Part shown: piece after piece, positions 1 through 64,000 of the stretch
How the letters are laid out: every line of letters starts with the position of its first letter
How positions within the stretch are numbered: the stretch's first letter is position 1
From: Chloroflexota bacterium
GTDB taxonomy: Bacteria; Chloroflexota; Anaerolineae; Aggregatilineales; Phototrophicaceae
Length of the DNA: 64,000 nucleotides
Direction: 5' to 3'
NCBI GenBank assembly: GCA_009840575.1
Contig: VXNO01000017.1
Location: forward strand, 7,497-71,496
Translations under genes and position numbers: made by a program
Notes under the pieces: generated by a model
What the model saw: only the letters and a program-made list of their open reading frames with translations
Told to the model about the DNA's origin: nothing
Database searches by the model: none

Positions 1-391
1 CCGAGGTCGGCAAGCCATACTGGACGCCGTCGTAGACGAATGCCGCCACAGCCGAGGGCAGGAAGTCGTCGGCTACATCGGAAATGTCAATCTCCGCCAG
101 CAAACCATTGACAGCCATCTCGCCCAGCCAGTCATGGGGACCCATCAATACATCGGGGCCTTCGCCAGCCGGGGCGGCGGTCTTAAATTGGTCGCGGATA
201 TCGCCAAAGCCAACCTCATGCACGACGACCGGAATATCGTAGTCGGCGGTGAATTGGGCGGCGATTTCTTCGACGACCGGCGCATGGGCTTCGTCCGCCC
301 AGATGATCAGCCCGTCGTCCTGCGCCGAAACAGCCAGGACGGTCACCATCAGCAGAATGGCGAGTATTAAGAACAACTTGGTGAGTTTCAT
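1..391 (-). CDS. ABC sugar-transporter substrate-binding protein (family-1 SBP, MalE-like), N-terminal part; gene continues beyond window start
   Basis: Own minus-strand translation from ATG at 391-389: [47 protein letters not shown]...[24 protein letters not shown]... It shows a signal peptide plus typical SBP N-terminal motifs. It is absent from the ORF track because there is no stop in the window. Confidence 0.7.
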
Positions 392-479
392 AGCGTTTTC
401 CTCTGTATGGATAGGTATTGAGACACTTGATGCAGTGTAACAAGTATAAACTGTAGGGGTTTTTGTGCAAGTGCCTGCT

Positions 480-890
480 TCAGCCTAGCTGCTGCGGCGA
501 AAGGCGGCGCAGGTATTCCCAGGTGTAGATGCCGGTGTGGTGGCCATCATCCCAACTGGGCTGCAGCGCATAATTGCCCACCGCGCTCAAGCCGGTGATG
601 CGATAGGAGCGGGCAGGCGTCAAGGTGAGCAGATCGTCGGGGGCGAAAGCCATGCCCATGTTGGCGTGGCCACCGCGGCATTGCACGCAGGGGCAGGCTT
701 CGCGCAGTTGCGCCAGCGGATACTGGCTGACGAGGCCATCGTCCCAGCGGATTACCAACTCCGCCTTGCCTTTGTCCAGGGTAATGTGGCTTGGCTTGGC
801 GTCCATACTTGGCGCATCACCTCGCAACCGCGCTTGCTTCCAGCGCGTAATGGCTTCATAGCGGCAACCGAGTTGCGTGTATTCTAGCAC
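480..890 (-). CDS. DUF971 (gamma-butyrobetaine hydroxylase-like N-terminal domain) protein
   Basis: ORF track 136 aa. ..[30 protein letters not shown].. and ..[16 protein letters not shown].. fit the DUF971 pattern. The true start may be the internal Met at 806. Confidence 0.6.
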
Positions 891-958
891 ACAGGCACAG
901 CCCTGTCTGCCTTAGTCGCCAGCTTGCCCATCTGCTAGGATAGGGTCGCGCTGGCAAA

Positions 959-3523
959 ATGACGAAAGCAAGGTGCGCCATCAGACCTTTCGATAACTTG
1001 CGGCGACATGAACTCGACCCCGATACGCCGCTGGACTTTACTATCGCGGCGGATGCCCGCGGCAGCCGCACCGATTATTGCGATGACCAAGCCTGGCGCG
1101 TGAAACTGGGGACGCGCAATGAACCCGTGCTGGCGCTCCAGACGCAATTTGGCGGACGCGCCGACCTCGTCAGCCTGGAGCCCAGCATTCGCAGCGGCGA
1201 TATGATTTATCATCAGCAGTGGGCGTATGCGCGAAGCCCTGTCGTAACGCATTTCGCGCCGAACTTGATTCAGCTTGAGGCGTCGCTAAGCCCGGATTTG
1301 CAGTTGGTCGCGCGTTTCTGGGCGATGGAATCGCGGGCGGCTGGCGGTGAACTCCAACTGAAGAATCTCGGCGGCAAAGACATCACGCTGCAATTGGAAT
1401 TGCATGGCAGCGTAATCATCGGCGGGCGCAAACGCAAGCTGAATATGCTGACCCTGGCCGATGGCACATTGGCGCTGCACCTGGGCGAAATCGGCAATAT
1501 CAATCCTGTGCTTACGCTGGAAGGCGCAAGCAGCGAAATCTATGGCTGGCGCATCCGCAATGCCAAGCTAGGGATGCGCCTTAGGCTCTTGGCAGGGCAT
1601 TCAGCGCGCATTCCCTTTGTCTGCGCGGGGCTGGCGGACTTGCGTGATTCCTTCAGCCTGGCGATGAACTGGCTGTCACGCCCTTGGGATAGGCACTACG
1701 CGCAGATTGACCGCCAAGCCGCCGCTGTGCCAAAAATCAGCACGGGGAATGCCGATTGGGATCTCGTCATCGACTGGTCTACCGCTACCCTGCTGAAAGC
1801 CTTCTTGAATGCCACCGATGCCCTGCCAGAGCCGTCATTCGTCGGCGGGCGGGCGGTGAATCGCGGCTGGAGTCGCAATGGGCGCGGCGACGACCACATC
1901 CGCAGTTGGGCTGGGCAAGACCCGACCGTCGCCTATCTCGCCCTTCCCGCCATCGCTACCATTGAGCCGGCTTTCGCCAAGGCGATCATCCGCAATTACC
2001 TCGCAACTCAGGACGCCAGCGGCTTCGTTGACCGACAGCCGGGCTTGGCTGGGCAGCGCCAAGATATGCTGATGATGCCTTTGCTGGCACGCATGAGCTG
2101 GCTGATGGTCGAGCGGACAGCCGACATTGAATTTGCCCAAGAAGTATTCCCTGCCTTGCAGAAGTTTTTCCAGCGCTGGTTCGCCGCTGACATGGATGCC
2201 GATGGCGATGGGCTGCCCGAATGGCAATCAGAGCGGCAGATGGGTTATGTGGCTTTCCCGACTTTTGGCTCGGGGCGCGGCTGGTCGCAGGGCGCGGATA
2301 CCCGTCTGTTTGAATGCCCTGACCTGCTGGCTTATTTGATATCGGAAGCTGCCGCTTTAGTCCAACTGGCGCAAGAATTGGACGATGACGAATCGCAGAC
2401 GAAGCACAGCCAAACGCTCGCAGCTTTGGAAGCCGGGCTGGAGGCGCTCTGGGTGGGACGGCGCTATGGCTACCGCGACCGCGACACGCATGTACACAAC
2501 GTTGGCAGGGAGCTGCTGCGGGGTGGCGCTGGCGATGAGCGGCATATCATCAACGAGCGTTTTGCGCAGCCCGCCCGCGTGCTGGCGCGCATCGTCGGCG
2601 GCGTCAGCCAAGCGCCGCGCATCCGCCTCAAGCTGGACGGGCTGGACATCCATGGCGCGCCTTGCACGGTCGAAGCTGCTGCTGATGAAATCCGCTGGCA
2701 AAACCGCCAGGGGGTATTCACTTCTCCTCAACCCTTATCGGCTTTGCACAGCCTCGAAGTCGAGGGGCTGAGCCGCGTTTACAAGGTTTACGCCAGCGCC
2801 ATCGACAGCAGCCGGCTGGATATCAACGCGCTGCTGCCCCTGTGGACGGGTCGTCTGCCGCGAGCGCGCGCCCAATCATTGGTGGCTTTGGCGCTGGATG
2901 AGTCGCATTTCCTGCGGGCTAACGGCTTGTCCATGGTCAGCGCCAGCGACCCGGACTTCGACCCGTCCAATGTCCGTGGCGGTGGCGGCATCTGGATGTT
3001 TTGGCAGGCCTTGCTGGGCGAAGGTATGTTGGCGGCTGGCTTCCGCGCTGAATCGACCGCCCTGTTGCAGCGGGTACTGACGCGCCTAAGCGCTGTGCTG
3101 GGGCGCGAAGGGCGGCTGGCGCAGTTTTATCATGCCGATGAGATTCAAGGCTTCGGCGAAGCACAGCATGTGGCTGGCAGCCTGCCGCTGAAGTGGCTAA
3201 ACGATGCCCTGGGCATACAGATTCGCACTGCTGCCAGTGTGTGGGTCGGTGGCGAATTTAGCTGGGGCGCGCCCATCCGCATTGAGCAGCACGGCGTCAT
3301 CGTGCAACGCAGCGCCGCCGGTACGGAAATCCACTTTCCCTCCGGGTATAAGGAAGCGCTGCCCGCCGATGCGCCTGACCAACTGGTCATTGACCCCACA
3401 CTGACCAGGGGTGATATAGAAGAAAGGCCAGCCCTACCCGCTCCGCCCGTGCCCGCCGACCCCGACCGCGGCACAGTCGTCATCGAAGTAGAAGACGATG
3501 CAGACAGCGACACTGAGGACTAG
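959..3523 (+). CDS. Large (alpha/alpha)6 six-hairpin glycoside-hydrolase-like protein (GH63/GH15/debranching-enzyme-like) with acidic C-terminal tail
   Basis: 854-aa ORF. Segments ..DADGDGLPEWQSE.. and ..NGLSMVSASDPDFDP...GGIWMFWQALLGEGMLAAGF.. resemble six-hairpin GH catalytic-domain motifs. C-terminus is ..VVIEVEDDADSDTED. Family assignment is tentative. Confidence 0.45.
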   Translation: MTKARCAIRPFDNLRRHELDPDTPLDFTIAADARGSRTDYCDDQAWRVKLGTRNEPVLALQTQFGGRADLVSLEPSIRSGDMIYHQQWAYARSPVVTHFAPNLIQLEASLSPDLQLVARFWAMESRAAGGELQLKNLGGKDITLQLELHGSVIIGGRKRKLNMLTLADGTLALHLGEIGNINPVLTLEGASSEIYGWRIRNAKLGMRLRLLAGHSARIPFVCAGLADLRDSFSLAMNWLSRPWDRHYAQIDRQAAAVPKISTGNADWDLVIDWSTATLLKAFLNATDALPEPSFVGGRAVNRGWSRNGRGDDHIRSWAGQDPTVAYLALPAIATIEPAFAKAIIRNYLATQDASGFVDRQPGLAGQRQDMLMMPLLARMSWLMVERTADIEFAQEVFPALQKFFQRWFAADMDADGDGLPEWQSERQMGYVAFPTFGSGRGWSQGADTRLFECPDLLAYLISEAAALVQLAQELDDDESQTKHSQTLAALEAGLEALWVGRRYGYRDRDTHVHNVGRELLRGGAGDERHIINERFAQPARVLARIVGGVSQAPRIRLKLDGLDIHGAPCTVEAAADEIRWQNRQGVFTSPQPLSALHSLEVEGLSRVYKVYASAIDSSRLDINALLPLWTGRLPRARAQSLVALALDESHFLRANGLSMVSASDPDFDPSNVRGGGGIWMFWQALLGEGMLAAGFRAESTALLQRVLTRLSAVLGREGRLAQFYHADEIQGFGEAQHVAGSLPLKWLNDALGIQIRTAASVWVGGEFSWGAPIRIEQHGVIVQRSAAGTEIHFPSGYKEALPADAPDQLVIDPTLTRGDIEERPALPAPPVPADPDRGTVVIEVEDDADSDTED

Positions 3524-3526
3524 GAC

Positions 3527-5332
3527 GTGATGCTGCGCAGACGCAGGCGGGAAACCAAGCGGGGGATGGAGCGCGAAGTGCCGACGACGCCCATGCAGTG
3601 GCGGCGGCTGCTGGCTTATCTATCCAGCTACAAGCTGCGTCTGCTGGCGGCGACAGTCGGGCTGGTCTTCGCGGCTGCGCTGAGCCTGGTCTTCCCCGCC
3701 GTCCTGCAGCAAATCATCGATTCGGTCTTCAGTGAGGCGAATGTGGCGCAGCTGGACATCATCACCCTGGCGTTATTGGGCGTATTTCTTCTGCGCTCAC
3801 TAGCCAGCTTTGTGCAGACCTACAACATGAATTATGTCGGCGAGAAGATCGTGGTCGATATGCGCTGCCAGCTATACGCGCATTTGCAGTCATTGTCGCT
3901 GCGCTATTACGCCGACCGGCGCGTTGGTGAATTAATCAGCCGCTTGTCCTCCGATGTAACTGTCGTGCGCACTGTGCTCACCGGCAACATCGCCACCGTG
4001 CTGCAGCAAGCGCTCACGCTCGTCGGCGCGGTGGCGGTCATGTTCTGGCTGAATTGGCGGTTGACGCTGTTCATCATCGTGCTGATGCCGCTGGTGGTCG
4101 TGGTCGGCACCGTGCTAGGCAGAGCCATCCAGCGCACCAGCACGCGTGTCCAGGATGAGCTGGCGGGCGCGACCATCGTGGCTGAAGAAGTCTTTCAAAA
4201 TATCCGCGAGGTCAAGAGCTTCGTCCGCGAATCCTACGAAATCCAGCGCTTCAACAGCGCGATTGATGTGGCTTTTCGCGCGGCGGTCAAGCTGTTGACT
4301 GTGCGCTCGGTCTTCACGCCTATCATCGCTTTTATCGCCTTCTCGGGCTTGGCGCTGATTTTGTGGTTTGGCGGCCGCGAGGTGCTGGACGGGCGGCTGA
4401 CGGCGGGCGAACTAATCGCCTTTTTGATTTATGGCTTGACTGTGGCGGGCAGCTTCGCGGGTGTCATCGGCGTCTATTCGCAGTTGCAAGAAGCGCTGGG
4501 GGCGACCAAGCGGGTCTTTGAAATCCTGGATACGCAACCCGATGTGCAAGACGCCTTTGATGCGCGCAAGCTCCAGCCAGTGCAAGGCGCGATTGCGCTG
4601 CGCGGACTCAGCTTTGCTTATGAGGCGGAGCAAGTTGTGCTGCGCGATATCGACCTGGAGATCGCCGCGGGGGAGATCATCGCCCTGGTCGGGCCGAGCG
4701 GCGCGGGCAAAAGCACCTTATTCAACCTGATTCCGCGCTTCTATGACCCCGACTCGGGCGCGATACTTGTGGACGGCAGCGACATCCGCGGCATCACCCA
4801 GGCCAGCCTGCGCGAACAGATTGGCATCGTCCCGCAAGAGACGCTGCTCTTTGGCGGCAGCATCCGCGAGAATATCCTCTACGGCAAGCTGGAAGCCAGC
4901 GAAGCGGAGATGGTCGCCGCAGCCCGCTCCGCCAACGCCCACGACTTCATCAGCCAGTTGCCGAATGGCTATGACACTGTGGTCGGCGAGCGCGGCATCA
5001 AGCTCAGCGGCGGGCAGCGCCAGCGAGTCGCCATCGCCCGCGCCTTGTTGAAAGACCCGGCTATCCTGCTGCTGGATGAAGCGACATCCAGCCTGGATAA
5101 CGAAAGCGAACAACTGGTGCAGGAAGCGCTGGGACGGCTGATGCGCGACCGCACCACCCTCATCATCGCCCACCGCCTCAGCACCGTGCGCGTTGCCCAC
5201 CGCATCGCCGTGCTGGAGGAAGGGCGCATCATCGAGCTGGGCACGCATGAGCAACTCATGGCGGCGCGGGGTTTGTATGCCCGGCTTTATGAGATGCAAT
5301 TCCGCGAGGCCGACCTGCTCGCCAGCGCATGA
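3527..5332 (+). CDS. ABC exporter, fused permease/ATPase (ABCB/MsbA-like)
   Basis: Six-TM N-terminal half; Walker A GPSGAGKST, signature LSGGQRQRVAIARA, Walker B ILLLDEATS. Starts 4 nt after the preceding stop. Confidence 0.9.
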   Translation: MMLRRRRRETKRGMEREVPTTPMQWRRLLAYLSSYKLRLLAATVGLVFAAALSLVFPAVLQQIIDSVFSEANVAQLDIITLALLGVFLLRSLASFVQTYNMNYVGEKIVVDMRCQLYAHLQSLSLRYYADRRVGELISRLSSDVTVVRTVLTGNIATVLQQALTLVGAVAVMFWLNWRLTLFIIVLMPLVVVVGTVLGRAIQRTSTRVQDELAGATIVAEEVFQNIREVKSFVRESYEIQRFNSAIDVAFRAAVKLLTVRSVFTPIIAFIAFSGLALILWFGGREVLDGRLTAGELIAFLIYGLTVAGSFAGVIGVYSQLQEALGATKRVFEILDTQPDVQDAFDARKLQPVQGAIALRGLSFAYEAEQVVLRDIDLEIAAGEIIALVGPSGAGKSTLFNLIPRFYDPDSGAILVDGSDIRGITQASLREQIGIVPQETLLFGGSIRENILYGKLEASEAEMVAAARSANAHDFISQLPNGYDTVVGERGIKLSGGQRQRVAIARALLKDPAILLLDEATSSLDNESEQLVQEALGRLMRDRTTLIIAHRLSTVRVAHRIAVLEEGRIIELGTHEQLMAARGLYARLYEMQFREADLLASA

Positions 5333-6009
5333 CTCTGCTCGTCTTGCTGCTGGGACTGGGATTCGGCTGCTTCTTGATTTGGTGGCTGCTGATTGAGACT
5401 GAAGGCGTCTACCTGGGGCGGCGCGTTGTCATCGCCTTATACGACCTGGTGGCGCATCGCTACGACCGCATCAAGCAATTCGATGAGGTTGCCGACCAAA
5501 TCCTGATTGCGCAGGCGCTGCTGGCTGCCACCGCGCCCAAGACCGGCCCGCTCATCCTGGATGTGGCGACGGGCACAGGCCGCGTCCCCCTGCTGATGGC
5601 GCGCAACGCCGGCTTTGACGGGCATGTCGCGGGCATCGACGCCAGCCAGCGTATGCTGTCTGTGGCGCAAGAGAAAACATCTGCGCAGGACTTCGCCAGC
5701 TTCATCACCTTGCTGCGGGCGGACGCGACCGGGCTGCCCTTCCCCGCCGAGCGGTTTGATGCGGTAACTTGCCTGGAAGCGCTGGAATTTATGCCCGACC
5801 AAGCGGCTGCCTTGGCAGAGATGGCGCGCGTCTTGGCCCCGGGCGGGACGTTGCTGACCACCATTCGCATCGACACCCGCTGGATGCCCGACCGCGCCTG
5901 GGATGAACCAAAAATGCGCGCGGCTCTTGAGGCGCTGGGGCTGCGCGATATTCACTTCGCCATCTGGCAAGAAGACTACAGCCAGGTCTGGGCGCGCAAG
6001 CCACTGTGA
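5329..6009 (+). CDS. Class I SAM-dependent methyltransferase with N-terminal TM helix
   Basis: ATGA overlap with the ABC exporter stop. Hydrophobic N-terminus MTLLVLLLGLGFGCFLIWWLL; SAM motif I LDVATGTG; ..LAPGGTLL.. motif. Confidence 0.75.
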   Translation: MTLLVLLLGLGFGCFLIWWLLIETEGVYLGRRVVIALYDLVAHRYDRIKQFDEVADQILIAQALLAATAPKTGPLILDVATGTGRVPLLMARNAGFDGHVAGIDASQRMLSVAQEKTSAQDFASFITLLRADATGLPFPAERFDAVTCLEALEFMPDQAAALAEMARVLAPGGTLLTTIRIDTRWMPDRAWDEPKMRAALEALGLRDIHFAIWQEDYSQVWARKPL

Positions 6010-6104
6010 GGGCATCCCCTCAGTCCGTCCCGACGAGTTCAGAGGGAAGCAAGGCGCTCGCGTATTCTTCTGATGAGTAGGTTGGCGGGTTTCATTTTGC
6101 TGCA

Positions 6105-7910
6105 TTGCTCAGGCAAGTAGCCCCTACTTACAAACAAGCGTCTTTGCTAGACTGCGCCTGTCGCCATTTACACAGGAAAACCGCTTTGCAACAACTAAAC
6201 AAGACGTTGGAAGTCGCTATAGAAAGCGCGTTGCTAGCCGCACAGGAAAACGGCGAACTTCCGCCATTCGCTATTCCGCGCATCCCGGTCAGCCCGCCCA
6301 AACGCAGCGCCCAAGGCGACTGGGCTTATCCAGCCATGGGATTGGCGCGGCTGGCAAAAAAAAGCCCTCTGGAAATCGCGCGGCTCATCGTCGAGCGGCT
6401 GCCAGCGCTGAATTTCCTTGACAAGCTGGAAGTCGCGCCACCCGGCTTCATCAATTGCACAATCGCCGAGGACTACTTGCGCAGACAGATTGATGCGATA
6501 GCGGCGGCTGGCGTAGATTATTTCCAACTGGAACTCGGCAAAGGCAAGCGCGCGCAGGTCGAGTTCGTCAGCGCCAACCCGAGTGGTCCAATCACCATCG
6601 GACATACGCGCAACGCTGTGGTCGGGGATGCCATGGCGCGCCTGCTGGAAGCGGCTGGTTATGCCGTGCAGCGCGAATACTATTACAACAATGCCGGCAA
6701 CCAGATGATCATCCTCGGCAAGAGCTTGCAACTGCGTTATTTGCAGCAACTGGGCGAAGACGCGCCGCTGCCCGCCGACCATTATCAAGGCGAGTACCTG
6801 GTCGAGGTTGCCCGCGACCTGGCTGCCGAGCATGGCCAATCCCTGCGCGGCGCAAGCTGGCAAGTCTTCAGAGACGCGGCTGAGCAAGTGATGTTCGGCT
6901 GGATCAAGCGCTCGCTGTCAGCTATCAACATCCAGCACGATGCCTTCTACAACGAAACCTCGCTCTTTGAATCCGAAGAAATCTGGTCTGTGCTGGAAGA
7001 CTTGCGCGCAAACGGGCATATCTACCAGTCGACGCATTGGGAGGGCGCGGACGCGGACGAGATCGCCGAGACAAGCGCCAAGGGCTACGAGCCAGCGACC
7101 TGGTTTCGCAGCGCGACCTTCGGCGATGAAAAAGACCGCGTCATGGTCAAGAGCGATGGCGTGCCGACCTATACCCTGCCCGATATCGCCTATCACCGCG
7201 ACAAACTCCGGCGCGGCTTCGATGTCGCTGTCATTGTCTTGGGCACCGACCATTTTTCGCAGGCGCAAGTCGTCAAATGCGGCATCCGCGCTTTGGGGCT
7301 AGACCCCGCGCCGATTGATGTCATCTTCCTGCAGATGGTGCGCGCCGTGCGCTGGGATGAAGAACGGGGAGAGTATGAAGCGGTCAAGCAATCCAAGCGC
7401 TCGGGCGACTTCGACACGCTGGATGACCTGGTCGCCATGACCAGCGCCGATGCCGTGCGCTATCACATGCTGGCGCGCAGCCCCAATTCGCAGTTGGACT
7501 TTGATGTCGACCAGGTTGTCAAACAGAGCAATGACAACCCCGTCTATTACATTCAAAATGCCTATGTGCGCTGCGCGGGCATCTTCCGCGAGGCGGCTGA
7601 ACGCCGACTTTGCGATGCGGATGCCGACCTGAGCTTGCTGGGCGAAAGCGAGCTGCGCTTCACCCGCAAGGCGCTGGAAATTGGCAATTGTATAGAGCAG
7701 GCGGTGCGCAACTATGAGCCGCAAAAAATCGCCTTCTTCGCGCAGGAACTAGCGGGCGTCTTCCATCCAATTTATGATCAAGTGCGCGTTCTGCACAGCG
7801 AAGTGCCAGTCGAGACCGCCAAAGCGCGGCTGCGCTTTTATCGGGCGGCACAGGCGATATTCGGCTATCTCCTGGACCTGATGGGCATGAGCGCGCCAGA
7901 AAGAATGTGA
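6105..7910 (+). CDS. argS: Arginine--tRNA ligase
   Basis: ..VEFVSANPSGPITIGHTRNAVVGD.. (class I HIGH-type region), ..LGTDHFSQ.., DALR-type anticodon-binding C-terminus ending ..PERM. A likelier start is the in-frame TTG at 6186, preceded by AGGAAA (6174-6179). Confidence 0.9.
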   Translation: MLRQVAPTYKQASLLDCACRHLHRKTALQQLNKTLEVAIESALLAAQENGELPPFAIPRIPVSPPKRSAQGDWAYPAMGLARLAKKSPLEIARLIVERLPALNFLDKLEVAPPGFINCTIAEDYLRRQIDAIAAAGVDYFQLELGKGKRAQVEFVSANPSGPITIGHTRNAVVGDAMARLLEAAGYAVQREYYYNNAGNQMIILGKSLQLRYLQQLGEDAPLPADHYQGEYLVEVARDLAAEHGQSLRGASWQVFRDAAEQVMFGWIKRSLSAINIQHDAFYNETSLFESEEIWSVLEDLRANGHIYQSTHWEGADADEIAETSAKGYEPATWFRSATFGDEKDRVMVKSDGVPTYTLPDIAYHRDKLRRGFDVAVIVLGTDHFSQAQVVKCGIRALGLDPAPIDVIFLQMVRAVRWDEERGEYEAVKQSKRSGDFDTLDDLVAMTSADAVRYHMLARSPNSQLDFDVDQVVKQSNDNPVYYIQNAYVRCAGIFREAAERRLCDADADLSLLGESELRFTRKALEIGNCIEQAVRNYEPQKIAFFAQELAGVFHPIYDQVRVLHSEVPVETAKARLRFYRAAQAIFGYLLDLMGMSAPERM

Positions 7911-7919
7911 GGGAATGCC

Positions 7920-8474
7920 GTGGGACTAAAACCCGACCACTGGATCAAAGACATGGCGCGCCGTCACCGCATGATCGAGCCTTTTGTCGATTCCCAGGTG
8001 CGCGATGGCGCGATAAGTTATGGCGTGTCTTCCTATGGCTATGACATGCGCGTCTCGGACGAATTCAAGATTTTCACCAATGTGCGCTCGGCGGTGGTGG
8101 ATCCCAAGCATTTCGACACCGCGTCCTTCGTGGACTTCCGCGGCGATGTCTGCATCATCCCGCCCAACTCCTTTGTGCTGGCTCGCTCCGTCGAATACTT
8201 CCGCATCCCGCGCCGGGTGCTGACCATCTGCCTGGGCAAGTCGACCTACGCCCGTTGTGGCTTGATTGTCAATGTAACGCCTTTTGAGCCGGAATGGGAA
8301 GGCTATGTAACATTGGAAATCAGCAATACCACGCCGCTGCCTGCCAAGGTCTATGCCAACGAGGGCTTGGCGCAGGTGCTGTTCTTCGAAGCCGACGAAG
8401 TCTGCGAGCAATCCTATGCCGATAAAAAAGGCAAATACCAGGGGCAAACTGGCGTGACGCCGCCGCGTATGTAG
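7920..8474 (+). CDS. dcd: dCTP deaminase
   Basis: 184 aa, GTG start. ..IEPF...[14 protein letters not shown].. and ..[31 protein letters not shown].. are typical Dcd motifs. Confidence 0.9.
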
Positions 8475-8488
8475 GCGATTTTTTTCTC

Positions 8489-8516
8489 TTGACGCGCGCT
8501 GGCGATGCGCTATACT
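8489..8516 (+). promoter_or_regulatory. Putative sigma-70 promoter of tRNA-Val
   Basis: TTGACG (8489-8494), 16-nt spacer, TATACT (8511-8516). The tRNA 5' end is 13 nt downstream. Confidence 0.5.
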
Positions 8517-8528
8517 TGCCTTCGTAAG

Positions 8529-8601
8529 GGGCGATTAGCTCAATTGGCAGAGCATCCGGTTTACACCTGGAAGGTTGTAAGTTCGAGTCTTACATCGCCC
8601 A
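8529..8601 (+). tRNA. tRNA-Val (anticodon TAC)
   Basis: Hand-folded cloverleaf. Acceptor GGGCGAT/ATCGCCC, D-arm GCTC..GAGC, anticodon stem TCCGG/CTGGA with loop TTTACAC, T-arm GTAAG-TTCGAGT-CTTAC, discriminator A. CCA is not encoded. Confidence 0.9.
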
Positions 8602-8662
8602 TCATCTTCTAAAAAGGCGCTGGCAGAAGCTGGCGCTTGTTGCTTGGCGACTCCCCCTTCAT

Positions 8663-8697
8663 ATTCACCACAAAGACACTGAGGGCACAGAGGTTTG
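8663..8697 (+). repeat. Short dispersed repeat (ATTCACCACA + degenerate CACAGAGG-like units), copy 1
   Basis: attcaccacaaagacactgagggcacagaggtttg. By hand alignment, about 26/35 positions are identical to 46849-46883. Confidence 0.5.
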
Positions 8698-8718
8698 CCC
8701 GAGGGGCGAGGCGCTGGC

Positions 8719-8756
8719 TTGACGCGACTTTGTAAATTGTCTACAATAGGACAATA
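8719..8756 (+). promoter_or_regulatory. Promoter of the Opp/Dpp-type ATPase genes, overlapped by an ATTGTCTACAAT operator
   Basis: TTGACG (8719-8724), 17-nt spacer, TACAAT (8742-8747). The 12-mer ATTGTCTACAAT (8736-8747) is the exact reverse complement of the 12-mer at 25063-25074. It is followed by a second ACAAT (8752-8756). Confidence 0.6.
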
Positions 8757-8779
8757 TCAACCCGTGAGCGCTTGCCGAG

Positions 8780-9802
8780 ATGACATCCGCCGCCCGCAAC
8801 ATCCTGGAAGTCCGCGACCTGCGCACCTATTTCAAACTGCCAGAGGGCACGCTCAAGGCAGTCGATGGCGTGGACTTTGCGATTGCGCCGCGCCAGACTG
8901 TAGGCATCATCGGCGAGTCGGGCTCGGGCAAGAGCGTTACGGCGCAGTCCATTTTGCGCATCGTGCCGACGCCCGGCTACATCCAGTCCGGGCAGATACT
9001 GCTATCCCGTCCCGACGGCAGCGAAACCGACCTCTGCCAGTTGGCCCCGCGCAGCCGCAAAATCCGCGCGATCCGCGGGGCGGAAATCTCGATGGTCTTC
9101 CAGGAGCCGATGACCAGCCTGTCGCCGGTGCATACCATCGGCGCGCAGATCGTCGAAGTCATCCGCCTGCATGTAACCCGCGACAAAGTCAAAGCCAAAG
9201 GCATGGCGCTGGACATGATTAACCGCGTCGGCATCTCCAACCCTCGCCAGCGCTTTGACGAATATCCACATCAGCTATCGGGCGGCATGCGCCAGCGGGC
9301 GATGATCGCCATGGCGCTGTCTTGCAGCCCGTCTCTCCTGATCGCCGATGAGCCGACAACCGCGCTAGATGTAACTGTGCAGGCGCAAATCCTGGAATTG
9401 ATGAAAGCGCTGCAAGACGAATTTGGCATGGCGATTATGTATATCACGCATGACCTGGGCGTCATCGCCGAGATCGCCGACGAGGTTAATGTGATGTACC
9501 TGGGGCGGGTGGTGGAGCGCGCCGCGACCCGTGAGCTATTCAAGCATCCGCTGCATCCCTATACGCAGCGCCTGCTGAAATCCATTCCGCGGCTGGGCGG
9601 GCGTGGACGGCGGCTGGAAGCCATCCGCGGCAATGTGCCAGTGCCCCTCAACCCGCCCGCGCAGTGTGGCTTCTGTTCGCGCTGTGATGAATTCATGGCT
9701 GGCGCTTGTGATGCGGCGGTGCCAGCGCTGGTCGATATGGGCGGCAATCATTATGTTCGCTGCTATCTGCACAGCCAGGAAAGTGAAAAAGCTCATGCCT
9801 GA
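8780..9802 (+). CDS. Opp/Dpp-type ABC transporter ATP-binding protein (DppD/OppD-like)
   Basis: Walker A GESGSGKS, signature [15 protein letters not shown], Walker [13 protein letters not shown]. Cys-rich C-terminal oligopeptide-ABC extension. Confidence 0.9.
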
Positions 9803-10844
9803 GTCTGCCGCATCCGCCCGACAAGTTGGCGATGTCTTGTTGGAAGTGCGCGACCTCAAGAAGCACTTCCCGATCGAAAAAGGCTTCTTTCGCTCCGTAC
9901 AAGGGCATGTCAAGGCGGTTGACGGCGTCAGCTTTAGCATCCGCGAGGGCGAGACCTTCGGCTTGGTCGGAGAATCGGGCAGTGGCAAGACGACCTTGGG
10001 GCGCTGCGTCGTGCGCGCTATCGAGCCGACGGACGGGCAAATCTTCTTTCGTTTGCCCGCAGGCGAGACGATCGATGTCGCCGCGCTGGATAAAAAGGCG
10101 TTGCGCGCCATTCGCAAACATTTTCACATGATCTTCCAAGACCCCTATTCGTCGCTGGATCCGCGCATGTCGGTACTGCAGATCATCGCCGAGCCCATCC
10201 GCAACAACAAGCTGCTGACCGATTCGCGGGATATACAAGATCGTGTGCGCGAATTGATGGAAGTGGTCGGCTTGGATATCCAGCACCTCAACCGCTATCC
10301 CCACGCTTTTTCGGGCGGGCAGCGGCAGCGCATCGGCATCGCGCGCTCGCTGGCGCCCAACCCACGGCTGATCGTCTGCGATGAAGCCGTCTCGGCGCTG
10401 GATGTGTCGATTCAAGCCCAGATACTCAATCTATTGGAAGACTTGCAGGAAGAGTTCAACCTGACGTTTCTCTTCATCGCCCACGATTTGTCGGTTGTCG
10501 AGCACATATCCGACCGCGTTGGCGTGATGTATGTCGGCAAGCTCGTGGAAATGGCGGAGACCGAGTCGCTCTTCGCCCAGCCCAAACACCCCTACACCGA
10601 AGCCCTGCTTTCGGCTGTGCCCGCCACCGACCCTGAAATCAAGATGGACCGCATCATCCTGCCTGGCGAGGTCGCCAACCCAGCCGACCCGCCCAGTGGC
10701 TGCTATTTTCATCCCCGTTGCCGCTATGCGCAGGCTATCTGCATGACGGACGAGCCACAGTGGAAAGAAGTCGCCCCGCAGCATTTCGCGGCTTGCCACT
10801 TCGCGGAGGAGCTGGAGCTGCGCGGGCTGGCTGAAAGCCGCTGA
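9795..10844 (+). CDS. Opp/Dpp-type ABC transporter ATP-binding protein (DppF/OppF-like)
   Basis: In-frame ATG at 9795 (MPESAAS..) overlaps the upstream stop by 8 nt. The ORF-track start at 9603 would overlap DppD extensively. Walker [10 protein letters not shown], signature [15 protein letters not shown], Walker [13 protein letters not shown]. Confidence 0.9.
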
Positions 10845-11152
10845 TGGATCTGCTGGCATTATTCGCGCTGGCATCGGCATTGGGCGCGGCTGTCGTGGCT
10901 GGCGTCATCGTCTGGACGAGCGCGCGCGCGGCAAACTCAGCTATCACGCGCCACTTCAAAGCCAGCGAGCACATCCTGGAAACGGGCGAGCCGCCGCCAA
11001 ACTGGCTCACGCAGCGCAAAGACCCGCTGGCGAACCTGGATGAGTTGATCCACTTCTTTGAAAGTTGTCGCTTTTTTGAAGATGAATTTGCGAGAGAACA
11101 ACTTCTCGCGCAACTGGCGGATGTGCGCGAGGACTGGTCGCGGCGCTATTAG
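10844..11152 (+). CDS. Small membrane-anchored hypothetical protein
   Basis: 102 aa with one N-terminal TM helix (LALFALASALGAAVVAGVIVW). Its start overlaps the DppF-like stop by 1 nt (TGATG). No recognisable family. Confidence 0.4.
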   Translation: MDLLALFALASALGAAVVAGVIVWTSARAANSAITRHFKASEHILETGEPPPNWLTQRKDPLANLDELIHFFESCRFFEDEFAREQLLAQLADVREDWSRRY

Positions 11153-11161
11153 GTTTGAGCT

Positions 11162-12952
11162 TCAGGCAAGTTGCACAATTGCCCACATTTCTAGCTCGGG
11201 CACAGTGATGATGGTCGCTTGTGAATCAGCCCGGCAGGCGATTTTGCGCGCCTCAACGCCCGGCGCATATAGCCAGGCATTGGTAAAAGTTCTATTCAGC
11301 AAGCGGCTTTCGAGGCGCAAGTCAAAGTCGCGCGCAGGTTTGTACTTGTCTGTATCAAAGTCATAATTGGCATTCAGCAAGTGGCAGACGATAGTCGCGC
11401 CTTTATCGCCGGGTTTGTAGCGTGGCAGGGCAGAAATGTTGACAGCGCCAGTGATTTCAATGTCTGTATCGAGCTGCGAAAGCAAGTCTTCCGGCTCAGA
11501 GTAGGTCAGCAATTTCTCGCCAGCGCTGCGCAATTTTTCTTCCTGCCGCGCATTCAAGCCGGTCTGTTTGAAGCGCACAATAGCGCGATAAGCCGTCAGA
11601 TCCGCATTCAGTAAGCGATCGGCGACCCAGTCATCACCCGCTACCAACAAGCGGAAGGGGATGTTGGCACGGCTGAGCGACAGACAGGCTTCAACCAATT
11701 GCGTCTGCGGGGCGCTGCGATTTTGGCCGCCGAGATGCTCCTGGTTTAAGCGCTCGGACAGATATTGACGCACGGCATTGTTGCTGAAAACAAGCGCGAC
11801 GGGAGCAAGCGCTTCGTAATCATCGAATAGCTGGGGATACTCGCGCACAAAATGGTAGAGTTCGGTGTAATCATGGGTATCGGCATAATACCAGCGGTCG
11901 GCTTCACCCGGGCTGCGCAAAGTCCACATTTTGTCGGGCACCATGAAGACATGTCCGTGCGCGTAGGCTTGGGCGATCCACAAACAGATGTGGCCCGGGC
12001 GCGGCTGCAAACGATAGGGTTCGAAGGCGCTTGGCACACCGGTAATCGCGATCAACTTATCCAATGCGTCAGCCAGCTTGAATGTATAGATCGGCTCGCT
12101 CGGCAAAATCTCGTCTTCCGGCGGCTTGTATTGCATCTCAGTGGTGTAAAAGTCGTGCGCATCAACGGCATACATGAATTCCGCCCAGAAAAAAGGGGAG
12201 TTAGAGCTCATCGGCACATGCTCGCCGTATGTCTGCGCAACGCGTTTGAACGCTCGAAATAATGTGTTGACTTCGCGCCATTGAAAGTCAAAATAGGCAT
12301 TCGCCAAGGGCAGAGTCGGTGGAAAAGCCAGGATCTCAGCACGATAACGTTGGTCGGTGATGCCGCGCATACGCAAAAACTCGCCATAATCGAAGCAGTC
12401 GATATCTTGTATGCCCGCCAACTGCAACTGTTCCGGTGACATCGTCTCGCGCAGGAATTCTCGGAAACGGACCATGCAGTGCTGGCAGAAGCAGCCGCCA
12501 TAACGCGCATTCAACGTCCCGATGGTCGGGATAGCTGAGTCGATCATGAGCCAGTCTGTGCCAGCCGACATCACCCGTTGCAGTTGATAAAACAGATAAT
12601 GACGATAGCCTGGCGCATTGGTGCAATAGTGATAGGCTGGGTGCCCTTTATAAGTGTGCGTCCACCAGGTTATTGCCGGACGGTTGTCCAGGTCACGCAC
12701 GGTCGACTCCATAAAATTGGAATCAAAGTCAATCATACCCATCCAGTCAGCGTCCAGCTCAACACGGCCTTGAAACTTGACGCCGCAACGATGCGCTTCG
12801 TCGACATCACGCATCATCTCTTCGTCAGGTGGCAAACCGCGCCGATCCGGTTCTGGCAGGAAACCCCAGCCTAACCCGGTCGCGCGATAGCGGCGATAGA
12901 CTTCCATGCTACAGGGGCGCGTTATCAATACATCCGAACGTTTCAAGGTCAT
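11162..12952 (-). CDS. GH42-like (clan GH-A) glycoside hydrolase candidate
   Basis: Start taken at MTLKRS.. (12952), 14 nt after the sulfatase stop. The Cys cluster ..GGCFCQHCMVRFREFLRE.. resembles the Zn-binding C-x-C-x2-C + FREWL motif of GH42 beta-galactosidases. The C-terminal part is consistent with a trimerisation-like domain. No signal peptide. Confidence 0.45.
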   Translation of the reverse strand: MTLKRSDVLITRPCSMEVYRRYRATGLGWGFLPEPDRRGLPPDEEMMRDVDEAHRCGVKFQGRVELDADWMGMIDFDSNFMESTVRDLDNRPAITWWTHTYKGHPAYHYCTNAPGYRHYLFYQLQRVMSAGTDWLMIDSAIPTIGTLNARYGGCFCQHCMVRFREFLRETMSPEQLQLAGIQDIDCFDYGEFLRMRGITDQRYRAEILAFPPTLPLANAYFDFQWREVNTLFRAFKRVAQTYGEHVPMSSNSPFFWAEFMYAVDAHDFYTTEMQYKPPEDEILPSEPIYTFKLADALDKLIAITGVPSAFEPYRLQPRPGHICLWIAQAYAHGHVFMVPDKMWTLRSPGEADRWYYADTHDYTELYHFVREYPQLFDDYEALAPVALVFSNNAVRQYLSERLNQEHLGGQNRSAPQTQLVEACLSLSRANIPFRLLVAGDDWVADRLLNADLTAYRAIVRFKQTGLNARQEEKLRSAGEKLLTYSEPEDLLSQLDTDIEITGAVNISALPRYKPGDKGATIVCHLLNANYDFDTDKYKPARDFDLRLESRLLNRTFTNAWLYAPGVEARKIACRADSQATIITVPELEMWAIVQLA

Positions 12953-12965
12953 CGTTGGCGCTCCA

Positions 12966-14612
12966 TTATTTGCCCAGCTTCTCCGCATAAACATAATAGG
13001 TGCCGCGTTCACGACCGCCAGCCGCATCAGTCAGCCAAGTCTGCAGCTTGACTTCGCCAATCGGCAAATCCAGCCGAAAGGCCACTGCCGTATCGCCAAC
13101 CAAAACAGGCTTTTCGATTGTCTTTTCGCCCACTTGCAGACGCGCGGTTGAGGCTTGCATGGCGCGATCCGCTTCGCGTGGATGCGCCCGCAATTCGATG
13201 CGATAGCTGCCCGCCCGCGAGATATCGACCAGCCACCAGCCATTAGAATCGTAGGCAGGGTCGTCTAGCGCAGCTTGCAGCCAAGGGACTCTGCCCGAGG
13301 TGGGATGCCAGTCACGCGCCGAAAGCAGCACGGGGTTTTCGTGCCGCGTGCCAACCGGGACCGCTATTGTGCTGGCGAACACGTTTTGCAGGCTTTGCCA
13401 CCAAGCTTCGTAGTCACTGCGCAGATCTGCGACGATCTGTGTATGCGCCGCCGCCACATCGCGCTGTTGCGCCGGGTCGCTGCCGATATCGGTTAATTCG
13501 CTGCCGTTGATCAGCCGCCATCTCTCGTTCAGCACAACGCAATGATGCCACTTCTGCGGCGTATCCGGCTGCAACTGTAGGACCAAGGACCGATGCGGCA
13601 AATTGCAATCCGCGCCGAGCAGCAGATTCTTCAGGCTGATGCCGTCAAAAGGCCTGTCGCTTTCTAAACCACACAGGTCAAGCAAGGTCGGCAGCACATC
13701 GATATGGGCCGTCGGCCCTGGCAATTTGCGCCCGGCTGGAATAGTTCCCTGCCAGCGCCAGAAGCAGTTGACACGATGTCCGCCTTCGTAGACTGAGCCT
13801 TTTATACCGCGCATGCCCGCGTTGTAACCGCTATTCGCCGCGGCGTCCCAGCCAGCTGCCGTGCCATGGTCGGAGGTAAAGAGGACAATTGTGTTTTCGT
13901 CCAGCTCCAGCGCATGCAGATGCTCCAGCAACCGTCCCATATTCTCGTCGAAGTTGGCGATCATGCCGTAGAAATTGGCGCGTTTTTCTGGCATCTCCAA
14001 TTCGCGGTAGGGCGCGGCATATCGCTGCGGCGCGATGAAAGGCGAGTGCATGGCATTGGTGGACAGGTAAACAAAGAAGGGCTGGTGGCTGTGGCGGGAG
14101 ATAAAGTCCTGCGCGGCCGCAAAGAAAACATCCGTGCAATAGCCGGCGCATTGCATGGGCGAGCCATCCCGAAAATAGACATCGTCAAAATAGTTGTTTC
14201 CCCAATAATCGGGCAGCTCGCCCACGCCGCCGCCACGATGGCAGAGCGTTTCGTCAAAGCCGCGATAGTGCGGAGCAAAAGGATAATTGTCGCCCAGGTG
14301 CCACTTGCCGAACATGCCAGTGCGATAGCCACTATTGGCGAAACACTCGGCCGCGGTCACAGCGTCTGGATGCAGCAGGTGCCGGCCTTGGATGACATGC
14401 CAGACACCGTTGCGCGCCGCGTATTGTCCCGTCAGCAGCGCAGCGCGCGATGGCGAACACAGCGGGTCGTGGTGATGATCGTCCAACTGGGCGCTTTGGC
14501 TGGCTAAGCGGTCGAGGTGGGGTGTATTGAGGTGGGGATTGCCGTGGCAGCCGATATCGCCGTAGCCTTGGTCATCGGTGATGACGAAGACGACATTGGG
14601 CGCTTTAGGCAT
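12966..14612 (-). CDS. S1-family sulfatase (formylglycine-dependent), no signal peptide
   Basis: ..VVFVITDDQGYGD.. and the formylglycine motif ..LCSPSRAALLTGQ.. The N-terminus MPKAPNVVFV.. starts directly at the catalytic domain. Confidence 0.9.
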   Translation of the reverse strand: MPKAPNVVFVITDDQGYGDIGCHGNPHLNTPHLDRLASQSAQLDDHHHDPLCSPSRAALLTGQYAARNGVWHVIQGRHLLHPDAVTAAECFANSGYRTGMFGKWHLGDNYPFAPHYRGFDETLCHRGGGVGELPDYWGNNYFDDVYFRDGSPMQCAGYCTDVFFAAAQDFISRHSHQPFFVYLSTNAMHSPFIAPQRYAAPYRELEMPEKRANFYGMIANFDENMGRLLEHLHALELDENTIVLFTSDHGTAAGWDAAANSGYNAGMRGIKGSVYEGGHRVNCFWRWQGTIPAGRKLPGPTAHIDVLPTLLDLCGLESDRPFDGISLKNLLLGADCNLPHRSLVLQLQPDTPQKWHHCVVLNERWRLINGSELTDIGSDPAQQRDVAAAHTQIVADLRSDYEAWWQSLQNVFASTIAVPVGTRHENPVLLSARDWHPTSGRVPWLQAALDDPAYDSNGWWLVDISRAGSYRIELRAHPREADRAMQASTARLQVGEKTIEKPVLVGDTAVAFRLDLPIGEVKLQTWLTDAAGGRERGTYYVYAEKLGK

Positions 14613-15732
14613 CGTGCCCGTCTTTGCCTGTGGGCAACCCTTCGCGTTCCCAGCGGATGATGAAATCCCAAGGCTCGTCTATTTGGCTCAGCCCCAGCGG
14701 GTCGCGCCCCTGCCAGGCCAGGTGGGCGCTGTAGGTCGTCACATGGCTCAGCCCCCAACTCAAGCCGGACAAAGGCTCGCTGTTGTCGCTGGCTGGCACC
14801 CGCAGCGCGCCAGTGGCTTGGGGCGGCGCGATGATGGTCGACATCGGCTGGAAGTTGATGCCGTCTTGCGCGAACTGGATGGTATTTTTCTCGGGACCGC
14901 AGCGAGTCAGCAGCGCGCCCACGCCGCCCGCGTACTCCCAGACCATGACCTCGTGCCCGCTGTTGGTGATGGGGTTGAAGGGCGACTTGATATACGGGCC
15001 CAGCGCGTCATCAGCGTGCGCCACCCCCCACTTGCTTTCCATATTGCTGTGGCCGATGCCCTCGCCCTTGAAATAGAGCCAATAACGCCCCTCGCGGAAG
15101 AGCAGCGCCGGGTCGTGCACGCGCAGGCTGTCGAAGCTGCCGATGACTGTCGCCGCTTCGGGATGCGCCCGCTCATCGACTTCGCCGGATGGGTCAGGCT
15201 CGACGACCGGCGCGGGGCTTTTTGTCCAGGGTCCATGCGGCGAATCCGCCCAGGCGATAGCGATTGATTCAGGCGTGCAGCGATACGAAGGCGCGGTCGT
15301 TACCTGATAGACAAGGTAATAGCGACCGTCATGCGCCAGCACATCGGGGGTGAAGACGCTGCGTTCGTCATAGCTGCCGGCGGGACCGCGCGTAACAGCG
15401 GGGCCCTGCTCTTGCCAGTTGTGCCCATCGCGAGAGGTGGCATACCAAACATCGCACAAATCCCAGGCGACGGCAGGGATAGTCTCGCTGGCATGATCAT
15501 GTCCAACCGGGACGCAAGGGTGCGCGCCGCGCGTATACCAGACGAAGTATGTGCCATCGACCTGGATGATGCAGCTGGGGTCGCGCCGCACGATACCGCC
15601 TTCATAGCCCAGCCCCGAAACCAACTGGTAGCGAAAGCGCGTGAACCAGGGATTGTGGCGGTCGGGCTGATACCGCGCTGTGGCTGCGCTGACTGGCATG
15701 GGCGCGCCTCCAGAAGAGGAAATGGGAGCCAA
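14605..15732 (-). CDS. GH117-like glycoside hydrolase (alpha-1,3-(3,6-anhydro)-L-galactosidase family)
   Basis: Motifs shared with characterised GH117 enzymes: RRDPS, YFVWYT, WDLCDVWYATSRDG, VFTPDVL, YYLVYQ, VHDP, WLYFKGE, NPITNSGHEV, GPEKNTIQFAQDGINF, WGLSH. Its stop overlaps the sulfatase start by 8 nt. Confidence 0.8.
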   Translation of the reverse strand: MAPISSSGGAPMPVSAATARYQPDRHNPWFTRFRYQLVSGLGYEGGIVRRDPSCIIQVDGTYFVWYTRGAHPCVPVGHDHASETIPAVAWDLCDVWYATSRDGHNWQEQGPAVTRGPAGSYDERSVFTPDVLAHDGRYYLVYQVTTAPSYRCTPESIAIAWADSPHGPWTKSPAPVVEPDPSGEVDERAHPEAATVIGSFDSLRVHDPALLFREGRYWLYFKGEGIGHSNMESKWGVAHADDALGPYIKSPFNPITNSGHEVMVWEYAGGVGALLTRCGPEKNTIQFAQDGINFQPMSTIIAPPQATGALRVPASDNSEPLSGLSWGLSHVTTYSAHLAWQGRDPLGLSQIDEPWDFIIRWEREGLPTGKDGHDA

Positions 15733-15773
15733 TCGTCAAGACCAGCTCCCGCTGCCAGGAAGGTCGAGGTCAG

Positions 15774-17786
15774 CTAGTTGCTACCGCCTTCGAAGTACCA
15801 TTGTTCGGGCAAGAACAAGACCCACTGGCGGTAAGTCCAGCTCCATTGTCCAGTCGTGTCATTGGGCGGGGTGTTCTTCAAGTTCTTCTTGAAGAGCAAG
15901 GGTTGTGGCGGTCGTTGGATTGTACCAATCTGATACAAACCGCCCATCGACATGTTATAGAACTCCTTGCCCAGCGCCAGCCATTCATCAGACCCATAGG
16001 CAGAATCGAGGAATGCCTCGCCGGTTGCCCACAAATCTTTAATCTCCTGCGGCGGCTCTTCGCCTGCTTCGCCATCGGATTGCATCCATTGACGCCACAA
16101 GTGTCCTGAAGCGCGCGCGCCCCAATGCGGACGCATATTCGCCAGACTATTGGCTACCTCGCCGATATCCAACATATCGGTGCCCCAGGCTGCCATATCC
16201 ACCCCGTTGCTATCGCGCAATTCACGATACAAGCCGATTTCAATGAGCTTGTATTGTGTCTTTACGCCGACTTCGTTCCAGTAATCGGCGATCAGCTCGC
16301 CGATCCTGCGCCATGAATCTTCGGGCACAGACACCTGGAAGTTGATAAATAGCGTTTCGCCATCGGGACGCAGTCGGAAACCATCGCTATCTCGCTGGTC
16401 CAAACCCATTTCATCCAGAAGCTGGTTCGCCAGGTCAGGGTCATATTGCGCGTAATGACCGGGCATCCAATCTTCATAGAAGAGCGAAGTGGGAACAGGC
16501 GCATTCTGCGAAGCATTGGCTAAGCCGAAGTAAATAAGCTCGTTGATCTCTTCGCGGTTGATCGCCACCGACATAGCCTGGCGGAAGCGCATATCCCAGA
16601 AGATATCGCGCAAGGGCAGGTTTTCGGTCGTGAAATTGAACATGATCGAATACTCATTGCCACGGCTGTATTCAGCAGTCGCCGTGCGGTATCCGCCAGC
16701 TTCTTCATTTTCACGGTAGGTGGGATAGCTCAACAACGTGCCCCAGCCGTAATGCGAGTACTCTCCAGCAAGCGCTTTGAGGTCTTGGATTTGCAGATCT
16801 TCCACCAGGATGCGACGCAAGGTATCCGTATAGGGCAGTTGGTTGCCGGCTGGATCCACTTTGAAGAAGTAGGGATTGCGCACATAATGCTTGTTGCCCA
16901 AGCTGTCTTCGCTTTCGAAGACGAAGGTGTTGAGGGTTGGCGCGTAGGCATCCGTCTCCGAGCCCAGGTTCCAGGTGAAGTTGTAGGGGCTCATCTTGGC
17001 GTTGAACATCTGCACCCAGCCCTCAAAGCCGTTTTCTTCAGCCAGCGCGTTGGCATCCGGGTTGTAATCGAGATGAAACTGCTTGAAGTAATGCGCCGGG
17101 CGGAAACCACGATTGCCGACCTCGCTGCCCAGCGCAATCATCAACGTGGGGCGAGCCTTGGCATAGGTATAGCGCACCGTAGTCGCATCGATAATCTCAA
17201 ACTGCGGCAACTCGCCATCAACAGCCCAGGGACCGCCAGGCGATGGCGTGATGTCGCTATTGCCCAAGATGTCTTCTATGTAGAAGCGGAAGTCTTCGGC
17301 AGTGAATGGTTCGCCATCTGACCAGCGATGACCTTCGCGCAGGTGAAAAGTGAAGACCGTTTGGTCTTCGGAAACTTCAAAGTCACGGGCGACGTTAGGG
17401 ATGATTGTGGCCAGGTCAGTATCGATAGTGAAGAGTTTCTGCAAGCGCATCTCCAGCACATCCCATCCGCAGCAGACGGGGTTGGTTGAAGGACCAGCCA
17501 GCTCGCCGCCATATTCGCCGATTTGTTCCAGCGGCTGGACGACGGCTGGCTGCGCGGGCAAGCGCTCTTCGACAGGCGGCAGCTCACCCGCGGCGACCAT
17601 CTCCGCCAGCATCGGCGCTTCGCCCCACATGTCGATGCTGTTGCCGGTGGCGGCGCTGTAGGCATCCAGGTCGGCATACTGGAATGGATAGACCAACTGC
17701 CCCTCGTGCATGGCTTGCCCAAAAACGGCAGCCGGCAGCAAGACCAATGCCAGGATCGTTAGCAGTACAAATTGATTTCGCTTCAT
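15774..17786 (-). CDS. Family-5 (Opp/Dpp-type) ABC substrate-binding protein, probable oligosaccharide binder
   Basis: Start at MKRNQFVLLTILALVLLPAAVFG (ATG 17786), preceded by GAGGAG. It has a signal peptide. The large SBP_bac_5-like body and locus context argue for a sugar rather than peptide ligand. Confidence 0.8.
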   Translation of the reverse strand: MKRNQFVLLTILALVLLPAAVFGQAMHEGQLVYPFQYADLDAYSAATGNSIDMWGEAPMLAEMVAAGELPPVEERLPAQPAVVQPLEQIGEYGGELAGPSTNPVCCGWDVLEMRLQKLFTIDTDLATIIPNVARDFEVSEDQTVFTFHLREGHRWSDGEPFTAEDFRFYIEDILGNSDITPSPGGPWAVDGELPQFEIIDATTVRYTYAKARPTLMIALGSEVGNRGFRPAHYFKQFHLDYNPDANALAEENGFEGWVQMFNAKMSPYNFTWNLGSETDAYAPTLNTFVFESEDSLGNKHYVRNPYFFKVDPAGNQLPYTDTLRRILVEDLQIQDLKALAGEYSHYGWGTLLSYPTYRENEEAGGYRTATAEYSRGNEYSIMFNFTTENLPLRDIFWDMRFRQAMSVAINREEINELIYFGLANASQNAPVPTSLFYEDWMPGHYAQYDPDLANQLLDEMGLDQRDSDGFRLRPDGETLFINFQVSVPEDSWRRIGELIADYWNEVGVKTQYKLIEIGLYRELRDSNGVDMAAWGTDMLDIGEVANSLANMRPHWGARASGHLWRQWMQSDGEAGEEPPQEIKDLWATGEAFLDSAYGSDEWLALGKEFYNMSMGGLYQIGTIQRPPQPLLFKKNLKNTPPNDTTGQWSWTYRQWVLFLPEQWYFEGGSN

Positions 17787-17847
17787 GTTTATGCTCCTCT
17801 CAAAGCGTTGCACAGCAATGTTTACTCGGAAAATTGGCTACCGTCAT

Positions 17848-18975
17848 TTAGCCTCCTTTCACCTCGAACTCACGCAGTTTGTCCCACTCAAATTGCACAC
17901 CGTGGCCTGGCTCATCGCCGGCGCGCATGATGCCGTCTTTCAATTGCGGCGGATTCTTGATGAAGCGCTCCAAGCCGAAGCTGTGCACTTCCAGGAGCGA
18001 CGGATTGGGGATAGCCGCCAACAACTGCAAGTGCAGCTCATGCACGCCGTGCGAGGTTACGGGCAGGTTGTGCGCATAAGCCAGCCGCGCCACGCGCAGC
18101 CAGTTGGTGATGCCGCCAATGTTGGATACATCCGGCTCGGCAAAGGCGATGCCGGCCTCCAGCGTGTGGCGGAATTCGTAGATGGTGCGCAGGTTTTCAC
18201 CCGCGGCAATGGGCAAGCCGCCTTCGCGGGCGATGCGCCTCAAGCCGGCATAATCGTCGGGGATGGTCGGCTCTTCCAGCCAGTAGACATCGTAGTCGCG
18301 GAAGCTGCGTGCCGCGCGGATGGCTTGCTCGGTCGTCCAGCGCATATTGGCATCGACCATCAGCGGCAGGTCGGGACCCAAAAAGTCGCGCACTGCCCGC
18401 AGCCGGGCGATATCTTCGGACAGCTTGTCGCGCCCCACTTTGATTTTGATGGCGCGGAAGCCGGCTGCGAGGTTGCAGCGCATCTGCTCAACGAGTTCGT
18501 CTGGCCCCAGCTGCAAATCAATGCCGCCGGCATAAGCGCGCGCCTGCCCGGAGTAACCGCCCAGCAGCTTCCACAGCGGCTGCCCCTGGCTGCGCGCCAG
18601 CAGATCCCACAAGGCGGTATCGACCGCCGACATGGCGAAAGCGACCAGCCCGCCCCGTCCGACATAATGCAGGCAGCGCCACATGCGCTCCCAGATCTGC
18701 TCGATACGGCTGGCGTCCGCGCCCAGCAGCAGCGTCTTGATGTCGCGCTGGATCAAGGAGCGGATGGCCGCCCCGCCCCGCCCAATCGTATAGGTATAGC
18801 CGATGCCGCTGCGCCCGCAGTCGCTCTCCAGGCACACAGCCACGACTTCAAACTCAGTATGCACGCCATGGGTGGCATCGGTCATGGGATGACTGAGCGG
18901 CAATACAAAGTGCCGCGTTTCGATGCCAGCAATACGCAGTGGCGCGTTCATCGAAGAATTTGCAGAAGCTAACAT
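17848..18975 (-). CDS. Enolase-superfamily (mandelate racemase/muconate lactonising) enzyme, candidate 3,6-anhydrogalactonate cycloisomerase
   Basis: ..FRAIKIKVGRD.. (KxK), ..LMVDANMRW.., ..YWLEEP.., ..AAGENL.. metal-ligand motifs. Start taken at MLASANSS.. (18975), alternative at 18951. The ORF-track start at 19092 would run through the promoter region. Confidence 0.8.
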   Translation of the reverse strand: MLASANSSMNAPLRIAGIETRHFVLPLSHPMTDATHGVHTEFEVVAVCLESDCGRSGIGYTYTIGRGGAAIRSLIQRDIKTLLLGADASRIEQIWERMWRCLHYVGRGGLVAFAMSAVDTALWDLLARSQGQPLWKLLGGYSGQARAYAGGIDLQLGPDELVEQMRCNLAAGFRAIKIKVGRDKLSEDIARLRAVRDFLGPDLPLMVDANMRWTTEQAIRAARSFRDYDVYWLEEPTIPDDYAGLRRIAREGGLPIAAGENLRTIYEFRHTLEAGIAFAEPDVSNIGGITNWLRVARLAYAHNLPVTSHGVHELHLQLLAAIPNPSLLEVHSFGLERFIKNPPQLKDGIMRAGDEPGHGVQFEWDKLREFEVKGG

Positions 18976-18981
18976 AACAAA

Positions 18982-19049
18982 GTGATAATCGATTACTGAC
19001 AAATTGTCAAGTGTACATTGTTGACAATCTGCAATCTCGCCGCTACAAT
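18982..19049. promoter_or_regulatory. Back-to-back divergent consensus promoters with operator palindromes
   Basis: Plus strand: TTGACA (19021-19026), 17 nt, TACAAT (19044-19049). Minus strand: TTGACA (complement of 19005-19010), 17 nt, TATCAC (complement of 18982-18987). Palindromes TGACAA-A-TTGTCA (18997-19009) and ATTGTTGACAAT (19017-19028) overlap the two -35 boxes. Confidence 0.65.
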
Positions 19050-19105
19050 GCGAGCATGGTTCATCGGAAAAATATGATAGCAGCAGAGGCAAAGGTCACA
19101 GGCGC

Positions 19106-20101
19106 ATGAGGAATTATGTGCTGCAGCGGCTGGTCTATATGGTCTTTTTGCTGTGGCTGGTGACAGTCGTCACATTCATCGTGATTCAGTTGCCGCCTGG
19201 AGACTACCTCTCGACGTATATCAGCCGCCTGGAACAAGCCGGGGAAGACCTCACTGACGAAGAAGTCGCTGCGCTGCGTGAACAATATGGGCTGAATCTG
19301 CCCGTGTATGCGCGCTACTTCAAGTGGTTTGGACAAGTGCTTCAAGGCAATCTCGGCTTTTCCTACGACTGGGAGAAGCCAGTGCGAGATTTGATTGGAG
19401 AACGGCTCGCGCTGACGTTTTCGATTGCTATATTGTCAGCTATCTTCACTTATGCGGTCGCCATCCCTATAGGCATTTATTCCGCGGTGCATCAGTATTC
19501 CATCGGCGATTACATATTTTCTTTCATCGGCTTCATCGGCATGTCCATCCCCAATTTTATGCTGGCGCTGATCTTGCTGTATGTCGCTTGGTCGGAATAT
19601 GGACAAAATTTAACCGGTCTGTTCTCGCAGGAGTTTCAAGGCGCGCCTTGGAGTTGGGAGAAGCTGATTGATATGGCCAAGCACCTGCCCATTCCTATCA
19701 TTGTGATTGGCACGGGCGGGACAGCCGGCTTAATCCGCGTGATGCGCGGCACGCTTTTGGACGAGCTGAACAAGCAGTATGTCATCACCGCGCGCAGCAA
19801 AGGCTTGGGCGAAGTCAAGCTGCTCTTCAAATATCCCGTGCGCGTGGCGCTCAACCCCATCATCAGCAGCCTGGCTTGGCTCTTCCCCAGCTTGATTTCC
19901 GGCGGCACCATCACCGCCTATGTGCTGGGCTTGCCCACGGCGGGCCCCATGCTGTTGCGCTCTCTGTTGACGCAAGACACTTTTTTGACCGCGAGTTTGC
20001 TGATGTTCGTCACGATTTTGACTGTCATCGGCACGACGGTTTCCGATATTTTGCTGGTCGTGGTTGACCCGCGCATCCGCATGGAACGCGCGGCAAGCTA
20101 G
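19106..20101 (+). CDS. Opp/Dpp-type ABC transporter permease (DppB-like)
   Basis: 331 aa with N-terminus MRNYVLQRLVYMVFLLWLVTVVTFIVIQLPPGDY typical of DppB/OppB. EAA-like region ..YVITARSKGL.. Confidence 0.9.
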   Translation: MRNYVLQRLVYMVFLLWLVTVVTFIVIQLPPGDYLSTYISRLEQAGEDLTDEEVAALREQYGLNLPVYARYFKWFGQVLQGNLGFSYDWEKPVRDLIGERLALTFSIAILSAIFTYAVAIPIGIYSAVHQYSIGDYIFSFIGFIGMSIPNFMLALILLYVAWSEYGQNLTGLFSQEFQGAPWSWEKLIDMAKHLPIPIIVIGTGGTAGLIRVMRGTLLDELNKQYVITARSKGLGEVKLLFKYPVRVALNPIISSLAWLFPSLISGGTITAYVLGLPTAGPMLLRSLLTQDTFLTASLLMFVTILTVIGTTVSDILLVVVDPRIRMERAAS

Positions 20102-20113
20102 GCGGAGCGGAAA

Positions 20114-21259
20114 ATGTTGCGGCGAATCAGCAGCCGGCGCAAGGCAGCCAAAGCGCAAGCCCCCGCCTTTGACGAGAGCTATTATCTCGCCTCGCAGTGG
20201 CAGTTGATCTGGCGCAAGTTTCGCCGCCACCGGCTGGCTATCGGCTCGCTGCTTGTCATTATCGCGCTTTATTCCATGGCCCTCTTCTCCGAGTTTTATG
20301 CCATCAACGACTACCAAAAACGCCATGTCAGTTTCGCCAAGGCACCGCCGCATACTATCTATTTTGTGGACGAAGCCGGCGATTTCAGCCTGCGTCCCTT
20401 CATCTATCAGATGAAGCAGACCCTGGATATGGACACCTTGCAGCGCAATTATTCCGAAGTGCGCGATACAAAGTACCCGATACGCTTCTTTGTGCGCGGC
20501 GAGCCTTACAAGATACTGGGCTTGATAGACAGCGACATCCACTTGATGGGCGTAGAAGCGCCGGGCGTCTTCTTTCCTTTTGGCACGGATGATCTGGGGC
20601 GCGATGTATTCTCCCGCACCATGCACGCGGCGCGCATCTCGCTGTCGATTGGTTTCCTGGGCGTCATCATCAGCTTTGTGCTGGGCTGCCTCTTCGGCGG
20701 GATTTCCGGTTATTTTGGCGGCGTGGTCGACCTGGTGATTCAGCGGCTGATCGAGTTTCTGATTTCCATCCCGTCTATCCCGCTGATTATCGCGCTGGCA
20801 GCGGCGCTGCCACCGGAATGGAGCTCAACCCAGGTGTATTTTGGCATCACCATCGTGTTGGCGACAGTCGGCTGGACGACGCTGGCGCGGGCGGTGCGCG
20901 GCAAATTGCTGGAACTGCGCGAGGCGGATTTTGTCATGGCGGCGCGCATCTCCAATATGGGCGACATGGATATCATCATCAAGCACCTGCTGCCATCCTT
21001 CGCCAGCTTTCTGATCGTCGTGCTGAGCCTGTCCGTGCCGGGCATGATCCTTGCTGAGACGGCGCTGAGCTTCTTGCAGATTGGCATTCGTCCGCCCGCC
21101 GTCAGCTGGGGCGTGCTGCTGCAAGACGCGCAGAATATCCGCAGCCTCAGCCAAAGCCCCTGGCTCTTGATCCCCGGCTTGTTTGTCATCGTCACTGTGC
21201 TGGCCTTTAATTTCTTGGGCGATGGCTTGCGGGATGCCGCCGACCCCTACAAACAATAA
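20114..21259 (+). CDS. Opp/Dpp-type ABC transporter permease (DppC-like)
   Basis: 381 aa. ..FPFGTDDLGRDVFSR.. and ..DFVMAARISNMG.. motifs are typical of DppC/OppC. Confidence 0.9.
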   Translation: MLRRISSRRKAAKAQAPAFDESYYLASQWQLIWRKFRRHRLAIGSLLVIIALYSMALFSEFYAINDYQKRHVSFAKAPPHTIYFVDEAGDFSLRPFIYQMKQTLDMDTLQRNYSEVRDTKYPIRFFVRGEPYKILGLIDSDIHLMGVEAPGVFFPFGTDDLGRDVFSRTMHAARISLSIGFLGVIISFVLGCLFGGISGYFGGVVDLVIQRLIEFLISIPSIPLIIALAAALPPEWSSTQVYFGITIVLATVGWTTLARAVRGKLLELREADFVMAARISNMGDMDIIIKHLLPSFASFLIVVLSLSVPGMILAETALSFLQIGIRPPAVSWGVLLQDAQNIRSLSQSPWLLIPGLFVIVTVLAFNFLGDGLRDAADPYKQ

Positions 21260-21313
21260 TTGCTGTTACACTCAACATAGTGAAATTCATTAAGTGGAAG
21301 CAGAACTGACTCG

Positions 21314-21922
21314 ATGACCACAATCGAAATCTATCGCACCTTGCCCGAACAGATCGCCGCGCGCTTGCGCCAAGAGGTGCTATCCAACAAACTCAAACCG
21401 GGCGACCCCCTGCGCGAAGCCGATCTATCGCAGCGCTTCGGGGTCAGCCGTGGACCGGTGCGCGAGGCTTTCCGGCAGCTCACGCAGCAGGGCTTGCTGG
21501 TGCTGGAGCCAAACAAAGGCGCGCGCGTCGCCCAAAACCCCAGCGTCGAGGTGCGCCCACTGGTCGTGCAGCTGCGCCGCGCCATCGAAACTTTCGTGCT
21601 GGACAGCATCTTCGCTCGCATCACCGAGACCGATATAGCGCGCTGGGAAGCTATCCTAGCGGATATTCAGGCGGCTTGCCTGAACAACGATGTCGACGCG
21701 CTGACGGACAGCGACCTGCGCTTCCATCAAGCCATTATCCAGAGCCACGATGACAAAGACATCTTCACGTTGTGGCAGCCCATCGCCATGCGCATGATGA
21801 TGCAATATACGCGCCACGGCGACATCATGGAGAGCTACCGCGAGCACAAGCGCATCCTGGATGCCATCCGCAGCGGCGACAAGCTGGGCGCAATCGACGC
21901 CTTGTATGCCAATATCCAGTAA
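21314..21922 (+). CDS. GntR-family transcriptional regulator, FadR-type (FCD C-terminal domain)
   Basis: N-terminal winged HTH ..LKPGDPLREADLSQRFGVSRGPVREAFRQLTQQGLLVLEPNKGARV.. The helical C-terminal domain carries a His-containing FCD-like pattern. Confidence 0.85.
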   Translation: MTTIEIYRTLPEQIAARLRQEVLSNKLKPGDPLREADLSQRFGVSRGPVREAFRQLTQQGLLVLEPNKGARVAQNPSVEVRPLVVQLRRAIETFVLDSIFARITETDIARWEAILADIQAACLNNDVDALTDSDLRFHQAIIQSHDDKDIFTLWQPIAMRMMMQYTRHGDIMESYREHKRILDAIRSGDKLGAIDALYANIQ

Positions 21923-21952
21923 ATTGACCGGACGCCACAAAAGGAACAAATT

Positions 21953-22972
21953 ATGGCAGTCGCAGCCTATTACGAAGGGGAGCGCCGCATCCGCCAGGGG
22001 CAATGCCTGCCGCGCCCGCCGTCCGCCGGCGAAGTACAGTTGCGCGTTTCGCATTGTGGCATCTGTGGCACTGACCTGCACATATTTCACGGCGCGATGG
22101 ATGCGCGCGTACAGATGCCGCTGGTGATGGGCCACGAAATGTCGGGCACAGTCCACGCAGCCGGCGCGGATGTCGAAGGCTTCACGCCGGGCGATCGGGT
22201 GGTTGTGATGCCACTGGAACCCTGTCATAACTGCCCTGCCTGCGCAGCCGGGCACAGCCACATCTGCCACAACCTGAACTTCCTGGGCATCGATACGCCG
22301 GGCGCATTCCAGAGTTACTGGACGGTGCCCGCCTTTTCGCTGCATCGCGTGCCGGCTTCGCTCTCGCTGCGACATGGCGCGCTGATTGAGCCGCTGGCGG
22401 TGGCTTGCCATGATGTGCGGCTGGCCGATGTGCGGGCGGGCGACCAGGTGGTTGTGTTGGGCGGCGGACCCATCGGCATGTTGGTGGCGCTGGTGGCGCG
22501 GCAGGCGGGCGCGGATGTACTCATCTCTGAGATCAACCCCTATCGCGTCGACCTGGCGCGGCGACTGAGCTTCGCGGCGCTCAATCCACGCGATGATGAC
22601 TTGCTGGCGACTGTGCTGCGGCGCACGGGTGGCGCGGGCGCGGACATCGTCTTTGAAGTCTCTGGCTCACAGGCGGGCGCGTCTGTGATGAGCGAATTGC
22701 TGCGCACACGCGGATTGGCGGTGGTGGTCGCGATCTTCGCCCAGCCGCCCAAGCTGGATTTGTTCCGCTTCTTTTGGCGCGAGCTGCGTTTGCAGGGTGC
22801 GCGCGTTTATGAGAGCCAGGACTTCGCCGCCGCCATCGAGTTGGCTGCTGACGGCGGGCTGCCCTTGGACGAACTAATCACCGATGTCCGCCCCTTGAGC
22901 GCGTTGCAAGCCGGCTTTGAAGATATGGAAAAAGGCGGGCGCTTCATGAAGATTCTCTTGGAGGTGCCATGA
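21953..22972 (+). CDS. Zn-dependent medium-chain alcohol dehydrogenase (sorbitol/threonine-DH-like), candidate 2-keto-3-deoxy-L-galactonate 5-dehydrogenase
   Basis: ..HCGICGTDLH.., ..GHEMSG.., structural-Zn Cys cluster ..CHNCPACAAGHSHIC.., Rossmann ..VLGGGPIG.. The specific substrate is inferred from context only. Confidence 0.8.
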   Translation: MAVAAYYEGERRIRQGQCLPRPPSAGEVQLRVSHCGICGTDLHIFHGAMDARVQMPLVMGHEMSGTVHAAGADVEGFTPGDRVVVMPLEPCHNCPACAAGHSHICHNLNFLGIDTPGAFQSYWTVPAFSLHRVPASLSLRHGALIEPLAVACHDVRLADVRAGDQVVVLGGGPIGMLVALVARQAGADVLISEINPYRVDLARRLSFAALNPRDDDLLATVLRRTGGAGADIVFEVSGSQAGASVMSELLRTRGLAVVVAIFAQPPKLDLFRFFWRELRLQGARVYESQDFAAAIELAADGGLPLDELITDVRPLSALQAGFEDMEKGGRFMKILLEVP

Positions 22973-23739
22973 CTGTACTCGATTCTTTTCGGCTGGACGG
23001 CAAGACGGCGCTGGTGACCGGGGCGCGGCGCGGCATTGGCTTCGCCATGGCCAGCGCTTTAGCAGAAGCCGGCGCGGATATCATCGCCGTTAGCGCCAGC
23101 CTGGAAAACAGCGGCAGCGCGATAGAAGCGGCTGTCTCCGCGCAGGGGCGGCGCTTCGCTGGCTATCGCTGTGATTTTTCGAGGCGGGCTGAACTGAAAG
23201 ATTTCATCACGCAAGTAAGCAGCGAACACCCGGTCATCGATATTTTGGTCAACAATGCGGGGGCGGTCCTGCGCGAGCCGGCTACCTCGCATAGCGATGC
23301 CTATTGGGATCGCATCATCGAAATCAACCTGAACGCGCAGTTCGTTCTCAGCCGTGAGCTTGGTGCCCGCATGTTAGAGCGCGGCAGTGGCAAGATCATC
23401 TTCACCGCTTCGCTGCTGACATTTCAAGGTGGCATCACAGTGCCTGGTTATGCAGCCAGCAAAGGCGGCATCGGACAACTGACCAAAGCGCTGGCGAATG
23501 AATGGGCGGGCGGCGGCGTGCAGGTCAATGCCATCGCGCCCGGCTATGTGCGCACCGATGTAACCGAAGCCCTGCAAAATAACCCCGACCGGTACCGCGC
23601 CATCCTGGAGCGCATCCCGGCGGGGCGCTGGGGGCATATCGACGATTTCAAGGGCCCGGTCGTCTTCCTGGCTTCGGCGGCGTCGGATTATGTCAACGGC
23701 GAAATCCTGGTGGTCGACGGCGGCTGGATGGGTCGCTGA
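22969..23739 (+). CDS. Short-chain dehydrogenase/reductase, KduD-like
   Basis: ATGA overlap with the preceding gene. TGARRGIG cofactor motif, YAASKGG (YxxxK) catalytic motif, overall KduD-like N-terminus ..LDGKTALVTGA.. Confidence 0.85.
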   Translation: MTVLDSFRLDGKTALVTGARRGIGFAMASALAEAGADIIAVSASLENSGSAIEAAVSAQGRRFAGYRCDFSRRAELKDFITQVSSEHPVIDILVNNAGAVLREPATSHSDAYWDRIIEINLNAQFVLSRELGARMLERGSGKIIFTASLLTFQGGITVPGYAASKGGIGQLTKALANEWAGGGVQVNAIAPGYVRTDVTEALQNNPDRYRAILERIPAGRWGHIDDFKGPVVFLASAASDYVNGEILVVDGGWMGR

Positions 23740-23744
23740 GCAAC

Positions 23745-24980
23745 TTAAACGCCGATGGTCGGCTTGTCAAAATCGGTTTGTTCCGCCAGGATGCGCTCGC
23801 GCCAGTCTTCGGGCAGGCGCGCCACCTTTTGGAAAAATGTCTCTTCGCCGAAGTGCAGGTTGCTGCGCTTGAATTCCGGGCGATGGCAATCGCGCGATAA
23901 ATCACAATCAAAGCGGATGATATGACAACCGCGGCGCGAGCCATCTCCAGGCGGCGTGATGTGGCTTAAGCCCCAGGTGATGCCGCGCCCGTCGCCATTG
24001 TCCGCGAAGGCATCCGGGCAGAAAGGACCCGGCGCGACCGGCGACAACTGCACATGCGCCATGGGCTGGAAGTTGAGCCCGTCCGCCGCAAATTGAATCG
24101 TGTCTTTTTCGGGTCCGTCCAGGATCAACAAAGTGGCGATGCCGCCTTTGTAGGTCCAATACATGGTCTCATGCCCGGAATTGGTGACCGGGTTCAGCTC
24201 AGACTTGACGAACGGGCCTTCGGGCTGCTCGGCGATGGCGACGCCCTGCGCCCGCAGCAAGCCACCTGAGACTTTCTCCACTGGCGAGCCTTTGTAATAA
24301 AGCCAGACCTTGCCCTTGTAGACCAGTGGATAGGGGTCGTGAATGGCGCAGCTATCCCATTCGCCTAGCTCACCCTGCGGCACAATCGGCACATCCATGC
24401 GCGTCCAGGGACCATCGGGCGAATCGGCATGCGCCATGCTGACTCCAACGCAATCATGCGCCCGCCACATGGTGGTGAAACACTGATAATACAAATAATA
24501 ACGTCCGCCCCAGACCAAAATATCCGGCGTGGAAAGCGAGCGGTCGCCATAAGTGCCTTTGGGCGCGCGCGGTACAGCAACCCCCTGCTCCACCCAGTCG
24601 AAGCCGTCTTTTGAGGTGGCGTAACAAATATCCGCCAAGTCCCAATCAACCACCGGGATTTCGTCAGTCGCCTGGTCGATATGGAAGCGCCCAACCGGCA
24701 CATGCTCGGTGATGCGCCGCGTATACCAGACATAATAGATATCGCCGATCTTAAGCACCTTGGACGGGTCGCGCCGCGAAACCGACATCTCCGAATGGTC
24801 TTTGCCGATGCCGCCCACCCGCGAATAACGAAAATTAGTGTAGAAGGGGTTGCCCGGGTCTTGCTTGGGCGTCCACATGTCGTAGACGCGCTCGGTCGCG
24901 GCGCTCAAGGGCCGGTCGGTCGGTTTAGTTTGCGGCAACATGCCGGGGAAGGCGCGCGGTTGTTGGCTGTCGTCGTTCAT
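23745..24980 (-). CDS. GH117-like glycoside hydrolase
   Basis: Start taken at MNDDSQQP.. (24980), preceded by AAGGAG. The ORF-track start is 25091. Motifs RRDPS, YYVWYT, WDLADICYATSKDG, STPDIL, YYLYYQ, IHDP, WLYYKG, NPVTNSGHET, GPEKDTIQFAADGLNF, WGLSH. Confidence 0.85.
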   Translation of the reverse strand: MNDDSQQPRAFPGMLPQTKPTDRPLSAATERVYDMWTPKQDPGNPFYTNFRYSRVGGIGKDHSEMSVSRRDPSKVLKIGDIYYVWYTRRITEHVPVGRFHIDQATDEIPVVDWDLADICYATSKDGFDWVEQGVAVPRAPKGTYGDRSLSTPDILVWGGRYYLYYQCFTTMWRAHDCVGVSMAHADSPDGPWTRMDVPIVPQGELGEWDSCAIHDPYPLVYKGKVWLYYKGSPVEKVSGGLLRAQGVAIAEQPEGPFVKSELNPVTNSGHETMYWTYKGGIATLLILDGPEKDTIQFAADGLNFQPMAHVQLSPVAPGPFCPDAFADNGDGRGITWGLSHITPPGDGSRRGCHIIRFDCDLSRDCHRPEFKRSNLHFGEETFFQKVARLPEDWRERILAEQTDFDKPTIGV

Positions 24981-25058
24981 CTTGTCTCCTTTTCCTGTGA
25001 AACCGCATGGGCAGCGCAATTGCCACAGATAGCATTTGCCTGTCTCAGCGCTGGCACT

Positions 25059-25080
25059 GTCAATTGTAGACAATCGACAA
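25059..25080. promoter_or_regulatory. Operator-like 22-mer GTCAATTGTAGACAATCGACAA upstream of the GH117 gene
   Basis: Contains ATTGTAGACAAT (25063-25074). It differs at one position from the 22-mer at 26094-26115. Confidence 0.6.
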
Positions 25081-25127
25081 GCGCGGGGCAAACAAAGAGC
25101 AAAAATGGGGAAGCTTGGCGCGCTGCC

Positions 25128-25390
25128 TCAGCCCTTGAGGCCGGAGTAGCTGATGCCTTCGACGAAGTAGCGCTGGAAGAACAAAAAGATAAGCGCCATT
25201 GGCAAGGTTGTGATGACCGAGCCAGCCAGCACCAAATCGTACTGGATATCCTGCCCGCTGCCGCGCAGCACCGTCAAGTCCAGCGGCAGGTTATACAAGT
25301 CGGTGTTGCCGCCCAGGATAATCAGCGCGTCCATGAAGTTATTCCAATTGCCCTGGAAGCTAAATATTGTCAGTGCCGTCAGCGAGGCTT
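25128..25390 (-). pseudogene. 3' remnant of a CUT1-type (MalG-like) sugar ABC permease gene
   Basis: Own translation upstream of the 68-aa ORF gives ..[27 protein letters not shown]...[32 protein letters not shown], the conserved C-terminal quarter of MalG-type permeases. Similarity is lost near 25390 and an in-frame stop lies at about 25416. No N-terminal part is present. Confidence 0.7.
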
Positions 25391-25415
25391 GCTCGCATCT
25401 TGTGTACTCTGGCTT

Positions 25416-25982
25416 TCAGCGTAGAGAGCCCAGCTTGAACAGTCGAGAGGAAGCGCTGATCAATGAAGTTCCAATACAGCAAGCCGCAATGGCGAACAAG
25501 CCGATGATGCTGCCTGGAACGATTCCTGCGCTAGTGGATAGCAGGAATGCAATCAGCAGTCCGATGAGCGTCGCCACTTTCATTTTGAGCGTGCCAAAGA
25601 ATCCGACTCCGAAATAGAGGATTGTGACGGGAATCATGATGTGCAGATTGCCGACGTAATCAAACACCGCTCCAAGAACATAGCTGCCGATTCCAAGAGC
25701 GCCGCCGACAAATCTAGCTGGCCCTGAGTTCTCTATACCGTCTTTGATGTTGCCCAAGCGCCGCGAAAGGTCGTTTTGCCAGTTGTCGAATCCTCTTCGC
25801 ATCTTGTCAAAGACGGTTCGCTGCGCGGCGATTTCAGCTTGCACATGCTGATAACGCGCGTACCCGGCGACAGAGACCGCAACCACAATGAAGACGAAGA
25901 CTGCAAGAGAAACATAGGGGCGGCGGCTGATTTTGGCCTTGGCAGAGCGGTATCTCGCCTTGATGAAACTTTGCGCCTTCAT
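25416..25982 (-). CDS. Hypothetical polytopic membrane protein (possible recent insertion)
   Basis: Start at MKAQSFIK.. (25982), preceded by GGAG. 188 aa with several TM segments. It uses visibly more A/T-ending codons than its neighbours (by eye, not computed). No recognised family. Confidence 0.5.
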   Translation of the reverse strand: MKAQSFIKARYRSAKAKISRRPYVSLAVFVFIVVAVSVAGYARYQHVQAEIAAQRTVFDKMRRGFDNWQNDLSRRLGNIKDGIENSGPARFVGGALGIGSYVLGAVFDYVGNLHIMIPVTILYFGVGFFGTLKMKVATLIGLLIAFLLSTSAGIVPGSIIGLFAIAACCIGTSLISASSRLFKLGSLR

Positions 25983-26093
25983 GAAAGCTCCTTCTAGTAT
26001 GCAGTGGACTTCGCAACTAGGCTGAACATGAGCGGGATGCGCTGGAACAAGCGCCAGGCCCGAATGATATGCGCATAACTTGACACTGGTAAA

Positions 26094-26115
26094 GTCAATT
26101 ATAGACAATCGACAA
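26094..26115. promoter_or_regulatory. Operator-like 22-mer GTCAATTATAGACAATCGACAA upstream of the GMC oxidoreductase/GH117-fusion operon
   Basis: 21 of 22 positions match 25059-25080. A TTGACA box lies at 26080-26085 just upstream. Confidence 0.6.
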
Positions 26116-26129
26116 ATCTGGGTCAAGCA

Positions 26130-27764
26130 ATGGCGCAAAATGCCGGCTATGCTTGGTGGCTGTCGGCTGGAGGAGAGCACACGGTGATACGCGAGGCGGA
26201 CTACATCATCATCGGCGCTGGCTCGGCTGGGGCAGCGGTTGCGGCGCGCCTAAGCGAAGACCCGCGCGCGACTGTGCTGCTGTTGGAAGCTGGCGGACCA
26301 GACAGCGACCCGACCATCCATGTGCCGGCGCGTTTTTCCGAACTTTTCCACAGCGATATCGACTGGGATTATGAAACTGTGCCTCAGCCGGGCTTGAATG
26401 GGCGGCGGGAATATGTACCGCGCGGAAAAGTGTATGGCGGCACCAGCTCCATGAACGCCATGGTTTATCAGCGCGGGCATCCTTCTGATTATGATGGCTG
26501 GGCGGAGGCGGGCAACCAAGGCTGGGCATACCAGGATCTGCTGCCTTGGTTCAAGAAGATGCAGCATCAGGAGCGCGGTGAATCGTGGCATCACGGCAGC
26601 GGCGGGCCAATCAACGTGGCTGACCTGCAAGACCCGAATCCATTGAGTCGGGCTTTTGTGGCTGGCGCGCTAGAGCTAGGATATGCGCCGCGCGAAGATT
26701 TCAACGCGGGACAGCAAGAAGGTTTTGGGCTATACCAGGTTACGCAGAAGCGCGGACAGCGGCACAGCAGCGCGGTCGGATACTTGCGACCAGCTTTGCA
26801 GCGCCCGAACTTCACCGCCCTGCCCTATGCTCATGCCACTCGCTTGTGTATTGAGGGCAAACGGTGCCAGGCGGTCGAGTTCTGGTGCCAGGGCGAGCGC
26901 AAAACAGCCTATGCCAGAAGGGAAGTCATCGTCTGTGGCGGCGCGATCAACTCGCCACAACTGCTGCTGCTTTCGGGCATAGGCGCGGCCGCGCAGCTTT
27001 CCAAGCACGGCATCCCAGTCGTAGTAGACCTACCTGGCGTTGGGCTGGGCTTGACCGATCATATGCAAGTGCCAGTCGCTTATCATTGCACTGCGCCAAT
27101 CAGCCTAGCCGGCAAAGACACCGCCGAGCAATTGCGGCTATATGAAGCAGGGCGCAGAGGCTTGCTGACATCAAACCTGGGCGAGGCGGGTGGATTTGTA
27201 CGGCTCGACTCGCGTTCACCAGCGCCCGAGCTGCAATATCATTTCGGGCCTGATTGGTTCATTCGGCACGGATTCGATCCGCCGCCGGGGCACGGCTTCA
27301 CTATTTTGGCTGGTTTGGTCGGCACAAAGAGCGCTGGCAAATTGGAGCTGGCATCGGCAGATCCCTTCGCTGCGCCCTTGATCGACTTTGCCTGCCTGAG
27401 CCACCCTGAGGATGTGCGCGTCCTGCTGGCGGGGGTCAAGTTGGCGCGGCGCATCGCCCAAAGCAGCGCATTTGATGCCTACCGCGGCGAAGAGTTCTTG
27501 CCCGGCGCGCAGCTAAGGGATGACGCGGAGTTGACCCGCTTCATCCGCAAGTTCGCCACCACGATCTATCATCCCGCCTGCAGCTGCAAGATGGGCAAAG
27601 ACCGACTGGCGGTGGTGGACGAACGACTTCGTCTACATGGAATTGAAGGACTGCGCGTGGCTGACGCTTCAATTATGCCGCGCATCGTCAACGCCAACAC
27701 CAATGCGCCCTGCATTATGATCGGCGAAAAAGCGGCGGACATGATCCGCGAGGACAATAGATAA
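26130..27764 (+). CDS. GMC-family FAD oxidoreductase (choline/glucose dehydrogenase-like)
   Basis: ..DYIIIGAGSAGAAVAARLSED.. FAD-binding fold, ..GGTSSMNAMVYQRG.. GMC signature, C-terminal ..YHPACSCKMG.. active-site His region. The true start may be slightly downstream. Confidence 0.9.
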   Translation: MAQNAGYAWWLSAGGEHTVIREADYIIIGAGSAGAAVAARLSEDPRATVLLLEAGGPDSDPTIHVPARFSELFHSDIDWDYETVPQPGLNGRREYVPRGKVYGGTSSMNAMVYQRGHPSDYDGWAEAGNQGWAYQDLLPWFKKMQHQERGESWHHGSGGPINVADLQDPNPLSRAFVAGALELGYAPREDFNAGQQEGFGLYQVTQKRGQRHSSAVGYLRPALQRPNFTALPYAHATRLCIEGKRCQAVEFWCQGERKTAYARREVIVCGGAINSPQLLLLSGIGAAAQLSKHGIPVVVDLPGVGLGLTDHMQVPVAYHCTAPISLAGKDTAEQLRLYEAGRRGLLTSNLGEAGGFVRLDSRSPAPELQYHFGPDWFIRHGFDPPPGHGFTILAGLVGTKSAGKLELASADPFAAPLIDFACLSHPEDVRVLLAGVKLARRIAQSSAFDAYRGEEFLPGAQLRDDAELTRFIRKFATTIYHPACSCKMGKDRLAVVDERLRLHGIEGLRVADASIMPRIVNANTNAPCIMIGEKAADMIREDNR

Positions 27765-30241
27765 TGACAGCCTCACAACACAAGCCGCGCCTGCCTGGCG
27801 AGCCAAGCGTGAATAAACCCAAGGATCGTCAGCTTAGCGCCGCAACGCGCCGTCTGTACGACAAGTGGGGACGGTATCAAGATTCCACCAGCGAGTTCTA
27901 TACGACATTCAAATACAGCCGCCTCACAGGAATCGGCAAGCAAGCCGGCATCACCCGCCGCGACCCGACCACTGTGCTTCGAATAGACGGCACCTATTTC
28001 GTCTGGTACACGCGCCGCCAAACAGAAAATGACCGCGACATCCGCAACAAGCCTCCTCATCAACAGCAGACCTGGCATACACCTGTCTACGATTGGGACC
28101 TGGCGGAGATATGGTACGCCACATCGCAAGATGGCTTTCATTGGCAAGAGCGCGGCGTGGCCATCAGGCGCGGACCGAAAGATGCTTACGATGGCCGTTC
28201 GGTCTTCACACCCGATGTCCTGATGACTAAGCAGGGCTACTATCTGTATTATCAAGCTGTCGATTATCCCTATTGCACGCGCACGCGCAACAGCATCGGC
28301 ATGTCATTCGCAAGCTCGCCGCATGGGCCTTGGCAGCGCGTCGAAAGACCAGTGTTGCGACCCGGCGCGGCAGGCGAATGGCTAAACGATGATGACTCGG
28401 ACGAAGTCATCCGCTATGGTGATTGGGACAGCCACAAAGTGCATGACCCTTTCATCCTGGCGCGGGATGGTCGCTACTGGCTATATTACAAAGGACAGCC
28501 CATGGGTTGGACGACCCGCTATTCTCGCGGCATCGGCTGGGGTGTCGCAATCGCCGACCAGCCCGATGGACCTTTCGTGAAATCGCCACTCAATCCCCTC
28601 ACCAACAGCGGGCATGAGACTTGTCTGTTCCCGTATGGCGAAGGCTTGTTAGCGATTTGCGGACACGATGGCCCCGAGAAAGACACTATCCAATATGCAG
28701 CTGATGGGCTGAACTTCGAAGTAGTTGCGCATGTCACGCTGCCCCCGCCAGCTGGAGGGCCTTTCGCGCCAGATTCCTATGCGGACACAGCTGATGGCAG
28801 CGGCATCACCTGGGGGCTCGCGCATATCGCCACTGAAGAGCTGAAGCGCGGCAACTCCTATCTCATTCGTTTTGATTGCAACTTGCGCCCTGGGCTCGAG
28901 CGACCCGGTTTTCGCGGCACGAATATCCGCTTCCCCGAATCAGTCTATTTTTCGCCGGATATCGCGCTGAACGAAGACAACAAACAACCTTTGCGCTATG
29001 CAAGCAAGCCAGAGCCGCCGCCGCGGGCCCCGCTACTTGAAACCCTGAGCCGGGCATCTCAACGCGTGTACAAGACTTTTGGGCAGTACAAAGACCAAGG
29101 CAGTGAGTTCTTCTCGGCATTTAAATATTCGTCAATCAGCGGACTGGGAAAAGAGCTGGGCTGCACGCGGCGCGACCCATCCAAGGTCATCCGCGTCGGC
29201 GAAAAGTATTTTGTCTGGTATACACGCCGCAAAACCGCACAGACCTGGCGCGGCACCCAGCAAGCCAGCAGTACGCGCCCAGCCTGGGCCTGGGACATGG
29301 CGGATATCTGGTACGCTGAATCACCAGATGGATTCCATTGGCGGGAATGCGGACCCGCTGTGCTTCGTGGCGCGCCGGGCAGCTTTGACGACCGCTCGGT
29401 ATTCACTCCCGATATCTTGATACATGGTGGCAAATTCTATCTATACTACCAAGTATCACAGGGTATATGGACTCAGCGGGCGCGCCACCTGATCGGCATG
29501 GCTTGGGCGGAATCCCCATATGGTCCCTGGACGAAGCTCGACCAGCCGGTATTGCAGCCCGGCCTGGCTGGCGAGATTGTTGGCGCGGATGATGATGCCG
29601 ATGCAATCGGCAGCTTCGGCGAATGGGACTCGCACAAATTGCATGATCCCTTTGTCTTGCGCTACCGCGGGCAGATTTGGCTGTATTACAAAGGTGTGCA
29701 ATACGGGCGGACATATCGTCATGATCTGGGCATCGGCTGGGGCGTGGCTATGGCGGATGACCCGCGAGGACCCTTTGTCAAGTCGTCTTTGAACCCGATC
29801 ACCAACAGTGGCCACGAGACCTTTCTCTATCCTTTCCGCAAAGGCATAGTCGCTATCACCAGCCACGAAGGCCCCGAGAAGAATACAGTCCAATACGCAA
29901 GCGATGGGCTAAACTTCCAAGTAGTCGGCAAAGTATCTGTGCCGCCCGTTGCGGCTGGCCCCTATGTGCCCGATGCTTTCACCGACAGCCAAGACGGACG
30001 CGGCATCAGTTGGGGCTTGTCACACATCCACCACGATGATGCAGGGCCGCTCGCGGATTCTTACTTGGTACGTTTCGACTGCAACCTCAGTCGAGACGAG
30101 CAGCGCGCCGACTTTTACCGCGCCTGGAATTACCGCTTTCCTGAATCAGCCTATTTCAGCCAGGGATTTGCGCTGACACCACAAATGAAAAGCGAAGCGC
30201 TGCAGCTCATGCAAGCGATAGACACAGATACGATTGTCTGA
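27764..30241 (+). CDS. Tandem GH117-GH117 fusion protein (two complete GH117-like domains)
   Basis: 825 aa; start overlaps the GMC stop (TAATG). Each half has the full motif set: RRDPT/RRDPS, YFVWYTRR, WD(L/M)A(E/D)IWYA, VFTPD(V/I)L, YYLYYQ, SHK(V/L)HDPF, WLYYKG, NP(L/I)TNSGHET, GPEK(D/N)T(I/V)QYA(A/S)DGLNF, WGL(A/S)HI, (L/V)(I/V)RFDCNL. The Pro-rich linker ..ASKPEPPPRAP.. lies at about 29000-29035. Confidence 0.85.
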   Translation: MTASQHKPRLPGEPSVNKPKDRQLSAATRRLYDKWGRYQDSTSEFYTTFKYSRLTGIGKQAGITRRDPTTVLRIDGTYFVWYTRRQTENDRDIRNKPPHQQQTWHTPVYDWDLAEIWYATSQDGFHWQERGVAIRRGPKDAYDGRSVFTPDVLMTKQGYYLYYQAVDYPYCTRTRNSIGMSFASSPHGPWQRVERPVLRPGAAGEWLNDDDSDEVIRYGDWDSHKVHDPFILARDGRYWLYYKGQPMGWTTRYSRGIGWGVAIADQPDGPFVKSPLNPLTNSGHETCLFPYGEGLLAICGHDGPEKDTIQYAADGLNFEVVAHVTLPPPAGGPFAPDSYADTADGSGITWGLAHIATEELKRGNSYLIRFDCNLRPGLERPGFRGTNIRFPESVYFSPDIALNEDNKQPLRYASKPEPPPRAPLLETLSRASQRVYKTFGQYKDQGSEFFSAFKYSSISGLGKELGCTRRDPSKVIRVGEKYFVWYTRRKTAQTWRGTQQASSTRPAWAWDMADIWYAESPDGFHWRECGPAVLRGAPGSFDDRSVFTPDILIHGGKFYLYYQVSQGIWTQRARHLIGMAWAESPYGPWTKLDQPVLQPGLAGEIVGADDDADAIGSFGEWDSHKLHDPFVLRYRGQIWLYYKGVQYGRTYRHDLGIGWGVAMADDPRGPFVKSSLNPITNSGHETFLYPFRKGIVAITSHEGPEKNTVQYASDGLNFQVVGKVSVPPVAAGPYVPDAFTDSQDGRGISWGLSHIHHDDAGPLADSYLVRFDCNLSRDEQRADFYRAWNYRFPESAYFSQGFALTPQMKSEALQLMQAIDTDTIV

Positions 30242-30270
30242 TTCCTGAGGAGAATCGCAATGTCTGCGAA

Positions 30271-31125
30271 TTACACGACCTTTTCCGCGGCCAGGCTGAA
30301 CATGAGCGGGATGCGCTGGGGCAGGTGGCTGGGCATGGCATAACGGCGTCCGCCCAGCTCACGCATATCGGGCATGGGCTTGAAGCCGTTGCAATGGTCG
30401 TATTCGCGCAGGTGAGTCAGCCGCAAGCCCGCGCCCAGCAGCGCCATGATAACCTCGGCGATGCCCCATTGGTATTCGAAGCCGGGGTGCGGATTCACGA
30501 AGTCGACCACGCCGGCTTGCAGTTGCTTGGTCTCGGCGGCGCTGCCAGTTAGCGCCACATAATCACCCACGCCCGACTCGAATTCATAGACGACGCCACC
30601 CATGAAGTCGTAGCGAAGCCGCCACTGCTCATCGAACATGGCGAAGGCGGGGTGAAAATCCACCAGCACAAAGCGCCCGCCCGGCATTAAACAATTGGCG
30701 ATGCCACGTCCCCAAGCCGCCAGGTCAGAAAGCCAGCACAACACGCCATAAGACGCAAATGCGACAGCATATTCCCGCTCGCTTTGCTCAAAATAGTCGT
30801 AAATATCGGCGCGCAAAAAGTCGGCAGCGATGCCTGTGTCCTGCGATAGCTGCCGCGCAAAACGGATTGCCTCGTCGCTGATATCCACGCCAGTGCAGCG
30901 CGCGCCCAAATGCCTGGCGATGCTCAAGGTATCTTGCCCAGCATTGCATTGCAGGTGCAGCAGGGTTTTGCCAGCCACATCGCTGAGCAGCGTAGTCTCT
31001 TCGGAGAATAACGTACTGCCGCCCGCCCGGAAGAAGTCGGCTTGGTCACCCTTGTGGCTGTTGTGCGCCTTTGTGCCTTCATTCCAAGCCAGGCGGTTGC
31101 TCTCGTGCTGTCTGCGGTTGGGCAT
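30271..31125 (-). CDS. Class I SAM-dependent methyltransferase
   Basis: Start taken at MPNRRQHE.. (31125). Motif I-like ..LLHLQCNAGQDTL.., ..GVDISDEAI.., ..LMPGGRFVL.. Confidence 0.7.
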   Translation of the reverse strand: MPNRRQHESNRLAWNEGTKAHNSHKGDQADFFRAGGSTLFSEETTLLSDVAGKTLLHLQCNAGQDTLSIARHLGARCTGVDISDEAIRFARQLSQDTGIAADFLRADIYDYFEQSEREYAVAFASYGVLCWLSDLAAWGRGIANCLMPGGRFVLVDFHPAFAMFDEQWRLRYDFMGGVVYEFESGVGDYVALTGSAAETKQLQAGVVDFVNPHPGFEYQWGIAEVIMALLGAGLRLTHLREYDHCNGFKPMPDMRELGGRRYAMPSHLPQRIPLMFSLAAEKVV

Positions 31126-31189
31126 GGTGGAGTTTACTCTGCGTTTTTTTGGATGGACAGCGAACATTCTAATTGCAGGATTGCCCGCC

Positions 31190-31228
31190 GGCAAGCGGCT
31201 TGCCGCCGCGACTCGCGCGCACTATAAT
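31190..31228 (+). promoter_or_regulatory. Promoter of the XRE regulator gene with a palindrome over the -35 box
   Basis: TTGCCG (31200-31205), 17 nt, TATAAT (31223-31228). A perfect inverted repeat GGCAAGC-G-GCTTGCC lies at 31190-31204. Confidence 0.55.
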
Positions 31229-31243
31229 GCCCGCTATACGAGT

Positions 31244-31969
31244 ATGAGCGTCCTGATGCCTGCAACCGACCTGGCGAGCGCTGTCGTTGCTGCCCTGCAA
31301 CCAGCCGCCGACAATCCGCCAGCCGCGCGGAACCTGCCCCTGGCGAAGTGCCTGCGCGCCAAGATCATCGGTCTGCTGCTGCGCAAGACGCGGTTGGCTG
31401 CCGAATGCACTTCCACAGCCTGCGCTGAGTTCTTGCAGGTCCCGCCAGCGCGCTACGTGGCTTGGGAACATGGCGAAGCAGTCCCCAGCCTGCCTGAGCT
31501 TGAGTTGCTCGCCGGCTTCCTGCAAGGAGCGCCAACTCCGCGCCAACAAAGCGACTACCGCTTGCTGCGCCAGCGCATCATCGGCGCGCAACTGCAAATG
31601 GCTCGTCAAGCGTCTGGTGAAGCTGCTGCGCGCAGCATAGTCCCGCCCGAGACGCTGCGAGCATACGAACTAGGCGAGCGCAGCATCCCGATGACAAATC
31701 TCAGCGCGCTGGCTCAAGCTTTTGGCATCAAGCTAAGCGCTTTCCTGAAAACCACCCCAACAAACAGTAGCGCCGCGCAAGCAACCGATGGCAACGCAGC
31801 GACCTTGCCTGGCTTCGCTGCCAATCGACAGAACGCCGCTTATATCCGCCTGGCGATGGCGTTTCGTCACATCCAGGCGGAGGACTTGAATCATATCGCC
31901 GATGCGCTCTTCGCCATCATCAAGGAGCGCGCCCAAGGCGACATCGCCGAGCCCAATGCCGCGTCTTGA
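31244..31969 (+). CDS. XRE-family transcriptional regulator with two tandem HTH units
   Basis: Start taken at MSVLMPATD.. (31244). The longer ORF-track N-terminus is antisense to the methyltransferase. The two XRE-like units are ..AEFLQVPPARYVAWEHGEAVPSLPELELLAGFL.. and ..RSIVPPETLRAYELGERSIPMTNLSALAQAFGIKLSAFL.. Confidence 0.7.
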   Translation: MSVLMPATDLASAVVAALQPAADNPPAARNLPLAKCLRAKIIGLLLRKTRLAAECTSTACAEFLQVPPARYVAWEHGEAVPSLPELELLAGFLQGAPTPRQQSDYRLLRQRIIGAQLQMARQASGEAAARSIVPPETLRAYELGERSIPMTNLSALAQAFGIKLSAFLKTTPTNSSAAQATDGNAATLPGFAANRQNAAYIRLAMAFRHIQAEDLNHIADALFAIIKERAQGDIAEPNAAS

Positions 31970-34379
31970 TGCCGGCGCAATGGCTGCCAGCCGCAAGCTG
32001 TTGCACCGCGCCCGCTTGTGCCTGCTGCTAATTGTCTTGATGGCTGGCGTCTATCTGCTGAGCTTCCGAGCGGTGCCTCAGTCGGGCGATACCCTGCGTA
32101 CCTTCGACGCCATTACCAGCTATGCTCGCTTTGGTGATTGGCTGCTGGATGAATCGAACTGGACAGAATTGCCGCAGCGCATCCGGGCGTCTTATAAGCT
32201 GCCCCTGCGCAAGTACGATGTCGAAGAGCGGCTGCAGGTTAGGCTCGCCCTGCCCTTGCTGCAACTGGCGCAAAGCCTGCCCCGCTTCGGCAACATTCAC
32301 GCCGTCTGGCTATTCAATGTCATTGTAACCGCTCTGGCTGTCGCGCTGATTTTTCTGCTGGCGCGCGGGATGGGCTATGGCGATACCACTGCCCTGCTCG
32401 TCGCCCTGAGTAGCGGGCTGGCGACCAATCTGTGGGCATATAGCCAGGCGCTCTTCCGTGAGCCGCTGGCGGCGTTTTTCATTCTTTTATCCCTATATTT
32501 CTTGCAACTCAGCAGGCGGCGAAGCTGGTGGCTGCGCCTGCTCGGCTGGTTCTGCGCGGCTGGGGCGCTGCTGCTGGCGACGCAAGTCAAGATGTCGGCG
32601 GCGCTGGCATTGCCGGCTGTCTTGGTCTTTGCCTTGCCCGAGTCAGACGAAGCGCCCAGTTGGCTGGCAACCGTCTACAAAACGTTATTGGCTGCCCCGC
32701 TGCTGGCGCTGGCTGTGTTCATGCTGCTGGATCCGCTGCCTGAGGCGCTGCTCGACCAACTGGCTGGCGCGGGCTTGGCTGGCGAGTATATCAGCTTCGC
32801 TTTGCGCAGCTATTTATTAAGCCCTGGCGCGAGCCTCTGGGGAACTTCGCCGGTCGCGCTGCTGGCGGTCGCTGGCTGCCTGCTGCTGGCTCGGCGCGGA
32901 CGCTGGCGCTTGCCCACGACCATTGCCCTGCTGGTAGCGGCTTATGCGCTAGGCCATGCGCTGCTGGTGGGCAGGCACTGGTTCGGCGGGCTGAGCTTCC
33001 CGCCGCGTTTCCTGACGCCCGTATTGCCGGCGCTGATGCTGGGGAGCGCGCCAGTCTTCCAGCGCATCTGGCAGGGGCGCAACCGCAAATTGGCGGCGTT
33101 GTGGGTCGCGCTCCTGCTCTACGGACTGTGGATTCAGTTCAGCGCGGTATCGCTCAGCTGGAGGCATTATGGCGAGTCCCTGCCGGCGGAGTCGGGTGGC
33201 TTGGCGGAGTGGCTGCCCTCAATGTTGCAGCCGCAGTATTTTCGCTGGTTCGTCTTGCCGCGGCGCTGGGCGGACCTCGGCTTTGACTTTGTATGGACCC
33301 GCGCTGACCTGCCGATTTGGGGCATCAGTTTCGGCATCTTGGTCACTGCTATTGCCGCCTGCCTGTGGCGAATCCTGCGCGACCCCGCCAGCCGCTGGCG
33401 ACATGCCGCGCTGCCCCTGGTGTTTTTATGCCTGCCCTTGGCCCTGCTGAACCTCAGCGCTACCTATACAAAAGACCCGCGAACTCGCTCGCAGGATTCA
33501 GCGCTGCGCGAAGCCATCCAGTATCTGGAAGAGCATAGCCGCGCCGACGATGTATTATTGCTGGGCAGCAACGATTATGCCGATTTCGTGATGAACCACC
33601 TGGACGCCGACCAGCCGCGCCCGATCACTTTGCCGCGTCCTTTGGCGCAAGCCGCCAGCGACAAACAGCCAGCGCTGGTCGAATCATCCAACCCCAATGA
33701 CTGGCTGGATGAACAAAGCGCGCGCGCAATTCAGCACCTGGCGCAACGGCAAGAGCGACTGTGGCTCTTGGCGGAGACCAGCCCCTTCATGACGTGGAGC
33801 TTCCGCCCGCTGGAGCGCTACCTGGCGCTGCACTACTACCCGCTGCGGGAGGTCACGCTGGGGCACAATGACCCAGCGGTGCGCCTGTTGGAGTACAGCA
33901 CAGCCGCCGCATTCAATCCGCTCAGCGCGTATGCCGGGGACATCGCCAGCGGCCTGCGCTATGGCGAGCATATTCGCCTGGACAGCATCACCTTGCCAAA
34001 TGGACTGCGCTACCCGCCGGGCGCAAGCATCGAAATCTTGCTGTATTGGCGGACGAACGCGCCCCTCGCGGAGGACTATACTGTGGCGATCTTCGTCGTC
34101 GACGCGGGCGCGCAGCGGGTCATCGCGCAAGGGCAGGATTCACCCCCACAAGCCGGTTTTGCGCCGACATCCGATTGGAATACGCTAGCGGGCGTCTGGG
34201 ACAATCGCGCGCTGCGCCTGCCCGATGACGCCCCGATTGGTGAGCTGCAATTGTGGCTGGCGCTGTATCGCTGGGATGAGGAAATCGGCGATATCCGACG
34301 TTTGCCAGTCACCCGCGGGCAGGCAGTGCACCAAGGCGAGATTGGTGTCTTGCCCCTTACTATCGTTGTGGTGCATTAA
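31956..34379 (+). CDS. Polytopic membrane protein, GT-C-fold glycosyltransferase-like, with C-terminal beta-rich soluble domain
   Basis: ATG at 31956 overlaps the regulator stop; alternative ATG at 31980. More than 10 hydrophobic segments with ArnT/PMT_2-like organisation. The C-terminal ..IEILLYWRT..DYTVAIFVVD.. domain is shared with the 38070 gene. Confidence 0.55.
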   Translation: MPRLDAGAMAASRKLLHRARLCLLLIVLMAGVYLLSFRAVPQSGDTLRTFDAITSYARFGDWLLDESNWTELPQRIRASYKLPLRKYDVEERLQVRLALPLLQLAQSLPRFGNIHAVWLFNVIVTALAVALIFLLARGMGYGDTTALLVALSSGLATNLWAYSQALFREPLAAFFILLSLYFLQLSRRRSWWLRLLGWFCAAGALLLATQVKMSAALALPAVLVFALPESDEAPSWLATVYKTLLAAPLLALAVFMLLDPLPEALLDQLAGAGLAGEYISFALRSYLLSPGASLWGTSPVALLAVAGCLLLARRGRWRLPTTIALLVAAYALGHALLVGRHWFGGLSFPPRFLTPVLPALMLGSAPVFQRIWQGRNRKLAALWVALLLYGLWIQFSAVSLSWRHYGESLPAESGGLAEWLPSMLQPQYFRWFVLPRRWADLGFDFVWTRADLPIWGISFGILVTAIAACLWRILRDPASRWRHAALPLVFLCLPLALLNLSATYTKDPRTRSQDSALREAIQYLEEHSRADDVLLLGSNDYADFVMNHLDADQPRPITLPRPLAQAASDKQPALVESSNPNDWLDEQSARAIQHLAQRQERLWLLAETSPFMTWSFRPLERYLALHYYPLREVTLGHNDPAVRLLEYSTAAAFNPLSAYAGDIASGLRYGEHIRLDSITLPNGLRYPPGASIEILLYWRTNAPLAEDYTVAIFVVDAGAQRVIAQGQDSPPQAGFAPTSDWNTLAGVWDNRALRLPDDAPIGELQLWLALYRWDEEIGDIRRLPVTRGQAVHQGEIGVLPLTIVVVH

Positions 34380-34451
34380 ATCGCTTATACTGCTTTTCGC
34401 CAGACTCGGGTAGACTTGAAGCTGCGCAGGCGTCATCATCAGAGGCAAGTA

Positions 34452-36245
34452 ATGTCCGCTGAATTCCTCGTCAATTCGCCGATTAGCAGCAACCACAACA
34501 GCCCTTTCCGCTTCATCCTTTCGCATATCTTGCGGCATCCGATAGCCGCGCTGCTGCTGGTGGTGGGCGCATTTTGCAACGCTTTTTTGGCGGGTGTCGT
34601 GCCGGGCGCGGTGGGCAGCGCCTTTGACGCCATCCTGCTGGGCGGCGAGGGGACGATGCGCCTGGTGCTGAACAACGTGCTGCTCATCATCGGCTCGCAG
34701 TCCTTGCGCTCGCTGCTGCAATTCCTGCGCAATTTCTCGGCTGAAGTCTTTGCCCAGCGCTTCGAGCGCGATGTCCGCGATGAGCTGTATTCCAGCCTGC
34801 TGGGCAAGAGCATGAGCTATCACGACAGGCAGCCCGTCGGCGAGACGATGGCGCGCGTTACAAACGATGTGCGTGAGATGAACCTGATGATGAACCCGGG
34901 CATCAACCTGGTCATGGGCGCGAATATGTTTTTGATCATGCCGGCTTTGTACGCGCCGGGCATCCACCCGCAGTTGATCCTGGCGCCACTGCTGTTCATC
35001 GTCGCGCACCTGGTTGTGCAAGTATATTTTGTTCTGCGCCTGCACCCGATCGCGCAGCAAGTCCGCGGCAGCTTCGGGCGTATGAACGCACGCTTGGCTG
35101 AGTCGCTGGATGGCTTGGAAGTGGTCAAAGGCGCAGCGCAGGAGGAAAGCGAAATGCGCGCCTTCAACAGCCTGGCTGACCTGGTGCGCGACAAGTTCAT
35201 CGACCAAGGCGAATTCGAAGCCCGCTATTTGTCGATCTTGCTTTTTGGCTTGACGGTGGTGATGGCTTTGGCGCATGCAGCCAGCTTGTTCGAGGCAGGC
35301 CTTATCGCCGAGGGCGACGTGGTCGCCTATTTGGGTTTGATTAACCTCTTCCAGTTCCCTGTGTTCATCTCGCTGTTTTCTTCATCACGCATCGCATCGG
35401 GCTATGCCAGCGCCGCCCGCATATTGGAAGTCATCAAAACGCGCACGTTGCTGGACCAAAACCAACGCGGCTATAGCGGCGAAATCCGCGGCGAAATCGT
35501 CTTTGAGGGGGTCAGTTTCGGCTATTCCACAGATGATGAAGTCCTCAATGATATTTCCTTTCGCGTGCGGCCCGGGCAGACGGTCGCCATCGTCGGGCAG
35601 ACTGGCGCGGGCAAGAGCACGGTCAGCAAGCTGATTAACCGCATCTATGATGTACATAGCGGGCGTGTGCTGGTGGACGGCGTGGATGTGCGCGAGTGGA
35701 ATCTGCAAGCGCTGCGCTCGCAAATCAGCATCATTGAGCAGGATATCTTCTTGTTCAGCCGCAACGTGGCGGAGAATATCGCCTTTGGCAGCGAGCAACT
35801 CGACATGGAAGGCATCATCGACGCGGCCAAAGCGGCGCAGGCGCATGACTTCATCTCCAGCTTCCCGGCTGGCTACGAAACCATCATCGGCCAGCGCGGC
35901 ATGACTCTCAGCGGTGGTCAGCGCCAGCGGCTGGCATTGGCGCGCGCCTTCCAGACCGACCCGCCCGTGCTCATCCTGGATGACAGCACCAGCGCCATCG
36001 ACAGCGCCACAGAAGACAAGATTCAACGGGCAATCTGGTCGGCGGCGCATGGACGCACGACGTTGCTCATCACCCACCGTCTGTCGCAGATTCGCTGGGC
36101 GGACCATATCGTTGTGCTACGCAGGGGGCGGGTGGTGGCGCAGGGCAGTCACGAGGATTTACTGCGCACTTCACAATCCTACCGGCATATCTTCGACCGC
36201 TACGCCCCCGCCGACAGCCAGGCGCGAGTGGGGCGAGGAGGCTAG
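34452..36245 (+). CDS. ABC exporter subunit (fused permease/ATPase) with non-canonical Walker B catalytic residue
   Basis: Start at MSAEFLV.. (34452), after a GAGG. Walker A GQTGAGKST, canonical signature LSGGQRQRLALARAF, but Walker B is VLILDDSTSAID (Asp in place of the catalytic Glu). Confidence 0.9.
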   Translation: MSAEFLVNSPISSNHNSPFRFILSHILRHPIAALLLVVGAFCNAFLAGVVPGAVGSAFDAILLGGEGTMRLVLNNVLLIIGSQSLRSLLQFLRNFSAEVFAQRFERDVRDELYSSLLGKSMSYHDRQPVGETMARVTNDVREMNLMMNPGINLVMGANMFLIMPALYAPGIHPQLILAPLLFIVAHLVVQVYFVLRLHPIAQQVRGSFGRMNARLAESLDGLEVVKGAAQEESEMRAFNSLADLVRDKFIDQGEFEARYLSILLFGLTVVMALAHAASLFEAGLIAEGDVVAYLGLINLFQFPVFISLFSSSRIASGYASAARILEVIKTRTLLDQNQRGYSGEIRGEIVFEGVSFGYSTDDEVLNDISFRVRPGQTVAIVGQTGAGKSTVSKLINRIYDVHSGRVLVDGVDVREWNLQALRSQISIIEQDIFLFSRNVAENIAFGSEQLDMEGIIDAAKAAQAHDFISSFPAGYETIIGQRGMTLSGGQRQRLALARAFQTDPPVLILDDSTSAIDSATEDKIQRAIWSAAHGRTTLLITHRLSQIRWADHIVVLRRGRVVAQGSHEDLLRTSQSYRHIFDRYAPADSQARVGRGG

Positions 36246-36247
36246 GC

Positions 36248-38068
36248 ATGGCGGCGATTTTCGGCGGACTGCAAAGCGATAAATACGACCGGCATTATTC
36301 CGACACCTATCTGTTTCGGCGCATTGGCGAATACCTCAGCGAGCACAAGCGGCTGGTCGGGCTGGGTTTGCTGGGTTTTTTGGTGGTGGGCATCGCGCGC
36401 GCCATCCGTCCCGTTTTCATCAGCGCGGCCATCGATGACATGGTGACGGCTGGCGATTTGCTGAGCTTGATCCTGCTGGTTTTGGCTGCCATCGCCATCT
36501 CGGAATACCTGTTCAATTATGGGCGGCGGCGCTTCACTGTGGTTGTTATCGGCCGCGTCGTGGCACAACTGCGCAAGGACGCCTTCCATGCCGCTATCGA
36601 GCGCGACTTGGCATTTTATGACCGGCAGAAATCCGGCGCGGTCATCAGCCGCATCACCAGCGACACGCAGGAATTTGGCGATGTCATGCTGCTGGGCAGC
36701 GATGTCGTCTCGCAGTTCCTCAGTGTGGTGATTTTGTTCGCCGCGCTGCTGAGCTATTCGGTCGAGCTGACGGGCATCTTGCTCTTGACAATGCCCATGG
36801 TCGTTGTGGCGGCGCTGGTCTTTCGCGTCCTGGCGCGCATCGTAACTCGGCAAGGCGCGCGGGCAATGGCGGTGGTCAACGACAACATCCAGGAGAGCGT
36901 GACCGGCATCAGCGTCGCCAAGAATTTCCGTCAGGAAGCGATGATCTATAACGAGTTTTCGGCAATCAACAATTTGAGCTATACGATCAACTTGCGACGC
37001 GGGCTGGTGATGTCGCTGGTCTTCCCCACGATGGGCGTCTTGTCAGCAGTGGCGCTATCGGTGCTGGTTTGGGCGGGCGCGGAATCAGTGCTGGCGGGCA
37101 TGATCAGCGCTGGCGCATGGTATCTATTTATTCAGGGTGTGGATCGCTTCTGGTTCCCGTTTATGAACTTGGCTTCGTTTTGGAGCCAATTCCAGCAGGG
37201 GTTGAGCGCCGCCGAGCGCATCTTCGCATTGATTGACGCTGAAAACTCGGTCCTGCAATCCGCCCATAATAAAGTTACCCGGCTGCCCGGGCGCATCCAG
37301 TTTGACAAAGTATCCTTCCAATACGAGCGCGGCCAACCTATCTTGCGCGATTTCTGCCTGGAAATCAAACCGGGCGAAAATGTGGCATTTGTGGGGCACA
37401 CCGGCGCGGGCAAAAGCACAATCGCCAAGCTGATAACGCGCTATTACGAATTTCAACAGGGGCGCATCTTCATCGACGGCGCGGACATCCGCCGCCTGGA
37501 TATGCAAAGTTACCGCGCGCGGCTGGGCATCGTGCCCCAGCAACCCTTCCTGTTCAGCGGCACCGTGCTGGACAACATTCGTTATGGCAATCCGCAAGCG
37601 ACACTGCAAGAAATCAAACAAGTCGCCGGGAGCATCGGCAATGGCGAGTGGCTGGACAGCCTGCCGGATGGGCTGAATAGCGACGTGGGCGAGCGCGGCG
37701 CTATGCTCAGCGTCGGGCAGCGGCAATTGGTCAGTCTGCTGCGCGTGCTGGTGCAGAAGCTCTCTATATTCATCCTGGACGAAGCCACCGCCAGCATCGA
37801 CCCCTTCACAGAATCGCAGATTCAAGACGCTATCGAGCTCATCCTGGCGCGCTCGACCGCCATCCTCATCGCGCATCGCCTCAGCACAGTGCGCAGCGCC
37901 GACCGCATCATCGTGCTGCGTGATGGCGCAATCATCGAAGAAGGCAATCACGACCAGCTCTTGCTCGCGGCTGGACATTATGCTGAACTGTACAATACCT
38001 ACTTCCGGCATCAATCGCTAAGCTATGTTGAGGGCGCGCGGGACATGTTCGCGGCGGCGGGTTCCTGA
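36248..38068 (+). CDS. ABC exporter subunit (fused permease/ATPase) with degenerate signature motif
   Basis: Starts 2 nt after the upstream stop. Walker A GHTGAGKST, Walker B IFILDEATASID (canonical), but the signature is LSVGQRQLVSLLRVL (degenerate). Confidence 0.9.
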   Translation: MAAIFGGLQSDKYDRHYSDTYLFRRIGEYLSEHKRLVGLGLLGFLVVGIARAIRPVFISAAIDDMVTAGDLLSLILLVLAAIAISEYLFNYGRRRFTVVVIGRVVAQLRKDAFHAAIERDLAFYDRQKSGAVISRITSDTQEFGDVMLLGSDVVSQFLSVVILFAALLSYSVELTGILLLTMPMVVVAALVFRVLARIVTRQGARAMAVVNDNIQESVTGISVAKNFRQEAMIYNEFSAINNLSYTINLRRGLVMSLVFPTMGVLSAVALSVLVWAGAESVLAGMISAGAWYLFIQGVDRFWFPFMNLASFWSQFQQGLSAAERIFALIDAENSVLQSAHNKVTRLPGRIQFDKVSFQYERGQPILRDFCLEIKPGENVAFVGHTGAGKSTIAKLITRYYEFQQGRIFIDGADIRRLDMQSYRARLGIVPQQPFLFSGTVLDNIRYGNPQATLQEIKQVAGSIGNGEWLDSLPDGLNSDVGERGAMLSVGQRQLVSLLRVLVQKLSIFILDEATASIDPFTESQIQDAIELILARSTAILIAHRLSTVRSADRIIVLRDGAIIEEGNHDQLLLAAGHYAELYNTYFRHQSLSYVEGARDMFAAAGS

Positions 38069-38069
38069 T

Positions 38070-40688
38070 ATGGCTGGCGGGCTGGGACAGCGGATGAAAG
38101 CGGCTGCGAGCGAAATGCTGCGCTTGGCTCACGGCCGGCTGCGGCGCGGCTTGGCTCCTTTGCGAGCGGTGGCGCGTTCCGCCCTCCTGCTGCTTTTTCG
38201 GCAGGTGGCGGGCGTCTGGCGCTGGTTCGATTCGCTGAATATCCCGCTGAGCCCGCTGCAATGGCTGCTGGGGTTTTATGCGATCTTCGGCGTCTTATAC
38301 CTCTTCGCCACACCCATATTTGAAGCCAACGAAGAACTATGGCACTTTGGCTATGTGCAGCGCCTGCGCGAGACCAGCAGCCTGCCCGTGCAGGATTTGG
38401 CGATGCGCGACACGGTCTATGGACAGCATGGCAGCCAGCCGCCGCTGTATTATCTGGCGATTGCGGCGGTTACCGCGCCGATACGCCTGGATGATGCCGA
38501 TGCTTACCGCCAACTGAATCCCCATGTCCTGGACAACCAGCCTGCGGCTTTCGGCAACAAAAACCGCGTAGCGCATGATGAAAGCCTGCCTGCCGGGCAA
38601 GGTACAGGATTGGCTGTGCTGGTGGCGCGTATAGTGGGGTTGCTGCTGGGCGCTGGCACGATTTATTTTGTCTATCACATCGGGCAGATCATCGCGCCGC
38701 AACGCCCGACTGTCGCTTTTGTGGCGGCTGCCTTGACCGCCTTGAACCCCATGTTCATTTTCGTTAGCGCCTCGGTCAACAACGACAGCCTGGCGATGTG
38801 CCTCAACAGCGCGTTGGTCCTGCTGCTGCTGCGGACATTGCGGGATGGCTTCTCCACCCGCGCCAGCCTGGCGATGGCGCTGCTCTTTGGCTTGGCCTGC
38901 CTGACAAAAATAACTTCGCTGGTCTTGCTGCCAGCTTTGCTCGGCGTGGCTTTGTTCCTGCGCCGCAAGACAGGCGACCGCCGCGGCTTGTTGACGATGC
39001 TCGCGCTGCTGGCGCTAGGCTGGCTGCTGATTGCTGGCTGGTGGTATATTCGCAACTTGCAGCTCTATGGCGAGCCACTGGGCATCATCACCCAGACGAC
39101 CCTGGCGGGTACACGCGGGATGTATTTTGACCTCGCAGACCTCTTCACCGAATTTCATCAGTTCCGCATGTCCTATTGGGGGCTGTTTGGCGCGTCCAAT
39201 ATCCAACTGGGCAGCATTGTCTATGTTCTCTTCGACCTGGCTACTTTCCTCAGTTTGGCGGGCTGCCTGTTTTTGATACTGCAGCTGCTCGCTATCCGCG
39301 ACTTCGCCTACGCTCGCTATGAACTGGCGCACCTCTTGACCTTGGCTGGCAGCCTGGCTTTGTTGTGGCTGGGCATCCTGTACCTTAGCAGTTTGACGCC
39401 GGTTACGCAGGGGCGGCTGCTCTTCCCATTAATCGGCGTGATTAGCCCGCTGCTGGCGGTGGGGTTGGTGGAAGCGGTCTGGTGGCTGGTTTTTTGGCTG
39501 CGTCCGCCCAGCCTGGATTTCGTGCGCGCGGGTGATGCTGTGCCAGCCCAATTGCTGCGCGGCAGCATGTTGTGGCAGTTGCGCGCGCTGGGCATCATCG
39601 CCTTCTTAGTGCCCTTGACGGTCATCGCCGGGCAATATGACGCGCCCAGCCCGGTCGATTCTCCGCCGCCCAATTCCCGCCCGGTCTATGCCGACTATGG
39701 GGATGTGGCGCTGATCGCCTACGAACACAGCGACCGGCGCTATTCGGCTGGCGACCAGGTGCGCCTCACCTTGTATTGGCAGGTGCTCGCGCCCTCGACA
39801 GACGACAACAGCCTGGCATTGCGCCTGGTGGACGACAACTTGCACGCAATCGGCAGTTATACGACTTATCCCGGCGCGGGCAGCTTACGCACATCTCAGT
39901 GGCGCGAAGCCGCGATTTACCCGGACGAATATATCATTCCCATCAGCGCGGCGGCTTATGGGGGCTATCCGCTGGACCTGCGCGTGGAGTGGCAGGGCAA
40001 GTCGGGCAGCATCCACGCCACCGATGGCAGCGGGCGGCATATTGAGCCCGTCCTGCTGGATATTGGCGCAGTCGTAACGCCGCGCCAGCAGCCCGCCGCA
40101 GGCGAATTTAATGCGATACCTGCCGATGAACAGCCTGTCTTTGACGAGGTCATCCGCCTGGAAGGCTTCAGCCTGAGTATCAGTCGCAACGAAATCACCC
40201 TGCACTGGAAGGCGGATTCCGCGCCAGAAGAAAATTACACTGTCTTCGCGCATCTGCTGGACGAAGGGGACGAAATCCTTTCCCAAGCCGATGCCGCGCC
40301 GCGCCTGCCCACCCGCTACTGGCGCTGGGGCGAGACCTTCACCACCTATCACCAATTCCCGCCCGAGCCGTCGATGCTGGAGCATCAGGTACTGGTCGGT
40401 TTGTACCTGCGCGATATAAATGGCTACCCCAAAGCTGAATTCGTCCTGCAGCCACAAGAAGACCCGGAGTCGCCCACGCCTGACTCGATCCAATTTACAG
40501 AAGACGCAACCGAGGACGAGGCTGAGGGCGAGGAGTTGGCTGATGAGTTCACAGAGGAAAGCGAAGAAATCCTGGATGCCTACGCCATCAATTGGGAGGC
40601 GGCGACGGAAGTGCTGGCGCTTACGCCGACGCCTGAGCCCGCCCCTGACGAAGAGAATAGCGAAGCAGCTAGCGTAGACGAGACTTAG
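38070..40688 (+). CDS. ArnT/PMT_2-like GT-C-fold membrane glycosyltransferase candidate with two C-terminal beta-rich repeats and an acidic tail
   Basis: ATG at 38070 lies 1 nt after the ABC stop. The first-loop motif ..FEANEELWHFGYV.., ..SQPPLYYL.. and ..FVSASVNNDSL.. are typical of the PMT_2 family. C-terminal repeats ..VRLTLYWQV.. and ..EITLHWKA..NYTVFAHLLD.. The tail is rich in D/E. Confidence 0.65.
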   Translation: MAGGLGQRMKAAASEMLRLAHGRLRRGLAPLRAVARSALLLLFRQVAGVWRWFDSLNIPLSPLQWLLGFYAIFGVLYLFATPIFEANEELWHFGYVQRLRETSSLPVQDLAMRDTVYGQHGSQPPLYYLAIAAVTAPIRLDDADAYRQLNPHVLDNQPAAFGNKNRVAHDESLPAGQGTGLAVLVARIVGLLLGAGTIYFVYHIGQIIAPQRPTVAFVAAALTALNPMFIFVSASVNNDSLAMCLNSALVLLLLRTLRDGFSTRASLAMALLFGLACLTKITSLVLLPALLGVALFLRRKTGDRRGLLTMLALLALGWLLIAGWWYIRNLQLYGEPLGIITQTTLAGTRGMYFDLADLFTEFHQFRMSYWGLFGASNIQLGSIVYVLFDLATFLSLAGCLFLILQLLAIRDFAYARYELAHLLTLAGSLALLWLGILYLSSLTPVTQGRLLFPLIGVISPLLAVGLVEAVWWLVFWLRPPSLDFVRAGDAVPAQLLRGSMLWQLRALGIIAFLVPLTVIAGQYDAPSPVDSPPPNSRPVYADYGDVALIAYEHSDRRYSAGDQVRLTLYWQVLAPSTDDNSLALRLVDDNLHAIGSYTTYPGAGSLRTSQWREAAIYPDEYIIPISAAAYGGYPLDLRVEWQGKSGSIHATDGSGRHIEPVLLDIGAVVTPRQQPAAGEFNAIPADEQPVFDEVIRLEGFSLSISRNEITLHWKADSAPEENYTVFAHLLDEGDEILSQADAAPRLPTRYWRWGETFTTYHQFPPEPSMLEHQVLVGLYLRDINGYPKAEFVLQPQEDPESPTPDSIQFTEDATEDEAEGEELADEFTEESEEILDAYAINWEAATEVLALTPTPEPAPDEENSEAASVDET

Positions 40689-40764
40689 GCGCGCCCGGTG
40701 GCAAAGAAAAATTGACGGGATTGACTTGTATCAATGCGCAATAAGCTAGCGAACCTGTGAACAG

Positions 40765-41517
40765 ATGACATTGACTTCTGGACGTTTGGCAAAGACCTTG
40801 CCGACGCCGTTTCGTTATTTCCAGCGCATCGGCAGCACCAACGATGCCGCCCGCGACTGGCTGATGAAAGGCGCGCCCGCGAATGCTGTTGTCATCGCCG
40901 ACGAGCAAAGCGCGGGCAGGGGACGCCGAGGCAAAAGCTGGCATACCCCGCCGGGCGCGGCGCTGGCTATATCGATGATCCTGAAGCCGCAAGCGCGCTG
41001 GCTGCCCCGCCTCACTATGCTGGGCGGGCTGGCGGTTTGCGAACTGGCAGAGAGCCTCGGCTGTGAAGACCTCGGCATCAAGTGGCCCAACGATGTGCAA
41101 ATTGGCGGCAAGAAAGTCAGCGGCATCTTGTGCGAGGCGACTTGGGCTGGCGACCGTCTCTGCGGCGCGGCGCTTGGCATCGGACTCAATGTGCGCGTGG
41201 ACTTCCAAGGCACAACGCTGGCGGCAAGCGCGACCAGCCTGGAATCGGCAATTGACGCGCGGCTGGATCGCTCGCAACTGGCAGGGAGCTTGTGTGAGCG
41301 CATCTTACATTGGCAGCGGCGCATCGCTACGGACGAGCTCTTTGCTAGCTGGCGAGCGCGACTAAACATGCTCGGTCAAATGGTGAGTGCGAATGGCGCA
41401 ATTGGCATGGCGCTGGATGTTACTGCGGATGGCGCGCTGCTCCTCAGCGATGAGCGCGGCGAGCGGCATACAATCCATGTCGGTGAGCTTGTGCCACTGG
41501 CAGGAGAAGGCTTGTGA
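40765..41517 (+). CDS. birA: Biotin--[acetyl-CoA-carboxylase] ligase (class I, no HTH domain)
   Basis: ..QSAGRGRRGKSWHTPPGAAL.. (GRGRRGR-W motif) and ..GIKWPNDV..GGKKVSGILCE.. Confidence 0.85.
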   Translation: MTLTSGRLAKTLPTPFRYFQRIGSTNDAARDWLMKGAPANAVVIADEQSAGRGRRGKSWHTPPGAALAISMILKPQARWLPRLTMLGGLAVCELAESLGCEDLGIKWPNDVQIGGKKVSGILCEATWAGDRLCGAALGIGLNVRVDFQGTTLAASATSLESAIDARLDRSQLAGSLCERILHWQRRIATDELFASWRARLNMLGQMVSANGAIGMALDVTADGALLLSDERGERHTIHVGELVPLAGEGL

Positions 41518-42341
41518 GCCGCATCCGCTTTGAGTGGGAGGTCGAGGCGGATTTAATCGACCAGCCCGATGGCGAAGACCCGCAGCGCAAGCGAAATCGT
41601 CATCGCGCCTTGCGCCGGTTGTTGATTTTGTGCGCGCTGCTGATCGTCGCCTGCGTTCTGGGCGGGCTGGCTCTGTACCTGCGGATCGTGCAAGCGCAAA
41701 ACGAGATCGCGCAGCAGCTAACCGACACCATCAAGGTCGAGGTGGCTGCCCTGCGCATCGGCGATCGCAGCGCATATTTGCAGATTCAAAGCGGCGATGC
41801 AAGCTGGCAGGCGGCGCAAACGGCGCAATTTGAGCGGGTTCAAACGTTGAAAGCCGCGAATGCCATCGAGTTGCCTGGCGACATCCTGGCGATGGCAATT
41901 GAAGGCGAGCGCGCGCGCGTCCTGGTGCGGGAAGATGTCTATGGCTTGCCTTATGCGCGGCTGTCATTCTATCGGCGCGAAGGGGGCCTCTGGCGGCATA
42001 CCGCGCCCGATTTCAGTTTTTGGGGTGAGCAGCAACAAATCGAATCGGAGTATGCAATTGTCACTTATCGAGATGCCGATGCGGATTTCGCCAGCCAGTT
42101 GAGCGCGGAATTGGAGGAATGGCTCACTGCGCAGTGTGAGGTCGCCGACTGCGCTGATGACGCCAAGTTGCAAGTCGCTATCGCGCCCGAGGCAGAAGCG
42201 GCTTTGGCTTGGCAGGATGCTGGCGCAAGGCAAGCGCTGATTCGCTCGCCCTATTTGGAAATCGTGCGCGCCGATACACCGTTTGATAGTGAGCTGGCTG
42301 CGCAACTCTACGAACTAATTGAAGAGCATTGGGGGTTCTAA
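41514..42341 (+). CDS. Hypothetical single-pass membrane protein
   Basis: GTGA overlap with the birA stop. One TM helix (LLILCALLIVACVLGGLALYL) followed by an extracytoplasmic domain of about 210 aa. No recognised family. Confidence 0.5.
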   Translation: MSRIRFEWEVEADLIDQPDGEDPQRKRNRHRALRRLLILCALLIVACVLGGLALYLRIVQAQNEIAQQLTDTIKVEVAALRIGDRSAYLQIQSGDASWQAAQTAQFERVQTLKAANAIELPGDILAMAIEGERARVLVREDVYGLPYARLSFYRREGGLWRHTAPDFSFWGEQQQIESEYAIVTYRDADADFASQLSAELEEWLTAQCEVADCADDAKLQVAIAPEAEAALAWQDAGARQALIRSPYLEIVRADTPFDSELAAQLYELIEEHWGF

Positions 42342-42371
42342 TCACAAAGAAAAACCCGGGCTGGCAAGCTG
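42336..42371 (-). terminator. Intrinsic terminator-like hairpin between convergent genes
   Basis: CCCGGGCTGGCA-AGC-TGCCGACCCGGG (42345-42371). On the minus strand it is followed by TTTTTCTTT (complement of 42336-42344). Confidence 0.55.
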
Positions 42372-42413
42372 CCGACCCGGGCACACTGAACGAACTGGGT
42401 GGATGAAGACTGA

Positions 42414-42830
42414 TTAGCTGTCCATGCCAAAGGCAGCATTGCGCAGGACGACCAGGAACGCAAGGACATGCCCGTAGATGATATGCCCAAACAGGCTCGG
42501 ATCCGTCAGGGAAATCTGCAGCAACTCGCCGCCAGCGATCGCGGGCATAATGATGAGACCGCCGACGATCCACCAGATGACGCCGTAGATGAGGCCGCCG
42601 ACAGCGATGTCCAGCAGCGGGTTGTTCATCTTGACATATTGCACGAAGACGCCGGTGTAAAGCGCGCCGATGACTGCGCTGATGATGATATGCAGGATGA
42701 AGCCAATCAAACCATCACCCGAAATCATCCCGCCGACCATGTCCGCCATGCCCGGACCCATAAAAGCCATGAATACATAGCCGGACATAATGCCCGGTAT
42801 GATCCCCTTCCTCATACTGTCGCTGTCCAT
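42414..42830 (-). CDS. Hypothetical small integral membrane protein (about 4 TM)
   Basis: 138 aa, Gly/Ile-rich TM segments. AGGAGG lies 6 nt upstream of the ATG. No recognised family. Confidence 0.55.
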   Translation of the reverse strand: MDSDSMRKGIIPGIMSGYVFMAFMGPGMADMVGGMISGDGLIGFILHIIISAVIGALYTGVFVQYVKMNNPLLDIAVGGLIYGVIWWIVGGLIIMPAIAGGELLQISLTDPSLFGHIIYGHVLAFLVVLRNAAFGMDS

Positions 42831-43120
42831 TACTTGCCTCCTGTAAGTACTGATATACTACTTTCGGTTAGGTTGGATTCCTGCGCGCCTGTCTCCTTCC
42901 TCGGCGGATAGCGCCGCAAAAATATCTTATTGATAATTATAACCCAAAAATAGAAAGCGCAAGTTTTTTTCTTGAAATTATCCGCAATTTGCTTTTGGGT
43001 CTTAATAATCCTTGGTTTTGCGCTGCTTTTTTCTCCGCCACCTGCGCAGGCAACTTGTCATTCGCTGTTCCAGTCCCGCGCCCACCATAGCGTTTTTCCT
43101 TGCCTTGTGGTAAGATTCCT

Positions 43121-43328
43121 GTAGAAATTTCGGTAGTGGTGGCACGGTAAGTGATATGAGTTGAACGTTGGAACAAGACCTTGCGCCAGCGCCTTGGGCG
43201 TTTCGCGCGCCGAACCTTGTCCTTCTCGAAAATCGATGAGCATCATTATCGAATGACGCTGTGGTACATCATTGAATACAATCGCGAGGTCGCATCACTT
43301 ACCAAGTGACCACTACCGAAATTTCTAC
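43121..43328. repeat. 35-bp inverted repeat pair flanking the putative gyrA promoter
   Basis: Left arm 43121-43155 is GTAGAAATTTCGGTAGTGGTGGCACGGTAAGTGAT. The reverse complement of the right arm 43294-43328 is GTAGAAATTTCGGTAGTGGTCACTTGGTAAGTGAT. The outer 20 and inner 10 nt are identical and the central 5 nt differ. The arms are 138 bp apart. Confidence 0.8.
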
Positions 43329-43369
43329 TGGGATAAGCCCACGAATCGAAGGTCGGGAAGCCGCAAAGC

Positions 43370-45916
43370 ATGGACGAATCAAGCAGTAAAACCAGCGCCG
43401 ATTTCGCCGGCAGCATCCGCAGCGTCGCTATCAACGAAGAAATGCGCGGCAGCTACCTCAGCTATGCCATGAGCGTAATTGTTGCCCGCGCCCTGCCCGA
43501 TGCCCGCGATGGCTTAAAGCCCGTACACCGCCGCATCTTGTATGCCATGCACGATATGGGCTTGCGGCCCGGCAGCTCCTACAAAAAAAGCGCGCGGCTC
43601 GTCGGCGAGGTGATGGGCAAATATCACCCGCATGGCGACCAGGCGATTTACGATGCCATGGCGCGTCTGGCGCAACATTTCTCGCTGCGCTACCCCTTGG
43701 TGGATGGGCAAGGCAACTTCGGCAGCCAGGATGGCGACAAACCCGCCGCCATGCGTTACACCGAAGCGCGCATGGCAAACATCGCCGGCGAGATGCTGAC
43801 CGATATTAATATGGACACGGTCGACTTCGTCGAGAATTACGACACGACCCAAGACGAGCCCAGCGTGCTGCCGGCGCGCTTGCCCAACCTGTTGCTGAAT
43901 GGCGCCAGCGGCATCGCTGTGGGCATGGCGACCAACATCCCGCCGCATAATCTGCGCGAGCTGGCGGCAGCCATCACCCACCTCATCGACAACTACGATG
44001 ATATCGAGTCGGTAACAGTCGATGATTTGATGGAGTTTGTGAAGGGCCCCGACTTCCCGACCGGCGCGACTATCGTGGTTGGCGACGAACTCAAGCAAGC
44101 CTATGCCAATGGCAAGGGGCGAGTCGTCGTCCGCTCCAGCGCGCATTTTGAAGAAGCGGCTGGCGGCGGCATCAACATCGTCTTCACTTCAATCCCCTAT
44201 CAATTGAGCAAATCGACCATCATTGAGCGCATCGTCAGCCTGGCGCGCGGCGGGCGCATCGAAGCCATCCGCGACCTGCGCGATGAATCCGACCGCCAGG
44301 GGCTGCGACTGGTGGTCGAGCTAAAACGCCATGCCCAGCCCCAGCGCGTGCTGAATCAGCTCTATCGCTTTACCCAGCTGCAAAACGTCTTCAGCATCCA
44401 GATGTTGGCTTTGGTGGCTGGCGAGCCGCGCACGTTGCCATTGAAACGGTGCCTGCGCGTGTATATTGAGCATCGGCGCGATGTCATCGTGCGGCGCTCG
44501 CGGTATGACCTGGCGCGACAGCAAGCCCGCGCCCATATTTTGAGCGGCTTGCTCAAGGCGGTCGCCAACATTGACGCGGTCATCCAAACCATTCGCAATT
44601 CGCCTGATGTCGAAGCGGCGCGCGCCCAATTGATAGCGAACTTCGCGCTGGATGAAAGGCAAGCCAACGCCATCCTGGATATGCAGCTGCGGCGGCTGGC
44701 GGCGCTGGAACGGCAAAAGCTGCAAGATGAATACGCGGCGGTGCAAGCGCGCATCGCTTACCTGGAAGACTTGCTGGCTTCCCCGCAGAAGGTCTTGCAA
44801 CTCATCCGCGACGACATTCAAGAGATTGCCGAGAGGTATGGCGACGAGCGCAAGACCGATGTGGTCTATGGCAATATCGACTTCCACGAGGGCGATTTGT
44901 ATCGGCGTGAGAATGTAGTCATCAGCCTGACGGAAAATGGCTACATCAAACGGGTGGCGGCGCGGCATTATCGCGGGCAGCGGCGCGGCGGCAAAGGCAT
45001 GCGCGGCTTCACACTAAAAGACGACGACGCCTTGCTGGATGTCTTTTTCGCCTATAGCCACGATACTATGCTGTTTTTCAGCGATCGCGGGCGTGTTTAT
45101 TCCTGCAGCGCCTACGAAATCGCCGATACAGCGCGCGAGAAACGCGGGGCGCTCATCCAGTCCCTGCTGCCGCTGGAAGGCGACGAGAAGATCAGCGCTA
45201 TATTCGCTTTGCCCGAAAGCCAAGCCGAAGACGAGGCTGGGTACTTTGTATTAGCCACCGCAGGCGGCAAGATCAAACGGGTCGAACAGCGCGAATTCAT
45301 GGACATCCGCCGCAGCGGCTTGGTCGCCATGGGCTTGCTGCCCGGCGATTTGCTGCGCTGGGCCAAGCGAACCGATGGCGACCAGCGAATCTTGATGGCC
45401 ACCGCTGATGGGCAGTGCATCCTGTTTCACGAGAGCGATGTGCGCGCGATGGGCAGGCAAGCCGCTGGCGTCCGCGGCATCAAACTGCGCCAGGGCGATC
45501 AAGTAGTCTGCATGGACGTTGTGGGCGCGGAGGACAGCCACGTGCTGGTGGCGACGAAAAAAGGGCTGGGCAAGGTATCGGCGCTGGAAAATTATAATTC
45601 ACAGGGGCGGGGCGGCATGGGTTCACTCACCCAGCGTGTCACTGAGCGCTCGGGACCAGTCGTGGCGGCGCGCAGCGTGCGGCGCAGCGACAAGCTCATG
45701 CTGATGCTGATGACCGAAAAAGGCAAGGTCCTGCGCACGAAGATCGCCGAAATCAGCGTCATCGGGCGCAACACCCAAGGCGTCAACTTGATGGATATTG
45801 ATGAAGATGACGAGGTAGCTGGCATCGCCATCATGCGCGGCGAAGAAGAACAATCCCTGCCCGAGCTCGAAGCGGCGGATGCAGACCGGCCAGCAAACAA
45901 CGGTCGTTTGCTATAG
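43370..45916 (+). CDS. gyrA: DNA gyrase subunit A
   Basis: ..[38 protein letters not shown].., active-site region ..[10 protein letters not shown].., C-terminal beta-pinwheel repeats. Confidence 0.95.
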
Positions 45917-45932
45917 GCGATTTTTCACAGAA

Positions 45933-46568
45933 CTACTCAGCGGGCGCTGCGTCTGCGGTTTCTTCGCCCTCGAGTTCGCCGTCTTCTTCATCCAGCTCCG
46001 CATCAGCGCGAGCGGCGGCCGGCTGAACGATCTTCGCCAGCATTTCGTTGGAGTCATTGTGCACGGTGACATTCTCGCCGAAGCGGAGATCGCCCACCAG
46101 CACTTCCGCGCCCAATTCGGTCAGTTGCGTCAGGTCGATGACGATGCGGTTGCGGATATCGCTGGGGAAGACCTCCAACGTCAGCGAGCTGCGACCGGTG
46201 ATGAGGATGCCTTCGCGCGCGGCAACCACCGGGCTGCTGCCCTTCATGACGATGGGCACTTCCACCGAGATGCGCTGGGATTGGTCGACAGCCAGGAAGT
46301 CGACATGCAGGATATCGCCGCGCACGACATCGCGCTGCACCTCACGCGCCAGCGATGGATACACCGCCCCTTCGACTTCAATGTCGATCAGGTTGGTGCC
46401 ACCGGCTTCCATCAGCATGACTTCAACCGCGCGGTAGGGAAATTGCACGCTGAGCGGCTCGATTGATGGTCCATATAGGATGCCTGGCACAAAGCCATCC
46501 CGCCGCAACTGGCGATTTTTCTTGCCGTGCGCCCGGCGCTTTTGGGCGGCAAGCTGAAAGTCGGACAT
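45933..46568 (-). CDS. rplY: 50S ribosomal protein L25, Ctc-form
   Basis: ..AAQKRRAHGKKNRQLRRDGFVPGILYG.. N-terminus, two-domain length (211 aa), acidic C-terminal tail. Confidence 0.9.
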   Translation of the reverse strand: MSDFQLAAQKRRAHGKKNRQLRRDGFVPGILYGPSIEPLSVQFPYRAVEVMLMEAGGTNLIDIEVEGAVYPSLAREVQRDVVRGDILHVDFLAVDQSQRISVEVPIVMKGSSPVVAAREGILITGRSSLTLEVFPSDIRNRIVIDLTQLTELGAEVLVGDLRFGENVTVHNDSNEMLAKIVQPAAARADAELDEEDGELEGEETADAAPAE

Positions 46569-46635
46569 AGCAATACGCTCCTATGCGCGCGGAAGGCAGC
46601 GCGCACCCTGCTCTTATAAAGAATGCTTCACGCCC

Positions 46636-46664
46636 ATGCTATTGCCCGGTTGCGCGCAAGTCAA
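46636..46664 (-). promoter_or_regulatory. Putative sigma-70 promoter of rplY
   Basis: Minus strand TTGACT (complement of 46659-46664), 17 nt, TAGCAT (complement of 46636-46641). The leader of about 60 nt contains a GCGCGC-N8-GCGCGC hairpin. Confidence 0.45.
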
Positions 46665-46703
46665 TAGGCGAACAGGCACAAGGCTTGGAAATAATCCCTT
46701 TAT

Positions 46704-46776
46704 AGCGGGCAACGGGACTCGAACCCGTGACCTACTGCTTGGGAAGCAGTTGCTCTACCGACTGAGCTATACCCGC
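46704..46776 (-). tRNA. tRNA-Gly (anticodon CCC)
   Basis: Hand-folded from the reverse complement GCGGGTATAGCTCAGTCGGTAGAGCAACTGCTTCCCAAGCAGTAGGTCACGGGTTCGAGTCCCGTTGCCCGCT. Acceptor has 7 bp (one G-U). Anticodon stem ACTGC/GCAGT with loop TTCCCAA. T-arm ACGGG-TTCGAGT-CCCGT. Confidence 0.9.
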
Positions 46777-46787
46777 GCTGTCCAGGT

Positions 46788-46816
46788 AGTGTAGAGTTCG
46801 TCTGCGCCCGTGTCAA
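46788..46816 (-). promoter_or_regulatory. Putative sigma-70 promoter of tRNA-Gly
   Basis: Minus strand TTGACA (complement of 46811-46816), 17 nt, TACACT (complement of 46788-46793). The tRNA 5' end is 12 nt downstream. Confidence 0.55.
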
Positions 46817-46848
46817 GCGGCTGTGGCAGGGCAATCGCTTAAAAATTA

Positions 46849-46883
46849 ATTCACCACAGAGGCGCAGAAGACACAGGGATTTG
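46849..46883 (+). repeat. Short dispersed repeat (ATTCACCACA + degenerate CACAGAGG-like units), copy 2
   Basis: attcaccacagaggcgcagaagacacagggatttg. Same length and ends as 8663-8697. Confidence 0.5.
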
Positions 46884-47088
46884 GTGTAAGAGACAGGCGG
46901 TGACTCGCCCGTCCCCCCCTCCGACAAGTCAGGGAGAAGCAAAGTACGCGCGCAGATTCTGGATTTATCTGGCGAAGGGTTTATCAGGTTGCCGTTACAG
47001 TCAACAATTTCGCGTGGATCCACAACGTAAATCTTTATTTTCCTATCGGTGTACTCCTTAAACTCGGCGCGCTCGATGGTGAAAAGAT

Positions 47089-47116
47089 TTGGCGCGCTTG
47101 CCGATTGTGATACAAT
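47089..47116 (+). promoter_or_regulatory. Putative extended -10 promoter of the GT4 / giant-membrane-protein array
   Basis: TTGGCG (47089-47094), 16 nt ending in TGa, TACAAT (47111-47116). The ATG of the GT4 gene is at 47138. Confidence 0.45.
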
Positions 47117-47137
47117 GCACGGCTGCGTCCAGCAACG

Positions 47138-48337
47138 ATGGGAAGCAAAATGGCAACAGCCGGGCAGGCTGCTGGCGGCGAGCGGCGCAAGCTCAAGATC
47201 TTGATGCTGCTGCTCTATTATCATCCGCATTCCACTGGTTTGACCAATTATGTGCGCATGCTGGCGGAGGCGCTGGCGCGGCGCGGGCACGAGGTCACCG
47301 TCGTGGCTTCGCAGCATACAAAGGCGCTGCCGCGTGGCGAGTCCATGCTGAATGGCGTGCGGGTTGTGCGTTTGTGGGCACCCCTGCGCATCAGCCGCGG
47401 CTTCATCCTGCCCACCTATCCCTGGCAGGTGTACAGTCTCATCCGCCAGCACGATATCGTCAACATCCACATCCCGCTGCTAGAGACGGCGCTAGTGGCA
47501 TTCCTGGCGGGCTTGGCTGGCGTCAAGCTCATCGCCACCCACCACGGCGACTTAATCTTGCCAGCCGGGCGCTTCAATCGTTTCGTCACCCGGTCTATGT
47601 TCGCCATGTACAAGCTGATGGCGCGGCGCAGCGCCTGTTTGGTTGGTTACAGCGATGACTATGCGGATAACTCCTATTACTTAAAGCCCTTCCGCGATCA
47701 AGTGCGCGTCATCTATCCGCCTGTGCAGATTCCAGTCCCCGACCAGGAAAAAGCCAAGCAGTGGCGCGCCCGCTGGCAGCAGGATGGGGGGGCAATCATC
47801 GGCTTCTCGGGGCGCTTTGTGCAGGAAAAACGACCCGACCTGCTCATCCGCGCGCTGGAGATCATCAACAAGCGCTATCCGCAGGCGCGCATCGTCTTCG
47901 CTGGCGAATACGACATTCCCTACGAAGGCACCTGGCAGCGGCATTCGGCCTTGGTCGACAAGTATCGAGAGCAACTGATCTTCCTGGGGCTGCTGCGCGA
48001 CCCGCAAGAACTGGCCAACTTTTACGCAGCCTGCGATGTGCTGGCGCTGCCCAGCGACAGTGATTGTTTTGCCTTGGTGCAGGTCGAAGCCATGCTCTGC
48101 GGCACGCCCGTGGTCATGACAGACATCCCCGGCGGCCGCGTGCCCGTGCAAGTTACTGGCATGGGCGCGCTGGCGCAGGCAGGTGATGCCATCTCGTTTG
48201 GCGAGGCTGTGCTGGCTGTGCTGGCTGACCGCGCCAAGTATAGCAAGCCGCGTGCCGAAATCGCGCGGGTTTTTTCATTCGACAAAACCTTGCGGGAATA
48301 CGAGCAAATGTTCCTGCAGCATGCGCGCAAACGATAG
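47138..48337 (+). CDS. GT4-family (GT-B fold) glycosyltransferase
   Basis: ..LKILMLLLYYHPHSTGLTNYV.. N-terminal domain. C-terminal ..RFVQEKRPDLL.. and ..ALPSDSDCFALVQVEAMLCGTPVV.. are the Glycos_transf_1 motif. Confidence 0.85.
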   Translation: MGSKMATAGQAAGGERRKLKILMLLLYYHPHSTGLTNYVRMLAEALARRGHEVTVVASQHTKALPRGESMLNGVRVVRLWAPLRISRGFILPTYPWQVYSLIRQHDIVNIHIPLLETALVAFLAGLAGVKLIATHHGDLILPAGRFNRFVTRSMFAMYKLMARRSACLVGYSDDYADNSYYLKPFRDQVRVIYPPVQIPVPDQEKAKQWRARWQQDGGAIIGFSGRFVQEKRPDLLIRALEIINKRYPQARIVFAGEYDIPYEGTWQRHSALVDKYREQLIFLGLLRDPQELANFYAACDVLALPSDSDCFALVQVEAMLCGTPVVMTDIPGGRVPVQVTGMGALAQAGDAISFGEAVLAVLADRAKYSKPRAEIARVFSFDKTLREYEQMFLQHARKR

Positions 48338-48454
48338 AAAATAGCAAGGGTTAGTCGCTACAATAGACGCAATCAATATGAGCTCGCGCGAAAATAGCCC
48401 AAGGCAGTCGCTGCGCAGCGGACGATCAACCGCATATATGGATGAGACAGACAA

Positions 48455-51109
48455 GTGACCGACGACCCAGCTCAGCTTGGCAACACCGAATCTACAGCGG
48501 ATGCCAACCTGGAAAAGTCGCTGGAAGACTTGACGGTTGCCCAGCTACTCGGCTTGTTAATCAGGAAGCCGATGGCGACCAAGCGCCGTTTTCAGCCTGC
48601 GGCAGCCGCACCTGCCCTGCTGAGCGAAGCCGCTACATCGCCGCCAAGCTCAACGCAAGCGGCGGGCTTGGCGGGCGACTGGCAACGCAGAGCAGGCCGG
48701 CTCTTGCAGGAGAAGCATTTACAGTTGCTTCTCTACCTTGCCGCCCTGTTGTTTGCCTATATCGGCAGTGTCTACGGGCGGGGCAGCCCGGAGATCTCCC
48801 GCGCGAATTATTATTCGATGGAAGTCGCCGCGCCTTACCTGTGGGCGGGCTTTCTGCTGTGGCTGCTGGCGGAGCTGGTCGGCAACTGGCAAGCGCTACG
48901 CACTGGCTGGCGCAGGCTCGACGCCGCCGACCGTTGGCGCTGGCTGGCGCGGATTGCCCCGGCGCTGATTTGGGTCAACGCCGTCTTTATGCTAGGCACA
49001 TCCCTTAACGCGCCCACGGACGAATCAGTGCCAATGGCAGCCGTTGCCCTCCTGCGCATGGCAATCGGCGGAGTCGCCTGGCTGGGCATCAATCTGATGT
49101 TTCGATTTTTTCGGGGGCGTCAGCCGCCGCTGAATCCAGGCGAAGCAGTGGATGATCCGCCACTGATCCACCAACGCCAGCCGCTGCGACTGCCGATATG
49201 GCGCGATATCAGCCCATTGCGCGCGGTGACCTTCGGCATCGCTTGCCTTTGCAGCCTGCATGTATGGGAGGACTCGACCGGCAACTACATCCCGTTGAAC
49301 ACGATACAAGTCTGGTTTGTCGCGGCTTTGCTGTGGTGCTGCGTCTTTGCGCCGCTGCGCTGGAACATCTTTGATTCCGCCAGCAAGACAATTGACCATT
49401 GGCGGCGCATCCGCTGGCGGAACTATCGCGGCGTGATAATCGCCTTCGCCCTGCTGATGCTGCTCGGTTTCAGCTTCCGTTACGACATGCTGGATCAACA
49501 TCCGCGCTATCTATACGGCGACCTGGTCGAGAAAATCCAGGACGCGCACAAGATTTATTACCATGACGATTATCGCATCTTCATGGAAAACATCGGCGGT
49601 CGCGAACCGCTGCACTTTTACCTGCTGTCTGTCTTGGCCAGTCAGGAAGGCATGAACTTCGACCACTTCGCGCTCAAAAGCATGACAGCGTTGTGGTCGA
49701 TATTGGCGCTGCCGCTGATGTTCTGGCTTGCCGTGGAAGCCTTTTATGGCTTAAAGCGCGATCGCCGGTGGTCGCTGATTGTGGGCTTAGCAATGCTGGG
49801 CTTGGTGGCGGGCAGCTTTTGGCATGTGATGCTGGGCAGACAGGGTTTGCGCACGGGCGTGACATCGTTCTGGACGCCAGCCATCATGATTTTCTTCGTG
49901 AGGGCGCTGCGCAGCAACCGCCGCGTTAACTTTATATTGGCAGGCCTTTGTCTGGGCTTCGGCTTAATCAGCTACCAAGCCATGCGCATGATGCCCGCTT
50001 CAATTGTAGCTGGGGTCTTGACCGCCCTGCTGGTACGCCGCTATTCCTGGCGGGAGCGCGCCAGCTATTTGCTGAACCTGGCTGTGCTGGCTACCGTCGC
50101 TTTCACTGTCTTTATGCCGATTATGCGCTATTGGACGGAATATCCGGAAGACTATATGCGGCGTACCAGCACGCGCATATTCGGGGACATGCCCACCTCG
50201 CCCGAGGAGCGCACAGAATTTTTGCTGGAGAACGGCGCGCGGCTCTTGAAGAACTGGCACGACCAATTGTTGATGGTTCACTATAATGGCGAAGCCACAT
50301 TCATCAGCAGCGCGCCCGACAAACCACATTTTGACCCACTGGTCGCCGCCCTCATCACTTTGGGCGTCGCCGCCTGGATTGCGCTGATGGCGAAGACGCG
50401 CGACCAATTCGTCTGGTATATGCCGGCATTTCTGTTTTTTGCGATGCTGCCGTCGGCGCTTGCCCTTTCCTTTTCTATCGAAGTACCCAGCCTCACCCGC
50501 GGCAACACCGCCATCACGCCGCTTTATCTCATCGCCGCGCTGCCGCTGGCTTTGATATGCCGCCAAATTTATCGCTGCCTGCCCAAGCGGCTGGGCTGGC
50601 TGGCGGGCGTCGGCTTCGGCGCGCTGGTTATCCTGGCATCCAACGAATACAACGCCGACTATTACTTCGGCTATTTCACCGACAACTTCAACGCCTCATC
50701 GCACCCATATGTCGAGGTCGGCAATGTGCTGCGCGGCTTTGTGGAAAGCGACGGCGCTTTTGGCAATGCCTTCGTGGTGGCGATTCCCCATTGGCTGGAC
50801 CACCGAGCGGTTGGCATTGAAGCGGGCGTCATGTACTTCGACAATGGCGGATTCATCAACAACATTCCTTGGCTCATACGTCGCAATTTCCTCAGCCCGG
50901 GCTCGTGGACTCTCGTTCCGCAGCGCGATTTGCTCTTTATTTATGCCAATGCCGACCTGGAAACGCCGCAAGTGCTCGCGGAGTGGTTCCCACAAGGCAG
51001 GAGTCTCTTCATAGAAGCGCATCACCCTAACCGCGGCTTCTATATCTACCGCGTGCCCGCTCTGGGGGCGCAGGGCATAAACGACTTCATCGATCAATAC
51101 GCATCATGA
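48455..51109 (+). CDS. Giant polytopic membrane protein, GT-C-like (ArnT/PMT-like core with N-terminal TM extension)
   Basis: 884 aa, GTG start, more than 12 hydrophobic segments. The core ..GGREPLHFYLLSVLAS...ALKSMTALWSILALPLMFWL.. resembles ArnT/PMT_2 proteins. Confidence 0.5.
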   Translation: MTDDPAQLGNTESTADANLEKSLEDLTVAQLLGLLIRKPMATKRRFQPAAAAPALLSEAATSPPSSTQAAGLAGDWQRRAGRLLQEKHLQLLLYLAALLFAYIGSVYGRGSPEISRANYYSMEVAAPYLWAGFLLWLLAELVGNWQALRTGWRRLDAADRWRWLARIAPALIWVNAVFMLGTSLNAPTDESVPMAAVALLRMAIGGVAWLGINLMFRFFRGRQPPLNPGEAVDDPPLIHQRQPLRLPIWRDISPLRAVTFGIACLCSLHVWEDSTGNYIPLNTIQVWFVAALLWCCVFAPLRWNIFDSASKTIDHWRRIRWRNYRGVIIAFALLMLLGFSFRYDMLDQHPRYLYGDLVEKIQDAHKIYYHDDYRIFMENIGGREPLHFYLLSVLASQEGMNFDHFALKSMTALWSILALPLMFWLAVEAFYGLKRDRRWSLIVGLAMLGLVAGSFWHVMLGRQGLRTGVTSFWTPAIMIFFVRALRSNRRVNFILAGLCLGFGLISYQAMRMMPASIVAGVLTALLVRRYSWRERASYLLNLAVLATVAFTVFMPIMRYWTEYPEDYMRRTSTRIFGDMPTSPEERTEFLLENGARLLKNWHDQLLMVHYNGEATFISSAPDKPHFDPLVAALITLGVAAWIALMAKTRDQFVWYMPAFLFFAMLPSALALSFSIEVPSLTRGNTAITPLYLIAALPLALICRQIYRCLPKRLGWLAGVGFGALVILASNEYNADYYFGYFTDNFNASSHPYVEVGNVLRGFVESDGAFGNAFVVAIPHWLDHRAVGIEAGVMYFDNGGFINNIPWLIRRNFLSPGSWTLVPQRDLLFIYANADLETPQVLAEWFPQGRSLFIEAHHPNRGFYIYRVPALGAQGINDFIDQYAS

Positions 51110-54100
51110 CGCACTCGCCAGCGCATCAAGCAACCCGAACCGAGCAGCTTCTACCTGTTAGCCGCGCGCTCAGCCGGCGGGGTGTCATCATCAGCCTGCT
51201 GCTGCCGCTTGTCTTGATTTATGGCGTGGGGTTGCGCCTGGTGGGGCAGAATTGGGATGACTATTCACATACGCATCCTGATGAGATGTTCCTGACCTTG
51301 CTGACCTTGCCGCATTTGGGCGGCTCCAACAATTTCACGGTGGACGCGGTCAACTTCCCCCGTCAGCAGATTTTCGTACATACCCAGACGCCTGATATCC
51401 GCACGCACTATGACGTCCTTAATAAGGTCGCTGCATTGCGCTTGGGCGCAGTGGCGGGCAGTTTCGCGGCGGAGGCGGCGCATTGGCTGAGCAATGGCAA
51501 TGCGGTCGCCGAATACAGCGACATGACAGCCGCCCAGTCTGCGCTGCGCTCGCGGCAAGTGGATGTCTTGCTAGCAAGCGTCACGTGGTCGATCAGCGAG
51601 CCGGAAATTGTGGCGGGGGGTGTGATCGAATCAGTCGACCTGCAAGACCTGTATTGCCGCTACCACAGCCCCGGCAGCGATGGTATCGGCGGTTATTTTG
51701 ATACGCGCTGCTCGCCGCTCAACCCGCACAATGCAACGCAGCCATTTTTTGTTTATGGGACATTGCCGATTTTCCTGGCGCATTTTGGCAGCGAGATGCT
51801 GCGCGCCGGCACCGAAGCGGGCTGGCTCTTCTTCGACTTTCAAGCGCCGCATTTGGTTTGGCGCGGCATCAGCATGGTCTTTGATTGTTTGTCGATTCTG
51901 GTGGTATTTCTCTTGGGTCGGCGCGCGCATGATTCGCGGGTGGGTTTGCTGGCGGCGCTGTTGTACGCGTCTTCTCCGTTGGCGATCCAGCTGGCGCATT
52001 TTGGCACAGTCAATTCCATCGCTTGTTTCTGGGTATGCCTGGCGCTGTATTTCGCGGTGGCTGCCCAGCAGCATGGCAAGCGCGGCGCGTACTGGTGGTT
52101 CGGCATCGCCTGTGGCGCGGCGGTGGCCAGCCGCATCAACCTGGCACCACTGGCTGGCATCATCGTGCTGGCGGCTGCGGTGCAGGTATTGCCGGCGCTA
52201 GGCCCGACACTGGGCAGCAGGCTGCGCCGGCACCTCATCTTGCACACTGTCGGCGGGTTGCTGCTGGCGGGCGTGGCGGCTTTTCTGGCTTTTCGCATCT
52301 TGAACCCTTATGCCTTCGCCGGTCCTGGTTTCTTGAACATCCTGCCCAATGACCGCTGGCTGGAGAATATGCAGCGGGTCAGCGCGACTGTCTCCAGCCC
52401 GCAAGAGTTCCCGCCCAACTGGCAGTGGCTGGCGAAGTCTTCGGTTGTGCATCCAGCCAAAGACATGTTGTTTTGGGGCATGGGTCTCAGCTTCGGCTTG
52501 CTGGGCTGGTTTGGCTGGGGCTGGGCGGCGCTGCGGCTGCTCAACCTGGGGGCGGGCGCGACTCGTCACCTGCTGCTTCTGGTCTGGGTGGGCGGCTACA
52601 CGGTCTGGATGGCGCGGCTCTTCGCCATGACGATCCGCTATTACCTGCCGCTCTATGGCGCGCTGGCTGTCCTGGCGGGTTGGTGCCTGGTTGAATTGTG
52701 GCGGCGCGCGCAACAATCCGAACGGAGTCCGCCGATTGCCGCGGGGCTGCTGCTGTGTTTTGGCGGCTTCCTGACTGTCGTCGGCTTGGCTCATGCGCTG
52801 GGCGTGACAGCCGACGCCACCGCCATTACAGCTATCCTGATGGGCTTGGCTCTGTTAGCAGCTGCGATTGCGCCGGGCTTTCGGCGTGGGCGCGTCATCG
52901 TGCTGGGCGGATTCGCGCTGGGTTTCGCATGCCTTTGGGGATTGATGAGCGCGGGCAGATACCAGCATCAGACGACGCTCGTGCAGGGCTCGCGCTACCT
53001 GTTTGAGCAGGTGCCGGGCGACTTTGCCATGCGCGTAGATGGCGCAGGCAGCCATGCGCCGCTGATCAACATCGCTTTCCACAATAGCGGCATACCCCTG
53101 CCCGGCTTTGAAGACACGGCTTATCGTGGCGCAAACCACTATCGCGAAAACGAACCCAAACGTCAGTCCTTTATCGCGCCAGCCAGCGGCACAGTTTCAT
53201 CGGTATTTGCGCCGCATCTTTTCGACCTGCATGACGATAGCGAGCCAGAACACCTGGCGATTCGCCTCTACACGGGGGATGGCGCGACACTGCTGGCGGA
53301 TGCGAATCTGCGGGGGGATTTACCGCGCGATAGGCATCCGCTGGGTGATGCCTATGAAATCCCCTTTGCCAGCCAGGCCACAGTCAAGCAAGGCGAGCGC
53401 TATACATTCGAAGTCCTGGTGATGCCGGGCAGCGGCGATGTCGGCGGCTCTGGCTCAGTGGTGTTGGTAGAGGGGGCATGGGATAACCGCGTCACCGGCA
53501 TCCATACCTGCGAGCTGCCCGCGGGCATGAGCCTGGCGGATGATCTGCCGGCGGGTTACTTCCGCCCCAACGAATGCCGCGGCACGCAAGCCTGGTATGG
53601 CTTGGTCAACTCGCTTGACCAGATCATGTCCTACCCGGTCGATGATCAAATCAAGCGCGACGACATCCTGCGCAGCCTTGAGCTAGGCGATTACCTGACC
53701 ATCGCCAGCAACCGCTTCTACGATCATCTGCGCCGCAACCTGAAGCGCTGGCCCCTATCGACCCTCTATTATGAGAAGCTATTTGCCGGCGAGCTGGGCT
53801 ACGAACTCATCCTGACCATAGACGAGCCCTTCGAATGGGGTCCCTGGCGCGTCTCCGACCAGCATCTGCCGACCTATGCCTCGCCCGTGTGGCTGGATGA
53901 GCTGGAAGCCGACGAAGCCTACCATGTTTATGACCATCCAGCCGTCTTCATCTTTCGCAAGCGCGACGACTATTCGCAGGCGCGGGTCGAAGCCGTTCTC
54001 AGCCAGGTATCCCTGCGGCAATATCATCAATTGCAGCCAGGCGCAGAAGTAGCGCAAGACCTGGGCGTGTTTTACTGGAATCTCGAAGAAGCCGAGCGAG

Positions 54101-57012
54101 CCCCCAGCGCGCTGATGTTCCCGCCCGAAGAACTCGCCACACAGTCCGAAGGCGGCACCTGGTCGGAGCGCTTCTTCAGCGAGAGCATCGCCAACAGCAA
54201 CCAGGTCATCGGCGTAGTCGTCTGGTATGCGGCGATATTCTTCATCGGCGCGCTGGTCTTCCCCTTGGTGTATAGCCTCTTTCCTGCTCTGGCGGATGGC
54301 GGCTATGGAGTCAGCAAGCTGGTGGGCCTGCTGCTGATGGCTTGGCTGGCTTGGGCGGTCTCCAGCTTGAAGATCCCGCTCTGGTCGCAGTCGGGTTTGC
54401 TCTTGTCGCTGCTGCTGATTGGCTTGCTCAGCGCCTTGCTTGGCTATCGGAATCGCGCCGGGCTATGGGGCTTTCTGCGCGCGCGCTGGCGGCGGCTGGC
54501 TTGGATAGAGCTGCTTTCGATCGCCGCGTTTATGCTGATGATCGGCATCCGCCTGAGCAATCCTGATCTTTGGCATGCCTACAAAGGCGGCGAGAAACCA
54601 ATGGATTTCGCCTATTTGAATGGCGTGCTGCGCAGTAGCACCTTCCCGCCGATTGACCCCTGGTTCGCCGGCGGCTTCATCAACTACTACTATTTTGGTT
54701 ATGTGCTGTTGGGCGCGCCGGCGCTGCTGCTGGGCATCGTGCCCGCCTTCGCTTACAACTTGATGATCCCCACGATTTTCAGCCTGACTGGGCTAGGCGC
54801 ATTTTCAGCCGCTTTCAATATCACCGCTCGCCTGCGCCGGCAAGAGGGCGAAGGCAGCGCCAAACGTAGCCGCCCCGGTGGCAGCGCCTGGCTGGCTGGC
54901 ATGACCGCGCTGCTGCTCTGCGTCGTATTGGGCAACCTGGATACCGTGCGCGTGCTGGGGCATGGCTTTGCGCGGCTGGGCGGTTACAGCATCCCCGAAG
55001 GCTTGGAACCCTTCCTGGTCGACGAGTACCTGGTGGCGAAGGAATCCGCTATCACGGTCGAAGCGCGCCAGGAATTATCAGAGCGGGCGGCTGCGGGCTT
55101 GTTCATCGATTCGCTGCGTTACGAGCTGGACAATTCCTTGCAGTTGGTTGACGGCATCGTCCGCGGCATCGGGCAAGCGCTGGCGGGGGAGTCCTTGCCC
55201 ATCGGCAGCGACCGCTGGTATTGGGGTCCTTCGCGCATATTAGCGGAGACGCCGGGCGTCGGTGGCGGCGCAATCACCGAGATGCCTTTCTTCACCTTTG
55301 TTTATGGCGACCTGCACGCGCACATGATCAATATGCCGCTGATTCTGCTGACGGCGCTCTACCTCTTCAGCGAGTTAACCCAGGTCGGGCGCGAGCGGCG
55401 CGGCAACTTGGAGCGCTGGCTGGGGCTGGGGCTGCTGGCGATGACGGTCGGGCTTATGCAGGCAACCAACACCTGGGATTATCCGTCTATGCTGCTCTTC
55501 GCGCTGGTGGGCTTGGCTTATGCTTGGTATTTGCGCTGGGGGGCGAGCTTCCGCCCGGTGCCCGATGCCCGTTTCTATGCGGCGCTGCTGGGCGTCGGCG
55601 CGCTGATCGTGGCTTTGCTGTCGGTCCTTGCCAGCAATGACATCGGCAGCTTGTTAAATTCATCGTTACGCCTCGCCGAAGTCGCCATGGCGGCGCGGAC
55701 GGCTTTGCTGCTGTGTATAGGCATGGCGCTGGGCTGGCTGGTACTGCGCAACTGGATGACGCGGGCGTCGGCGCTGGATTTAGCGGCGAGCCTGGGTGGC
55801 TTTGCCCTGCTCAGCTGGGCATTTGCCCTGCCCTATAGCTCCTGGTACGCCGCGAGCTACGGCAGCATCGCGCTTTGGCAAGGCGGCAAGACGCCGCTGT
55901 GGGCTTACCTGGATATTCATGGGCTTTTCTTGTTCCTGCTGGTATCGCTGCTGGTTTGGGATACGGCGCACTGGCTGCGCACAACGCGCGTTTCTAGCCT
56001 GCAAGCCAACTGGCGGCGGCTGCGCTGGGCATTGGCGGGCAGCCTGGCGATTTTGCTGCTGGCTGTGTTGATGAGCCTGGCGCACATCCAGGTCGCGCTG
56101 ATTGCGCTGCCGCTGATTTGCTGGATCGCCTGGCTCTTCTTCCGGTCCGGCCAGTCGCTGGCGCTGCGTTATTGCCTGGTCTTGGCTGGTTTGGCGCTGG
56201 CGATGACCCTGGGCGTAGAAATTGTTGTCATCGGTGGCGATATCGGACGGCAAAATACGGTCTTCAAATTCTACATCCAAGCCTGGCTGCTGCTGAGCGT
56301 CCCTGGCGGCGTGGCTTTTGCCTGCCTGCTGCGTTCCAGCGACGCCTTCAGCCCCAGGTTGCGCTGGCTCTGGACGGTTCCCTGCCTGGGGCTGTTTATC
56401 GTCGCTGGGCTCTTCCCCATTATGGCGACGCGGGGACGATCTTTCGACAGGATGGCAGCCGCCATCCCCTTGACGCTCAATGGCTTGGATTATATGCGTG
56501 AGGCAACACATTTCCAGTACAGTGAATCGGGCGGGCCACCCGTGGCGATACCCCTGCGCACTGACCACGCGCTAATCCGCTGGCTGCAAGAACATGTCGA
56601 GGGCTCGCCGGCCATCATGGAAGGTCGTCACTTCCCCAGCGAATACCAGTACAACGGGCGCATCTCGATCGCGACGGGCTTGCCTTCGGCGCTGGGCTGG
56701 AACTTCCACCAGCGGCAGCAGCGCACCCTCTCCCCCATGCACCAGATGATCAACCAGCGCGAGGCGAATATCCGCCTGTTCTACACGACCGACAGTATCG
56801 ATATCGCCGTCGACCTGCTGCACTTCTACGCCGTCAAGTACATCATCGTCAGCGATTTCGAGGCGCTTCATGCCAGCCCTGAAGGCTTGGCGAAGTTCCA
56901 GCGCATGGTCGACCGCGGCTTGCTGGTGGTTGCCTTTGCGACGGACGGCGGCACGATTTACAAAGTTCGTGAAGACACCCTGCTTGATTATCTGGCGGAC
57001 CGTTCCCGATGA
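51106..57012 (+). CDS. 1968-aa membrane protein: GT-C-like N-terminal module + soluble domain + DUF2298 (chlor_Arch_YYY) module
   Basis: ATGA overlap at 51106-51109. N-terminal module ..FFVYGTLPIFLAHFG.., ..SSPLAIQLAHFGTVNS.. A non-hydrophobic stretch spans about 52960-54200. The DUF2298-type motifs are ..GGEKPMDFAYLN.., ..FPPIDPWFAGGFINYYYFGYV.. (YYY at 54685-54693) and ..EMPFFTFVYGDLHAHM.. Confidence 0.7.
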   Translation: MTHSPAHQATRTEQLLPVSRALSRRGVIISLLLPLVLIYGVGLRLVGQNWDDYSHTHPDEMFLTLLTLPHLGGSNNFTVDAVNFPRQQIFVHTQTPDIRTHYDVLNKVAALRLGAVAGSFAAEAAHWLSNGNAVAEYSDMTAAQSALRSRQVDVLLASVTWSISEPEIVAGGVIESVDLQDLYCRYHSPGSDGIGGYFDTRCSPLNPHNATQPFFVYGTLPIFLAHFGSEMLRAGTEAGWLFFDFQAPHLVWRGISMVFDCLSILVVFLLGRRAHDSRVGLLAALLYASSPLAIQLAHFGTVNSIACFWVCLALYFAVAAQQHGKRGAYWWFGIACGAAVASRINLAPLAGIIVLAAAVQVLPALGPTLGSRLRRHLILHTVGGLLLAGVAAFLAFRILNPYAFAGPGFLNILPNDRWLENMQRVSATVSSPQEFPPNWQWLAKSSVVHPAKDMLFWGMGLSFGLLGWFGWGWAALRLLNLGAGATRHLLLLVWVGGYTVWMARLFAMTIRYYLPLYGALAVLAGWCLVELWRRAQQSERSPPIAAGLLLCFGGFLTVVGLAHALGVTADATAITAILMGLALLAAAIAPGFRRGRVIVLGGFALGFACLWGLMSAGRYQHQTTLVQGSRYLFEQVPGDFAMRVDGAGSHAPLINIAFHNSGIPLPGFEDTAYRGANHYRENEPKRQSFIAPASGTVSSVFAPHLFDLHDDSEPEHLAIRLYTGDGATLLADANLRGDLPRDRHPLGDAYEIPFASQATVKQGERYTFEVLVMPGSGDVGGSGSVVLVEGAWDNRVTGIHTCELPAGMSLADDLPAGYFRPNECRGTQAWYGLVNSLDQIMSYPVDDQIKRDDILRSLELGDYLTIASNRFYDHLRRNLKRWPLSTLYYEKLFAGELGYELILTIDEPFEWGPWRVSDQHLPTYASPVWLDELEADEAYHVYDHPAVFIFRKRDDYSQARVEAVLSQVSLRQYHQLQPGAEVAQDLGVFYWNLEEAERAPSALMFPPEELATQSEGGTWSERFFSESIANSNQVIGVVVWYAAIFFIGALVFPLVYSLFPALADGGYGVSKLVGLLLMAWLAWAVSSLKIPLWSQSGLLLSLLLIGLLSALLGYRNRAGLWGFLRARWRRLAWIELLSIAAFMLMIGIRLSNPDLWHAYKGGEKPMDFAYLNGVLRSSTFPPIDPWFAGGFINYYYFGYVLLGAPALLLGIVPAFAYNLMIPTIFSLTGLGAFSAAFNITARLRRQEGEGSAKRSRPGGSAWLAGMTALLLCVVLGNLDTVRVLGHGFARLGGYSIPEGLEPFLVDEYLVAKESAITVEARQELSERAAAGLFIDSLRYELDNSLQLVDGIVRGIGQALAGESLPIGSDRWYWGPSRILAETPGVGGGAITEMPFFTFVYGDLHAHMINMPLILLTALYLFSELTQVGRERRGNLERWLGLGLLAMTVGLMQATNTWDYPSMLLFALVGLAYAWYLRWGASFRPVPDARFYAALLGVGALIVALLSVLASNDIGSLLNSSLRLAEVAMAARTALLLCIGMALGWLVLRNWMTRASALDLAASLGGFALLSWAFALPYSSWYAASYGSIALWQGGKTPLWAYLDIHGLFLFLLVSLLVWDTAHWLRTTRVSSLQANWRRLRWALAGSLAILLLAVLMSLAHIQVALIALPLICWIAWLFFRSGQSLALRYCLVLAGLALAMTLGVEIVVIGGDIGRQNTVFKFYIQAWLLLSVPGGVAFACLLRSSDAFSPRLRWLWTVPCLGLFIVAGLFPIMATRGRSFDRMAAAIPLTLNGLDYMREATHFQYSESGGPPVAIPLRTDHALIRWLQEHVEGSPAIMEGRHFPSEYQYNGRISIATGLPSALGWNFHQRQQRTLSPMHQMINQREANIRLFYTTDSIDIAVDLLHFYAVKYIIVSDFEALHASPEGLAKFQRMVDRGLLVVAFATDGGTIYKVREDTLLDYLADRSR

Positions 57013-59714
57013 CTTTGCTGAGCGACTGGCTGGCGCGCGAAGGGCATGTTCTGCTGGGCTGGTGGCTGTGGATTAACCTGGCGGGCTTGGCTGCGCTGCC
57101 TTTGTGCTGGCGGCTGCTGGCTGGCTTGCCCGACCGCGGCTATACACTGGCGCGCGCCCTGGGACTGCTGCTGGTGGCGAGCTTGCATTGGCTGCTGGGC
57201 AGTTATGGCTTCCTGGACAACTCGGCGGGCAGCCTGGTCTTCTGCTGGCTGTTGATCCTCATGGGCGCGAGCCTGCTTTGCTGGCTGCTGCCGGGTAGTT
57301 TTTCCGTCCGAGCATGGTGGCGCGAACATAGAGCGCTGGTCCTGACCAGCGAATTGATCTTCGCCGCGTTATTCGTCGCCTGGGCGCTCTATCGCGCTTT
57401 TCAACCGGAATTGTACACAACCGAAAAACCTATGGAACTGGCTTTCATCAGCGCCAGCCAACGCAGCCTGAGCTTCCCCCCGGCTGACCCCTGGATGTCG
57501 GGTTACGCGATTAGTTATTACTACCTGGGCTATGTAATGTCCGCGGGGCTGGCTCTGCTCAATGGGTTGGGCAGCGCAATCGCCTTCACCTTGACCAATG
57601 CCAGCTTGGTCGCGCTGACGGGCGCTTGCGCCTTTGGGCTGGCTTACAACCTCGTGCGCTCGCGCGGGCGGAACGCGGCGATGCCCGGCAGCGCCTTGCT
57701 GACAGGCGGCTTGGCTATGGCGATGCTGACCTTGATGGGCAACTTCCAGTTCTTGCTGATCGAAGCGCCTTATCAAAGCCGCGCAGCGCCACCCGAATAC
57801 TTTGAATTTTGGGGGCTGCAACAGCGCAGCCAAGCCCCCGCCGAAGCCAGTGCGCTGAGCCTGGATACCAGCCGTTGGTCGCATTGGTGGTGGTTTCAAG
57901 CCAGCCGCGTGCTCAGCGACTACACCTTGGACGGCAACCTGACCGCATACCAGCCCATAGACGAATTTCCGGCGTTCAGTTTCGTGCTGGCGGACAACCA
58001 TCCCCATGTCCTGGCGCTGCCGTTCGTGGCGCTCATGATGGGCTTGATGCTGAATTTGCTGCTGCTGCGCCGGGGCGCAACTGGCTGGGAGGTGATTCTA
58101 TATGGCGTGGCGCTGGGTGGGCTGGCTTTCCTGAATGCCTGGGATAGCCCGATTTATCTGGCTGGCATGATCGGCGTCGAGGCGCTGCGCCGCTTGATGA
58201 GCAGCGAACGCGGCCGGCTGGAGCGCTACGATTGGCTGGGCTTGGCGCGCTTCGCCGTGAAGCTGGTCATCGTCGCTGTCTTGGCCTACCTGCCCTATTT
58301 TGTGGGTTTTCGCTCACAGGCGGGGGGCATCTTGCCTAACCTGGTCAACCCGACCTATTTTCCCCGTTTCTTCATTATGTTTGGTCCGTTCATCTTCATA
58401 CTAGGGGCTTATCTGCTGGTCGAAACCTGGCGCGGCAGGGGCGTTCGCTTCAACTGGCGCTTGGGCTGGCAGGTGGCGGCTGCGGTCTTGGGCATCAGCG
58501 CGGGGCTGCTGGCTTTGGCGGCGCTGGCGCAAGCGCAGGCGTATCCACAGGCGCTCTTCCCGGGCGTCGGCTCAACGACGGCCAGCACAGGAAGGGAATG
58601 GCTGAGCCTGGTCTGGGAGCGGCGGCTTTCGCACAGCGCCGTTTCGATCCTGCTGCTGCTGGGCATGGTACTTGTCCTGGCGCGCATTTTCCCCGCTCGG
58701 CATAACCCGCGCCACGATGCCTTTGTGGCGATTCGCTGGATAACTTATTCGCCAGCGAGCGGGTTTTGCCTGCTGCTGATCGCCATGGGTTTGGCGCTGG
58801 CTTTCGCGGTTGAGTTTTTCTTTCTCCGCGACAATTTTGGCGCGCGCCTCAATACGATCTTCAAGTTCTATTATCAGGCTTGGGCGCTGTGGAGCATCGC
58901 TGGCGCATACGCCATCTTCAGCATGACCCTGGATCGCGCAGACCCTAAGCCACATGGGCTAATCCGCTTGGGGATTTTGGGTTTGGCTCTTGCCAGTGTC
59001 GTCGCTGGCTGCGCCTATACGATTGCCGCCACGCATCACCGCGCCTGGATCGAAACCGGGCGGCAGCAGGCGCGGATTTCCGCGCGCTATGTCGCTCCGT
59101 CCGACTGGGAAGACAGCATCCGCCACGTCGCGGAGGGGGAGAGGGTATCGCCCGGGGCGCTGCTTTTTTCCCGCGCCGGCGGAGAAGCGGACGCTAGCGC
59201 CGAGACTGCGCTTTCGCTGCACGGTGGCATCACGTTGCTGGACGGAGATGCGCTGATCGTACAGAAGCCGCTTTCTTTGCGGGGTGACCTGGGCGGACTA
59301 AGTCGAGATGAGCAAGCCGTCATCGCTTGTTTGAGCGAGTTGGTCGGGCGCGGCGAAGCTGTCGTGGCCGAAGCGGCGCGGGATGCCTATGATATTCGCT
59401 ACGGGCGCGTCGGCAGTTTGGCGGGCATCCCCATCGTGTTGGGCTGGGAGAATCACCAACAGCAATGGCGCGGCGCTACTTACGATTCTATCGCTGGCAC
59501 GCGGCGCGATGACCTGCGCCAACTCTACACAGCCGCCGATTTCGCGGCGGTCGAAGCCAGCATAGCGCGGCAGGGCATCACGCATATACTCTACGGAAGC
59601 ACCGAACGCGCGCAGTATGGCAGCCTGGGCGAAGAGATTTTGCTAGCGCGGCTGCCAGTCGTCTGCGAAGCCGGCGAATCGCGTGTCTACGCGACCACCT
59701 TGGCGTCAACATGA
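57009..59714 (+). CDS. DUF2298 (chlor_Arch_YYY, TIGR03662-type) membrane protein
   Basis: ATGA overlap at 57009-57012; 901 aa. ..TEKPMELAFISA.., ..FPPADPWMSGYAISYYYLGYV.. (YYY at 57516-57524), ..DEFPAFSFVLADNHPHV.. and ..GWENHQQQWRG.. parallel the 1968-aa protein. Confidence 0.75.
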   Translation: MTLLSDWLAREGHVLLGWWLWINLAGLAALPLCWRLLAGLPDRGYTLARALGLLLVASLHWLLGSYGFLDNSAGSLVFCWLLILMGASLLCWLLPGSFSVRAWWREHRALVLTSELIFAALFVAWALYRAFQPELYTTEKPMELAFISASQRSLSFPPADPWMSGYAISYYYLGYVMSAGLALLNGLGSAIAFTLTNASLVALTGACAFGLAYNLVRSRGRNAAMPGSALLTGGLAMAMLTLMGNFQFLLIEAPYQSRAAPPEYFEFWGLQQRSQAPAEASALSLDTSRWSHWWWFQASRVLSDYTLDGNLTAYQPIDEFPAFSFVLADNHPHVLALPFVALMMGLMLNLLLLRRGATGWEVILYGVALGGLAFLNAWDSPIYLAGMIGVEALRRLMSSERGRLERYDWLGLARFAVKLVIVAVLAYLPYFVGFRSQAGGILPNLVNPTYFPRFFIMFGPFIFILGAYLLVETWRGRGVRFNWRLGWQVAAAVLGISAGLLALAALAQAQAYPQALFPGVGSTTASTGREWLSLVWERRLSHSAVSILLLLGMVLVLARIFPARHNPRHDAFVAIRWITYSPASGFCLLLIAMGLALAFAVEFFFLRDNFGARLNTIFKFYYQAWALWSIAGAYAIFSMTLDRADPKPHGLIRLGILGLALASVVAGCAYTIAATHHRAWIETGRQQARISARYVAPSDWEDSIRHVAEGERVSPGALLFSRAGGEADASAETALSLHGGITLLDGDALIVQKPLSLRGDLGGLSRDEQAVIACLSELVGRGEAVVAEAARDAYDIRYGRVGSLAGIPIVLGWENHQQQWRGATYDSIAGTRRDDLRQLYTAADFAAVEASIARQGITHILYGSTERAQYGSLGEEILLARLPVVCEAGESRVYATTLAST

Positions 59715-61744
59715 ATAGAGAGTTGGGCAGCTTGACAGCGACATCGCGGCTACAGGACTCGAGCGCGGCATCTGTACCGGCGAATGACAGCGGGCAGCGG
59801 GCTATTTCGGTCGAGTGGCTGGCTTACCTGTGCCTGGGGCTGCTGGGACTGTTGCTGCGCGTCGCCGAGCTGGGCAGCCTGCCTCTGAACGATGCCGAAG
59901 TTGGCAATGCCCTGCATGCCTGGCACAGCCTGGAAGACGCTGCGCCGGGCAGCGCCACCCCCGCCAACAGCCCGTTGACCTATATCAGTCAAATGCTCAG
60001 TTTCAGCCTGCTGGGCGCGAATGAGTTCAGCGCGCGCCTCCTGTCTATGCTGGCTGGCTGCGCCCTGACATTGACGCCGCTGCTCTTCCGCGAGCATCTG
60101 GGGCGAACGCGCGCTTTTGTGTGGGCGGCGCTGCTTTCCTTATTGGCAATCCCAATCGCCACTTCGCGCGCAGCCGATGGCAGCAGTTTTATGCTGCTTT
60201 TCGCGCTGCTGGCGGTTTGGATGGTGCGCCGTTACTGGTATTCACAGCGACTTTCGGACGCGCGCTGGGCATTTGCCTTGGTCACGCTGATGACACTGTT
60301 GTCCAGCCCATCCGGGCTTCCCTTGCTGATCATCATGCTGGCGGCGGGTTGGCTGGCGGTCTGGCGGACAGCCATCAGCGCTCCCCAGCGCCTCAACCTG
60401 CCCGGCGATGATATTTTGCAGCTGGCGATGCGCCGGTTGCGCGCCTTCCCGCTGGGGCAAACAGCGCTTGTGCCGCTTATGACAGTTGGCTTGGTGGCCA
60501 CAGGCTTCATGTTGAACCCCGCGGGGCTGCGCGCAGTCAGCCAGTTGCTCGCCGATGCCCTGGCTGGCTTCACACAGAGCGCGGGCATTGACGGCACACG
60601 GCTGGGGCTGGCGGCGCTGCTGGTATATGAGCCGCTGCTGATTGTCTTTGCTATGGGCGGTGCCTGGCTGCTGTGGCGGCAGGGCGCTGTAACTTATCTC
60701 GATCGCTTCGCCGCGGCCTGGGCGCTGATCGGCGCGCTTGGATTGCTGCTGTATCCCGGCGCGAAACCCGCCGATGCCATGTGGGTCGTGCTGCCGCTGA
60801 CCCTGCTGGCCAGCTATGGCATTGCCCAACTGATGGTCGACAGACGCGTGGTCATCTTGTGGGATACGGAAGATGACGCGGAGGGGGGCACCGGCGAGCT
60901 TGGTGGCGCTGAGTTGTACAGCACCGCCTATTGGTGGGTGAAGTGGTTAATCTGCGCGGTGGTATTGACATTGCTGTTAATCCTGTCTGTGCAATTCATG
61001 CAAGTGGCGCGGCTGATGCTGACGTTGCCAGCCGATGCTGGTTTGGGCGAGGCGCTGGGGCTGCTCGCGGATTCCAGTCAGCTACGCTTGCTACAAGCCT
61101 TGGGCATGTTGCTGCTGGCAGCGATTGTGATGATCGCTACCTGCCTGCTGCTGGCGAATTACTGGGGCACAGGCACTTGTTTGCAAGGCATTGGCTTGGG
61201 CTTTCTCGGTTTGATGCTGCTTTCGGGGCTGGGCGGCGGCTGGGGAATTGCCGCGGCTGACCCCGCTGAGCCGGATGGATTATGGCGTCAAAAGGCGCTC
61301 AGCCACGATGTGAAATTGCTGCAAGCTACCTTGCGTGAGCTAGCCATGCAGCAAAGCGGCGGCTTCCCCTATCTCGCTGTAACCATCGTCGAAGACAGCA
61401 ATAACGGCATCAGCGGCACAGGCAGGGTCGCCTGGCTGCTGCGCGATTATGTCCATGCCCGATTTGTGCCCAGCGCCTCACAAGCCAGTGGCGAGCCAGT
61501 CCTGCTGATCGCGGACGATGAATCGCAGGCGGCGCAGTTAAGCGGTGATTACGTCGGGCAGCGCTTCTTGCTGAGTCGCAGCTGGTCCTGGGCACAGCAG
61601 AGCCTCTGGGATCTACCCGCCTGGTGGACGCAGACGCGTCGTCGACCGGGAGGCGACCTGCGCGAAGCAGCGCTCATCCTCTGGCTGCGGCAGGATGTGT
61701 ATGCTGGCGCGCCGCCACGAGAAAGCAATTCTGTGGGATACTGA
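59711..61744 (+). CDS. Polytopic membrane protein, divergent TIGR03663/GT-C-like paralogue
   Basis: ATGA overlap at 59711-59714; 677 aa. The N-terminal region ..LLLRVAELGSLPLNDAEVGNALHAW...FSARLLSMLAGCALTLTPLLFR.. aligns loosely with the 63009 gene (..FSRFHMLGERVMSHDESLHTRYS...FSGRLYTATLGVLLVMFPLLWR..). Confidence 0.45.
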   Translation: MNRELGSLTATSRLQDSSAASVPANDSGQRAISVEWLAYLCLGLLGLLLRVAELGSLPLNDAEVGNALHAWHSLEDAAPGSATPANSPLTYISQMLSFSLLGANEFSARLLSMLAGCALTLTPLLFREHLGRTRAFVWAALLSLLAIPIATSRAADGSSFMLLFALLAVWMVRRYWYSQRLSDARWAFALVTLMTLLSSPSGLPLLIIMLAAGWLAVWRTAISAPQRLNLPGDDILQLAMRRLRAFPLGQTALVPLMTVGLVATGFMLNPAGLRAVSQLLADALAGFTQSAGIDGTRLGLAALLVYEPLLIVFAMGGAWLLWRQGAVTYLDRFAAAWALIGALGLLLYPGAKPADAMWVVLPLTLLASYGIAQLMVDRRVVILWDTEDDAEGGTGELGGAELYSTAYWWVKWLICAVVLTLLLILSVQFMQVARLMLTLPADAGLGEALGLLADSSQLRLLQALGMLLLAAIVMIATCLLLANYWGTGTCLQGIGLGFLGLMLLSGLGGGWGIAAADPAEPDGLWRQKALSHDVKLLQATLRELAMQQSGGFPYLAVTIVEDSNNGISGTGRVAWLLRDYVHARFVPSASQASGEPVLLIADDESQAAQLSGDYVGQRFLLSRSWSWAQQSLWDLPAWWTQTRRRPGGDLREAALILWLRQDVYAGAPPRESNSVGY

Positions 61745-61810
61745 GGAAAACGCCGCGATCTTGTGTAGAAACAGAAGTGCCAGCACAACAGTCAGCTTGA
61801 GGCTTCGACT

Positions 61811-62416
61811 ATGACCGTTCGCCGCGGACAGTACAATGCCAAGATTGACAATGCAATTGCGCGCGCCTTGCATGGCGATCAAAGCGCTTATGCCGCGCTC
61901 TATGACCAGTACGCAGCCGGTCTGTATCGACTCTGCTACAGCTTGCTGATGGATGAGCAAGACGCCGAAGACATTTTGCAGGAGTCCTTCTTGTACGCCT
62001 TCAAGAATCTGCATCGCTATGATTCACGCAAGGCGGCGCTCAAAACCTGGCTCTACACCATTGCCGTCAGCCGCTGCCGCAATACCTATCGGCGCAAACG
62101 GTTTCTGACCGTGGATATATCGCAATGGTTTGGCGCGGAGATAAAAGCCCCGGCGGCGGAAGCGCCGGAAGTCGCTCTCATGCGCCGCGATGCCAGCGAC
62201 TCGATCATGCGCGCGCTGGGAGAATTATCGCCCCGCCTGCGCGAAGCCATCGTGCTGCGCTATGGGCAAGGCATGACCTACCGCGAAATCGGCGAGGTCG
62301 TGGGCTGCCCACAGAAAACAGCCGAAAGCCGCGTGCGCCTGGGGCACCAACGATTGCGCCAATCGCTACAGACGGTCGGCATGGGTTTGCTCGAAGAATT
62401 GCTGCGTGTACATTGA
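61811..62416 (+). CDS. ECF-type RNA polymerase sigma-70 factor
   Basis: Region 2 ..DAEDILQESFLYAFKNLHRYD...TWLYTIAVSRCRN.. and region 4 ..LRYGQGMTYREIGEVVGCPQKTAESRVRLGHQRL.. Confidence 0.9.
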   Translation: MTVRRGQYNAKIDNAIARALHGDQSAYAALYDQYAAGLYRLCYSLLMDEQDAEDILQESFLYAFKNLHRYDSRKAALKTWLYTIAVSRCRNTYRRKRFLTVDISQWFGAEIKAPAAEAPEVALMRRDASDSIMRALGELSPRLREAIVLRYGQGMTYREIGEVVGCPQKTAESRVRLGHQRLRQSLQTVGMGLLEELLRVH

Positions 62417-62429
62417 GGTTATAATAAAA

Positions 62430-62960
62430 ATGTTGATTCGCTTCAAATACCAATACTGCAAGGTTCACATGGTGCGCTTCGTCGCCGGCGATTTGTCCGC
62501 TGCGGCGCGGCGGCGGGTCGCCCGATACATTGACGAATGCCCGGATTGCTACCGCGAGTATATGCGTCACCGCGCCTTCGACCAGAAGCTGTCGCACGGG
62601 CTGCCGGCACTGGGACGTCCCAGCAAGCGGCAACTGGATGGCATGTGGCTGGCGCTGCAAAGCGAGCTGTCCGCGCCGGAAAAGCCTGCCAAGAGCATAA
62701 GCGACTTTGCGCGCCGCAGCAGCCTGTCTTTCAGTTCTGGCGTGATCGCTTTGGCCATCTGCCTGGCGGCGCTCTTGCCGATTACGTTGGGCTACCACGC
62801 GTCGGTCGCCAACGTCGAGATGCGTCCGGGTCCGCAGTTGGTGTCTGTATCGCGCATGCCGACCGCGGGCAATTTCAATCGCTCGGCATGGCTTGCCGTG
62901 ACTCCGCCGCCGGCCAATGCCAGCCATCCGCAGCTGCAAAACACGCCCGAGCCGCGTTGA
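62430..62960 (+). CDS. Anti-sigma factor (zf-HC2 type) with one TM helix
   Basis: Start taken at MLIRFKY.. (62430), 14 nt after the sigma stop. ..H-x23-CPDC.. zinc-finger pattern (..KVHMVRF...YIDECPDCYREY..). TM segment ..GVIALAICLAALLPITLG.. Confidence 0.75.
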   Translation: MLIRFKYQYCKVHMVRFVAGDLSAAARRRVARYIDECPDCYREYMRHRAFDQKLSHGLPALGRPSKRQLDGMWLALQSELSAPEKPAKSISDFARRSSLSFSSGVIALAICLAALLPITLGYHASVANVEMRPGPQLVSVSRMPTAGNFNRSAWLAVTPPPANASHPQLQNTPEPR

Positions 62961-63008
62961 TGCGCGCCTGGCTAGCTTGTCCACTTCTGACGCGCAGGTC
63001 TATAGCCA

Positions 63009-64000
63009 ATGATTACAACACCCAATCAAATTGAAGATAATGTCCTCAGCCGCCTTTTGAGCCTGCGCCTGGAGGCAAACTGGTACCTCGCCGCTTGGAT
63101 TCTCATCTTCCTGCTGGCGCTGTTCAGCCGCTTCCACATGTTGGGCGAGCGCGTCATGAGCCACGACGAGAGCCTGCACACCCGCTATTCCTACAATTTG
63201 TATAATGATGGCAACTTCACGCATACGCCGCTGATGCACGGTCCCGTGCTCTTCCACGCCACCGCCCTGTCCTTCTATCTCTTCGGCGATAGCGACTTCA
63301 GCGGCCGCCTGTACACTGCCACGCTGGGCGTCTTGCTGGTGATGTTTCCCCTGCTGTGGCGGCGCTGGCTGGGGCGCTGGGGCTCGCTGCTGGCGGCGCT
63401 GCTGATTTTGATCTCGCCGCTGCTGCTCTATTATAGCCGCTACATCCGCCATGATATGCCGTCGATCTTTTTTGGCGTGGTCATGGTCTATTGCCTATTG
63501 AACTACCTGGATGGCGAGCCACAGGTCAGGCGGCGCGGTTATTGGCTCTATCTCTTCGCGGCGGCGATGATATTGAACCTGGGCTCAAAAGAAACCGCTT
63601 TCATTTACCTGGGCATTTTTGGCAGCTTCCTGGCGATTTTTTTCCTGGCGCGGCTGGCGCAGGCGCGCTGGAGCTGGCGCGGCAAAACGCTATTTCAGCA
63701 GATTATGTTAGGCATTTTGCTGGGCGGGGTGATGACATTGGGTATGTATATCGTCGTCGATATCATCCCGGCGCAAATCATCCCCGGTCGCGGCACAAGT
63801 TGGGAATTTTTGAGCGAATTGCAACGGTCGACATTTGCCGGCTGGATGGCGCTCGCAATCGGCAGCGGCGGATTTATTTTGGCAACAACCGCGCTATACG
63901 CCTTCCGGGATTCCTGGCGGCGCATCCCCTGGCGCGAGCTGGGCGGCATCTTTCTCATCGCGCTGCTGACCGCGGGCGGGCTGCTATTCATCGAGGAGCT
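63009..64000 (+). CDS. TIGR03663-type (Agl23-like) / GT-C-like polytopic membrane protein, N-terminal part; continues beyond window end
   Basis: Own translation from ATG 63009: MITTPNQIEDNVLSRLLSLRLEANWYLAAWILIFLLALFSRFHMLGERVMSHDESLHTRYSYNLYNDGNFTHTPLMHGPVLFHATALSFYLFGDSDFSGRLY... It is open to position 64000 and absent from the ORF track because it has no stop. Confidence 0.6.
   Translation, partial: MITTPNQIEDNVLSRLLSLRLEANWYLAAWILIFLLALFSRFHMLGERVMSHDESLHTRYSYNLYNDGNFTHTPLMHGPVLFHATALSFYLFGDSDFSGRLYTATLGVLLVMFPLLWRRWLGRWGSLLAALLILISPLLLYYSRYIRHDMPSIFFGVVMVYCLLNYLDGEPQVRRRGYWLYLFAAAMILNLGSKETAFIYLGIFGSFLAIFFLARLAQARWSWRGKTLFQQIMLGILLGGVMTLGMYIVVDIIPAQIIPGRGTSWEFLSELQRSTFAGWMALAIGSGGFILATTALYAFRDSWRRIPWRELGGIFLIALLTAGGLLFIEE

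Follow-up and report, generated by a model that had tools for sequence, protein, structure and literature searches.

Closest described systems

The locus described here invites comparison with the PMT/PMT_2 superfamily (GT39/GT83-type enzymes such as Pmt1/Pmt2, Pmt4 and ArnT-like proteins), with the oligosaccharyltransferases (OSTs) STT3, AglB and PglB of family GT66 and with the mycobacterial GT-C pathways (the GT4 enzymes PimA/PimB together with PimE, Mpt, Emb and Aft). The mycobacterial PIM/LM/LAM and arabinogalactan pathways are the model for one of the readings considered below, in which the product is a lipoglycan. A further group comprises three-component glycan modification systems made up of a GT2, a small flippase and a GT-C (Gtr-like systems; see PMC11127046). 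In these the donor is a polyprenyl-phosphate monosaccharide and the GT-C acts outside. The last relevant family is TIGR03663, which NCBIfam names flippase activity-associated protein Agl23, in agreement with the sequence-only reading of this DNA. In liposomes, the purified Agl23 of Haloarcula hispanica is reported to move M5GN2-PP-Dol across the membrane (PMC11182771, citing Lu et al. 2020); the protein also rescues yeast rft1-delta (PMC11182771). That the one characterised family member is reported to be a flippase, not a transferase (PMC11182771), counts against the explanation that we favour.

The DNA analysed (the window) is a 64,000-nucleotide stretch from a Chloroflexota bacterium; coordinates are positions within it and features lie on the forward strand unless stated otherwise. 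Its last part contains a locus encoding a GT4 glycosyltransferase, at least five very large membrane proteins resembling sugar transferases and the locus's own stress regulator, and this arrangement is conserved across the class. We consider it probable that the locus is dedicated to an envelope glycan and conserved as such in Anaerolineae-type Chloroflexota, and that the machine it encodes works outside the cytoplasm, building or decorating a surface glycan with the help of lipid-linked sugars.

Organisation and conservation of the locus

All of the open reading frames (ORFs) previously proposed between 47089 and 64000 are present. The first, divergent from the annotated ribosomal protein L25 gene on the reverse strand (45933-46568), encodes a cytoplasmic GT4 glycosyltransferase with a GT-B fold (47138-48337; 399 amino acids, or 395 from 47150 in public gene calls). 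There follow an 884 amino acid polytopic membrane protein with a GTG start (48455-51109), a 1968 amino acid fusion (51106-57012), a stand-alone 901 amino acid DUF2298/TIGR03662 protein (57009-59714), a 677 amino acid PMT_2-like GT-C (59711-61744), a 201 amino acid ECF sigma factor (61811-62416), a probable single-pass anti-sigma factor (62406-62960; 184 amino acids as the longest ORF) and the 5' part (330 amino acids) of a TIGR03663/Agl23-family GT-C gene (63009-64000), the frame of which runs off the window. The ATGA stop/start overlaps at 51106, 57009 and 59711 are likewise real, and they suggest, but do not establish, the translational coupling that had been read from them. By rough longest-ORF starts, the fusion/DUF2298 junction overlaps in 27 of 56 related loci, by exactly 4 nt in 14 of those, and it is the only junction that often overlaps in relatives.

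Conservation of the gene neighbourhood extends far past close relatives: most of 83 related loci, drawn from several Anaerolineae-type lineages and with identity down to ~30%, retain the order GT4, PMT_2-like, fusion, DUF2298, PMT_2-like. The PMT_2-like::DUF2298 fusion is found in nearly all loci and lies directly upstream of the DUF2298 gene in 56 of 61; a PMT_2-like gene of the 677 amino acid type is downstream of DUF2298 in 65 of 73, an 884-like gene upstream in 43 of 57 and a GT4 gene no more than 10 kb upstream in 34 of 43. In distant relatives, the whole block sits between gyrA-L25 and nusA-infB. In some relatives the block also holds genes for a PF03706 flippase-like protein, for a sugar epimerase/dehydratase and for a methyltransferase.

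The sequence-only reading had also counted two upstream genes into the same machine, giving a GT-C-like total of 19.3 kb. The sum is arithmetically right and both genes are GT-C-like by HMM (31902-34379, PMT, 27 bits; 38025-40688, PMT_2, 43 bits, plus DUF2142), but they lie outside the widely conserved block and their inclusion is therefore unsupported.

The PMT_2-like modules

Significant matches were found to the families named in the sequence-only reading. None of the three computational outcomes that would have spoken against that reading (no family matches, transporter-like models, gene order not conserved) came about, and its central idea is supported. Profile comparison separates the large proteins into two sequence classes, one PMT_2-like (the 884 amino acid protein, the N-terminal half of the fusion, the 677 amino acid protein and the truncated last gene) and one DUF2298 (the C-terminal half of the fusion and the 901 amino acid protein). 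The fold evidence differs in kind: structural models cover the 901 and 884 amino acid proteins, and HMM or profile matches alone the 1968 and 677 amino acid proteins.

The 884 amino acid protein has no direct Pfam or NCBIfam match in HMM searches. PF13231 (PMT_2) is, however, found in homologues that share 47% identity with it, and its family aligns with those of the fusion N-terminal half and the 677 amino acid protein in hhalign (97.5 and 96.7% probability, respectively). The top 18 Foldseek matches of its AF2 model (pLDDT 86.6) in the PDB are all GT-C proteins, the best being Pmt4 (E 2.4e-6). It has an N-terminal extension of ~320 amino acids and its family conserves a D356/E359/D363 cluster just past core TM1.

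Module 1 of the fusion (approximately residues 1-615; 51106-52950), delimited by a TM map, scores 39.7 bits against PMT_2, for which the gathering threshold is 26.1 bits. W50 is nearly invariant and TM1 is followed by H57-P58-D59-E60, the HPDE motif being present in 58 of 59 sequences of this module's family. The TM map also defines a non-membrane middle domain of ~418 amino acids (residues 616-1033; 52951-54204), presumed to be extracytoplasmic, which is conserved in orthologues according to profile scores and gave no family match in HMM searches.

The 677 amino acid protein barely exceeds the PMT_2 threshold (26.9 bits) and conserves E63 after TM1. Both it and the last ORF had been described as TIGR03663-like. 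The last ORF passes the curated cut-off of 126.25 bits even though incomplete (163.9 bits), whereas the 677 amino acid protein scores 61.6 bits and is therefore TIGR03663-like without being a member. The two families match with 99.7% hhalign probability, and the 677 amino acid protein is a paralogue of the downstream TIGR03663 gene. The last gene's family has invariant SHDESLH and MHGP motifs, and shares DE and HGP signatures with Agl23; a motif scan of the 677 amino acid protein found neither HGP nor [H/F]DE. Orthologues of the last gene are mostly ~1250-1500 amino acids long (full range ~1000-1770) and, unlike Agl23, the three examined (~1300-1370 amino acids; PMT/PMT_2 plus NHL) all carry C-terminal NHL repeats. 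A further difference is that Agl23 serves N- and O-glycosylation in archaea, where the carriers are dolichols; the proteins of this locus are bacterial.

Every PMT_2-like module thus has acidic residues directly after TM1 (HPDE, SHDE, D356/E359/D363 and E63), which we take to match the DE-type loop-1 motif of PMT enzymes. The four modules depart from the PMT superfamily in having no MIR domain, in their extra N-terminal TM segments (the ~320 amino acids of the 884 amino acid protein), in their other soluble domains, such as the NHL repeats, and in the fusion of one of them to DUF2298.

The DUF2298 proteins

Both DUF2298 proteins clear the curated cut-off of 300.25 bits for TIGR03662/PF10060: the second module of the fusion (residues 1034-1968; 54205-57012) scores 454.3 bits over residues 1034-1955 and the 901 amino acid protein 381.3 bits over residues 13-896. 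They contain, as previously noted, the motifs NYYYFGY (54682-54702) and SYYYLGY (57513-57533), respectively. Across 43 diverse DUF2298 members, the YYYxG motif has one invariant position, Y171, and three nearly invariant ones (Y170, Y172 and G174). The invariant polar residues, numbered as in the 901 amino acid protein, are E115, E139 (within TEKPME; the acidic residue of the predicted first extracytoplasmic loop), E319, H331, H333, R613 and K619, with D160 and D329 conserved in 42 of 43. The invariant E/D/H/R/K residues fall in loops predicted to be outside, membrane sides (including those of the acidic loops) having been assigned by the positive-inside rule, counting back from the C-terminal domain.

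The AlphaFold model of the 901 amino acid protein is of good quality (pLDDT 86.4, pTM 0.90) and its 12 best PDB matches in Foldseek are all GT-C proteins, with probabilities of 0.98-1.00. For this model and that of the 884 amino acid protein, GT-C enzymes alone reach a probability of 0.98 or higher, and the GT-C matches include STT3/AglB/PglB, DPY19, AftA, PMT, ALG12 and Emb; transporters appear only at probabilities of ~0.4 or less, and the GT-C assignment made from sequence is thereby preferred to a transporter fold. TM-scores against solved GT-C structures are moderate (0.3-0.55); the global ones reach only 0.3-0.5, and this counts against the favoured explanation. Matches to STT3A, AglB and PglB span the whole chain of the model, and its C-terminal domain separately matches the globular domains of AglB (3vu0 and 3vgp; target-normalised TM 0.54 and 0.52). 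Further likenesses to the OSTs are the 13 TM segments that topology counting assigns to the core, the invariant glutamate (QPIxE319) of a long outer loop that is poorly ordered, and a D-x-H-x-H motif opening the next helix. These features presumably recall the EL5 loop and metal-binding motifs of OSTs.

As modelled, this resemblance is at the level of fold only. DUF2298 has three additional N-terminal helices and a YYYxGY signature absent from the OSTs. The 43 members gave no match to STT3 (PF02516) at E values up to 1. WW[DE]xG was absent from all proteins of the block, and DUF2298 has neither WWDYG nor a DK/MI motif. Sequence searches of Pfam and the PDB gave no match even at lax thresholds, and hhalign gives a probability of at most 26% against PMT_2-like profiles, leaving DUF2298 with no sequence-level link to any known GT-C family, which counts against the favoured explanation. 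The literature searched held no biochemical data on any DUF2298 protein, a further point against it. From its model, DUF2298 is itself most likely a GT-C-type transferase with an OST-like layout.

The family is described as occurring in Chloroflexi and Archaea. In a genome search, the best 80 of 589 matches were all in Chloroflexota-type MAGs, and a separate Lachnospiraceae/Eubacteriales clade was also found. In a Clostridia plasmid polysaccharide cluster, DUF2298 is accompanied by two PgfS/ArnC-like GT2 genes, another GT-C and an O-antigen ligase, and in a Eubacteriales MAG it lies 20 nt after a short GT2.

A proposed function for the locus

We favour an extracytoplasmic, lipid-linked-sugar-dependent machine because of the family memberships, the GT-C models, the acidic residues after TM1, the invariant residues predicted outside, the synteny, the fusion and the ECF promoter motif, together with the GT2 context in Clostridia and the flippase-like, epimerase and methyltransferase genes of relatives. 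The cytoplasmic GT4 would use a nucleotide sugar to make or prime a sugar acceptor anchored in the membrane. Once moved to the outer face, the acceptor would be acted on by six GT-C-fold modules (four PMT_2-like and two DUF2298) carried on five proteins, one of them a natural PMT_2-like::DUF2298 fusion, which suggests that the two classes may work as a pair. These modules would elongate or branch the glycan, or transfer it to an acceptor outside the cytoplasm, whether a polymer, a lipoglycan or a surface protein. DUF2298 would act as a GT-C-type transferase in which a core of 13 TM segments is combined with a C-terminal globular domain and with a long, flexible loop on the outer side, where acidic and histidine residues are conserved.

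The donors would be polyprenyl-phosphate-linked sugars, as the PgfS/ArnC-like GT2 genes beside DUF2298 in Clostridia suggest, made by enzymes encoded elsewhere. In agreement with the sequence-only reading, no polyprenyl-phosphate GT2, initiating phosphoglycosyltransferase or Wzx-type flippase was matched among the main ORFs scanned in the window (most non-overlapping ORFs of at least 180 amino acids, plus a few shorter ones), which counts against this explanation. The donor chemistry expected here is that of the Gtr-like systems, and clostridial DUF2298 adjoins GT2 genes of the kind found in them; the locus differs from these systems in having many GT-C modules instead of one and no GT2 or GtrA-like gene in either the window or the conserved Anaerolineae block.

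What the machine might make is a separate matter. By analogy with mycobacteria, the product could be a lipoglycan or secondary wall polysaccharide, the GT4 priming an inner-face glycolipid that is flipped and then extended outside by the GT-C series, a tenable reading to which we give somewhat less than even odds. The GT4 protein matches Glycos_transf_1 (89 bits) and the named models closest to it describe synthases of glycolipids or small molecules, with full-length NCBIfam matches to GlcNAc-phosphatidylglycerol synthase (E 2.9e-15) and BshA, but all are far under their cut-offs. The flippase-like gene directly precedes GT4 in at least nine relatives and the methyltransferase follows it in 37, though both are absent from the window. 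One cytoplasmic GT4 with several non-identical outside GT-C modules in series recalls the mycobacterial pathways, and the structural matches include AftA, AftB and EmbA/B/C; however, the proteins share the fold but are unrelated in sequence, no decaprenyl-phosphate sugar genes lie near the locus and, in a further difference, the locus is one compact, class-conserved block with an internal ECF sigma gene. Polysaccharide or protein has been suggested as the material of the outer envelope layers of Chloroflexota (PMC13319060). Against this reading, no polymer has been described.

A rather unlikely alternative is protein glycosylation, in which the PMT_2-like modules would O-glycosylate secreted or surface proteins in the manner of PMT/GT39, DUF2298 would, like an OST, pass a lipid-linked glycan to protein and the NHL propeller of the last enzyme would bind the protein substrate. 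Pmt4 as the best structural match of the 884 amino acid protein, the DE-type motifs, the NHL repeats and the presence of STT3A, AglB and the AglB C-terminal domain among the best DUF2298 matches all speak for it, as does an archaellin of the Chloroflexota species Litorilinea aerophila with probable O-glycans of unassigned origin (PMC12488501). Against this, WWDYG-like motifs and STT3 Pfam matches are lacking, and DPY19, AftA and the OSTs score about equally for DUF2298 in Foldseek, which therefore does not discriminate an OST from other GT-C enzymes. Five GT-C proteins with a GT4, and with methyltransferase and flippase-like genes in relatives, look more like stepwise polymer assembly.

A role other than transfer for the large proteins, some or all of them serving instead to translocate or scaffold lipid-linked sugars and keeping the GT-C fold for lipid binding only, is highly improbable: the flipping of M5GN2-PP-Dol by H. 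hispanica Agl23 (PMC11182771) and the last gene's TIGR03663 membership fit it, but every module has invariant acidic and histidine residues at GT-C catalytic-type positions, large extracytoplasmic domains are conserved, the structural matches are to enzymes only and in vitro scramblase activity is compatible with transferase activity.

Regulation

A sigma-70-like promoter match (47089-47116; TTGGCG-16-TACAAT with an upstream TG) lies 22-34 nt before the GT4 start, in the ~570-nt divergent gap between L25 and GT4. The extended -10 element reported there is present, but such sites are no commoner than chance (9 across 17.6 kb, where shuffles give 5.4 +/- 2.2) and the match is therefore not evidence by itself.

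The ECF sigma/anti-sigma pair holds up unevenly. The sigma factor is clear (103.6 bits on TIGR02937, with sigma-70 regions 2 and 4 only), whereas the anti-sigma candidate is a weak match (28.7 bits against a cut-off of 100) with one predicted TM segment (111-129) and a true start probably further downstream than that of the longest ORF; it keeps its place after sigma in relatives. A conserved ECF-type promoter found by PWM (ACTGAGGAA-N15-GTGTA; 61740-61773) precedes the sigma gene, its -35 element overlapping the TGA stop of the 677 amino acid gene and its -10 lying 44 nt before the sigma ATG. Its score of 31.7 compares with a maximum of 18.4 in 20 shuffles. The features of an ECF module are thus present: sigma regions 2 and 4, a (weakly matched) membrane anti-sigma and a conserved promoter motif before sigma. 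The pair may autoregulate from this promoter and probably also helps to drive the Agl23-family gene that follows it, so that output would be linked to the state of the envelope. Within the window the motif occurs once, before the sigma gene, and this counts against the favoured explanation. Among related loci, TGAGGAA-N15-GTGTA is found before sigma at 21, and at 14-15 the same motif lies ahead of the giant fusion gene.

Gene anatomy and family assignment

The ORF listing agrees to the base with the gene anatomy proposed in the sequence-only reading, giving seven same-strand ORFs and an open frame on the + strand. These encode a GT4 glycosyltransferase (399 aa; 47138-48337), an 884 aa protein with a GTG start (48455-51109), a 1968 aa fusion protein (51106-57012), a 901 aa DUF2298 protein (57009-59714), a 677 aa protein (59711-61744), a sigma factor (201 aa; 61811-62416), a probable anti-sigma factor (184 aa; 62406-62960) and, from 63009, a last protein whose frame remains open beyond the window end. 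The sequence indeed reads ATGA at all three junctions where overlapping stop and start codons had been described (51106, 57009 and 59711), and translation yields the motifs NYYYFGY (54682-54702) and SYYYLGY (57513-57533) where these had been placed. The promoter-like site reported at 47089-47116 is present too, but sites of this kind show no enrichment relative to shuffled sequence and we have dropped it as evidence, since it performs no better than chance in this comparison.

In hmmscan searches the GT4 and ECF sigma factor give clear family matches, and the anti-sigma factor a weak match accompanied by a single TM segment in the hydropathy scan. The 1968 aa protein matches PMT_2 at residues 251-359 and TIGR03662/DUF2298 (PF10060, chlor_Arch_YYY) at residues 1034-1955 (454 bits vs a cut-off of 300), and the 901 aa protein matches TIGR03662 with 381 bits. 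The 677 aa protein narrowly reaches PMT_2 (26.9 bits vs a cut-off of 26.1) and scores just 61.6 bits against TIGR03663, for which the cut-off is 126; it is a TIGR03663-like protein, not a member. The truncated last ORF passes for TIGR03663 (163.9 bits), the family that the sequence-only reading had rightly called Agl23-like (NCBIfam, literature). For the 884 aa protein hmmscan gives no direct family match; homologues at ~47% identity carry PF13231 and the NCBI name GT39. An identical 884 aa protein is annotated in a 'Chloroflexi bacterium' MAG, and ENA metagenome scaffolds carry identical loci. As had been noted, no GT2, phosphoglycosyltransferase or Wzx was found among the main window ORFs scanned.

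Fold of the large membrane proteins

The hydropathy scan indicates ~11-12 TM segments in each of the 884, 901 and 677 aa proteins and ~25 in the 1968 aa protein, with each membrane block followed by a large non-membrane stretch. Family profiles built from the ORFs of 83 related loci reveal that the 884 aa protein, the N-terminal half of the 1968 aa protein, the 677 aa protein and the last gene product are mutually homologous, with hhalign probabilities of 94-99.7% for the main pairs and weaker values (~50%) for two comparisons involving the truncated last gene. DUF2298 stands apart, at no more than 26% against all the PMT_2-like profiles and 3.7% against the 884 aa family, and the block therefore comprises four PMT_2-like and two DUF2298 modules.

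Searching the four large proteins against PDB sequences gave nothing meaningful, and the DUF2298 profile gave spurious matches only. A lax Pfam scan of 43 DUF2298 members found DUF2298 alone. Taken with the hhalign values, these results lead us to reject kinship between DUF2298 and known GT-C glycosyltransferases at the sequence level, so that any likeness is structural only. This likeness is seen in AF2 models of both the 884 aa protein (pLDDT 86.6, pTM 0.84) and the 901 aa DUF2298 protein (pLDDT 86.4, pTM 0.90), each of which is confident. The best 18 PDB matches of the 884 aa model are GT-C enzymes throughout, with Pmt4 at E 2.4e-6 and STT3, ALG12, PglB, Pmt1/2, AftA, DPY19, AftB and EmbA/B/C among the matches; transporters rank below them with low probability. 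The best 12 matches of the 901 aa model are likewise all GT-C (probability 0.98-1.00) and include human STT3A, A. fulgidus AglB, DPY19, AftA, PglB and Pmt4, with moderate global TM-scores of 0.3-0.5. Its C-terminal domain separately matches isolated globular domains of AglB (3vu0, TM 0.54; 3vgp). Neither the WWDYG motif of oligosaccharyltransferases (OSTs) nor a match to the STT3 HMM was found in DUF2298. The models safely support a GT-C fold for DUF2298 and an overall build like that of an OST, but not the label OST itself.

Candidate active-site residues

Each of the PMT_2-like modules keeps acidic residues directly after core TM1. The sequence H57-P58-D59-E60 is found in 58 of 59 fusion orthologues, and the 677 aa family retains E63 (66 of 68 members); D356, E359 and D363 are conserved in the 884 aa family, and S-H-D-E-S-L-H and M-H-G-P are invariant in the family of the last gene.

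For DUF2298, comparison of 43 diverse sequences (25-54% identity) identified E115, E139 (TEKPME), E319 (QPIxEF), H331, H333, R613 and K619 as invariant polar residues, together with Y794, R821, R832 and E866 in the C-terminal domain; D160 (FPPxDPW), D329 and, in the C-terminal domain, W813 and H816 are each present in 42 of the 43. Counting helices of the model secondary structure back from the outside C-terminal domain, and applying the positive-inside rule, suggests a 13-TM core beginning at the helix formed by residues 100-131, with three extra helices before it. This would place E139, D160 and the YYY motif in the first outer loop, with its two short helices as in GT-C enzymes, and E319 and D329-x-H331-x-H333 in and after a long outer loop that is poorly ordered in the model (residues 242-331). 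Together, E139, D160, E319, D329-x-H331-x-H333, R613 and K619 form a testable candidate active site in the modelled structure.

Conservation and genome setting

With each GTDB species represented by a single genome, 589 DUF2298 loci were found. The best 80 of these are all from Chloroflexota-type MAGs, labelled Aggregatilineales, Phototrophicaceae, Anaerolineales, Caldilineales, Ardenticatenaceae or Thermoflexales, bar two with odd titles. The two exceptions, titled Pleurocapsa (a cyanobacterium; L028) and Nitrosomonadaceae (L049), both carry the full Chloroflexota-type block and their contigs are probably mis-binned. The nearest named genomes among the best 80 of 589 are Aggregatilineales/Phototrophicaceae MAGs, with 51-57% identity for the DUF2298 protein.

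Gene order was examined by phmmer, comparing the window proteins with the ORFs of the best 80 of 589 loci and three metagenome loci. Down to ~30% identity the genes stay in the order GT4, (methyltransferase), 884-like, fusion, DUF2298, 677-like. The fusion gene lies directly upstream of the DUF2298 gene at 56 of 61 loci, the 884-like gene upstream at 43 of 57 and GT4 within 10 kb at 34 of 43, with the 677-like gene downstream at 65 of 73, an Agl23-family gene at 36 of 59 and the sigma gene at 28 of 59. By a rough count from longest-ORF starts, the fusion/DUF2298 junction overlaps at 27 of 56 loci, by exactly 4 nt at 14; the remaining two ATGA overlaps are peculiar to the window lineage. Orthologues of the last gene mostly encode ~1250-1500 aa (full range ~1000-1770 aa), and all three examined contain NHL repeats.

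Two apparent rearrangements were rejected. A 1468 aa DUF2298::677-like ORF (L029, 10811-15214) would, if real, be a second fusion joining the two module classes, but is probably an assembly frameshift, because GT4 at this locus is broken into three pieces. The split of the 1968 aa gene into 507 and 1461 aa ORFs at L087 (7844-13749), from the same species in another metagenome assembly, is not natural, since it reflects a 1-nt deletion relative to the window at 99.97% identity, which comes from misassembly or is a frameshift at strain level.

In the window, the block begins after gyrA (43370-45916) and a minus-strand gene for ribosomal protein L25 (45933-46568); in relatives, nusA-ylxR-infB lie beyond its end. 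Because L25 is called on the minus strand, GT4 sits in a divergent intergenic region of ~570 nt. The public gene calls for L25 overlap a + strand ORF of 195 aa (45879-46466) that lacks a family match and is probably spurious. Further genes recur beside the block in relatives: at 37 loci a methyltransferase gene separates GT4 from the 884-like gene, at nine a flippase-like gene (PF03706, 'LPG_synthase_TM') immediately precedes GT4, and seven have an NAD-dependent sugar epimerase/dehydratase gene. All three are absent from the window: comparison of 46568-48455 with two related loci (L091, 6967-10017; L001, 475-1323) shows the PF03706 gene and UbiE-type methyltransferase of the relatives to be missing, and the gap between GT4 and the 884 aa gene is just 118 nt.

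Regulation

When the short interval 5' of the sigma gene was aligned across loci, a conserved TGAGGAA-N15-GTGTA element emerged; in the window it lies at 61740-61773 on the + strand, and its -35 element shares bases with the TGA stop of the 677 aa gene. Scored with a PWM derived from 35 sites in relatives, the window site reaches 31.7, compared with at most 18.4 in 20 shuffles, and no other copy, for example before the GT-C genes, rises above shuffle level in the window. The motif lies 5' of the sigma gene at 21 loci and 36-97 nt 5' of the fusion gene at 14-15 loci, which in relatives connects the sigma factor with the GT-C genes. In the window the 884 and 1968 aa genes overlap and the site before the fusion gene is missing. 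Within the 3' end of GT4 (48248-48268) is a terminator-like GC hairpin with a T-run, and the gap before the 884 aa gene contains a second promoter-like site (48335-48364); to judge from these sequence signals, transcription of GT4 may be separate from that of the membrane-protein genes.

DUF2298 beyond Chloroflexota

At 50% identity, the DUF2298 family comprises over 6000 sequence clusters. In the literature searched, DUF2298 appears solely as a gene label, in two papers, TIGR03662 and PF10060 are absent and there is no functional account. Carriers include gut Lachnospiraceae, and a large Lachnospiraceae/Eubacteriales clade has proteins of ~750 aa; in one MAG of this clade a 236 aa GT2 gene ends 20 nt 5' of the DUF2298 gene. 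The sole tblastn match among 72,556 plasmids is on Pseudobutyrivibrio xylanivorans pNP95 (L084, record 57636-76942), where the gene sits in a polysaccharide cluster with wecB, epimerase and DegT aminotransferase genes, a Glucos_trans GT-C, an O-antigen ligase and two GT2 genes that score best on the models for PgfS and ArnC (polyprenyl-phosphate sugar synthases). The pNP95 and Clostridia gene contexts support a lipid-linked sugar role outside Chloroflexota. At two gut Clostridia loci (L088, 6014-8020; L090, 5557-7281), membrane proteins of 668 and 574 aa, respectively, precede the DUF2298 gene; neither matches Pfam, NCBIfam or PMT_2-like profiles, and they may represent a different partner family.

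Possible functions of the block

The architecture of the Chloroflexota envelope is debated, being considered either monoderm or 'neoderm' with layered material of undefined chemistry (PMC13319060), and the enzymes behind the probable O-glycans of a Chloroflexota archaellin are not established (PMC12488501). The block offers a concrete candidate for the enzymes of either. Its best-supported interpretation is as an extracytoplasmic machine of GT-C enzymes that builds or transfers glycans; the cytoplasmic GT4 would prime this machine and polyprenyl-phosphate sugars, made elsewhere, would feed it. One form of this reading is that a lipoglycan or wall polysaccharide is assembled step by step, as suggested by the presence of GT4, the flippase-like and methyltransferase genes of relatives and the many differing GT-C modules. 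The other is protein glycosylation, to which several features point: the motifs of PMT type, a DUF2298 build resembling that of OSTs, the NHL domain and the still unexplained archaellin O-glycans (PMC12488501). That the large proteins are purely transporters or scaffolds, as the report of an Agl23 flippase in Haloarcula hispanica might suggest (PMC11182771), is less likely in view of their invariant catalytic-type residues.

A more specific form of the GT-C proposal is one that we advance tentatively and regard as somewhat doubtful: that DUF2298 is an unrecognised active GT-C family, OST-like, with an obligate PMT_2-like GT-C partner (fused to it in the ~2000 aa protein), and that the ECF-controlled block makes an outer envelope layer or surface-protein glycans of Anaerolineae-/Caldilineae-type Chloroflexota. 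If true, this would provide a first molecular handle on the atypical Chloroflexota envelope. The block is compact, with five or six GT-C modules and its own envelope-type sigma factor, is conserved across the Anaerolineae-type lineages sampled, always lies between housekeeping genes and is amenable to deletion or depletion in cultured relatives.

Every component is a member of a known superfamily or has the fold of one, and the block is therefore not categorically new. Relative to the literature searched, what is new is the near-universal PMT_2-like::DUF2298 fusion, the retention of the block across the sampled lineages of Anaerolineae type, the ECF promoter motif of the block and, as predicted by modelling, the DUF2298 fold and candidate active site. 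Should PF10060 already be in the Pfam GT-C clan, the fold would not be new; the machine, fusion and regulatory motif still would be.

Other features of the window

Two further GT-C-like genes, at 31902-34379 (weak PMT and EpsG matches) and 38025-40688 (PMT_2 and DUF2142), flank an MsbA-type ABC half-transporter pair (34416-36245 and 36248-38068) that could possibly export or flip a lipid-linked glycan. Only very close relatives retain this group (31902-40688), which lies outside the widely conserved block; synteny with the block does not support the ABC pair (34416-38068) as the missing flippase. Two minus-strand ORFs, 11162-13027 (621 aa) and 25416-26180 (254 aa), have no Pfam match at E 1e-4. 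A carbohydrate-utilisation region (8780-31194) contains four GH43-like genes (14605-15732, 23745-25091 and 27764-30241, among others), a sulfatase gene (12966-14612), a GntR regulator, dehydrogenases, a GMC oxidoreductase and an Opp-type ABC transporter with binding protein. The gene at 30830-31969 encodes a 379 aa protein with two XRE-type HTH domains and overlaps the longest-ORF start (31902) of the upstream GT-C-like gene.
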